64,000 nucleotides of DNA from Pseudovirgaria hyperparasitica (taxonomy: Eukaryota): assembly GCA_010093815.1 (NCBI GenBank), contig ML996576.1. One strand, given 5' to 3'. Positions 1 to 64,000 of this stretch are shown piece by piece; position 1 is the stretch's first letter; the number at the start of each line of letters is the position of its first letter. The position numbers and the translations under genes are program-made. Under the pieces are notes generated by a model, which was not told the DNA's origin, did not search any database, and saw nothing but the letters and a program-made list of their open reading frames with translations.

Positions 1-388
1 TCTACTCTAGAGCTAGTTCTACTCTAGAGAAACGTCTATATAGTTATTCTAGAGCTACTTATACTCTAGATATATATCTATATATATTATAGATATTATT
101 ATATCTCTAATATAGAGATTATTATACTCTAGATTACCTCTATTCTAGAGTTATCTCTACTTCTACTCTAGAAGAACGTCTATATCTCTAGAGCTAGAGT
201 AGAATAAGATATATATCTTTCTTTTAAGAAGTCTAAGGGTATATAAAGAATTATTATATTATTATAAGCTAGTATAAGGCCTCAGCTCCGAGGGTTCTAT
301 AAGACTTATATATAATTAATATATTCTTTTATATCTTATAATATTAAAAGAAGATTATATATATTAGAGTCTATCTATCTAAGTAGAT

Positions 389-2511
389 ATAGATAACTCT
401 ATCTTTAAAATCCCTAAATTAAAGGGTAGTTCTAATTATAAACTATAGGCTCTAAGAATAGAATCTATTCTAACTAGAGAGAATTATTAAGACTTTATCT
501 ATAATAATATAGAATCTTATTCTAATATAGAAGACCAACCTTATATACTAGAGAATATAAGAAAAGCTACTTCTATTATTAGATTATCTCTAGAAGATAG
601 CCCTTTATTATAAACTAGTTCTATTAGTAATCCTTATATATTATAGAATACTTTAAAGAACTTATACTAGGCTACGGGTTTTAGCTCTAAATTTATACTC
701 TCCAAAGAGCTTATAAACCTTAGTATTAATTTCTATAAAGGAAACTTAGAAGACTATCTAAGTAATTTTAAGAGAATAGTAAATAGTCTAGAGTCTAAAG
801 CTATTAAACTTCCATCTAAGTTTCTTATAGCTCTATTATTAAATAATCTAAATAAAGATTATAAATATATTATAGCTCTTATTACCTAGAATATAAGAGT
901 TAATAATAATAGAGAAATAGATCTAGAACAAATTATTATTTAACTATTAGACGAGTCTAGACGTCTTAAATCTATTAGAGGTAATAAGAATTATAACTCT
1001 AATAGCTCTAAGAAATTAATAGACGTCGAAATGTCTAATAATACGTCTTCTAATAATAATAATAATAAGAAGACTAAATGTAGTTACTATAAAAAACTAG
1101 GACACCTAGAAAATACCTGTTTTAAAAAGCATCCTAAATTAAAAAAGAATAAGAAGAATAAGACTACTAAGTCTAGTAGTTCTATTAATAATAGTATAGA
1201 AGACGAATCTTTAGATAAAGAACAAGTCTTAAATACTAAAATTAATACTATTAAAAGTAATAATAGTATTAACTTTATTCTAGACTTAGGTGCTACTATC
1301 CATACATACTATATTAAAGAACTATTTATTAAAAATAGTATTAAACCTACTAATACTAGTATTAGATGGGGAAATACTAATAGTTCTATTATAGCTAAAT
1401 TTAGAGAAGATATTAAAGTCTATTTTAATAGTACTAAAGAACACGTAAATATTAAAGATGTATTATATACTCCAGAACTAGGTATTAACCTTCTTAGTCT
1501 AAGTCTAATTACTAAGAAAGGTTATACCCTCTCCTTTAATAAGGAAAATTGCTTTATTTATACCCCTAGTAGAAAATTACTAGCTAAGGGTATATATAAG
1601 NNNNNNNNNNNNNNNNNNNNNNNNNNNNNNNNNNNNNNNNNNNNNNNNNNNNNNNNNNNNNNNNNNNNNNNNNNNNNNNNNNNNNNNNNNNNNNNNNNNN
1701 NNNNNNNNNNNNNNNNNNNNNNNNNNNNNNNNNNNNNNNNNNNNNNNNNNNNNNNNNNNNNNNNNNNNNNNNNNNNNNNNNNNNNNNNNNNNNNNNNNNN
1801 NNNNNNNNNNNNNNNNNNNNNNNNNNNNNNNNNNNNNNNNNNNNNNNNNNNNNNNNNNNNNNNNNNNNNNNNNNNNNNNNNNNNNNNNNNNNNNNNNNNN
1901 NNNNNNNNNNNNNNNNNNNNNNNNNNNNNNNNNNNNNNNNNNNNNNNNNNNNNNNNNNNNNNNNNNNNNNNNNNNNNNNNNNNNNNNNNNNNNNNNNNNN
2001 NNNNNCTAGTAATACTTTAGGTTCTAAAATAGATCTAAAAGACTTAGATACTAGTAAAACTAGTCTAGATAACTACGAAATATATATTAAATCGAAACTT
2101 ACGTAGAATATATCTAAGACTCCTAGTACTAAAGTTAATAATTACTTAGATCTATTATATATAGATATAGATAGACCTATTAAACCTCTAACTTTTAGAG
2201 AATTTAAATATTATATTACTTTTAGAGATGCTTATACTAAGTATCTAGTAATAGTAATATTAAAAACTAGAGAGTCTATAGTAGATACTATAGAAGAGAT
2301 TATTAATAGTCTAGAAAGAGAAGCTATTAATAACTCTAGTAATAGCTCTAATTCTAAAAACCTTAATAATAATAAAGTTAAGGCTCTANNNNNNNNNNAA
2401 TTAAAATACGGCTCTAAGCCTAATATAGATAATATTAGAATATAGGGTTCTTTAACTTACTATAAAGAACCTAATTCTAAAAAATTAGATAGTAAAGCTA
2501 CTATTTACTAT
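389..2511 (+). mobile_element. RIP-degraded Ty1/Copia LTR retrotransposon fragment (gag, protease, pre-integrase, integrase), interrupted by N gaps and truncated at 2511
   Basis: Gag N-terminus (I/M)DNSIFKIPKLKGSSNYKL*ALR from ~389; zinc knuckle CSYYKKLGHLENTC (RIPped CX2CX4HX4C); protease FILDLGAT (DSGA-like); VLYTPELGINLLSL; integrase-like DLLYIDI..PI at ~2150; KKLDSKA at ~2480. The PR-then-INT order is Copia-type. Confidence 0.85.
1601..2005. other. Assembly gap (N run); a second 10-N gap lies at 2389-2398
   Basis: Runs of n in the sequence. Confidence 1.
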
Positions 2512-2883
2512 TGTAGTGAGCTATCGCTACGTGTGTCCCTTTTGTAAATGGCTGTGTTCCTAGTATAGTAGTCGCGACAAACTCACAAGTATCTCTCCCA
2601 GGTATTATAAGTTCTCTTTGAACGCACGACTTCTTATTAGTTCTCTTTTATAATAGGACGGGTCTATATAATACTCTTAATTAATTCTTTAATAGCTAAG
2701 CCTAATAATTAATACCTATAGAGGCCCATAAACATAAGGAAAGGTCGAATAGTCGAATATTAGTAATGGGGGAAGCGCGCCGAGCAGAATGACCAAGGAA
2801 AACGCCCTCCTTAAATATATAATGAAGCCATATAATCGAGCTAGAGACACATACATATAGGGCTATAGAAGCGGCCTTCTATA
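2512..2883 (-). repeat. 3' LTR of Gypsy A
   Basis: Colinear 372-bp match to 13578-13949; starts tgtagtgag. Confidence 0.93.
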
Positions 2884-3029
2884 TATACCTCCCCGGCCCA
2901 TAGAACTACTACTCTTAGTAGTATAGTAACCGTGTAAGAAACCGTGTGAAGAACGCCTAAAAGAAAGACCTTAATACGAATAAAATACGCCCCTAGTAAA
3001 CCTCTTAGTGCGGGTAAACCTTAGCCCGG

Positions 3030-3062
3030 ATTATTAGTTAAGGGTAGCCCTTAACTAATAAT
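3030..3062. repeat. Shared palindrome copy 1 (ATTATTAGTTAAGGG-tag-CCCTTAACTAATAAT)
   Basis: Perfect 15-bp inverted arms with a 3-nt spacer; just downstream of the Gypsy A extra ORF. Confidence 0.95.
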
Positions 3063-3087
3063 TAGGTAGGTTTTTAGGCGCCTAATC

Positions 3088-6015
3088 TTAGTACTCGAGG
3101 TCGTGAGCCAGCTCCTAAAGAATTATATCGCTTATCTTAGAGAGGTTAGATTCCTCCTTATCGGATAGTTCGTTAGGCCTCTCCTATCTATAGAAGTTCT
3201 CTTCGACGTTATCTAGGCCTACGTCGGACTCGAATTTCTTAAAATTAATTAGCCGCTTAGCGGCGCGCGCCTCGTTAAATTCCTTCTAGAACGACCTATC
3301 CCTATAGACTAGCCTTTCCTACCTTACCATTTTCTTAAAGGTCTCTATGAATACCCTCGAGCCCTCCTTAAACCAGGCGTCTACCTTAGCTTTAAGTTAT
3401 TAAGGACTTATATTAAGCCACGTAGCTGCCTCTTCTTTTATCTCCTAGCTATCCTATCTTTTACGGCCGACTAATGCGTTACTAACGGCGTTAAAACTCG
3501 GGAGTTAAACTACGGCTAGGAAGGCAAAAGGAATCGCGCTATATTTATTAGAAAATCCCGACGGAGACGTGGGTCCTAGAGTTAAATTCCTATAAGCTAC
3601 TACGAGTTATTCCCATATACCTATTTTAGGTACTTCTATTATTATATAATTAGGGCCAATCGCGATATACCATAGAAGTATTATACGTCTTCCACCCTTT
3701 ACGGGACCCTAGGCGCCGTATATTATTAGTAGGCTAGAGATGCGTACTTTAAGGGACTAGTAGGGGACCGGGACGAAGGGACTAAATCGTTTCTTATCGT
3801 CCGTATTATAGATCTTATCATTAATAGCCGTGATTATACCGTTTCGATTAACCCCCTCGCGGAGCTTAGCCTTTAACTACTATTTATTTAAGAACTTATA
3901 GAAGCGGGGAACGATTATAGTATAGTCATTACTTCGTTCGTCGTCAAGACTAATACTCCCCTAGATTATATTAAACCCGTGTCTATCGCTAGGATCGAGG
4001 ATTCGATTAATGGCGTTATCGAGATGCTTAAAACCCGTCTTATCGCCCCTATCCTAGGACTTCGCATAGTATAGGTACGAGATTAGATAGTAGTTAAGAT
4101 CGGGCCGAAGAGTAATATAGGTGAGCTAGTAAAGTAGGCATTACCTAATAAACTATTAGATATAGGAGTGGTATATAGTTCGTAGCCAGCCGTAGTTCGA
4201 TTTCTTATTAAACATACGCTAGTAGTACTTATATATATTAAATTCATCCCTCGCGAGTTCTAGGATACTCTTATTAAGTATAGAGGTCGTCTTTTTAAGT
4301 AGCTCGAAGAGCTCTTTAATGTTAATACTTCTAGTACATTCCCACTCGTCGAAGAGTTATCTACCTATTCTACTATCCTCCTTCTAAATTATAAATGCGA
4401 TACTAGTAAGAATGGTTTTAATATTAATAACTTACTTCGGGGTCTCTAGGGCCTAGTAACGATAGATATCTAATGCCTCTATCGGATAAGGTAGCCGCGC
4501 GTACTTCGCGAACTAGGTATAGCGGTCCTTATAAACTTTAAGGGCCCCTACATTATCTCTAAACTTATATACCATTTTAAGTCTCGCTACTAGGTTTAAG
4601 TAGGACACGCTAACGAGCATATTATTCTTTCTAGCCACGTCTTAGTAATGCTTATAGTAGACATTATATAGAATAGCCATGTTACCTATCTACGCTTTCT
4701 AGCGCACTAGTAGAGCTATTCCCTTAATGCTCGTGAAATTCTTCTTTAATAATATAGCTACCTTAAAAGTCTTCGTCACTAAAGGCGCGTATTAACACTT
4801 CTTAGGCTCGTCCTCTTCCTTAACCGATACTATTATCTTAGGGTATAAACTAAGAATAACCGGGGATTATCGTATAGGCGCCCCTAGTAATTACTAAGGG
4901 CCGGTAGATAAGGTACGTCCGCGAGTAGGTTTTATTAGCGTAGCTATAATAGATACTAAAGAGGTTCTCGCATGGCCCGGTAAGGGATATATACTAGTAG
5001 TAGTAGAAGGAATACTTACTTCAAACGGACGACTAGCTTTAAAGAGATAACGTACTACTAAACTAGGAGGCGTGCTTCGTGGAGGGGACTTTACCATAGG
5101 CGTTACCTACGCTAGTTTTAGCGATGGTAAGGTCTAAGGCGGAGGCGATACACTCATCTCTTTAATTTATAGGTAGTATTTAACGGGCCTATAAACTATT
5201 CTACTTATCCGTGACTATTAACTAGCGGGGATAATAAGTCCCGTCTTATTATAGAACGTTAGTTCATTTTATCGGCTAGGGTAGTTCGAGAGTTACTAGA
5301 GAGATAGACCGTTCTCGTTACTATCGCTAGCTAGGGTAGTATCGATATTAGAGCTCTAAAGATATACCTTAATTCCCCTTCCCTTCTATCCCTAGCCGAT
5401 TCGGGACTATAGAGATACATTTAACTAGTTCCTTACTCTCGCCCATGTCCGTATTCATGAGAGCGCTACTAGCTTTTCTATAAAGTTCTATATTTACTAG
5501 AGCTATCCGAGGGCGGATTAGAGTAACTAGCCGTCGTTATTAGGGAGGTCTTTTCGCTAGTTTTATAGAATTATATTTTTAGCTTTTAGGATGCGGGAGT
5601 TAGTATCTCTTCCACGACGAATTATCTCGTGGACTTCTTTCGGAATAGAGGAGTTAATCTTTACCTTACTATACCCTATTACGGCTCCTACTTCCTAGAA
5701 GAGGTTAACTATACTACTTAAGAGCTATTCTATAAGGCTAGTAATATAAAGGAGATTATTAAACGTGTCTAGAATATAGTCCTATCGCTCTTACGGGTCC
5801 TAGATAGCGATAATTCGGTTAATAGTGGACTTATTTACTTCCGTAGCTTCTATAGCCTATCCGTACGGAGTAGTAGATAGCCTCGATACTATAATAGCCG
5901 TTAATAGCCCTACTTTAGTACTTATAACTCTTAACTAGAACCGCGTCTATCTTATTAGTACTTAACGATCTTATAACTCTTTACGGGTAGGCGTTTTCTT
6001 TTTCGGCGGGGCTAT
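3088..6015 (-). pseudogene. RIP-disrupted accessory ORF of Gypsy A (~975 codons); C-terminal half resembles a PhyH-like 2OG-Fe(II) dioxygenase
   Basis: The segments translated (about 6015-5365 and 4500-3088) share one frame starting (M)APPKKKTPTRKEL; stops are mostly TAG/TAA, explainable as RIPped CAG/CAA/TGG. Motifs: GWLRTIYHSYI**FIR*, ISYLYYAKS, FKHLD (4018-4026), NII*GSISLDDE, TIIVPRFY, IIYGA, RR. End position approximate. Confidence 0.75.
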
Positions 6016-6236
6016 TATTATTATCGGTTCTATTAGCGAGTTACGTTCTAAGAAGAGGTGGTTAAGCGAGGCGGAAGTAGAGGAGAAGGTTTTATTAATT
6101 AAGGAGGTATAGAGAGGTATAAGAGGGAAGAGTTATATACTATCTTAAGTTCTCTTTTATGCCTCCTCGAATGCCGGGTATATAGTAATTTTTATAAATA
6201 ATCCTTACTAACGGCCGTAGGCCCGTATACGTGTCG

Positions 6237-6337
6237 AATCTATAAATAAATATATACTAGGTATATAGGAAATCTATGAATGAATGTGTCTACCGGGTAT
6301 ATAGCAGAATCTATAAATAAATAGATACCGGGTATAT
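6237..6337. repeat. Short degenerate tandem repeats (~35 bp unit, aatctat(a/g)aat(a/g)aat...ccgggtatat) in the pol / accessory-ORF spacer; another 2x26 bp repeat at ~6588-6640
   Basis: Repeated units visible directly. Confidence 0.6.
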
Positions 6338-9300
6338 TCTTATCCTTATAAGACTTCCTATAAGTATCTTTTTCTCCTATACCTTCTTCTTCTTTTCTTC
6401 CTTATTAGTTTCTAATAGGGCCCGTTCTATAGTAACGAAATAGGCCTTTAATAGGTAGGCTTCGATTACACGACCGGCTTTAATATATGGTAGGTGGAAT
6501 TCGCGTAAACGCCATTATATCTTCTTTTAAGCATTACTTACTTTAATAATAAGTTTTATTATTTTATAGTAATAATAGGGTTTATTATCCTCTTTCGATA
6601 ATGGAGTTCATCGTCCTTTTTCGATAATAGAGTTCATTGTTATAAGACTACTTTTATAAGTATCCCTTCCCTCCTTAAAAAAACTTCTATCCCCTAGAAG
6701 GAGATATCGATTCTAGGGAAACGTAAATATTCTTCTCTATTAAAGTCTTGCGGAGTAGGAATTACCACTTCTACCCTAGTTCGTGTAGCGTCGTCGAGGT
6801 ATTCCGTGAGTTATTTATAATAGTTTTCCTTATTACTACTCTCCTTATTTTCCTTAGTAATTCTTCCGATTAGTAGTCGTGAGGGCTCGTCGTAACTCTC
6901 GTTACTTATATTTCTTATAAAATATTTCTTTAACCTATAGCTAGGAAACGTCCCTCTAAGCATGGCTCTATTAAGCTCCGCGAGCTTATAAGTATAATTA
7001 AACACGGACTGGATTCTATATAGCCCCCTCTAATGCTATCTTAGCTTCCGCCCTATATCCTTCTATCGCTACGAGTCGTATAGGAGGATAATTATATTAA
7101 CTAGTAACGACTCTTAACGAAGGTAATAGTCGTTATTCTATGTCTCTCTCGATTCCTTACGCGTTCGTGTCGCGTAGGTATAGGCCTCCTTAAGATCCTC
7201 GGATCTTCTCTTAAGTTATCTAGCTCGAAGAGCGAGTAAGTCGGATATCGATTACACCTCGTCCTAAGGGAGTATTTAGAGCGACTCGAATTCGACTTCA
7301 ATAGGCATGATTAGTTTATGGCCGAGCACGAGGTATACGGTACTATACCCTATACTAGCACGTGTTATTATTCTATCTACCTAGACGACCGTATAGAGGT
7401 AGCCGGGCTAGTTCTTAAATCCGCCATTAGTTATCTTCGCGAGAGTATTAGCGAGTAGTATAAAACTTCTCTCGATAATTCTATTTACTTAGGGATTATA
7501 CGTAGACGTAACCTTCTAATAAATTCTATAGAGTCGGAGGAGCTTCTCTATAGCACCTATATTTTCTCTACTACCGTTATAGATGATTTTAGGAATAATT
7601 CTATATCTATAGATCACGTTCTTAAAGAGGAACTTTACAATGACTATAGACGTAGCCGCCGTACATGCCTCTACCTTAGTCTATCCGCTTAGCTATTCTC
7701 GTATAGATACTACTTTACTATACTCTATAGAAGGTAGTAGCGTCGTTACGTCTAAGTATATTCTTTACTAAAGAATAGGCGTTATAACGTGGTAGAGCCC
7801 TTTATTAAGATCTCCGAGGAGTTTACTTCGTTATTAATATTTATTATAGGTTTTCACGTGCTATCGCACGTCTCTACGTATATCTACCTACTAATACTTA
7901 TCCTTAATCCTTCTAAGGGTCCCTTCGCTATCTCTATAATCTATCTTATCGTGAGTGGCGGTAATTATACACGCCCTAGTATTCGGATCCTTAATTACTC
8001 GTGTATATTAGCGATGCCTATCTCCTCTCCGCTAGAGTATTTAGTTATATATAAGAAGCTTTAGGTAGTCGGTTATAAAGGCCTTATACGCTTGGTTGGT
8101 TAGGTTAGTTAGCCTCTCGAGTGTAGTAAGGTACTTTATAATCCTCTACTATTTATTACTATATTCATCTATTAAGGGAGACTTAATAGCGATATAGTCG
8201 AGTATCCCTATTATATAATCTCTCCCGCTAACGGGCTTAATTAACGACGTCTCTAGTACGTCTATATATAGAGCTATATCCACGAACTCGTCTAGGTTAA
8301 AGGTAGGGACGTCTAGTAGTTCTTCTCCTCCGTATATCCGTAAGATACCGTTAGCGACTACGTTACACTTCCTAGGTACGTGCCTAACTATAAAGTTCTA
8401 TAGCTAAATCCACGCGAGCTACCTAGTAACGAGCGCCCCTAGTAAGTTAGTTACGGTACGGTTAATTTAAGCGACTAGAGTATTTACGTCTATTTCTATA
8501 ATAAAGTACGTGCTATAGAGGTATTACTAGAACTTCTATAACGCGTGGAGGAGGGCTTAGTACTCTAGCTTCACGGTGTCATAGTTTCTCTTAGCTTTTA
8601 ACTATATTCCTCTATTATACTACGATAGCTAATATTTACGATCCTTATTCTCCTATATTAACGTAGCTCCCTACCTAACGTTACTAGAGTCTACTACTAG
8701 GATTATATCTCCTATATCTATCCTATACTATAACGTTATTAGTACGGGAGTAGTAGTTAGAGCTATCTTTAGCGCGTCCATCGAGGTCTACTCCTTAGCT
8801 ATCTACTACTAGGCCGATTTATTCTTTAATAGTATAAATAGCGGCGATGCGATAATAGCGTACCCGGGGATCTATATCCGGAAATATATATAAATGCTAA
8901 GGAAGGCTCGTACATTCGTCGTGTTTTCGTAGGGTTTCTAGTCCCTAATAGTAGTAACCTTTTTATTACTCGGTCGCCTCCCTTTAATGTCGCAGACGTA
9001 TCCTATAACGTTAGCGGCTTTAACACACTACTAAGTCTTCTTACTACTTAGGGCGCATCCGGCGCGCTCTATATCCGCGAGAACCTTATCCACGTTAATT
9101 AAATATTCTAGAATATACCTACGAATTCTAGGTAGGGCCTCCTTAGAGTTATATTTCGTCATGGGTCCTTTAATACCTAAGTCATCTAGGAATGGCAGAG
9201 CCCTCTCCGGGATATATTCTTATATAATAGTTAATATAATCCTAACGAACTAAGCTACTAAATTAGTGGCCCCTTAAGGTAATATTATCCCGTGTAGTAA

Positions 9301-10326
9301 TGCTAGGGGCGTTATAAACCCCGTTAAGTCTCGGTAATGCTCTACTAATAGAATCTAATTATATCCTAAGAAGAAGTCGGTAAACGTTAAGACGGCTATC
9401 CCCGTAAAGTACTCCGAGAACTCTTTATACGAGGGCGGCGTGGCCGTATTATGAATAGTAACTCGGTTGATTTCTATTACCGAATTAATTAACCTATAAT
9501 CTCGTTCCTTATTAGCTTCCTTCTTCTTTTCCATGAGAAAATAGGTATTTTAATAAGGACTACTATAGGGCTCGAGCCTTCTACTATTAAGACGCTCTTT
9601 TAGAATCGTAAGTACCTTCCTATAAAGGGCTCTAGGAATATTAAAGTTCTTAGCCTACTATACCTTATGTTCTACCGTTCGGATCTCCTACGGAGGTGCT
9701 ACCTCTTTATTAAATTTACTAAGGTATAAGAATTCCCATGCTAGTGCTTCCTCGCGATATAATAAGATTATATATAGTAACTTAAGTTCTACGGGACGTA
9801 GCTCCATTCTAATCTTTAGCTAACTTATATATAGAGGCGTTAGACGTGTTCCTAGCGGGATAGTTACCCTTTAAGGCTCTATTAGTCTATTAAACGCGTT
9901 AAGGTCTAGATAGACGGCTAGAAGAAGTACCTACCGTGCGATTACTCGTTTACGCTAGTCTAGATACCCTAATAGATTCCTAGGAACCTTTCGGTGGGCT
10001 TCGGAGTCATCCACGGGGTGTACTTTAACTCCCTTTCTTTTATATATGGTAGCTATACTAAATCCCTTTAATACCCCGGATGAATACCGTCTTTAGAGGC
10101 CGGTAGAGCCTACTATAAGCCGTTCTATTATCGTGCCTTATTTATATATAAAGGTAGCGTACCTTACCGCTATAACTAGAGCGGCTAAGTTATCTTTTCT
10201 CGATAACCGAGTAACATTTTTAGGCCGGATTTTCTCGGAAAGTAACTCTATATAACTTATTTCTATATCCGTATAAAAATATAGCCTATCCCCTTCATTA
10301 GTAGGTTTACCGGACCCTATTTAGTA

Positions 10327-10365
10327 CGGATTATTAGTTAAGGGTAGCCCTTAACTAATAATCCG
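10327..10365. repeat. Shared palindrome copy 2 (18-bp arms), between protease and RT of Gypsy A
   Basis: CGGATTATTAGTTAAGGG-tag-CCCTTAACTAATAATCCG. Confidence 0.95.
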
Positions 10366-13048
10366 GCTTAACTCCGGCTTCCGGCGACATACTCCGCTAT
10401 ATAGTTAGTCTCTAGCTATAGAGTTACCCTCCTTCTCTAAGACTAGAATATACTTATCCGGACTAGTTTCGAAGGTTATATATTCTTATCTATATATAGA
10501 GTAGACTATTAAGAGTACTTACCCGGAGGCTAACCTCTATACTATAAGTAAGGCCTATCTAGTATATAGCTCCCCTAGGATAAGGTTATAATTAAGTTCG
10601 CTATACACGAATATCGAAGTAGCTATAATAATCCGACCTATGCGGATAGGGTATTACTATACTATTCCTACGAATAGAGTACTATACTAAGTAGTACTAA
10701 CTAAACTCGAGTTCTTTATATATAGTAGAAGTAAAGATATTACTAGCCTAAGACGCCTCATAGTATCTAGTCGAATACTATTTACCTATACGCTACTATC
10801 AAATAGTACTATACTAGTCGCCCTTTTAGAACTAACTTCTATAGGGTACCTTAGACACTTAGCTACTAGCCTTACTATCCCTTCCTTAAGCTAATTAATA
10901 TCTTATTACGTAATAGCCGTCCCTATAGTATAGAGGGGTACTAATATATTAACTTTATTTATCTTAGGAGCCATAGTATAGTTATTTCTTCCTTTCTTCT
11001 CGGCTCTCTCTTCTTAAGTCTTATAGACCTCTCTAGCTATAAAGTTAGGGGCGCCCTTCTCAAACACCATATAATATAAGTTACTATTAAGGCTTAATAG
11101 TTTACTAATAGTAATGTTTATAGTTATCTCTAGAACGCGCACTAGCTATACTTCGCTAGCTTCTATACTTAGCCACTATCCTTCGCGTAGATAGTTATTA
11201 AGCTTAACGCCTTAGATATGTACCTTTTAACTAGGATTTAGGCTATCCCCTTTATCTATCTTATCCTCCGGCGCTATTAGCTCTTATTTAGATATTCTCT
11301 AGTCGCTACTCTTCTCGCCGTCCTCCTATTCCTCAATAATCCTTATATACTACCCTTCACGCATTCCGCGGAGGCGGGCGATCTTTCTTTCCTTAGTATA
11401 ATTAGATATACTCTTCATAATCCCCCTTCTAGATATTACAAGTATAGCGGGCTCTTCTAGGGCTATCTCCTTATAGATATATCTATTACTAGCCACGTCG
11501 AAGCGTTCGTAGAATTCTATATATCTATCTTTCTTACTCTCGGGCGATATAACTTCTTCTTCCGAATCGCTATCCGCTAAGGCCTAGTAGGGACCCTTCG
11601 TAGGTTTTATACTAATACTATATACCGGCACTCTCTATAAAGCGTTAATATTTACTATAGACGTAGAAACCTTTACTCCTCCTCCGTACTAGCTTAGACC
11701 GTTTTAAACCGTTACTACGTAGTTCCGGATAGCTTATAGAGTAGCTTATAGCCCTACCGAGGAGGGTAGTAATGGGATTTCTTCTCTGTTCGCCCCGAAA
11801 CGCCCTTAGAATACTCGTACCCCGTTAATATTTAGTAATCCGTCTCTAATATATCCTACTATCTCCGGATATCTATATATTAGGTGATCTCCTCCGTACG
11901 TGATATACACGATCGGTCTTCGAGGTCTATTCTAGGCTATAACGCCTCCTTAGAAGTCTCGGGTAGAGACGTATTCTCTATTCTATGTATAATTCTATGG
12001 ATAAACTTACGTTAGTTCTATGGGCATGCCTCATACTTAGAGATATACTAAAAGATTTAGCCTTCGCGCCTACTAGTTAATAATAGCCGAAAGTAGCTTA
12101 GGTTCGTACTTCTTAAGGGATAGGAATAAGAGATTAGAGGTAAAGTAGGACTTTATCTTAATTAACGTAAGGTCTAGTTTACTAAATCTCTCTACTATCT
12201 CGTTAAACTTATCCGATTCTAGCGCGACGTGTACTACGACTAGAGAGGGGTGGTTAAATTCATTAGTTCTTCTTTCTTCATATAACTACTCTTCTAAGCC
12301 GGTCTTCCTACTCCCTATCTTTAATTTATAGTATATAGCTATGGCTAGCTCTTATACGGCTAAGTACTTATTAATATAAGCTAGTTCCTTAAGTACTCTA
12401 GCCTTTCATAATACAAAGCCATAGATAATTACCTAGTTATAACTATGTACTTCCATCGTGAGTTAACATTTCTCTATAGCCCGAGCCTTAAGACTATTAG
12501 GCAGCCCTTCTAGAAAGAGCTCTATTCGCGAATACAAGCTTAGGCTTCCTTTAGCCATAAGTTTCTCCATAATAATATAATACCAGGAGTAGTACATAGA
12601 GAGAGAGTAGAATGGCTCTACTTTAACCATTTCCACGTATTTTCGGACAAAGTAGATGGTGCCTTCCTCGAGGGCAGAGTTAAATAGAGAGAATTCCTTT
12701 AATAATTCTTCACGTAGCGTGGCCTACTACTATTTCTAAAACCTACTTATTCCTTTAATGGTAGGACGGAGATAGTCCTCGTAGTATAACAGTAGGGAGG
12801 TTATCTTCTTATTAGGCGGAACTTCATAGTTTATATACATGTCCTCGTACTTCCAAAGAAAGACCGTAATGTTTATTCCTTTAAAGCGCTTAGGGGCTAG
12901 GGTAGATAGAGATACTATCCTTCCTTATCGCGCAAATGCTACGAAGAAGTTAAGTATCTCTCTACGAGTTAATAGGTCGTTGTTTTAAGCTCCTATTACA
13001 CCATTACTAGTAGTAGGTGTACTAGTAGAGACGCTGGGGGTAAGGTTA

Positions 13049-13073
13049 TTAGTTAAGGGATTACCTTAACTAA
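13049..13073. repeat. Shared palindrome copy 3 (degenerate), near the gag start of Gypsy A
   Basis: TTAGTTAAGG-gatta-CCTTAACTAA. Confidence 0.8.
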
Positions 13074-13577
13074 AGGTTAGCCCAATGCGTCTACCTATAA
13101 CACCTATCATCCCTTCTCTATATTAACTAATCCCTTTATAAGGTAAACTATTACTATCGTCTTCATCGATATAAGGTTCACAGTATCCTACTTATATTAT
13201 TATCTTCATATAAGGCGTTCCTAAAGTAGTATACTCATATAGCCGTGTTTATAAATAACAGCTATAGTAGCACTAAACAGGTTATATTTATCGTTTTTAA
13301 ACTCTTCTTTACTACTTCATCTAGCCCTATTTTATATCCTATTCCCCTAAGACATTTTCGAGTCGCGCTATCACCCGTATTAGCATACGCATGCTTTTTA
13401 CAGCTACTTTTAAGAGACTAGCCCCTAGTAACTCCAGACTCCCTGTTTTCCGGACTCGTGGCTTCGATCTAGTAAGTCTAGACTACCTTATTAGGCACGC
13501 TATATACTTCCCCTAAGCTAGTTTCGGAGTCCTAATCTCCCCCTATAAGTTTATAGTCCGGGTATAACCTCTAAAAT

Positions 13578-13949
13578 TATGGTAAGCCATCGCCACGTGT
13601 ATTCCTTTTATAAATGGCTATGTTCCTAGTATAGTAGTCGCGACGAACTTATAAGTATCTCTCCTAGGTATTATGAGTTCTCTTTGAACGTACGACTTCT
13701 TATTAGTTCTCTTTTATAATAGGACGGGTCTATATAATACTCTTAATCAATTCTTTAATAGCTAAGCCTAATAATTAATACCTATAGAGGCCCATGAACG
13801 TAAGGAAAGGTCGAATAGTCGAATATTAGTGATGGGGGAAGCGCGCCGAGCAGAATGACCAAGGAAAACGCCCTCCTTAAATATATAATGAAGCCATGTA
13901 ATCGAGCCAGGGACACATACATGTAGGGCTACAGGAGCGGCCTTCCACA
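13578..13949 (-). repeat. 5' LTR of Gypsy A
   Basis: Colinear match to 2512-2883; ends ccttccaca. Confidence 0.93.
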
Positions 13950-16900
13950 CTAGTATAGATACGCTAAGAATTATATAAATTAGTAAAAAGATTTAATAAT
14001 TAGTATAGAACTATATACCTTTAGTATAGAAACTTCTAGATTAGAGCTATCTTCTCTAAATTTATAACTCTTTAGTATATATAAGAAAGAAATCTTAGTC
14101 TTTTCTCTAGAACTATTTCTAGAAATTTTAATATCTCTAGTATATAGAAAGAAGTCTAAAGTAGTAGAGATTTAAGTACTATTATAGAGATTAATATATA
14201 TTAGTAAGAATCTATAATAATTTAAGAAAAATAATATTATTTAGTAATTATAGTAATAATAGCTATAGTAGATTCTACTAAATCTTCGTGGATTATATTA
14301 GAATTATACTTCTAGATATACTTCTTACTATATTTATATAAATTATAGAAAGCCTTTTCTAAGGTATTATAATTAATAGTATTATACTTCTTATTAGTAG
14401 AGATTACTAGAGATCTAGTAGTAATCTATATTAATATAAGTAAATCTATATAAAGTTCTTTAAACTTATTTAAATACCTATAAATAATAATACTTCTTAG
14501 TTATATAAGTACTATATATTATAGATTTAGTACTACTATAAGCGGTATATAATAGAAAGTAATAACTATAATAATATATAGCTAGATTATTAGAGCCCGG
14601 TCTAGGTTAGAGTAGATTAATAGCTTTTAATATATTACTAATATATACTAGATAAGAATTATTTAAAGGCGCTTATTTCCGCACTAATTACTTCTAAGTA
14701 TTAAGATTTTAGAAAACTATATTATAATTATTACTAATTTATATAGATTCTTATAGATTATTATTATTACTAGCTAAATATAGTATAAAAATTAGTAAAT
14801 TATATAAATTATACTAAATTATAGTAAATCTATATAAATCTATATCTATAAGAATTAGATAATATATCTAATAATCTAAAAAACTCTATAAAGAGTTAAG
14901 AAGTTTTTTAAAGAAAGGAATATTTCTAAGAAAAGATTTTAATATAGATAGTATCTAGACTTATTTAATTATATTATATAATACGCTAGGTCTAATTAGA
15001 TAATTCTATCTATATAAGAATTTAGAATAGATAAAATCTAGTTTATTAGAAAAATACTTATATAAATCTTAGATTAGTAAGTATCTATATATATCTAAGA
15101 TAAAGTATAGAGAATAACTAAGGTCTTATAAGACTTAGAATAGAAATATAGAGATAGATAATAATCTAGATTACTAAGAGTAGCTTTCTAAAGAAAGACA
15201 ATAATTATTAGAACTTAGTCTTAGATATAATCTAATCTATATATACCTTAGCTAATATAGTTAGAAGATAGTATATATTAAGGGTAGACTCTAGGTATAC
15301 TTAACGCTAGTATACTACGTCTATGCTACTACTCTCTCCTTACTTAACGAAGCTAAGCAAGCCCCTTTTTAATAGTATACTCTATCTCTTATCTTAAGGA
15401 AGCTAAGTAGACTCTAGCTTTCTCCTTTATTAAACTTACTATATTCTATAAATACTCTTATATCTATATATATATTATATTCCTATAATATTAAGTTTAA
15501 TTCTATTTTACTCTCTAAGTACTTTACTATAGACTTTAGAGATAATATATAGGGTAATACTAGGGGTAAGCTAGACTAAGATCTAGGTCTAAATATAGAG
15601 TTATAAAGCGCTAAAGAGATAATCTTTAATCTACTATAACGCTAGTAAGCTCTTAAATAAGAGATTCTTACTATAAGAAACTAAGCCTTCTAGAATTAAT
15701 TAAGCTCTACTATAAATAAACTACTAAAGTCTCTACTTAAAAAGATAATCTTAACTCTATAAACCGACTAGAAACTATTAGAATCTAGGGACTAGAAACT
15801 ACCCTCCTAGAACGGTAAAGTAGCTACCTTCTAAGACTATCTATTATAGTTATATAGCTTCTATAAGATATAATCCGCGCTTAAGCCGAAGCTATCTCTA
15901 GGTTACTACTAGAATACTATCTATAATACTCTACTAGCGCGTAAGAGAATCTAAATATAATACTTCTAGAAAAGGGGAGACTCTATAAAAGATAAGAACT
16001 CTAAAGTCTTCTTTATATAACTTAAGTATATATTCGCGGATAGTAATAAGAAGGCTAAGGTCTTAGAAAAGCTTTTATTACTTAAATATATAAATAGCTA
16101 ACCTTAGTATAAATACTAACTTAAATTTAATAGACTTCTACTAAGCGCCGGTAGAGATAACTAGAAAGATAGTATAAAAATTAGCTATCTCTAAAATACC
16201 TTCTTAAACCCTACTTATATATATATAGCCTCTATACTAAGAATTATAGACTACTATAGCTTCACAGAAGAGATTAAGAGAATTATAATAAACTTAGAAG
16301 ATACTAAGTAGTTTAAGGTAGCTAATAAGAAGTAGAAAAAGAATATAGTTACTATAATAAAAAGTACGGTAGCTATAAGATTATATAAGTATTATACTAC
16401 GGCTAAAAAGGATAAGAATAGAGATACTATTATAGACTCTATATATATAAGTAGAGACTAGAAGAAAGAATCTAGATTCTACTATAAGATAGAGAAGATA
16501 CCGAAGGTAAAGTAGATTAACTAAATAGAAAGAGATAGACGCTAGAAAGAAGGGCTCTACTTCTATTATAGGGTATCGGGATACTAGATTAAAGGCTACT
16601 TATATACTAACCCCTTCTTAACCTCTAAAAGGATTATAAAGATTAATTAAGTTAAAATTATATCTCTATTAGAGATTAAAGATAATCTTATAGATTCTAG
16701 TAATAAGTACTTAGAAAATATATAACTCTCTCTTAAAGTTAAGAGTAGGGAGTAGAGAATATACTAGTAGATAGATAGACTAAGTTCCGAAGTATAATAG
16801 ATAGAAACCTTATATATATAGATATAGTTCTCTAAAAAGCTATTAGAACTTTTATACTTATTAATAAAGGCTACTAGTACTATACTATAATTTAAGAAGA

Positions 16901-19900
16901 CCTAATAGAAGGTCTAGGACTTCTCTATATAAATTATAGAAAGTATATAATTAAAGGAGTAATAGATGCTATAAATAACTCTAAAATTTATAGAGTTATC
17001 GCGTTTTATATAGAGATAGATAATTATAGATAAGATATCTATACTTATATAGTATCTAACTTAGCCTTCCCGCTTATTCTTAGAAACCCTTAGAAAGTAT
17101 ATAATAAGATATAGACCGCGTCTAATAAGTAATAGTACTACTATAGCTAAGTAAAGTAATAGATAGATAAAGGTCTTAACTACTATAAGCTAGGGACTAT
17201 TAAAGAGTAGATAGACCCTATAAAAGAATATAAGAACTCTAAAGGGGCCCTTATAGTAAACACGGTATCTATAGAGAATATCTATAAGGCGCTAGAGGAG
17301 AAGAAAGAGCTATTACTAGAACAGATATAGAAGATACTACCCCCGTAACTCTAGGCTATAGCTCTACTATTTTCTAAAAGAGAAGTAGATAAACTCACGC
17401 CGTACTAACTAGATATTAATTATAAAATTAAGATATATAAGAAAGTATATAGAATACTAATAGACTTACTATAGAGGTAGCTATTTAGTATAGTAAAGGA
17501 TAAGCTCCTTATACTAGTAAAACTTCTAAGAGACCTTCTAGTAAAAGGGCTAATTTAGTATACTATATTAGAAGCCATAGTCTCTATATTATTTATAAGA
17601 AAGCCTAGCGAAGGACTCTAGTTCTATTATAACTACTACGCCTTAAACGCTATTACTAAGCCTAACTAGTACCCCTTACTACTAATACTAGAGACTCTTT
17701 AAAATCTAATAGACGCTAAATAGTAAACTAAGGTAGATATTATTACCGCCTTCTACTAGATCTATATAGCCTCTAGTTATAAATATAAAACGGCGTTTAG
17801 AACTCGGCTAGAGTCGTTTAAATAGATAGTATATCTATTTAGGTTATTAGAGGCTCTAGTAACCTTCTAATAGTATATTAACTCCTTACTATAAGAATAG
17901 CTAGATAACTTTACTTTAGTCTATATAGATAATATAATTATCTACTTAAATAGATTAAAGGAAGACTACTTTAGTAAAGTATATATTATTCTTTAGAAGC
18001 TCTAGGACGGAGACCTCGACCTAGACCCTAGGAAAAGTAAGTTCGCTTATAAAAAGATTAAGTACCTTAGATTTATTATATATACTAATAGAAAAGGTAT
18101 AGGCCCTAATCTAGAGAAGCTAGAAGTAGTAAAGAACTAGTAGAAGCTAAATACCTAGAAGGAAGTATAACGGTTCCTTAGGTTCTATAACTACTACTAG
18201 ATATTTATTATAAACTATTCTAAGCTAGCTAGGCCTCTTATAGCGCTTACTAGTAAGAATACTCTATTCTTCTAGAGAAAGAATAAGGAAGAGTTATTCC
18301 GGGCTCTAAAGGAGAAGTTCTTAGAGACTCTAGTTATAGTATACTAGAACCCTTATTAGAAGATATTTCTTAAAATAGACTATAGCGGGTTCACGCTTAG
18401 AGAAGTACTACTTTAGAAAAATAAAGGAACTCTTAGACCTATTAGATTTTTCTTATAGAAGCTAAATAAAGTAGAGATTAACTATAATATCTATAATAAG
18501 AAGATACTTACTATAATCTTCTACTTAAAGTTCTAGAACCCTAAGTTAAAAGTATATAGTCTCTTTACTATATAGATAGACTATAAGAATCTTAAATACT
18601 TTATAATAAAGTATTATCTATTAGAATACTAAATATAGTAGTACGAAATATTATCTAAGTACTAGTTCTCTCTAGTTTACTAACTAGAATCTAAAGTAGT
18701 TATCTCTAATACTCTATTAAGATAGAAATAAGATATACTTAGAGTAGATAATAAAGAGTCTAGGTTCCGTAGGTTTCTAGACCCTAAGAATATAAAAGAT
18801 TAGCCGGTCTCTAAGGTAAGACTATTAGTAGTCTATACTATTAACTTACTATTTAAGAATATATTACTAGGGACTAAGTCTATCTATAAAGAGCCGGCTT
18901 CCCTAGAATCTTTCTAGAACTACTCTCTAAATAATCTATAGACTATAATAGTAGAAAAGAACTTAATATACTAAACTATACTCCGTATAGTAATAGAAGA
19001 AGTATAGTTATTTCTAAGTAAGATAAAGCTAAAAGTCTAAGTAGTAGATTATAGTATTAGCTTAGAGGGCTACCTTAACTACTATAGAAAATTATAGATA
19101 CTAGGCGCGAAGGTAACTACGGAAACTAAGTATAAAGTACTAGAGTATAGTAATTTAGAAGGGGACGTTCTTTAGACTAAGCTTATCTAGTTTATATATA
19201 ACTTACTACTCTACGGCTATCTAGACTAAGATTCTACCGCTTCTATACTAGTATAAAGCTTCTACTAGCCGCTATAGATAAGATATATAAGATAGTTTCT
19301 ATAAAATTATAATTACTATAGGCGGAATAAGATATAGTGGAAATAAAAATATAGACTTCTAAAGCCTCTTCTAGTCTCTAATTATTTCTTCTAGAAGATC
19401 TTAATAGACTTTATTACTAATCTACCCGGCTTAGAAGGGAACTACTACTTATAGATTATTAAAGACCGCCTAAGTAAGACTATAGTATTATAAGTAATAT
19501 CTACTATAAAGATAGAGAAATATACTAAGGCGTTTATAGATTACTAGATAAGATACTATAGTATACCCTTAGTAATAATAAGCGATTAAGAAATAAACTA
19601 GACTAGCTATTTCTAGAAGACCTTTTATAGTCTTACTAGAGTAATCTAAAGACTAAGCTCTATATACTATTCTTAAATAGATAGAGATCTAGAGAGAATA
19701 AACTAGAAGGTATAGAGCTACTTACGAAACTTTATTAATTAGAAATAGTTTAATTAGAAAACCTAGCTTCTAACTATATAACTAGTACTAAACGCGCGCT
19801 ACTAAGTAGGGCTAGAAATAAGCCTATTCTTTACTATCTATAGATATAATCTACTATCCTCCGTGTCTCTATAGATAGAAACTAACTCTAGTTTCTTACT

Positions 19901-21473
19901 CTCTACTAAATAAAGAGTAGAAATCTTTATAAAAAAGATAAAGAATATTACTAAGTTATATTAAGTAAATATAGTAGAGACTATCTAAAAGTAAGAGGAG
20001 TCTATAAATAGAAAGTAAACTCTAGTACTAGTATACTATATAGAAGATAAAGTATAGCTTAATTTAAGAAACTATATAATAAGTTAACTAAAGAAGAACC
20101 TAGACTTAAAGTACGCGAAATATACTATAGATAAAGTTCTATTACTAGTATCTATTAGACTAAGAGGGCTTCCTAGTAATATCTATCTAGTATTCTATAT
20201 AGATCTACTTAGACTAGCTAGCAAAGACCCTCTACCTAGATAGAAGACTAATAATAAATAACTAGACTCTATACTTATTAAGATATATAAAGAGTAGTAA
20301 GTTAAAGAGATACTATATACTAGAAATAAAGGGCGAGAATAGAGAAGAGAAGTCCTAGTAAAATAGACCGGATACTATAATCTAATATAGAAACCCTTAG
20401 TAAATCTAATAGATACTACTATATTAGATAAGTTTATATAGAAGTTTAGACCCGCTAAGATAAATAATAGTCTACTAGAGTAGTAGACTATAAAGAAAAA
20501 GAAGATATCTATCTAATAATCTATAGAATATATAGATAAAGAAGAGGAAGACTATATAGTCTTAAGAGAGAATAGAAAAGAAATTTATTCTATAGAAAGA
20601 AAAGAATAAAAAAAAGAGAGAGAGAACTAAATACTAAAGAAAAAGGCCTAGAGGCTAGTATATTCTAATAGATCTATAGGTTAGTCTAATAGCGCTCTAA
20701 TACTAATACTAGAGGAATACCGCCTATACTATAATAGAAGGTTAGTAAGAGAATTTAACTAGAGTCTAGAATTAAACTTACGTTTAACCCTACTAGACTA
20801 CTATATTAGTTATCTAAGTAGTTATCTAGAAGGCGACGGTACTAAAAGTATAGTTAGTAATTATTTATCTAAAGAGTCTAAATAGTCTTATATAGGAAGT
20901 AGACTAGCTACTTATAAAGGCTATAAAGCCTTTATAGCTTTTAGAACCTAGGTAAGGTTCTTATAGATATCTAGCCTAAACTAACCGTTAGCTAGGCGTT
21001 AAAATATAGAACTAGAAGAGAAAAGAACTCACGCCCTAGTATTAGTTAACTAAGTCTATACTATATAAGTAATATAAGTAATCTCTAGCCTAAAATACTT
21101 AGTTAGTAGTTATTATAATAAGGGTTCCTAAGTTAGCTTATAGATTCTAGTAATTCGCCCTTCTTAGAGTATAATAAGTATAGAAGTAACTTTAGTTTAA
21201 CTAAGTAAATTAGCGGAGCTTAATATAAATAATATAATAATAATAATAATAATATTAGTAAACTAGGTAGAGTACCACTCTATAGGCGCATGCCTTCTCT
21301 AGTCTAAGCTACTATATAAGAAGAAACCTACGAATAGGAAAAACTCCCTTATATCTATAACTACACTCTATCTATCCTCTCGTTCTTTATATATATATAG
21401 CCCTAGGGGCTACCTATAGGCCTATAGCCTATATTATAATAGTTTACCCTTAGGTAGCACGTGTAGGTGCGGA

Positions 21474-21508
21474 GATTATTAGTTAAGGGCTGCCCTTAAC
21501 TAATAATC
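21474..21508. repeat. Shared palindrome copy 4 (3' UTR of LINE copy 1)
   Basis: GATTATTAGTTAAGGGC-t-GCCCTTAACTAATAATC. Confidence 0.95.
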
Positions 21509-24500
21509 GCGGTTCTCCCGGGGTTCTTCCGACGTATACCGGGGTTCTTCTAGTATATATCGGGCTTCTTCCGGTATATATACGCGGGTCTACTAGAACT
21601 AGGGGAGAGGAAGGTATATAAGTATCTATCGGGCGACGTCCTTAGAGTACTTATTAAGCTATTACGTGATATTAGAGGTCCTCGTTATACGGACGAGGGC
21701 TTATCTTAGGGTATAGAGGCTAGAGTACGTCGCGAGGTAGTGGCGTATTATACCTCTCCGGCCGTAGTCCTCGCACTAGGGAGATATATCTAGGATACCT
21801 CTCTAGTAGAGGTAATATAGAAGATCTATAGCGCCTATTCGGGCTTAGAGGAGTATAGATACTTAGGCCTTCGTTAGCCCTTTATATATCTATTTACTTA
21901 GTTCCTTCTAAGGCCCTCGGATCTATTCTAGATATCTATCCTATTAGAAGGCCTACTAGGCTTTAAGTACCTCCCTCTATTTATTCTAGATCTATAACCA
22001 TATAACGCGGCTAAGCTCCTTAGGGCTCTATTAGCTCGGGATAGTATCTAGGTTATTTCGAACCTCCTACGCGGTCTAGCTTAAGTCCGCCTCTATATAG
22101 TATTTATATTATACTCGAGTTTATTCTATAGTAGGGAGGGCCTACTAATACGCGCGGATATATATACGTAGTACGGCGAAGGTATATACCCTATCTCCTC
22201 CACGTTCTTATACTTATTATTTAGTAAAGTATATAAGTCTCTATATCTAGTAGAAGTCCTATATACTTATTACGTTTATCTCGCGTTGGAGGAGCGTCGT
22301 GTTAGTAGCTTTATATACGCTAGAGATAAGGCGGAGTATACGGTTTTATATAGACTTAAGCTTTACCCGCTAAGCTTATATAAGGGCCGTGTACTAGCAC
22401 TCGTGTCTATATATAAAGGCTAGGCGTACTAGGGAGATGTATAGCTATCTCGCCTTATCCCGGGCTATTCCCTACGTGGATACCGTAATCCAGCGTATAG
22501 TAGTTTCTATCTAGAGGGCTCTAGAGACGGCGTGTACCACCTATAGTCCCTATTTTAGCTTATTATTAATCATGACGCCGAGTGCTCGTATACTCTATAC
22601 TAGTAGTTCTATAAAGGCGTCGATTTAGGGGCGACGTGCCCCCTCCCTAGTAGCCTATCCTCTATAGCGGTTAATAAAGTATATAAGCTAGTATTTTTTA
22701 GGTGCGAATTTTACTCCATAGCGCTTTACCTACTAGACGCATTTCTCGTAGTCTTATTCGAGTCGTGTACATGTTCTACTAGTACTACTATTAACCGCGA
22801 GGAGGTATATATCGTCCGCGTATCCGACTACCTCTATATATTCTATTCCCTAAAGGAGGTCTACTATAAAGAAGAGGAAGAGGATTAGGGAGATGGTACT
22901 CCCTTACGGGATACCGTATACCGTCTCCTTATATTCGCTTCGGTATCTAGGGATATATATTTAAGTAGTCCTTTACGCGAGGAAGGACTATATAAATCGT
23001 ATAATCCACTTAGGTATTCGCCTTATCCGGAGGTTATAGATAAGTCTTATATAGTTTACCTTATTAAACGCCCCTACTATATCTAGGGAGAGTAGCGTAA
23101 CGACTCGTCCTTATTTCTATATAGTCTAGATAACCTCAAGGATATATTAAATAGCCATAATTAGGGAGCTTCCTACCTTCGCCTTCTGGTTTACTAGGAG
23201 AAGGCCGTATATCTATACTACTATACTTATCTTCTTAGTAATCGTGGCTTCTAGTACCTTACTAAGGTAGGAGAGGAGGGCGATCGGCCTCCATCCCTTT
23301 AGCGTGTTTAGGCTCTTCTCTAGTTTTAGAAGTATAACCGTGTATACGGTTCGGAAGCTCTATAGGTGGTATCCTATACGGGCGTACACTTGGAATATAT
23401 GGCCTATAATTAGTAAGGTCGCCTATATGGTTCTCTTAAGGCATCGATTCGGAATTCTATCTAGCCTAGGCGCTTTATCGTTCGGGAGTGTCTTAATAGC
23501 GCCGAGTATATCGTCGTCTATGATTTCCCTAGAGATACTTACGGCTTCCGGGTATTCCGTACCGTTAATATCTAATAGGTCTACGGGTTCTAGGAGAGGG
23601 AATATAATCTCTTATAGGATCTCTATTTTCTCGAGGCTCGTAGAGTACGTCTTTTCTTAATATATAAGAGGGGGTATAAGTGGTATAGGTGTCGGGGAGG
23701 CGGTGCTTTTAGCCCATTTTACTATATACCATAGTCTAGTAGTATTACGTGTATATCTATCCGTGACTATATACTACTATTTACGTCGCTCGTTACGGAG
23801 GACCTTATCTCGTTATCTTCTCGCCTCTCTCTATTTATCCTACGCTTTAGGTATATAGTTATAGTATACGGGTGTATATAATCTCCGGACTTCTCGCCTA
23901 TACTCTCGCACTTAAGGTATGCTTTTTAGGTCTAGGGGTCTATATATTTAGTATAGCACGTATTTATCTCTTACTCCCTAGTACGCCTATAGGAGTGTAT
24001 TCACGGCCTGGTTAATGGCCGGGCCATTAGATACATCGACTATAGACGGGTCTAGGATCGTTAATTCCAGGTCCTTTAGGTACTTTTCCTAGTTAGTATC
24101 CTTCTATAGCTATCGCCCTCGTTAGTCTTAAGGGGTAGATACGTCTATTACGGTCTCCATATATTTATGGTCGGAGTCTATCTATATAAGGCTTAGGCGG
24201 TAGTATTAAGTCCTATTATAAATGTATCTAGTGGCTAGGGTAAGGTCGAGTATGGATCCGCTCTTATCTTATTTATGTTTTCGCTAGATAATCTATCCTA
24301 CTAGTATAAGAAGGTATAGGAAGCCGTGGCATTAGGTACGTAGTTCTCTAGCTCGAAGCTCTTCGCGGGTAATAGTTAGTCTACTCTACTAGCTATGATA
24401 GAGGTTAAAGTCTCCTAGAAGGATGTGTTATTCTAGCTCGGTAGTACCCTTAAGCATGTTATCCGCCTAAAGCGATTGGTTCTAATTATATATATTATAT

Positions 24501-26263
24501 ATATAGAGGGGTCCGATATTCGTCTAGAGGTGTAGTATTATCCGGAGGTTATCCCGTTTAGTATACGACCATAATAAGAGTAGAATAGACTTATAGATAT
24601 AGAAGAGGACTCTCCTCTCCGGTCCTAGGGGGTATATTATATAATATCCTAGGTGTGTTGTTGGTTTATTCGTCTGGTAGTATTTATATAGCTCCTATAT
24701 AGGGAGTATTATAGCTCCGGTCTCCTTAAGGAGTATTACCTAGTTCTTACGTTTATACTATATGTTTACCTATATAATTAGGAGTATATCTTGGTCTCTT
24801 ATTAGGTGCTAGGGAATGTATAGGCCTATATATTCGTTTCTCTAAGACGCGACTATCCTTATACGGCGGCGGCCTTAGTAATTTCTCGGGGCTATCCTAT
24901 TATTAGCTTTCTCGGGACGGTTTACTATTCCTAACCGCTTCCTTATAAGGAGGTAGTCTATAGTAGTAGTATTATAGTAAAGAGAGGAACGGTAGTAGGT
25001 CGCATCGTTTATAGCTACCTTACTCCCTTTATCCGGATTAAGTAGATATATTTGGTAACCTATTTACGTTTCGTGTACGTAGCCGACTACGACGGGTACT
25101 TACCGTCGTAGTTAGAGTACTTCGCCGTGTCCCTATCCCTCTAGCCCTCTCCTCGTGTCCCGTAGGGGCACTTCTAGATACTATATTCTTATTAATACTA
25201 TCTATACCTAGTCTTTTAGGAGTACCGCTGTGCCGTATACCCGTATCCCTAATAGTTGAAGCACTATGTTATCGCCTATGCTCTATCCCATGGTTCCGCT
25301 ATAAGAAGCTCCCCTTCCGCTAGAAATCCCTCTTATATAATTTAATGCGCGAGGGCGGGGTCCTTAAGCTCTACTATTATAGTAGAGTATGTCTTCGATC
25401 TAGTTTTAATCCCTTATATATTCTTCTACTATGCTCTTATAATCTTAATCCCTGGGTATTTTCGCTCGTTTAACTATTCTATCCGCGTAATATTCTCTTC
25501 TCTAATAACCTATCCGCTTACGGGTATAGAGTATACCTATATCGGGTATATAGCCGCCCTAATAGAGGCGCCTAGAAAGATACTACTAATCGCGTTCGGA
25601 TCGCGTAAGATAGTCTACTATATAATATTCATTATCGTGGTAAGTACTACTCCTCCTAGCATGAGTTTAGCGGCGATAACGTTTAACTATATTCCCTTTT
25701 ATTCGTTAATCTTACTTACTATATCCTTTAGGGATGCTTACTAGACCTATGCTAGGGTATCCTTATCCTAGATTACGACGCGTATACTATACGCCACGTC
25801 GCCGGTCCGGGGGGCCCGTAGTATAGCCTCTAGTATTACTACTATTTATATCTATATACTAGGGCGCTTACCTTAAGTAAGTTCCTCCTAGATTCTACGT
25901 AGGCTAGCCTCTATTTAGTTAAGCCTACCCTCCGGTCCTCCTAGTTATATCTTCTTCTCCTCCTCTATAATTCCCTTTAGGTTCTAGATAAGGTCCTAGA
26001 ATATATATAGGAGGGTCTTCTAGCCCTCTCCGGCTTCCTTCTCTATACGTACTACCTAGTAGTTAATACGATCTAGGAGGGTTTCCCCTCTCGGGGTCCC
26101 CTTTATTCCGTCTATCTATGGCGGCGTACGCCTTTAGGTATATTCTACGTTTTAGATAGGTATATAGTTACCCTCAGTAATATCGCTATATAGCCTTTTC
26201 TATCGTACCGGTGGGGGTATATCTAGTATATACCGGGGTATATCGGTGCCTAAGGCCGCCATA

Positions 26264-26296
26264 TTTATTAGTTAAGGGCTACCCTTAACTAATAAA
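26264..26296. repeat. Shared palindrome copy 5 (immediately upstream of the ORF1 ATG of LINE copy 1)
   Basis: TTTATTAGTTAAGGG-cta-CCCTTAACTAATAAA. Confidence 0.95.
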
Positions 26297-29004
26297 AGGG
26301 GGTCGGCGTATCGGCGTTCTAGTAGCGTGGTCCGTGCCTCTATCTCCGTGAGGATTTTAAGAGGGTATATATATATCTTTACACGGCGATAACGTCTTGG
26401 TTTCGACGCTGCACGTACGTGTGTATAGTAGTAGTTGGTATACTCGGTGTGCTCTATCGATTAAGGTGTGTATCTCGCTGTATTACCCCGAATGGACCAA
26501 GTTAGCCTCTTAGAGATGTAAAGGAAGTATAAAGATCTATATAGATCTATATAAACTCGCACTAATTAATATAAATAATATAGAGTCTAATACTTACTAC
26601 TTAGTTAGTATAGTCTTTGCTAGCTAGGGCGTAGCCCTAGTAATAGATAATATTATTTATCTATAGAACCTAAGTATTAGTAAGTAGACTCTAACTAGAT
26701 AAGAAGAGAGAATCTAATCTTATAATAGAGAAGGATAAGATTATTAAGGTCTAGAAAAATAAAAGGAAAACTATACCTTTATACTTAGGACTCTTAAAAT
26801 TATAAATAGACCTTTATAAATAGAATATTATAAATAGAACATCTATAATATATAAATATCTATTTATATATAACTCCGAAAACATATAAATAACCCTTAT
26901 TTATATACTCTTAATAGATAAGTAAATAGTCCCGGTATATATAATAATAGGTACTCTATTAACTAAGAAGTACCCGGTAAGAAATAGATTAATATAAAAA
27001 TAGTTCTTAATTAAAGAACTAAACTCTTTCTTCTATATACTTAATAATAGATCTAAGGTCTAAGAAGATATAGGGCTAAGGTCTAAGAAGGTATAGAGCT
27101 AAATTAAAGTAGACGTATAGATGGTAAGTCTAGTAGAATTTCGCTAGACTTACTACGTAAATATATATATATTAAATCTAAGTAGTCTAGCTTATAGAGA
27201 GTACTATACACGGTAGTAATAGAGGCTACTACCGTTCTATAATAATAATTATTACTACTAGAGTAATAATAGATACTACTACGTTAGAAAGCTATTCTTA
27301 GATAGATAGCTATCTATCTAGTACTAGAGGGATATAGATATAAAAGGAGCTACTAATATAGAAATTAAACTATCTTCTATAAATAACCTATAATAGATTT
27401 AATAGATAGATCCTTTTAATAGAAGATATACACGCTATAATCTAATAGTAGATATTAAGTCTAGTCGCTAAGGCCTATATTAGAGGGTATTATATATAAT
27501 AATAAGTATTACTATAAGCTAATAGTAATTACTACTATAATAACTAGATATAGAAGAGTAGCTTTATTAAGGGTTTTCTAGAAAGCTAGCGGAAATAAGC
27601 TAGATAATACTTACTTATAAGTAGTCTATAGCTAGAGTAGACTCTAGTAATAAATAAGTAGAGAGAGGGAGTAATATTAAGGGTAGACCCTAGGTATACT
27701 TAATACTAGCGTACTACGCCTACGCTACTACTCTCTCCTTACTTAATAAAGCTAAGTAAGCCTCTTTTTAATAGTATACTCTATCTCTTATCTTAAGGAA
27801 GCCGAGTAGACTTCGGCTTCCTCCCTTATTAAACTTACTATATTCTATAAATACTCTTACGTCTATGTATATGTTATATTCCTATAATAGTATAAAGGGT
27901 AGTAAATAGTTATATACTAGATAGATCGGCGTCCCTTTATATATATACTCTTAGATTTCTACTAAAAGGGTTTAGTAGTAATTCGTTCTATAAGAGAATA
28001 TACTCTATTATTCTATCTAACTATACTACTATCTAATAACTCTATTCTTACATAGATAATTATACTATATACTATAGGAAGATAAAAGCCATAGCTAAAA
28101 ACCTTGTAATATAGGCCAATAACTCTAATCTATATATAGCTATACTTCGGTTACTCTACTTATATAGTAAATAGAACTTTAATAGTATACTTTCATTACT
28201 AATAGCAAGTATAAGAAAGGGTAAGTATAAAATATAAGTTAGTCCTAATAAGAAGGTCTTTAAGTTCTTAGCGATATATAAAGCTACTAAAGTATATGTA
28301 CTTACTACTTAAGCTTTAATACGTGTAGCTTCCGGTTCGATTCTAGATTATAAAGTGAAATCTAATAGAGAGGTATACTTTATAAGTAATAAGAGTCTAT
28401 TATCTATATTTACTTTTATAAGACGTTACTATACTATAGCTAGATATTCTATTATACTAGAAGAGATTAGAATTATTCTATTTACGGCTATATAATTCAT
28501 AGTATTAGTAACTAAATAGATTTATACTCTATTTATAATAAATACTAAAACGCCTATAATAAGAAGGTAAAATATTAATTACCTTAACTATAGATATATA
28601 TAGAACATTAATAAAGTAAAGAAGAGATTAGAATATCTACCAATTAATAATTAGAATATAGTAATCTAGATAATAATAGACTAGAGTCTTAAAACCCTTA
28701 AGTAAGTTTAATTTTACTACTAACAACTTAAATATGTTTTACTAGATAGTATGAAAGCCATAGAATTATACTTAAGAACTCTAAGATCTAATAAATCTTT
28801 CTATGTATACTATCTATCTATTTCTTTAACTTAATTATAACTTTATACTTAATTAAGTTTAGTATTGTTAAATATTACTACTATAATTCGCGCTTACTAT
28901 AAAGAACCTCTATACTATATCTATATTTTAATAAAAGTATCTATATAACAATCTTTAGTTCTCTTATAGTAAGGTTAGTAAACTTTATAGTTACTTAACT
29001 TTAT

Positions 29005-29585
29005 TATAAGAAGGTAGACTCTATATACTAACTAACTATACTAAAAGGACCGAATCTTAAAGCTACTACTTTAAGGGTAGAGTATACTACTTATATATAA
29101 CTACTATATATATATATAATTAACTAGTAGGTCACATGTCTAATAATATCTCCCCTTTTTAAAGGCGTGTATCCTTATATATTATAGATATATTATCTTA
29201 TAAAAGATAAACTAAACTAGCTATAATAGGCCTAGTATAAACGAGTTATATATATACCTAATTAGATACTCGTAATGCCACCTCTAGTACTAGATATACT
29301 AACTTACTATAGTAATGTTACTACTATATTATCTATTATATATAGAATATATAATATAGTAAGCTAAACGGAATTATATAAACTTTAATAATAGTTAACT
29401 AGACTAAGAGTTAAACCTATAACTCTATAGTAGCTTTAAGATTATATAAGAAGTTAGGCTCTATATACTAACTAACTATACTAAAAGAACCAAATCTTAA
29501 AGCTACTACTTTAAGGGTAGAGTATACTACTTATATATAACTACTATATACATATGTAATTAACTAGTAGACTACGTGTCTAACA
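29005..29585 (-). mobile_element. TRIM-like non-autonomous mini LTR retroelement (581 bp)
   Basis: Two 141-bp direct repeats (29005-29145, 29445-29585; the right one ends ..TAACA); 5-bp TSD TTTAT (29000-29004 / 29586-29590); ctccccttttt (minus-strand polypurine tract) beside the left repeat; no coding capacity. Confidence 0.85.
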
Positions 29586-31324
29586 TTTATAGTATCTCTA
29601 AATACTTTAAAGATTAATATATTATTAGCGTTATTTCTATCTATATATAACTATTTTAGCGCGACTATTACTATATATTATATATATAATATAATACTTT
29701 TCTTATATATTCTTAAAACGTAAATTTTTCTTAATATCTCTAGATTTAAGACTCTAGAAGATACTAGAATCTTATATATACTTTTAATTATATCTTAAGA
29801 ATATTTATTAAGAATATTTATTAAGCTCTTTAAAAGACTAAATAATCTTTAAGAGATAGATAATAGAAAGTATATTTATTTTCTTTTTTTCTCTACTATA
29901 TATCTTAGTACTTTAGTAGTTATCTACTTTATAGAGTTTTTCTTAAAATAATTAATTAATTTATTATTAACTCTTTTTTATTAATTTTATTATATAGAAA
30001 GTAAGAGACTATATAGATATAGATATAGACTAGGGTAGTCTACGGCTAGTAGACTACTTATAGTCTTGAATTTAAGGTACTAAGGCACGCTAGAAAATCC
30101 ATGGTAAAGTTAAATTTTTAAATCTACTACTAAACATAATACTAGAGACTTATAAACTCTACTTATCTATAATAACACGGCTATAGATAGTAAAAAGTAT
30201 ATAGAATTATATAGTATTTTATTCTCTATAGAATTATTAGTTAAATTTTTAATTAAGAGTATAGTTAATTTAATATATAGTAAAGGGTAAATTTTTAGAT
30301 ATGATTTTAGTAAGGGCGCTAGTAGATACTAGATAAAATATTATATCTTTTTATAATTCTATAGAAATATAATAAAGAAACTTACTAGAGTTCTAGTTCT
30401 AGAGATACTAAGAAAACTATAAGTTTTAAGAATATAAGAAAATATTTTATATTATATATATTATATATACTAAAAGCTATACTAAAGAAGTTATAGATAG
30501 ATTCTTAGATTTTATTTATCTATTAAATAATAATATACTATATATAGATATATATATCTAATCTTTCTTTACTATTATAATTTTATTAGAGAACTAAAAT
30601 ACTCTACTAAATTTTACTATTTCTCTAGTTTAGATTAAGTATACTAGTCTATTTAAAGCTATATTACTATACTATTTTCTTTTATAATATATATCTTAGA
30701 ACTATAGTTAAAGTTTCTACTATAGAGTCTCTTTTAAAATTAATCTTTTTTAGAAAAAGTCTCTAATTAAATTACTAGTAGTAAAGTCTATTTATTTATA
30801 GTTTATATACTTATAAATAGAGAAGAGAGTAAGAAAGAAGAATACTAGTAATAAAGTATATATTATAATAAGAATAAGCTTAAGATTATCTTTTTTAGTT
30901 ATATCTAAAGATATTTTATAAATACTATTAAATTAATCTATATAATTATATAAGTATAGTCTTTTCTATTATAGAACTAGAGCTCTATATAAGAGTATAA
31001 TATTTAAATATAGCTCTTAATAGTAAGATAACTATATAAATGCTAAATTACTTGGTTCTAGAAAAACAATGAATATCCGGGCCTAGCTCGGCCCGTAGAG
31101 CGACAGCCTACTCGCTAGATTATCTTCTTAGTCTTTACGTCTTCATACAATACTTTCCATACTTAACTTTAATACTTTCTTTCTCCTCGATGTATCGAGC
31201 CCTACCTTTAACGCGACACTTCTACTACCGTTAGCGCCGATACTCTCTTCGTCCTCCACGGCCTTTGTTTAGTTTAGCACGAAGTAGACCTTACTACTCC
31301 GTCCCTTTCGATAGAGTGACCTTA

Positions 31325-32176
31325 ATGGGCTTTCGTTGGGCCCGTCGCTTTGCTGGCGCACTCAGAGGTGTACTCCGGTATCTTTTCTGTGCGACCGATA
31401 GTTCAGCCCGGCGTAGCAGCTTGGAACACGACCCACCCTTTCCTCCAGGTTCGTTGCAATATCTAGCTGCCGGCAAGACTGGTATTGTCTACGCTATCGA
31501 CTCGGAAAGAGTATGGAAAGAGTTTGAGTCTCGTGAAGATGGGGAAGTCGAGCGCCGCGTCTATAAGCGCCTAGGCTTACATCCAAATATTGCAAAACTC
31601 TTGCTCGTCCGTGCCGATGGCTCGATTATTCTCGAGCGCGGAACAGCAATTCGCGATATACTTCGAGATTGTCGTGCTACGGATTTATCAATTACAACGA
31701 AAGTCGACTGGCTGATAGGTGCCGCGCGAGGTTATCAGTATCTTCACGACAACGCGATAATCCATGGCGATGTTGGATGTAACAATCTAATCCTAGCAAG
31801 GGATGGTAATGTTAAGCTCATTGACTTCGAAGGATGCAGTATCGACGGTGGGACAGCGGATTCATGCTATGAATGGTTCAGCTATCGGCGAGCGGACCCT
31901 TACGTCAGCCGCACCACGGATATCTTTGCCTTTGGCTGTGCGGTGTATGAGATCATTACCGGCAAGCCTCCTTATCACGAGTTTGAATCGCTAGCGGATT
32001 GCGGTGCACATGTTCAGCAGCTCTACGCAGCATGCCAGTTCCCAGATGTAGCAGGTGTTCCACTAAGCAATGTAATAGAAAAGTGCTGGCACGGAGGCCT
32101 GGAGTCAATGGATGCAGTGATTCAAAATTTAGAAGTCTCAAAAGCTAATCTTAAAGTCAGAGGCCCTCTCCATTAA
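31325..32176 (+). CDS. Intronless protein kinase (fungal expanded TKL-like / Ser-Thr kinase family)
   Basis: LAAGKTGIVY Gly-loop, VWK, alphaC Glu, HPNI, IIHGDVGCNNLIL catalytic loop, DFEG, DIFAFG...YEIITGKPPY, CW. First in-frame ATG at 31325 (the ORF track starts at a TTG). Confidence 0.88.
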   Translation: MGFRWARRFAGALRGVLRYLFCATDSSARRSSLEHDPPFPPGSLQYLAAGKTGIVYAIDSERVWKEFESREDGEVERRVYKRLGLHPNIAKLLLVRADGSIILERGTAIRDILRDCRATDLSITTKVDWLIGAARGYQYLHDNAIIHGDVGCNNLILARDGNVKLIDFEGCSIDGGTADSCYEWFSYRRADPYVSRTTDIFAFGCAVYEIITGKPPYHEFESLADCGAHVQQLYAACQFPDVAGVPLSNVIEKCWHGGLESMDAVIQNLEVSKANLKVRGPLH

Positions 32177-32252
32177 GATGAGTACTACAACTATGTCTTC
32201 CATATCCTCAGTCGGTCGTTCTAGTAAATCATCTCCTTTATATATAAGCCTC

Positions 32253-32553
32253 TTATAGCTGTACGTCTCTCTATTAAGTATTATAAGCTACAAAGCTACT
32301 ACGCGAGTACGAGTGAACTTACCCATTTAACAATGTAGACTCCTGATCCCGTGCCGGAATCCCGACACCCAAAACAAGGTCCGCCTTTCTGCGAAGGAAG
32401 GCCATCCTTCGTAACATCTCGCGTAGCGTCTAAACAAGGTGGGCCTGGCAGTGGCGATGTATCGCATCTATGGCGCAACCGAGTCTCGATTTGATGCCGA
32501 GGTGCTTTGTTACATACACTCTGGTAAGCAATCGAGATGCCGTAAACGCACAT
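32253..32553 (-). CDS. Small Cys/His-rich protein (~80 aa), hypothetical, possibly metal-binding
   Basis: MCVYGISIAYQSVCNKAPRH...C...C...CFGC pattern resembles small ascomycete MC-x-C-x-H...CxxC proteins; GTAAGT donor at 32322 and probable acceptor at 32271; non-RIPped composition. Confidence 0.5.
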
Positions 32554-32861
32554 GGCGAAACGAGGTAAGTAGTACTTCTTATAGAATTAGAGAAGAGATC
32601 TCCTAAATGAAGGATCGGCGTAAAAGATAGAATACCTAGATAGAATAAAGTATACAAGGTTACCGTAGTGCGGGTAAGTACCTACTACAGAGAATATAGA
32701 GCCCTAGCTAAGCTAGAGTTATACTATTATAGAATAAATATTCTTCATAGTATATACTATAATTAAGTTAGTAATCTTATCTATCTATCTAGATCTAGAA
32801 AATATATATATATATACTTAGATAAAAGTTAATTTAATTTTTTAAACTAAATCTTAGAGTA

Positions 32862-32996
32862 TTGAATATATATAAAATATAAGTTTCTATATATTATTTA
32901 GACTTTTATAAGTAGTATTATCTACTCTTATAATAGTAGCTTTAGAGTTTAGATATTTTTATATAGTAGTTAGTATATAAAGTACTAATTCTTATA
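32862..32996. repeat. Degenerate solo LTR related to the TRIM LTR, inverted orientation
   Basis: Reverse complement shares tataagaa..tatatactaact..ctaaagctacta..agtaga..tactactt with 29005-29145. Confidence 0.55.
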
Positions 32997-33131
32997 GTAT
33001 ATTATAATATATAACTATTTTATTACTATAATTAGATTAATCTATATTATATATACTTAGTATAGCTATATTAATAAGACTATTATAGTATAGACTTAGT
33101 TATTTTATATTAATTATTTATAGCTTAGTTA

Positions 33132-33276
33132 TACTAATAGTAGACTCTATACTTATACTAACTATCTTTACTAAAAGAATTAAATCTTAAAGCTACTACT
33201 TTAATAGTAGAGTATACTACTAATAAAGAACTACTATTTATATAGAAGACTATATACTTAACTTATATATCTAATA
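33132..33276. repeat. Degenerate solo LTR related to the TRIM LTR
   Basis: Shares gtagactctata..actaact..ctaaaagaa..aatcttaaagctactacttta..gtagagtatactact..tctaata with 29005-29145. Confidence 0.7.
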
Positions 33277-33356
33277 TTCGTAATGGATTAATATCTTAGA
33301 CTATAATATATATCTCATATTAAGAAGTCTTTATATTATTTATGGTTCTACTATAT

Positions 33357-34575
33357 CTAAAACTCGAGTTCTTCTACTTCCATACTACAACTAATACACT
33401 TCTTTTTACTTTCGCCAGTTATTGGATCCTCGATTGGAGCCCCCCATACATGCTCGTGTCTATCATTCGACCCCTTTAGACTACCGCCGAATCCTACGTC
33501 CCCACTACCTCCAAGCATCTTACGCTTATGGGCCTCTACCATTGTTCTTTTCTTTAGCTCGGCAAGTTTGGTATTGAATTTCTTTTCCTTTCTCCGCTTC
33601 TTGTCCGTTTCCCTTCTCTGGAATTCTGCATCCAAAGCCTCAGGTGAACCCCATTTCTGAGGCGAGAATGCATATTCTTCAATCTGATATCGGAGGTAAA
33701 GCTGCATGTCGTTCCAAGTTGCTTTATGTGGATTCGGTCGTTTCAGATGCCGTAAAAGGTCCTCGTCTTGAAGCTCCGCTGTAATGGAAGAAATTTATCA
33801 GTCATAGATAGAGTGGAATACTACAAACGTAGACGTACGGTTCGTCAGGATATAATCCTCTCTCGCTTCAGTTTTAGTCAACAAACTGTATTTGTCGGGA
33901 AATTTGTCCTTGCACGCTCCGCAGACCTGACAATCGAACACCTCGTCCCATTTCCAATCAATTTCCAAGCTTGCGCACTCCCTGCACCTCTTCGTGTCTT
34001 TGTGTAGCACGCTAATACCAGGCTCGAACATGCCCTGTTTGCTCGCTCGGAGTTTTTTTAATAACTGATGCCTTTCCCATTCACCGAGCGTCATGTGTGC
34101 TGGCTTTTCTTCTTGGTTAGGGACATTCATCGCTCGATTTCGAGGATCGTCGTTGGCAGTCAAGAACCCGCCTTTTGTATCCGTCATCTTGCTAAAGTCA
34201 TACTCGACATATTTATCGAACTTCTTCGCCGCCTGTATAACGTTGTCATCTCTCGGTCGGGACATCTCGTCTACGGTGATACGGGGATCCGACGCATCGC
34301 GCTGGGTTTTGGGACGATTCGAGATGATGGAGGAATGTGGTCGCTTTTGTCCAGTAGCAAACAAGCTCGGATTATCCCGCGGCTGTGCTCTTTTGTTGTC
34401 ATCTTGAGTACGCAGTGCTTTCGCCCTCAACCGTGACTCTTCCTAGTCGGTTGTCAGCTTTATTGGGGCAGACGAGCTGTTTACTCACCAAACGCCGAAT
34501 CCGTTCTGGTGTCAGAGACGAGGGTAGAGTTCCTGGTGTTGTCACTGGCGGTGGCGTTAAACGACCTCCAGACAT
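33357..34575 (-). CDS. RAD14: DNA damage recognition / nucleotide excision repair protein, XPA homologue
   Basis: Exons 34575-34489, 34442-33839, 33778-33357 with GT-AG introns; YVEYDFSKMTDTKGGF, zinc finger CREC...CGAC, YSLLTKTEAREDY, PNPH..W..MQLYLR.QIE, KWGS.EALD.EF. Confidence 0.95.
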
Positions 34576-34839
34576 GTTTCTAGATACAACATTGCGCTTT
34601 TGAGTAGATGGAGGTTGATATGTAGTGACGCAGCGGGTGGCGTCGGCCGAAACACGACATCACGTGTTATATTTTCAGCGGCCATACTTAAGAATTATGT
34701 TGCTCTTGTATGAACGAGACATTCATGACAGTGGTCTATTGAATCAGATCTCAAAGATACTTCTGATACGGCAAATGCTCCAATTACCCTAATCACCCTA
34801 CATCTTCGCCATCTTCCAATTCGCAAACTTGTCTGTAGT

Positions 34840-35539
34840 TCATTCTTCCTTCGCGCCACCACGTCCAGAGCGCTCTGCAGCCTCAATACTCTTCTTGTCT
34901 GTCGCCACTTCGCCACCCTGGAGGTTTGCCATGAAGCCACCCGCAGCCTTGAAAGGGCGCTTCAAGTCACCGCTAGCGGGCTTTCCGAGAAGGTGGATCT
35001 TGACCAGGTTGCCCTCGAATGCACCCTTCAGAGGAATGATCGACTGGATCAGGAGAGGGTTCGTATATTTGAAGTAGAGATGCATGACAGCCATCATACC
35101 AACGCCCATGAGCTGACCCTTAAACAAGCCGCGAACTTGTTGGAGATCGTAGGCGTGGACAGTAGTCGTTACAGCTTTTGGTTCTTCCCCAGAGCCCATC
35201 GGCGCAGGCTCGACATACTTAAGTACGGTCATGTCTGTAATAACGTTTAATGAGCTATTGTCGTACACAGCGATGTAGTTTGCCATATGCGCCATGTACA
35301 CCTACCCTTCTTTTTGTTTATTTGCATCTGGACGTAGACGTATATCCCAAGAATTATGATGTTCGATAAGATGTATACACCACGAACGATATTAAGGACA
35401 TTCGGGTCTTCGAAGGCGATCTTTTTAGAAACCTGCATCATCACCAAGATGATAGCCAGGTTGGAGCTATACTATTCTTAGGTCTCGTACACACAGGTAG
35501 TGGACGGGTTCAATTAACTTACATCTGAGGGTTGACCAT
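34840..35539 (-). CDS. PHO88: Pho88/Snd3 ER membrane protein (inorganic phosphate transport / SND targeting pathway)
   Basis: Exons 35539-35523, 35466-35306, 35234-34840; MVNPQISNL..MMQVSKKI.FEDP, D.TVLKYVEP, YD, MHLYFKYTNPLLIQSI, L.RPFK. Confidence 0.95.
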
Positions 35540-36372
35540 TTTGAGTAGTGCCTTAATGTAATAATGTAGTAGAGTTTCGTGGTTTCAAGGCTGTGAGATG
35601 TGGTAGAGGAGTGTTTCTCTGTGTTGCGATCTGCGCAGCGAAGAAGTTTCAGGGTCGAAGTCGAGTCGAGTCAAGGCCACCTAGCCACAGCATGAGCGCC
35701 CATAATCTAACTACTTTCGGCCAAGTGCATATAAAGCAAATACTCATCTCTAAAACTACTCTCGAATCAATGCAACTTTGATCACACTCCACAGAAGTGC
35801 AAACCCCTCCACTGTCTCCCCTACAGCTCCTATGCTTCGTGCTCCATAAAGTTTCCGTGCCTTATAACAGAGATGTTATGCCGATGCTGTCCCTACCATC
35901 GATGCAATAGACCCACCGAGTAGTGACTGAACATGGAACAGGTACTTACATATTTACAAACGGGGATTTGTCGCCCATTACACGTGGCACAATGAGGAGA
36001 TTTTCGGAAGAACACGTGCTCCCAGGTACAGACTCTATTTTTGACTCATCGCACGATATATCCAACTTTAGGCTGTGAATATGGGAAGGAATGCGTCACT
36101 CCTAATTGCCGGTATTCGAGTTGCAAGCACCCGGTTCGAGTTGGACTTAGACGGTGAAACTCGATACGAGCGCGACGGCATACCGTCCAAATGCTGTCAA
36201 TTTTGGTCACCAATCTCCTACGAAATATATTCAGCTTGTAGAGACAGCGCTGCACCTAGCGCAATTCCGATAGCAAACTCGCATTTCATATTTTATAGAA
36301 GAAAGATGCTCTAGCCACTACAGGGTAGAGTCCATTAGGCTGCATATATAAGCTTGATACAGTCCTGTTTAT

Positions 36373-37800
36373 CTATCTCTTCTTTGCTTGACCACGAGCT
36401 TTGATCGTAGGAAATTCTAGGGGTATCCTGAGCTTAGCTATTCTATGGTCACTTGCCTCAGCCTTCGTTATCCTCATTTGTTGTCTCTCTGTCTCCGTGG
36501 GATTGGCGATCTTGCAGCCAATCTCTCTAAAGTAATCACAAATTTCTTTCGGTTCGCGGCTAAGGTCTTTGTGAAGCGCAAAAATGTCGACATCGAACTG
36601 ATCAACAATGAGAGCTAACGCGCAAATGTGGGTTATTAGATAATCAACATTCCATCTAGGCATTTGGCTATAGAACTAGGTTAGCAAAGATTGCAACAGG
36701 TCACCAGGATTGAAGAACTCACTTCCCCGTTGAAAACTTGCGAACGATATCGCTGATGATCGAATCTGGCGCTTTCATAAGCTTCTTCAGCTCTTCTCTC
36801 TTGGGTAATTTGTATGGAAGCCTTTTCCGAGGAAGAGAATTGTGGAATTGCAGCAGGTGCAGGATGTATCTCAGGGCTTTAACTTTTGTCGTGTCTCCAC
36901 TCCTTGCGATTTTCATGACACGGTTTGCCACAAATCTGCTTGCACTGCCCTCGATGTTGTCTGGATCTTCTATCCAGTCGTTGATTTCCAGCGAGATAAG
37001 AGAACTTGCTGGAATAAGACTCTCAATTGTGTAGACTTCTTGTAGATTCTTCGTGGCTAGATTTGCGATAGGCCTCGGTCTCGACGCCGCTATCTCAGCT
37101 TGCACAGTCTCTTGAGAAGGCATATCGGCAGTAGAATGAACAATAGAGCTAATCAAAGCGGCCGTGGCAGCATCGGCTGTGGGAGCTACGCCATCGATCT
37201 CTGTCGACGTGATAGCATTCTCTGTGAGGCTCTTGATTTGCTTCTTTGCCTTCGCTCCCCCAAATTCCAAGCCAAGCGCGTTGCGCGCATTCATGTTCTG
37301 TAGCACCGTTAATGCCAGGAGCGAGACACCTGTTGTCAATTGCATACCGATGCTTGCGCAGCTCGCTGTCTTTGAAGATCCCCTTCCCTCTGCGATTCTT
37401 GCGTTTCGCGACGGAGTGAGCATCTTACTGAGAACCTTCGTGGTACCTCAATAACTCTCAGTAGCTTGTCAGTTGTAGGATCATATACGCCGATGTAGTG
37501 CTTAGTGTGCCCATCTTCCTCTTCTCTCATGATGTAGTCCAATTCATCATGGTTTGAGGAGTAGAGAAGAAGCTCTTTACTGCGTGACAATTTGCCCTCC
37601 TTCAGGTACGTCTGGAATTGAGCCTCGCGCGGTAGCGAAATGCATGGTGTGGAAGCTGAATGCTGAACATTAGTATAGTGTGCATATGTATAGTATAGGA
37701 AGAGCCCACCAAGGATTGGACCAAGTTCTTGAAGCTCGATCGCACTTTTTTTCGCGGGTCTTTCTAGTCCAGTAGATTGCCTTTTGCGTTTTTCGGTCAT
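36373..37800 (-). CDS. RPA49: RNA polymerase I subunit A49-like
   Basis: Exons 37800-37710, 37655-37348, 37297-36723, 36667-36373; HYIGVYDP.T, ARNALGLEFG..KAKKQI, RP.P.AN.....EVY..E.LI, LITHICALAL.VD.F, YFREIGCK, AKL.IPL.FP. Confidence 0.9.
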
Positions 37801-39133
37801 ATCGCTAGGACACACAATTATCGCTGATGTGTTGGCGGTGTAGACTTTGGATCTGCAAATTCGCGGAGCTCTTGTCTCTTGTGCCTTATCTTGCCTTTTT
37901 TTTTAAATCCGAGGTTCCGACCAAAGTGCCACACGGGCAGTGGCTGAAAAGTATCTGCGCCACAAATAACAAACTACGAAATCAAGCTGCACAGGAATTT
38001 TGATACACTAATTACTTTCTGGATTGGCTTAGAGCTTCCTCGACGCTATAATTCAAGACCGGCCAATGTACACACTTTCTACACTTATGAGCCTAGGTAA
38101 GTCCTAACATGTATACCGAAGGCAACCCCGGCAGAGGCTTCGAGCATTACTTTACCTATACAGTTCACAGTCATAGTACATTGCTGTAGTCTACTTCGGT
38201 TCTGCACAAATTAAAGTCTTCGTTTAGTCAATCGCTACATTAACAGCAACCGGGCAAACCTTGGCTAAAATACCTCCAAGCGACAAGGGCGAGTTCTGCT
38301 CCCTCCTTGCTAGCTTATCTAGTTCCTAACAGAATTGATAAGGAGGTCCTTCCGATATACGATCAAGGTGACGTTGTACTTTGTAGGTGGTCCATATCCC
38401 TAATGAATCGCACATCACATGTCACCAGTGCTCGACACGGCTGATAGACTTGCCAAAGCTCATCTCCGTGACGCAAATAACAAAGTACCTTTGCTAGACA
38501 CTCTTTTATTCACACTGCCGACCTTCTGCATTAACCTCTGAATATCGGCTTTGCATCATTAGTAACACAACGAGGCATGTTAGCGTCTTGGAGTTGAAGG
38601 GAAGTACACCAACAATGCCAAAGTAGAGCATGAACGTATCCGATGGCAGCTTCGTACTAGTGACAAAGATATCAGAATTTAGCCATTTTCTAGTGCTAGC
38701 CAGCCGCCAAAGAAAAAGAATGACATTTGCGCAGAATTAGAGTTACATCGCGCAGGTAGGAAGCTAAATCCGACAGCTCATCGGAAGATCACTCATGGAG
38801 GACGCGGATTCCCGGGTTCTGTAGTCTAAGAATTTTGCTAGAGCATCGGACGAGGCTATAGTCTGGGTGGCGTTGTTAATACTACAATAAGATGGGCGGA
38901 GGAAGATAGATAGCAGCCCTAAGACACAGACAAATCCGGATGTTGCATCATCTTTTTCTCGGTTGTTTTTGCTCTCTTATGTAACGATGGACATGTGTTT
39001 GTGAGGTGATCAAGTCGGCATCGGTTTTGTCCGCCGGTTATAACCTGATTTAATGGTGGCGGCGAAGCCCCAGGGTTTTCACGCGACAGTTCAGCCCCGC
39101 CCTCGTGGCTTTGTGAACGCAAACGCCACCACT

Positions 39134-39232
39134 ATCCGTATATCCATAGTTGCATGGGAAAGCTTGGCGCCCAATGCTGCGCTATGTCACCAACACGCGT
39201 TTTTATATGTAATTGACATTTTACAACATTAT
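39134..39232 (+). repeat. Left TIR
   Basis: atccgtatatccatagttgcatgggaaagcttggcgcc...cattat, the inverted copy of 55352-55450. Confidence 0.92.
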
Positions 39233-39336
39233 CGCCGTACTACGCTCGTATAGAGTCTATAACTATATAATATAGTATATAAGAGTTAGTATAGATAATA
39301 TTTAGTATTTTTAACTTACTAATGCGCGCGTATATA

Positions 39337-40433
39337 ATACCCTAAGGTATTATTTATCCCTCTTCTATATACGGACGAATCGACTTCCTTCTATAATATA
39401 ATATACCTATTAATAAGATTATTACTCTTACTAAAGTTAGTAAGAATATAGTATATAGAATAAGGTTTAACCTTAACACGTATAGATAGAGGAATAAACT
39501 AAGGTTATTATATCGTGGTCTACCTCGTTAACTAAGTAATTATATAATATAATAACTACTTAAGAGACTACTTTATAAGGGCTAGTTATACCTTAATAAG
39601 ATAGCTAGATAGGTATATAAAGAGTTTAATCTTACTATATCTAAGTAGCTTCTATCTAAAGAGTTATCTAAGCGAGGCTAGGATTATAAGCTATTAAAAT
39701 ATATTAGTAGTATACGCTTAGAGATAGTATACGCTTTATATCTTAAGAATATAGTAGAGCTACTAGTAGACTCGTATGTGTTCTTAGATAAGGTTATATT
39801 TAATAAGAAAATTAGATAGAGGCGTTGAGCTAGAGTACTAAAAGAATAGACTCTAACTAAGTTTAGTACTCTTAATTAAGGACCTATATATAGCGTCTAT
39901 AGTACTATTATAGTTAATAGTTTTATCTACTATTAGATAAAGAAAGGTTATTTCTTAATAGAAGAGTTCTATACCTAGTTATAGATATATCTACTACCTA
40001 CTCTTAAGGTAAAATACCTCGGGCGTATAATAATAATTATTATAGATAATCTCGTACTTTATACAAACTAATAGATTAAACTACTTATACTTAGTACTAG
40101 CTATATTATACGGTATACGCTACTATACTTATCTAACTTTAACCCTATTAAGCTTATATAGGCGGTAATAAAGACGTAGATTTATAGATGGTATACCTAG
40201 ACACGTTAATAATCTCAAACTTTTAAGGACTTTCTCTATATTATATTTATATATAGCTACGCTAATTAGTAGGCTATATACTTCTTTAAATATACCGTAG
40301 ATAGGTTTTATATTAATAAGACGCTCTAGTAGAGAGTAGTAGCTAATTTAGATAGGTTTAGACGAGGTAGAGATAGTAGAGAGGTTACTAAAGTTAAGGA
40401 GATTAGGAGACTTTTTTATAAGCTTATCGCGTA
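39337..40433 (+). pseudogene. Tc1/IS630-family (DDE_3-like) transposase, RIP-disrupted
   Basis: YVFLDKVIFNKK (de-RIP FLDE..FNE) at ~39775-39810, IIIIDNL at ~40035-40055, YTLLYLSNFNPIKLI* (de-RIP Y.PPYSPDFNPIE..W) at ~40115-40160; ends approximate. Confidence 0.82.
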
Positions 40434-43400
40434 ACTTACTCGTTAGTAAGTTGGCGATGAGTAAGTTACTTAGCTAGCTAGTAATACTCTATATATATAT
40501 CTGTTTTAGGTACTATTTAAGGAGTATATAGTTATAATATATAAATATATACTTCTAAATATACTCTAAGAAACGCTATACCATCCCTATCTAAATATTA
40601 GATATACTAGTTATAGTAAACGCCTAGAGCAAGGATACCGCCTTACTTACCTTAAGTTACTTCTTATACTTATAAAGATATAGACGTGCGTCTAGTAAGA
40701 TACTAAGTAGAATATCTACTATCTTCGCGGCTTTATAATAAGTAGTTCTAGACTAAGTTATCTCCTTAATATAGTAGTATATATAGTAGTTATTATCTAC
40801 GTATAGCCTTAATTCGCGTATCCTAGCCCTTATCTTATTATAACTCTCTATCTCCTTACGCTATTCAAGTACTAATAGTACTATATTAGCTTAGTAACGC
40901 TCTAGTTATACTAGACTACTAAAGGAGATATCCACGGCTCGTGTCTAAGAAGGTGTTTTATAATAAGTCTTATAAGTTAGCGAATAATTCGAACTATAAG
41001 TAGATATAGAATAAGGCTAAGATTAAGGAAACGTAGGTATCTATATAGATATTATAGGATTAAACCCGTAACGCTATAATTCTATCTAATAGAGTAATTA
41101 AGCGTGTATAATCTTGTCTTTATTATCTTAATAATATCTTACCGCCGTCTCCTTACGCTTAATTATCGCCTACCTTATCTACTTATCTTAAAGTCTTATA
41201 TTCTACTTATTATAATCTAACTTAGCCTCTTTACGTTATAATCTCTTTATTTTAAGGCGCTCGAGTATAGAGGTAGTACCTCTATTAACGGAGGTTAATA
41301 GAGTACTTATTCTACTACTAATTCGAGACTTCTTTAGACATGGTTAAGTAATAATCTTATAGAACGACTCTACTAACGGCTTATCTTTAGTTATATCTTA
41401 AACGCCGTTAATAATATTATTAGCCTATAGCTCTAAGATAGTCTTATCTACCTTATAGTAGAGTATTCTATTAGATAAGGTAATCTTATAGTACTAGCCC
41501 TAGTAGTTAGTACACGTCGACTTACTATACTAGAGCTTACTCTAAATATTATTAATAATAACTCCTTGGTTACGGCTATGTTATCTTCTCTCCTTCTATA
41601 ATTTAACTAGCTACTTTAAGTATCTCTTAAGATTTAGATCTATAGATAATAATACTAGACTAGTAGAAACTAGTCTACTAAGTAGTAATGGCGTGGGAGA
41701 CTTCGGATTAGATACTATAGTGTTCTTACGTTCTAGTAGCTAGTAAGACTTATAGATAATAGTATTCTTAAAGATAAGAAATATAGCCTTAAGTAGATCC
41801 TTTCTTACTAGGCTATAGATCTTATTAAGGAAGGTAAGTAGCCTATTCTAGTTAAAGAGACTCTAGTCTAGAAGTATTAACTATTTCCTAGTACGACTAG
41901 ATATTCCGAGCTTTATAGTAAATCCTTAAGTCTTAAATAGCTAGTTATTAGTAGTAAGAACCTTATTAATTAACTACTAAATCTTCTCCTTATATAACTC
42001 TTTCTTAAACTTATACTAGGCCTCTATCTTTAGTAATATAGCCTTAATAATCTTTCTAAAACTATCTACTCTAAGCTACTAGTTTACATAGATAGACTAA
42101 ATTATCTTATTAAGTATAAGAATAGGGTTATTAGATAGTAGTATAGTTAGATAGAATAATAGGGTGTATTCTATTATAGAACGAATTACTACCGAACTCT
42201 TTTAATAGAAATCTAAGAGTATATATATAAAGGGATACCAATCTATCTAGTACGTAACTATTTACCGCCCTTTACGTTACCTTCTAACCCTATTAGCTAA
42301 GGTATATATAGATTAGGTTCTATCTAAGACTAAGTCCTAATAATTATCCCTTCTCTCTAGGAAGCTACTATTAGTAACCTAGATTATTATCTATCTCTAT
42401 ATCTCTATTCTAAGTCTTATAAGACCTTAGTTATTCTCTATACTTCGTCTTAGATATTTACTAATATTTACTAATCTAAGATTTATATAAGCGTTTTTCT
42501 AATAAACTAGATTTTATCTATTCTAACTTCTTATATAGGTAAGATTATCTAATTAGGCCTAGCGTATTACGTAATATAATTAGATAAGCCTAGGTCCTAG
42601 CTATATTAAAATCTTTTCTTAGAAATATTCCTTTCTTTAAAAAACTTCTTAACTCTTTATAGAGTTTTTTAGATTATTAGGTATATTACCCGATCTATAT
42701 AGATATAGATTTATATAGATTTACTATAATTTAGTATAATTTATATAATTTACTAATTTTCGTACCATCCTTAGCTAGTAATAGTATAATTTATAATAAT
42801 CTATATAAATTAGTAATAATTATAATATAGTTTCCCGAAATCTTAACGCTCTAAAGTAATTAGTATAGAAATAGACGCCTTTAAATAATCCCTATCTTAT
42901 ATACGTTACTAATATATTAAAAGCTATTAATCTACTCTAACCTAGGCCGGGCTCTAATAATCTAGCTATATATTATTATAGTTATTACTTTCTATCGTAT
43001 ATTACTTACGGTAGTACTAAATCTATAATATATAGTACTTATATAACTAAGAAGCGTTATTACTTATAGGTATTTAAGTAAGTTTAAAGAACTTTATATA
43101 GATTTACTTATATTAATATAGATTACTACTAGGCCTCTAGTAACCTCTACTAATAAGAAGCGTAGTACTACTAATCGTAACGCCTTAGAGAAGGCTTTCT
43201 ATAAGCTATATACCTAAGGGAAGAGTTACGCCTAGAAGTACGATTCTAATAAGATTTATAAGGATTTATTAGAATCTACTATAGCTATTATTACCGCGAT
43301 TACTAGATATTATTATTTTTCTTAAATTATTATAGATTCTTACTAATATATATTAATCTCTATAATAGTACTAAAATCTCTACTACTTCGGACTTCTTTC

Positions 43401-43586
43401 TATATACTAGTAATATTAAAATTCCTAGAAAAGGTTCTAGTAAAAAGGCTAAGATTCCTTTCTTACGTATACTAAAGAGCTATAAAATTAGAGAAGATAG
43501 CTCTAATCTAGAAGTTTCTATACTAAAGATATATAGTTCTATACTAATTATTAAATCTTTTCGCTAATTTATATAATTCTTAGCGT

Positions 43587-43811
43587 NNNNNNNNNNNNNN
43601 NNNNNNNNNNNNNNNNNNNNNNNNNNNNNNNNNNNNNNNNNNNNNNNNNNNNNNNNNNNNNNNNNNNNNNNNNNNNNNNNNNNNNNNNNNNNNNNNNNNN
43701 NNNNNNNNNNNNNNNNNNNNNNNNNNNNNNNNNNNNNNNNNNNNNNNNNNNNNNNNNNNNNNNNNNNNNNNNNNNNNNNNNNNNNNNNNNNNNNNNNNNN
43801 NNNNNNNNNNN
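43587..43811. other. Assembly gap (N run)
   Basis: Run of n. Confidence 1.
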
Positions 43812-45117
43812 AGTTTATATAGATCTATATAGATCTTTATATTTTCTTTTAGCTTTCTTAATTTTATCTTTCTTTAATAATAACTTCTTTAATCTCTTTA
43901 GTAATCTATACTAATCTATACTAATCGGCACCGACTTTTAATATCTATTTCTCTTAGTAAATTATTTTTCTAAGTCTCTTTTTTAGTTAAATTTTTTAAA
44001 GTTCTAAGTTTAAACTTTCTAAGGAAGTTCCTTAATTTCTTAGAATATTTTAAAGATCTATATCTCTTTTACCTTCTTTCTTTTAGACGGCCATTCTTAG
44101 CGCTAAATTATACTAAAAAATATTAAATTACTATACTTTAGTATAATTCTCTACGATTCCGCGGCTTCCTTTACTAATTACTACTTATATACTAATATTA
44201 CTACTTTACTAATATTTATTATAGGTTCCTAAGTATCTTTATTAGAATTATATCCTTTCTAATAAATCTTATATAGCTACGTACTATCTTTGGCGTGTTA
44301 CTAGCTAAGTATCTACTTAACTTTATAGATATCTATACCTTCTTATATAACTACTTTATATAGTATCTATTTAGAATAATCTAGTAACGATAAGGTATGA
44401 AATAGCTTAAGAAGTATAATATAGAATATATTATATATCTTTAATATAGAAGGGAGTTATAACTTATACGCCTAGTTATTAATTATATAAGTAATCTTAT
44501 ATAGATCTACTATTATATAGTTAAGCTTCTTCTTTAGCCTAATATTATAAATATTCTTACTATTTAGTAAAACTTCATCCCTAATATTAAAGATTATAGG
44601 TTTTCTACCCTTATTATAGTACGATTTACTATAATTCGTAGTATCTTATAGTAACTTTATAATACTTCTTTATATTTAGAATAGTTCTATAGTAATTTCT
44701 ATTACTTTAACGTTAGGTCGTTCTACTTTAAACTAAGTCCCTAAGAACTACGCATTATAGTTCTAACTAAAGTTTACTTTAAATAGACTTACGTAGGTTA
44801 ACGTATATCGGCTATTATTATACGGGAATTCCGCGATATAGACTAACCTTACCTAGTTATTCTACTTATAGTTATAATAAAAAAGAACTTCTTACACCCT
44901 AACGGACTAAACTAGTTAATTTAGGGTAAAACAGCGATTTACATACATTAAACGATAGAGTATACCGAGTATAATAACCTCCGATACACGTGCGTACGTG
45001 CAGCGTATAATACGCGACGATACTAACATGTAGAGATACTATATATATACGCTCGAAGACTCTTCGATAACATAAGTATAGACTATATCTAATAAACGCC
45101 GACACGCTAACCCCCTT

Positions 45118-45148
45118 TTATTAGTTAAGGGCTACCCTTAACTAATAA
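45118..45148. repeat. Shared palindrome copy 6 (just upstream of the ORF1 start of LINE copy 2)
   Basis: TTATTAGTTAAGGG-cta-CCCTTAACTAATAA. Confidence 0.95.
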
Positions 45149-48100
45149 CCATAGCGGCCTTAGGCATCGTAATACCCCGGCATACACCGGATATGCCCCT
45201 ACTAGTACGGTAGAAACGGCCATATAGCGACATTAATATAGATAGCTAGATACCTATCTAAAATATAGGAACTAACTAAGGGTGCGAAGCGCTATAGATA
45301 ACCTAGACTAAGAGGACCCTAAGAGGGGAGACCCTCCTAGATAAAATTAAATACTAGGTAACACGTGTAGAGAGGGACGCCGAGGAGGGAAAGAAGACCC
45401 TTCTTTATATATTCCGGGACCTTATCCGGAACCTAAGAGGAACTACGGAGGAAGAAAGGAAGTCGCTATAAGAGGAACCTAGTAGTAGGCTCGACCGAAT
45501 AGAAGCCAGCCTACGGAGAATCTAGGAAGAGCTATTCTAAGGTAAGCGCCCTAACACGTAGGCTTAGATTATAGTAACACCCGGAGCTACCGCACTAAGG
45601 ACCACTAGGACTATAGATAGAGTATATAGTATACGTGTTATAATCTAGAATAAGAACACGCTAGCGTAGGTCTAACGGGTATCCCTAAAGGAAATTATAA
45701 ATAAGATTAATAAATAGAAAGGAATGTGGTCGAGCGTCGTGGCTACTAAAGTTACGCTAGGTAGGGTAGTACTTACTACTATAACGAATACTACGTAGTA
45801 AAACATCTTACGAGATCCGAACGCGATAGGTAGTATCTTCCCTAGCGCGTCTATTAGGGTAGCTATATACCCGATTATAGTACACGTAGTACCCATACGG
45901 GGATAGGCTATCGGAGCGGAGGATATTACGCGTATAGAATAATCTAACACGCGAAAATACCTAGGGATTAAGATTATAAAAGCGTGGTAGAAGAACCTAT
46001 AGGCGATTAAGACGACGGCGAAAAAATACTCTACTATAATTATAGAGCTCCGAGACCCCGCCCTTATATAATATATTATATAGGAGGGATTCCTAATAGA
46101 AGGAGAGCTCCTTATGGCCGAGCCATGGGATAGGGCATAGGTAATAATATAGTGCTTTAACTATTAAGGGTATAGATATACTATATAAAGGTACTTATAG
46201 AAGACTAAGTGCGGATAGTACCGTAGAGACCACGCCATCTAGAAGTGCCCTTATGAACCGCGAGGAGACGGACTAAGAAATAGGGACATAGCATAGTATT
46301 TAAACTACGACGGGAAATACCCGTTATAGTCGTTAACGTACATAAAACGTAAATAGATTATAGAATATATTCGCACGATAAAAGCGAGAGGCGCGAGATA
46401 GTTATAGAATATAACACCTACCACGAGCCCTTTCTTTATAACACCCCTAACCTCCCCTCCGGAAGGTAGTTAGGCGGGATAGTAGACTATCCCGAAGACG
46501 ATAGGACGACTAAAAGGTATAGTTAAAGCCGCTACCGCGTGAGGATAGTCGCGCCTCTAAGGAATAAGTATATAGATATATATACTCCCTAGTATCTAAT
46601 AAGGGACTAGAATATACTCCGAATTATATAGATAAACATATAATATAAAAGAGAGAACTAGGCGACGCTCCTTAAAGAGACCGGGGCTATAATACTCGCT
46701 ATCTAGGAACCCTATAAACACTACTAGACGAGTAAACCAACCACACACCCCAGATACCACACTATACACCCTCTAGGACTAGAAAGATAAGTTCTCTTCC
46801 ACATTTATAGATTAATACTACTCTTATTATAGTCGTATACCGAGCGCGATAACCTTAGGATAATACTATACCTATAAATAGATATAGGCCCCCTATATAT
46901 ATATAACATATATAACTAATAATATATACTTATACTAGACGAGATACTCGAGGGTACCATAGAACTAGGGTAACATATCCTCCTAGGAGACTTTAACCTC
47001 CACCACCGATAGTAGAGAGGCCTAGCCGTGGTTAGAGAAGAACTTAGAGTAAGGGAACTACACACCCGCTACCACGACTTCCTATACCTACTCACACCTA
47101 TAGAATAAGTTATATAGAAAAAACATAAATAGAACGAAGACGGGTCTATGCTTAACCTTACCTTCGCTATAGAGTATATTAGTTACCGGATCTAATACTA
47201 CCGCCTAGGCTAGGTATAGACGGATTCCGACCACGAATACATGGAAACTATAATAAACGTGTATACCCCGAATAAATAACGGGGATAATAGATATAGAAG
47301 GACACTAACTAGGAAAAGTATCTAAAGGACCTAGAATCGGCGATTCTAGATCCCTCTATAGTTAATGTATCTAACGACCTAGCCATAGACTAGGCCGTAT
47401 AGACACTCCTATAAATATACTAGAATACGAGAAATAAACACGTACTATACTAAATATACCGGTCCCCGGAAGTAAAGGGGATTCCTTAAGTACGGGAAAG
47501 TAGATAAGACGCCCGAAGGCTATATAGACGCGTATACTATATAAGAACACCCGAGTTATAGAAAGAATAGAAGGAAGTAATATAATAACGCGATAAAGTT
47601 CTCCGTAACGAAAGGCGTAAATAGTAGCGTATAATTACTAGTTAATAGACACGATACGTAATAGGGCTATAGCGCATGGCGAAATAGGCCAAGGGCGTAG
47701 ACACTCCGACACCCCCGCCACTTATACCTCCCCTAATATATTAGGGGAGAACATACTCTACGGGCCTTAAGAAAACTAAGGCCCTACGGGAGGCTATATT
47801 CTCTCTCCCGGAACTAGTAGACCTATTAGACGTTCACGGCGCCGAATATCTACACGTAGTAGATATCCCTAAAGAAGTTACGGAGGAGGATATACTTAAT
47901 ATTATTAAGATACTCCTAAATAATAAAGCACCCGGACTAGATAGAATTCTAAATCGATGCCTAAAAAGTACTATAAAAGTGACCCTACCGCTTATTACTC
48001 GTATATTCTAAGTATACGTCACGTAGGGGTACCACCCCTAGAGCTTCCGAGTCGCCTATACTATTATACTCCCGAAGCTAGAAAAGAGCCCTAACTCTCT

Positions 48101-49894
48101 AAAGGAATAGAGACTAATCGCCCTTCTCTCCTACCTAGATAAGATACTAGAGGCTACGATAGCGAAGAAGATAAGCACCGCGGCATAGGAATATAATCTC
48201 CTCTCTCCGAACTAGAAGGTAAAGGTAGATAGCTCCCTAATAATAGCTATCTAATATATTATTAAAGTCGTCTAGGCCGCATAGAAATAGAGACGGGTAG
48301 TATCGCTCCTCTCCCTCGATATGGCCGGAGCGTTTAATAAGGTAAACTATATAAGACTTATTTATAACCTCCGGATAAGACGAATACCAGAATAGATTAC
48401 ACGCTTTATATAGTTATTCCTTATAGGAAGAACAACTTAGATATATATCCCTAGGTACTAGAGCGAATATAAAGAGACGGTATACGGCATCCTATAAGGG
48501 AGCACTATCTCTCTAATCCTATTCCTCTTCTTTATAGTAGACCTTCTTTAAGGAATAAAGTATATAGAGGTAGTCGGATACGCCGATAATATATATCTTC
48601 TAGCCATTAATAATAATACTAACCGAACGTGTAGACGACTAGAATAGGACTATAAGAGGTACCTCTAGTAGGTAAAACGCCATAGAGTAAAGTTCGCCCT
48701 AGAGAAATACTAGCTTATGCACTTCATTAATCGTTAAGAGAAATAGATAACTAGGGAAGGCGAACGACGCCTCTAAATCGACGTATTTAATGAACTACTA
48801 GTATAAAGCATACGCGTGCTCGGAGTCATACTAGATAGTAAGCTTAAATAGGGACTATAAGTAGCATACGCCGTCTCTAGGGCCCTCTAGATAGAAGCCG
48901 CTATACGACGGATTATAGCCTCTATATAGAGAACTACCCGGGATAAGGCACGCTAGCTATATATATCTATAGTACGACCCGCCTTCACGTACGGATATAA
49001 GTGCTAGTACACGGCCCTTATATAGACTAGGCGAATAAAGCTCGAATCCATATAGAACCGTATACTCTATCTCATATTAGGCGTATATAAAGCTACTAAT
49101 ACGGTACTACTACGACGCGAGATAGACGTTATAAGTATATATAACTTCTACTAGATATAGAGGGTGGTATACTTTACTAAATAATAAGTATAGAAACGTA
49201 TAGAAAATGTAGAATATACTTTCGCCGCGCTACGTGTACGAATTAGTATATATTACCGCGTACTCCTATATATAGGCCGGAATTAAATACGGTATAGATG
49301 CTTAATAGAAGCCGACTCTAGCTAAGTAGTATAAGAAGTCCGAGATAACCCGGACGCTCTTCTAGACTAGTAGAGCCTTTAAGAACTCGTGAAAAACATA
49401 CGGTTATAGACTTAAGATAAGTAGAAAGAGGCACTCCGTGCCTACTAGACCTTCTAGTAGGATAGGTACCTAGAGTAGATTCGAGGGCCATAGAAGGAAC
49501 CGAGTAAATAGATGTATAAAGGGCTAACGAAAGCCTAAGCATCTATACTTATCTAAGCCCGAACGGGCGCCATGGGACTCCTATACTACATCTATAAGAG
49601 AGGCGTTCCTAATACCTCTCTATGGTATAAGGCGTACGGCCGGAGAGGTATAATACGCCACTATCTAGCTATATACCCTAACCTCTATATATAACGGTAA
49701 TGGCTTATCCACGTTACGAAGACTTTAGATATCGTATAATAGCTTAATAAGTACTCTAAGGACGTCTCCCGATAGATACTTATATATCTACTACTCCTCT
49801 AGTACTAGTAGACCCGGAAATATATACTAGAAGAGACCCGGTATACGCCGGTAGTAACCCGATATATACCGGAAGAACCCCAGGAGAACCCCGA

Positions 49895-49925
49895 TTATTA
49901 GTTAAGGGCAGCCCTTAACTAATAA
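49895..49925. repeat. Shared palindrome copy 7 (3' UTR of LINE copy 2)
   Basis: TTATTAGTTAAGGGC-a-GCCCTTAACTAATAA. Confidence 0.95.
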
Positions 49926-50784
49926 CCTCCGCATCTACACGTGCTACCTAAGAGTAAAATAATAGTAATATAGGCTATAGGCTAATAGGTGTACCCTATA
50001 GCTATATACTTAAGACAAAATAGAGGTTTAATGAGATATAGTTATAGACATAAGGAAGTTTTTCCCTATAGGGTTTCTTCTTATATAGTGGCTTAGACTA
50101 GAGGAGGCATAGGCCTATAGAGTACTACTCTACCTAGTTATATAATATTATTATTATTATTATTATAGTTATAATATATACGTAAATACGCCTCGACTAT
50201 CTAATTCTACCGCTCTATCTATCTATCTATTTATAGATAGAACGTAGTACTAAGTTTCCGCTTAATTCCTAGTATATAGTAGAAATCCTTCTAAAATTTA
50301 GATATTATCTATAGACCTCTATCTAAAACTATACTATTTAGTATACTATAGAGCCGGACTATGTTACGGAGTAGTATATCTATAAGATCTAGTACTTAGA
50401 TTGTCTTTCTTATAGGGATATAGTATAATATCTTTATAAATCTATCTAGAACTATAAGTAAACTATTATAAATATATCTAGAATACTTACTTAGGGGTAG
50501 ATCTATAATAAAATCTATAGATAATTCCTTCTATACCTCCTTTAGTATAGGTAATAGTCTTAATTTACTATATAGAAAGTATCTATATACTTTCGTATAC
50601 TAGTAAACGTTATACGTTTTTATATAGTCTTTTATATATTTATAAAGACCTAGCTAGTTATACGTCCTTCGGATTAAATCGACCGTCCTTATAATACTAA
50701 AGTACTCTACTAACGCGTAATTATACTATTCCCTTAAAATATCGATTTATAAGCTGTCTTCTAGTACGTAGAGTCGGCCTTAGA

Positions 50785-51012
50785 TATAAGAATAGGGTTA
50801 TTGGATAGTAGTATAGTTAGATAGAACAATGGGGTGTATTCTATCATAGAACGAATTACTACCGAACCCTTTCGGTAGGAATCCGAGAGTATATATATAA
50901 AGGGACGCCGATCTATCTAGTACGTGACTGTTTACCGCCCTTTACGTCACCTCCTATCCCTGTTAGCTAAGGTACGTGTAGGTTAGGTCCTACCTAAGGC
51001 TAAGTCCTAACA
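50785..51012 (-). mobile_element. Solo LTR of Gypsy family B, inserted in the pol gene of another B copy
   Basis: 228-bp match to the B LTRs; own TSD TTAGA (50780-50784 / 51013-51017). Confidence 0.92.
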
Positions 51013-54000
51013 TTAGAAGTAGATCGCGTCTAATTATTATTTCTACCTTAATAACTATAGCGGATCTATAGTACTTCCTTTTATACTTATAACTTTCTTT
51101 ACTAATATATTGGAATTCTAGATAGATTTAATTAAGTCTTTAAGGGTTTTCTTAGTTTCTTAGACGTTTATTTAGATTACTTAATACCCGCTCTAATTCC
51201 CACAGAGAATCACCGAAAGTATCCTAGCTTCTAGCATTCTATTAGATAACTAGTCTTATAGTATCTAAAGTATAGTATAGTCTAACTTATACCAACTATC
51301 TACGTCATTCTATAACAATTTCTTATAATCTTTACACCACGATAGAGGATTAGCTTTATTCTCTCTTCTAGCTTTATATAAGATTTTAAAGTTAAATATT
51401 AATATCTACTTAGCCTAATATACTTATTAGTAATTAAGAACCTTAGTTAATATAAAGTAACGTAGATTTATATAATCTAATAATAATTTAATCTAATATA
51501 TAGAGCCTTCTAAATAATATCGCTATTACTTAAAACTCTTAATAATTATAAGTAGTTTCTAGTCGTACGTGTTATAACGCGTCTCTATATCCGCTATTTT
51601 ATAGAAAAAGAAAGCGACTAGATACTATTATACCTTATCTTTCGTATCTTTATACGGTTAACTAATAATTCTAGTAATTATAAATTCTAACGTGTTAGTT
51701 TTAATCTAAATATACTTCTTAGAATTAAAATACCTAAGAATCGGCGTAGTTATAAAGTAATTCTTTAATGATTAGAACGTATCTCGCGCTTCTAGTATTA
51801 ACTATATCCTAACTAACTTAGCTTTATACTATACTCGCCTATCTATAGAGATTTTACTACTATTCTCTATAAGTTTATTAAGCGGCGCCGTAATTCGTAA
51901 GAAGTCTATAATAAATTTATAATAATAGTTTATAAAACCTATAAATATTCTAATTTAACGTATAGTAGTAGGTTCTAGCTATTCTATAATGGTCTTTATA
52001 CGCTCCGGCTCTATTTTTAGACCGCTATATATTATAATAAAGCTAAGAAACCTAACTTCTTATTAGTAAAACTCACATTTAGATAATTTTACATAGAGTT
52101 TATACTACCTTAGATAATTTAGTACCAATTTTATATATTCTTTATAATTCTATATACTATCAGAGTAAATTAGTATATTATTAAGATAAACTACATAAAT
52201 CACGTTAAGTAATCCTACAAGTATAGTATTAATATATTCTTAAAACGCTTCTAGCGTATTTATTAGCCCGAATAGTATAATAGTATACTTAAAATAACTA
52301 TATCTAGTCCGAAATGCGGTTTTCTACTTATCTCTATAATAAATTTAAAGCCGGTAATATATATCTTATAAATCTAGCTTTATAAAGTACTTTACCTTTA
52401 TTAATTAGTCTAAAGATTTACTAACTAGCGGTAATAGATAACGATTCTTCTTAGTTACTATATTTAGTATCTAATAGTTAACGTATAGACGTAAACTTCT
52501 CTCTTTCTTTTTTATAAAGAGAATAGATATACTAGCTAATAATATACTATAATATATCTAGCCTCTTCCGAGGTATTCTTTAATATATTTATAAAGAACT
52601 TTAAGTTCTAGTCTTAAAAGTAGGTAAAGTAGGCTATAAGGGACGTCTACTCCCTCTTCGAGCTTAATCTTTAGCTTATATAGCCTGTAATTAGGGAGAA
52701 GTAATATATCTCCTACTAAAAACATATCCGCATACTATGAATATACGTTAGATAGCGTGTCTTTACTCTAATTATTACTATTATTCTTATCTTTATCGAT
52801 AATTAATAAGGACGTAAGATAGATTAGTAATAATCGGGTCCGTATAGCGAGGTTCTATACCTTCTTACTAATAGTTATAACTTACTAGTATAATTTACTA
52901 TAGTATTATTAGAACGTTAATATCTCCTTCTAAAAATTAAGAATAGAGTTTAGGTATCTAAGCTAAGGTATCCCTAGAATTATATTCTATTAGCTAATAT
53001 TAGCCACGATAAATTTATTAGATATCTACTATTTTATTATCTTTAAGTTATGAACTTCGTAATTCGTTATAGCTTTATCTAAAATTCTAACTTTATATCT
53101 ATTAACTACGATAGTTTAGCTAACTTTACTAAGATTATATAATAATCTATACTCCTTTACGAGAATCGATAAAATATAGTTATCTTCTATACTAGTATCT
53201 ATAAGAGCCTATATAGTTTTATTACTATTTACTATAGGTAATAAAACTTTTAGTAATATTAGGTCTTTACTTACTAGAAGGCGCTACGACTCCTTCTAAG
53301 TATATATAATTTAGCTAAGAACGCGGTTAGGTCTCGTATACTAGCCTATTCTTTTTTTAGATTCTTATAGTTAGGTAAAATATATTCTATTTCTCTATAC
53401 TTATAGTAACGAAGTATACTATAATTCTACTATTTTATAATAGACGTTATATTTAAGTCTATACCTTATCCTTTTCCACGTTAAGAAGTACCACCTTAAT
53501 TATTTTAGTATCCTCTTAACGCGTTTCTACCCCAATTTACACTCTTCTAGTACTAATCACAGTAAGGTTACTCTTAATCGAATATATTCAATCAACCTTA
53601 TTTCTAACCCGTATAGGGTTCGTCAGTTTTACCTAGAGAGCCACGTTCCTTAAGGATACAGTAGTATTTATTAGCTTTCTTCTCTAATTTATATAGATAG
53701 TTAAAACTTAATAATACTATTTCTAGTCTTTTATAGATTAACGGAAGTAGTACTTCGCGAAACTAGAATATATAAATATTTTCCTATAGCGTAGGGATAT
53801 TATTCTATAGGTTTTAGAGGTATTATAGTAGTTAAGTAGATATCTAGTTCGGTTATTATACTATACTTCTTAACTTAGATAGTACCTTTCTTTTACGTTC
53901 TCTATCTGTTCCGAGGGTATTTAGTATAAATATAGCTAAATATTTCTAGGTTATCGTAGATAGTAGCTATACTTCCTTCTATCTATTCTATTAATTACGG

Positions 54001-55351
54001 GATTATAAGTCTAGATATCGTTCTATAAACGAAATATATTATACTTTAGTAGAAAAGAGTAGAGGGTTATTAAGGAAGTACTTTTTATAGTCTCTCTTCT
54101 AGTCTTTCTACTCCTTTTAGTTCTTCCCTATAAATATAGTCGGGTCTTTAGATTTTGGTATATCTAGGGAAGAAGTAGAGTAAATCGGTAACGAAGCGGC
54201 CGGGTATATAGTAGATTATTATAACTCTAATAGTAGGTAAACTAATTCCGCCTAAATTAGTATAGAAAGTCGTCTATCTACTATCGTTCGGCGTAGTTCT
54301 TTAAGAGACTCCTTAAGTTCTCGTCTCTTTATAAGGAGTTTCGCGTATTCTATCTATTCTTTAAGAGTTTAAATCTCTTAAGCCTAATTCGTAATATATT
54401 TCTAAAGTTTAGTAATAGTTTATTATAATACCTTACGTGGCTCCGCTATAACTTATTATCTAGCTTTATATTATTAGAAGTTACTTAGCGTCTCTACTAT
54501 TTCTTTATCTAAAAGCTCTATAATTTAGTCTAATATTTCTACTTCTTAGTTAGAAACGGCTAGGATTAATACTAATTATAGAGAATCTCTATTATTTAAT
54601 ATAGTATTACTTATCCCTATAGTAGATCGTGTTAACCTTCTTAGTTCTAGTTAGACTATCTTAACTATAGTACTATATAGAGAGTAATTTAAATATAAGA
54701 ATAGAGTTATTAGAGAGTAGTATAGTTAGATAGAATAATAGGGTATATTCTATTATAGAACGAATTACTACTAAACCCTTTTAGTAGAAATCTAAGAGTA
54801 TATATATAAAGGGACGCTGATCTATCTAGTACGTAACTATTTACCGCCCTTTACATTACCTTCTAACCCTATTAGCTAAGGTACGTGTAGATCGGGTTCT
54901 ATCTAAGGCTAAGTTCTAACATTAAGGGCCGTGTTATTATTCTAGAGCTTATTCTTCTCTTTAATATTAGCTAAATCTCCGTAAACTAGAGTAGAGTTAT
55001 TAATATTACTAGGTATCTTACTTAGTAAGGCTAGAGAGTCGCTTAATAAGGGTATAGACTTAGCTATAGAGGGCGCTAGTAGTATATTTTTACGCCTTGT
55101 CGCTATCTTCATAGCCCTTAATATCTTATCTATACTATTTTAGAGCGCCTTTAACGTAGATATACGTGGCTATAGTCTAGAAGGTAGTAGTAGAGGTTCT
55201 ATTAAGTTATTCTATCTAAATTATATATCTCTACGTAACTTAGAAGGTATAATAGATAACGTAAAATAGTTAAAAAGATACTAATATATAGCTAATATCA
55301 TATAATACTAATATATAATAGGTATTTTAATAGTTATATAAGTATTCATTA

Positions 55352-55450
55352 ATAATGTCGTAAAATGTTAATTATATATAAAAACGCGTGTTGGTGACAT
55401 AGCGCAGCATCAGGCGCCAAGCTTTCCCATGCAACTATGGATATACGGAT
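55352..55450 (-). repeat. Right TIR
   Basis: Inverted copy of 39134-39232. Confidence 0.92.
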
Positions 55451-55760
55451 CACCCGTCAAGCGCCCGTGCGCAAGCTTGTCAATGTCCTGTCCTCAGGGC
55501 TATGCGAAATAACATAGCAGCGATTTCTGCGACATCGTTCGGCATGAAGTATCAAATACCTAATCGCAGTAACAATCACTTTTTGTAACGCTCCTACCCA
55601 TCACGTTCACCCTTTTCTTCCTACCTACCTTAAGCAACATTGGAACACAACCTCTCCGCCATTCTTGTAACCCGCTCCAGCCCGATTTTGTTCACCACGT
55701 AGCCATATTGGGCGCCAGCCCTGCACATCTTCCTAGACTGCCATCTTCCTGGAGCGCAAG

Positions 55761-58370
55761 ATGTCGAATATAGTCGAACAGGACAAAATCCACGACTTTA
55801 TCGCTATCACATGTGCGACCAGTCAAGAAGCCTTAGATCACCTCCAGGTATGCTAGAAGCTCTGACTGGAAGAAAAAATGACTGACTACATCTGCCACAG
55901 GCGTCGAACCATGATCTCGAGCGTGCGGTTGATATGTTCTACAGTGGCACACTCCAGCAGTCGGTCAGTAGGAGTGGCTCTCTAGCTTCCCATAGAGCTA
56001 GGATTGACGTGTACCAGCAATACAAGTCAACCGCAGACGTGTCTGGTTATGACGACACAGCATTCTCCTCAGATCGATATGGTCACTCGACACAGGATGG
56101 AAACATTCCCGGTACGTGCCGGTGATGAATGCATTCTTTGGGCTACAGTGGACTTCTATCTCACAAAAGATCTTCAGCCTTTCAGATCGACTCTGTGGAC
56201 GACGCAGGTATGGGATATACTAGTACCGCTCCAACGAGACCACCATCTCGTGTTAGCCATCGCTCTGTCGACTCGGCGATGCACATGGTTCCTTCATCAT
56301 CAGGTGTGTTGGCAGATCCGAGAAAGGTCATGGTCGAAGGCAGGCTGAAGATTTCATAGGGTGTGGCTCTACAATGGGTATATCGGGTCAGGAAAGTGGA
56401 GTCCTTGGTGGTAATATTGCTCCATACTTTGGGCCTCCTACCAAAAATCATTATGACACCAATCAATGGGCGTTGACAATTGCGGGACCTACAGTTTCCG
56501 AGGCCATCCCGGACGTAGAGATCAAATCAAGAAAGCGCGAAGACGATGAGCCAGCATTCATCAAGCCATTGGCTTCCGGCGATTATCTACCAGCTCTTTT
56601 CACGATCCTCGCAAATATTCCCATGGTCCGCAATGCCCTAATATGTCCGGCCTCTGTAGAACAGAATTACGGACATGACGCGAATTGGTGGAGTGGCGCT
56701 ACGATACACAACAATGGACCGACTCTGGTCGAAGAGGATTCTCCACGCAAAGCTGCCGCCGACTTCATACGAGAGACGCAAAGACTAGTCGCATTTCTAG
56801 ATGGGACGGATCGTTCCTACGGAAGTATAGACGCCCTCGTGCGACTAGATGCCATGCAGAACCCTAATAACCTGTTCGGTACCTCTGTCTCTGAATCTGA
56901 GTCATTGATGGCAAAGTTCCTTGTGGTCTGGGGATCCTCTGTGTCTTTGGTAGCGCCTGACGAAGCGTTCCCGCACCTGTTGTATTCCAGGGTAGTTGCC
57001 CCGGATATTGACCAGAACGTATGGTGCATGAACCTTCAGACGTCAGATGAGTTCCCAAGGAGTGGTGTGCAGACTCTATACGATATATTAGACGAAATTG
57101 TGTTTGGAGCGGATGAACCAGGTGACCAACCAGGAGAAGAAGCCTTTGCGTCCATAAGTACAGCGGCCGAAACTCTTGTGTTCAAAATTGAGGAATCAAT
57201 ATCAAGCACAAAAGGGTTAAGCATGGACATCCCTGAACACATATATATGGACAGGTATCTAGAAAGTAACTTGGATGCTACCGCGCACATGCGACGCGAG
57301 ATGATGTCGCACAAGGATCAATTCAGGAAGCTAGATCAACATGTGGAGAGCCTTCACAGCTACCACAGCTCTAAGTCTGGGAAAACGCATAGGCCACTTG
57401 ATCTGTTGACCGCAGCCATGCAGGCGTTTCGAAGACCAACCGACCTAGAAAAGGAAGTATATGTAGAGGAGAATAAGTCATCAGGACAGTTGGAGCATCT
57501 CCCGATTTCAGAGACAGAACATCTATCAATCACCAATCAGTTGCAGGAACGTCACAGGCGGATCGAGCACCGAATAGAATGCAAGTTCTTTAGGGTTTTT
57601 GGTGCTATATCACAGGTGCTAAATAAGCTACAGATTTGAAAGCACGTAGATCCGAAATGGTTGAGGCCTTCAACGACATGTCCGATTTATTGAAAGATCT
57701 CTGTGAAGATCCCAAAAGGTCACCGAGCGCCCTTTATCACCTTCGAGGTGTAGCCACACAGCCAACTATCGTTTACGTGCTTTGTGATACTATGGATGTC
57801 AACCACGCGGGCCAATGGTGGCGCTTGGAATTCTCGCATGTCAACAGCCCTACCTCTTCAATAAAGAAAAGGAAAGTCAATTTCGGACAGGTGCAAGCTG
57901 CTATTCAGGAGGAGTGTCGCACTGCGCTCCTGGTTTACGCGTCCAAGAACGCTACAGAGGCTGACCTCCTACCTCTACCAACGGCATTACAGGAATTTGT
58001 GACACACGATAATACCTTGTTCGAAGACGAGCGCGCTACAATGGTCACTCCTTCAGCAGATTGGGATGACTCGGCTCGGGGTTTGCAGACTGATGTTGAC
58101 TGGGACTACAACACAGATCGCAACTGGGGTGCGACCTACAACATTAGCAGCGTTAATCCGAGCTCGATCACTGCAGACAGAGTTAGTTCAAGCGATACGG
58201 AAATGACTGAAGACATGGCCGCCAAGAGTAGGTCAAGTGAGTACATGGACAAATTACTCAAACAAAAGATGGGTGAGCCTGGAGACAAGCTGGAGGCATT
58301 TCGTACGCAATACATCGAGGAGGACGGATCGGACGTCAAACGGCAGCGCATGTCTGTCGACTCGACCTGA
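55761..58370 (+). CDS. UBA-like domain protein (ubiquitin-interaction-motif / Rup1-like family)
   Basis: Exons ~55761-55847, 55901-55963, 56018-56111, 56178-56326, 56360-57580, 57634-58370; N-terminal DFIAIT...ALDHLQASNHDLERAVDMFY (UBA-like); FGP...YD..QWAL, PAFIKP, E.QRL.AFLDGTDRSYGS; family assignment from recall. Confidence 0.75.
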
Positions 58371-59167
58371 GATACTACGACACAAGTAAAGATATTACAA
58401 CGCAATCGAAGTGGTTGAGATCTGCACCCCGAACTTAAACATCCTATTGATAGGAGTAAATGCAGAGCCCTAATGGCTCAAGGATGAGTTACAACGCGCC
58501 AATGATGGTACCGGACGGCGTTCTTGATCATGAAGAAATGGCGGCAGAGCCTCTCACATCTCCGATTTGGTCAAACTGTAGAGTTTGTCCCTGTCCCGTA
58601 CCTCGCTGTATCGACCAAAAAGCCAGATGGCAGCATCCATGGACATTGCGATCATCCTACATGTTGGTGATTGACTGTAGGCCGTGAAATTCCAATCATG
58701 ATGCTGCACTGATGTAGGCCTGGGTCCATAGATCGCTATCCATGATACGCAGACAAAGCGTACCATGGTATGCAATAGAGATACAATTTTTCACGACACT
58801 TGTGTTATGCACGACCAAACATACTCTCAGTATTCAAATGCTCGGTAATTAGTGGTTCGCTTGGTGCTAACGCCGTAGAATTAGTCTAGCGTCATTTGTC
58901 GCGTCGGCGTCATCGGCGACTTATTGGTGCGAGCAGTGGTAGATCCGAACAACGCCCGCGCGTTTCTCCCGTCTGCATTGATGATGCTCTGTAAGCTGTA
59001 ATTAGCTACATGAGACGATTCCTTCTAGGGCCGTTCGCTGCAGATATCTCATCTTCAACGTTCCACGCCCTTGACCACCAACTTGAAGGCGCTCTCGCCC
59101 CCCTCAAATCGTAGATCGCATAACATCTCCAGCGCTTCCGACAAAAGTGTCGTCTATACCCTGGGAT

Positions 59168-64000
<4,833 letters not shown>

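Follow-up and report, generated by a model that had tools for sequence, protein, structure and literature searches.

The window, i.e., the whole stretch of 64 kb that was analyzed, contains seven copies of a short palindrome, and all seven reside in two retroelement families, namely, one Gypsy element with three copies and a LINE with two in each of its two inverted copies. The elements and the palindromes are the following:

2510..13875, minus strand: Gypsy A, 11.4 kb, heavily RIP-mutated
3031..3061: palindrome copy G1 in Gypsy A, past the last long open frame; centre TAG on the plus strand
10331..10361: palindrome copy G2 in Gypsy A; centre TAG on the plus strand; the palindrome extends to 39 bp (10327-10365)
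13046..13076: decayed palindrome copy G3 in Gypsy A, 10-nt arms and a 5-nt centre
21230..26512, minus strand: LINE1, ORF1 with zinc knuckles (read by eye) and ORF2 with RT
21476..21506: palindrome copy in the LINE1 3' UTR; centre CAG in the sense of the element; extends to 35 bp
26265..26295: LINE1 5' palindrome copy, 2 nt upstream of the ORF1 ATG; centre TAG in the sense of the element
44897..50166, plus strand: LINE2, with RVT_1 and a (TAT)7 tail
45118..45148: LINE2 5' palindrome copy, 2 nt upstream of the ORF1 start (now ATA); centre CTA
49895..49925: palindrome copy in the LINE2 3' UTR, ~240 nt before the (TAT)n tail; centre CAG

The original prediction had assigned these elements from the sequence alone, and the assignments stood in part. 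Gypsy A, which is present once in the window, has LTRs at 2510-2809 and 13576-13875 that are 94% alike, and its RT/RNase H is encoded in the minus-strand frame starting at 13599; the LINE matches RVT_1 (E 6.9e-13). The putative protease of Gypsy A, in contrast, was read by eye only, and no Pfam protease match was found upstream of the copy at 10331. The cargo ORF of Gypsy A yielded no Pfam family in any frame (E up to 0.05) or in the main frame (E up to 10), and the idea that the palindrome is the target of a dioxygenase encoded by this cargo is thus without support. Within Gypsy A, G1 is situated 222 nt upstream of the 3' LTR in the sense of the element, and G3 follows the 5' LTR at a distance of ~500 nt, which places it in either the 5' UTR or the beginning of gag. 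G2 is found ~90 codons upstream of the first conserved motif of the RT ORF (YKRK..KV.PVD), and the pol frame is the sole stop-poor frame that runs through it. A HMMER search with the PR-RT stretch retrieved 447 proteins (E up to 0.001); in the best 150 of these, the best stretch begins at query residue 238 or later, so that none covers the palindrome at residues ~180-190. Six of the eight relatives examined are RT-RNase H-integrase proteins without a protease, with N-termini that project to query residues ~156-238, while a protease is present in the other two. These N-termini would be compatible with an ORF boundary near G2, and the gene models may be truncated. A word-based protein search with 110 residues around G2 found no relatives. 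G2 may therefore be either coding (IISQGLPLT.. before RIP) or located between two ORFs. TGA codons are themselves depleted, so that ORF mapping by TGA alone is uninformative.

A search of the 64-kb window with TTATTAGTTAAGGG-NNN-CCCTTAACTAATAA, with up to three mismatches allowed, resulted in six matches, all of them with 0 mismatches (31-mers starting at 3031, 10331, 21476, 26265, 45118, and 49895), compared to a mean of 0.00 in 100 dinucleotide-preserving shuffles. Seven copies had been predicted, with starts that were right to within 0 to 4 nt. The seventh, at 13046-13076, is real, but decayed instead of exact: its left arm is intact, its centre is GGGATTACC instead of GGGCWGCCC, and its final three bases are AGG instead of TAA. 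The change of its inner pair from C-G to A-T is the sole possible compensatory change among the palindrome copies. The symmetry consists of 15-nt arms on either side of one central base (GGGC-W-GCCC). In the six exact copies, the triplets at the centre are TAG, TAG, CTG, CTA, CTA, and CAG, each of which is CAG/CTG, either unchanged or altered by one RIP-type transition. The window contains 12 non-trivial perfect palindromes (arms of at least 10 nt with at least three G+C per arm), and seven of them belong to this family. In agreement with the predicted absence from other elements and host genes, the window contains no eighth copy: a search with a single arm (up to two mismatches) gave 16 matches, 13 of which stem from the seven known copies, and the remaining three all have two mismatches, versus 2.59 expected by chance in the whole window. 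A search with the 19-mer core gave one extra match with three mismatches, versus 0.36 expected. Each element carries at least two copies, which are placed towards both transcript ends, and none is found in the LTRs.

LINE1 and LINE2 are ~73% identical and can be aligned nearly without gaps. Both palindromes occupy the same nucleotide in the two elements and have thus been inherited. As predicted, each LINE contains one copy before the ORF1 start, at a distance of 2 nt in both, and one in the 3' UTR; the 5' copy of LINE2 is 221 nt away from the 5' end of the element. Over 5178 aligned sites the two LINEs differ by 1007 transitions and 397 transversions (19% and 7.7%). The distribution of transversions over the codon positions is 52/24/122 in ORF2 (chi-square p 1.7e-17) and 24/20/47 in ORF1 (p 9e-4), with a rate of ~13% at third positions, and this concentration at third positions indicates that the two copies stem from lineages that diverged while they were still coding. 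Both palindrome sites were present before these lineages separated.

Against this background of divergence, all 56 arm positions are identical between LINE1 and LINE2, and only the centre base is free to vary; the two 5' copies have it in opposite orientations. The 3' UTR copy is contained in the longest exact run between the two LINEs (34 nt), and only six of 5261 windows of 31 nt are free of differences, four of which, by run lengths, are on the 3' copy. Outside the palindromes, the UTRs differ at 26% of the sites (151/575). According to a trinucleotide-context model based on all sites, the probability that 28 arm sites are identical is 1.4-2.5e-4 per palindrome, and it is ~1e-5 when the model is derived from UTRs and third positions; with transversions alone (~11% in UTRs), the chance that both palindromes are identical is ~1.5e-3. 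The 100-nt block around the 3' copy is generally well conserved (92% identity), and part of the conservation of this copy may belong to a larger 3' UTR element. The identity of the palindromes in the face of diverged UTRs and third codon positions argues for selection on the sequence itself. Therefore, judged from the comparison of two copies, the palindrome behaves like a constrained cis element in the LINE, the one family to which this conclusion applies.

It could be argued that no constraint is required, and that the identity is due to chance and to arms that offer no targets for RIP. The arms indeed contain neither CpA nor TpG, RIP is near saturation at TCAG and TCAA (0-1 and 0-7 occurrences in these elements, versus 71-188 TTAG and 80-298 TTAA), and RIP-type change is confined to the centre CWG, where it is found in four of the six copies. 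However, 15-mers that lack CpA and TpG and contain 4-5 G+C are identical between the LINEs in 4-6% of the cases (27/433, 20/538), and the context model arrives at ~2e-4 per palindrome. In addition, the 56 arm sites contain zero transversions, versus 7.7% overall and ~13% at third positions, and RIP does not generate transversions. Immunity to RIP alone does not explain the identity of the palindromes, and we regard the complete lack of constraint as extremely improbable. The TpA steps of the arms may themselves be products of RIP, and the pre-RIP form that had been proposed for the palindrome is plausible but unproven. A two-copy RIP estimator (f about 0.64 at CpA) had made native TpA steps appear likely and the pre-RIP form unlikely; this was discarded, because the estimator is badly biased and TCAG and TCAA are nearly gone.

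The contigs of the source sample (two DNA runs of one sample) revealed that both families are highly repeated, with 38,933 and 14,056 contigs at 80% or more, depths being summed over contigs and not representing copy numbers. The palindrome adjoins the same flank in at least one additional copy of Gypsy A (loose end at 21508). Of the 16 indels in these contigs, which break at repeats, the 12 listed are all 1-nt indels, and none of these 12 is at a palindrome. A contig joint from 21469 to 26265 was considered as a LINE that had been deleted between its palindromes, and was rejected: its shorter side comprises only 25 letters inside the palindrome, so that the joint reflects the choice of the aligner between identical palindromes. 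It is hardly conceivable that the palindrome itself stems from a library linker or from misassembly. Some mate-pair linkers are perfect palindromes, and N gaps occur in the window, but the two LINEs have the palindrome at orthologous positions in spite of 27% divergence, RIP-type changes are seen in the centres, and independent contigs show the palindrome joined to element flanks.

The 120-nt outward flanks were compared by local alignment. The four orthologous LINE1/LINE2 flank pairs have scores of 36-68, while all other pairs score at most 17, versus a maximum of 16 for shuffled flanks. The cross-context alignments are thus no better than those of shuffled flanks, and the predicted lack of homology between contexts was borne out. 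The borders of the palindrome are exact in five unrelated contexts, which have the 31-mer alone in common. Comparison of the outside bases in the five contexts detected no target-site duplication next to the 31-mer, although the palindrome itself might conceal one of TA or TTAA. Flanking duplications and flank homology, which had been named beforehand as arguments against the prediction, are therefore absent within the window, and conservation across diverged LINE lineages is seen. The copies also do not resemble excision footprints, as flanking duplications have not been retained and the identical 31 bases recur in five contexts. From the unrelated flanks and the exact borders we infer that the palindrome probably entered each family in one piece, through insertion or capture, and did not arise by gradual convergence.

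The palindrome looks like a working signal, and we tentatively favor the interpretation that the 31-mer is a discrete, self-complementary cis-acting module that acts mainly at the RNA level in both families. The module would sit in transcribed parts of the elements that are non-coding or tolerate inserts, i.e., the 5' UTR or ORF start, an inter-domain stretch, and the 3' UTR. Each copy would fold into a hairpin of 14-18 bp, and self-complementarity would enable any copy to pair with any other over up to 31 nt, whereby pairing of a 5' copy with a 3' copy would lead to cyclisation within one transcript and to a dimer between two transcripts. The palindrome would also be read by a sequence-specific partner common to the copies, either a protein of the host or the element or the other copies; such a partner is suggested by the strict identity without any compensated or wobble change. 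The predicted hairpins have energies of -14.4 to -26.4 kcal/mol with z-scores of -3.3 to -8.2, and 0 of 200 shuffles were as stable. Complementarity of the type known from CYC, PAL, and DIS sequences is given, because identical self-complementary 31-mers are present in the 5' and 3' parts of both LINEs and of Gypsy A, and conservation under selection is seen for the LINE only. Before RIP, the 5' and 3' copies of LINE2 would pair at 31/31 positions, while an A-A mismatch would be present in LINE1 and a U-U mismatch in the G2/G1 pair of Gypsy A; this inconsistency of the centres across the elements counts against perfect 5'-3' pairing. RNA stems normally tolerate G-U changes, and the invariance of the arms without such changes fits recognition of an exact sequence, e.g., in DNA, at least as well. 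LINEs are not known to form dimers or to cyclise, nor to need to do so. An RNA module also leaves unexplained by which route a 31-nt unit reached five sites with exact borders, and the 5' copy of Gypsy A is decayed.

Recognition at the DNA level is the basis of a possible, if unlikely, alternative, according to which the palindrome is an operator for a dimeric sequence-specific protein that is encoded by the host or an element, such as a domesticated transposase or a transcription factor. Each subunit would bind one arm and leave the centre uncontacted, and transcription, chromatin, or integration of both families would be affected. A common trans factor would simply account for the same sequence in two unrelated families, and the strict retention of all 28-30 arm positions without wobble or compensated change is as expected for such a site, as is the perfect symmetry around an exact centre that is the sole free position and flips A/T. 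The CACGTG that is kept in both LINEs ~15 nt downstream of the 3' UTR copy, a motif presumably linked to transcription factors, would also fit. However, none of the copies is in an LTR or upstream region, where the promoters of LTR elements sit, the positions in the 3' UTR and between domains have no obvious transcriptional logic, no candidate protein was identified, and thirty conserved base pairs are long for a transcription factor site. It seems rather improbable that the 31 bp are a selfish micro-palindrome, MITE-like with nothing but TIRs or otherwise mobile, which has no role for the elements, inserted independently into both master copies, survived where it was tolerated, and was spread passively by retrotransposition. 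Such a unit would explain the exact borders in five unrelated contexts, a palindrome built like two abutted terminal repeats, and the differing orientation of the centre among the copies. Each site is either non-coding or lies in the only palindrome frame that could have been open before RIP, G2 and G3 are both in the main ORF frame (chance 1 in 9), and survivorship would mimic a "strategic" placement. Yet there is no target-site duplication beside any copy, no copy outside the two families in 64 kb that hold other repeats and genes, and no longer element with these termini in the window; and the LINE copies, although inherited at the same nucleotide, are far better conserved than neutral sequence, unlike a passive hitch-hiker.

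Further features were compared with those of MITEs. Terminal inverted repeats are present in the trivial sense that the unit consists of two 15-nt inverted arms. Neither an autonomous partner with palindrome termini nor separated arms were found in the window, and of the 337 inverted repeats within 4 kb, the 25 longest include none with these termini other than the palindrome copies. We know of no MITE that is nearly as short as 31 bp. A decidedly improbable extension would unite mobility with RNA pairing: the module, which would originate from a mobile palindrome smaller than known MITEs, would have been exchanged between the LTR and the non-LTR family and kept because its copies pair with one another, and it would serve as a signal for cross-class recombination and packaging. 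The palindrome would join LINE and Gypsy RNAs and thus allow co-packaging and template switching, and the swapped segments would be those bracketed by palindromes, i.e., gag-PR, RT-to-cargo, and the whole coding part of the LINE.

Collections were scanned with a RIP-degenerate 25-nt pattern. It was found at five loci in metagenomes and one locus in prokaryote genomes, all of them bacterial, with 0 matches in viral contigs. Apart from one intergenic near-palindrome, these matches lie in RecG and LepA genes, which contain a perfect palindrome of 25 nt. They were treated as unrelated to the fungal palindrome, because the centre pair differs and such a match is expected roughly at chance level given the palindrome excess of genomes. 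Cis-acting palindromes and hairpins are already known within single retroelement families. Among the matches listed by a full-text literature search there was no published account of an identical bounded module that is common to an LTR element and a LINE and conserved in one of them, and for the motif itself none of the matches listed concerned transposable elements or RIP. If the palindrome is functional, it would indicate that two major repeat families of this genome depend on the same thing, either a host factor or RNA-RNA pairing, and would offer a compact handle on the use of UTRs by fungal LINEs. Should it be a micro-insertion that hitch-hikes, its size would still be unusually small for a mobile unit.

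Several known systems share features with the palindrome. Fungal mitochondrial DNA contains mobile G+C clusters and palindromes of variable sequence, which also have a small G+C core and are scattered in A+T-rich fungal DNA, whereas the palindrome described here is nuclear, invariant, and, in the window, confined to retroelements. TIR-only palindromic MITEs, such as the 80-bp human MADE1, and the Rickettsia palindromic elements, which insert in frame, are likewise short palindromes with exact borders in unrelated contexts and with one potentially open frame. In contrast to these, the palindrome has only 31 bp, has no target-site duplication, autonomous partner, or copies outside the two families in the window, and its inherited copies are conserved instead of decaying. 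"Stringent" LINEs and their SINE partners have 3' UTR stem-loops that are recognized by the reverse transcriptase of the LINE itself. These are conserved hairpins that are also located within a few hundred nt of the tail repeat, but they have no second copy in the 5' UTR, and it is SINEs rather than an LTR element that share them. RNA sites for host proteins are exemplified by the constitutive transport element of simian type D retrovirus and the NXF1-binding element in the 3' UTR of human L1. They set a precedent for unrelated retroelements that each possess a structured, partly symmetric untranslated RNA site for one host protein; however, those sites are longer, imperfect, and not identical between families, while the palindrome is identical to the base and sharply bounded. 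Dimer-initiation hairpins of retroviruses are a related known kind, and the cyclisation and dimer sequences of Ty1 are shorter and family-specific. For Ty1, the excerpts of a published account describe CYC5:CYC3 cyclisation and PAL dimerisation sequences in the 5' region and 3' UTR, whose pairing, either inside one genome or from one genome to another, is required for reverse transcription or packaging (PMC4974528). The resemblance lies in copies near both transcript ends, in self-complementarity, and in retention by selection in the LINE; unlike in Ty1, one 31-mer would represent both partners, is present two to three times per element, and is common to a non-LTR element.

A search of the window for TTATTAGTTAAGGG-NNN-CCCTTAACTAATAA with up to 3 mismatches yielded six matches, all of them exact, at 3031, 10331, 21476, 26265, 45118 and 49895; the mean expected number in 100 dinucleotide-preserving shuffles was 0.00. 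The original prediction of seven copies is borne out by these six and by a decayed seventh at 13046-13076, in which the left arm is intact and the right arm largely so, the centre reads GGGATTACC and the last three bases are altered. A search of the window for further arm copies with up to 2 mismatches revealed none: 13 of the 16 matches belong to the seven copies, and the remaining 3 compare with 2.59 expected by chance. The true symmetry is that of two 15-nt arms around a single centre base (GGGC-W-GCCC). The centres TAG, TAG, CTG, CTA, CTA and CAG represent CAG or CTG, and four of the six carry a RIP-type transition. The family accounts for 7 of the 12 non-trivial perfect palindromes in the window, and the palindrome is a discrete self-complementary unit. 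The elements that carry it, and its copies in the LTR retrotransposon Gypsy A, are the following:

2510-13875, minus strand: Gypsy A, with LTRs of 300 bp (94% alike)
13046-13076: G3, the decayed palindrome, about 500 nt past the 5' LTR of Gypsy A in the sense of the element
10331: G2, about 90 codons ahead of the first conserved motif of the RT-RNase H-integrase protein
3031: G1, 222 nt ahead of the 3' LTR and past the last long frame
21230-26512, minus strand: LINE1
44897-50166, plus strand: LINE2, with RVT_1 at E 6.9e-13

The symmetry reaches into the flanks at some copies, making the palindrome 39 bp long at G2 and 35 bp long at the 3' copy of LINE1. At G2 (10327-10365) the flanks add 4 bp per side (CGGA...TCCG) and without the 31-mer would fuse into the 8-bp palindrome CGGATCCG; either a small palindrome was the entry site of the 31-mer, or the symmetry has spread outward. 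The repeat-rich part of the window also contains assembly gaps (N runs at 1601-2005, 2389-2398 and 43587-43811).

LINE1 and LINE2 can be aligned nearly without gaps, both end in a (TAT)n tail, and in this alignment both palindrome sites are at the identical nucleotide. The 5' palindrome is 221 nt from the 5' end and 2 nt ahead of the ORF1 start codon, which is ATG in LINE1 and ATA in LINE2, and the 3' UTR palindrome is about 240 nt ahead of the tail, so that the predicted placement just before ORF1 and in the 3' UTR was recovered in both LINEs. The 3' UTR palindrome is immediately preceded by 2.5 repeats of a 21-nt unit (GAAGAACCCGATATACACCG-like; 49830-49880), likewise in the matching part of LINE1, and a CACGTG is conserved about 15 nt downstream of this palindrome in both LINEs.

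In Gypsy A, the minus-strand frame starting at 13599 encodes RNase H (E 1.5e-9) and RT by homology, and the protease upstream of G2 was identified by eye only. G2 and G3 both lie in the only frame of the palindrome that would have been open before RIP, which coincides with the main ORF frame (chance 1 in 9). Of the eight relatives examined, six are RT-RNase H-integrase proteins that lack a protease, and their N-termini project near G2. An ORF boundary near G2 would fit these N-termini, bearing in mind that gene models can be truncated. Gypsy A has a length of 11.4 kb and contains a long extra frame beyond the pol region (3062-6633, minus strand), for which Pfam gave no family at E values as high as 10; the 'dioxygenase' cargo proposed for it is a putative label. 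Taken over both families, the palindrome sites are transcribed, are non-coding or insert-tolerant, and lie towards both ends of each element.

All three elements are heavily RIP-mutated. For Gypsy A, LINE1 and LINE2, in this order, the two strands together have 0/7, 1/2 and 0/0 TCAG/TCAA and 188/298, 71/80 and 77/82 TTAG/TTAA; a gene-bearing region of 8 kb has 73/103 TCAG/TCAA versus 29/12 TTAG/TTAA. RIP is near-saturated at TCAG, TCAA and GCAG in 2810-13575, 21230-26512 and 44897-50166, yet two of six palindrome copies, both in LINE 3' UTRs, have kept an unmutated GCWGC centre. The arms cannot be changed further by RIP because they lack CpA and TpG. The TpA steps that they contain may have arisen by RIP, as originally proposed. 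A two-copy RIP estimator pointed to a native origin of these steps, but it was set aside since it cannot register sites at which both copies have mutated.

Flanks of 120 nt, read outward, were aligned between all copies. Scores of 36-68 were obtained for the four orthologous pairs of LINE1 and LINE2 flanks, and all remaining pairs reached at most 17, compared to up to 16 for shuffled flanks. Only the 31-mer is therefore common to the different contexts, in agreement with the claim that the flanks are non-homologous between the classes. No copy is flanked by a direct repeat. Target-site duplications of its own and flank homology had been named as observations that would speak against the motif; no such duplication was seen at the copies in the window, and no flank homology was seen between the different contexts.

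LINE1 and LINE2 differ by 1007 transitions and 397 transversions at 5178 aligned sites, the transversions amounting to 7.7%. The latter are distributed over the three codon positions as 52/24/122 in ORF2 (p 1.7e-17) and 24/20/47 in ORF1 (p 9e-4), and this accumulation at third positions shows that the lineages diverged with their proteins under selection. It rules out two decaying copies of one insertion, and the sequences identify LINE1 and LINE2 as representatives of two subfamilies whose diversification took place during activity and preceded RIP. The differences show a strand asymmetry, with 149 of the A/C type on the sense strand and far fewer (50) of the G/T type.

Apart from the palindromes, the UTRs differ at 26% of sites. 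In contrast, the arm positions of the two LINE palindromes are identical at 56 of 56 sites, and only the centre base varies, its orientation in one 5' copy being flipped relative to the other. The 3' palindrome lies within the longest exact LINE1/LINE2 match (34 nt), and, by run lengths, four of the only six difference-free windows among 5261 windows of 31 nt fall on it; it is, however, situated in a broadly conserved block of 100 nt (92% identity). Among other 15-mers that lack CpA/TpG and have a similar G+C content, just 4-6% are identical. A trinucleotide-context model gives a chance of identity of about 2e-4 per palindrome for all sites and about 1e-5 for UTR and third positions, and the UTR transversions alone (about 11%) give about 1.5e-3 for both palindromes together. 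The palindrome is real, and neither RIP nor chance explains it. The simplest reading of this comparison, which comprises only two LINE copies, is purifying selection on the palindrome sequence. The identity could also stem from homogenisation, which would have acted on an island of 31 bp between non-homologous flanks, or from independent insertion at one nucleotide in both LINE lineages; both seem unlikely. A purely selfish micro-insertion that hitch-hikes on the elements would account for the sharp borders and for the placement of the copies, but no target-site duplications accompany the copies, and the conservation of the inherited copies would not be explained.

Contigs from two sequencing runs of one sample were aligned to 7001-27000 at 80% likeness, resulting in 38,933 and 14,056 aligned pieces. 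Both element families are far deeper than the intervening stretch and are therefore highly repeated. A loose contig end after 21508 joins the palindrome to a G1-type flank and represents another Gypsy A copy. None of the best 12 of 16 indels in the run contigs is at a palindrome, a weak negative result. An apparent LINE deletion between its palindromes (joint 21469 to 26265) was rejected as alignment ambiguity inside the palindrome, the shorter side having 25 letters.

Metagenomes, prokaryote genomes and viral contigs were scanned with a RIP-degenerate 25-nt pattern. It matched five metagenome loci and one prokaryote-genome locus, all bacterial, and had no match in the viral contigs. The matches are a perfect 25-nt palindrome within RecG and LepA of candidate-phylum bacteria:

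L003:382-406: palindrome in RecG, a gene also present in L004, L005 and L006, the last a Candidatus Nomurabacteria MAG
L002:4-28: palindrome in LepA

In both genes, which are conserved and unrelated to each other, it is read as ..SQGLPLT.. in its only open frame, and two of the contigs end at or close to it. It has the appearance of a small palindrome that was inserted in frame in these bacteria. Its centre pair differs from that of the fungal palindrome, it is regarded as unrelated, and its likeness to the de-RIPped arms is probably due to chance.

We infer that each retroelement family acquired the 31-mer as one unit and that it would serve as a recognition element. A hairpin of -14 to -26 kcal/mol is predicted for each copy, and none of 200 shuffles is equally stable. 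We favor a putative role at the RNA level; an exact-sequence reader, a protein or one acting on DNA, is nearly as likely, because neither wobble nor compensated changes occur. Palindromes acting in cis are already known from retroelements. Their sharing between classes, for which no report was found in the literature searched, is what is unusual here, and the function of the palindrome is putative. Self-complementarity allows pairing between any two copies. In the Ty1 element, CYC5:CYC3 are described to mediate cyclisation and PAL to mediate dimers (PMC4974528). By analogy, pairing between copies could lead to 5'-3' cyclisation or to dimers of the transcripts, which is predicted here from sequence.
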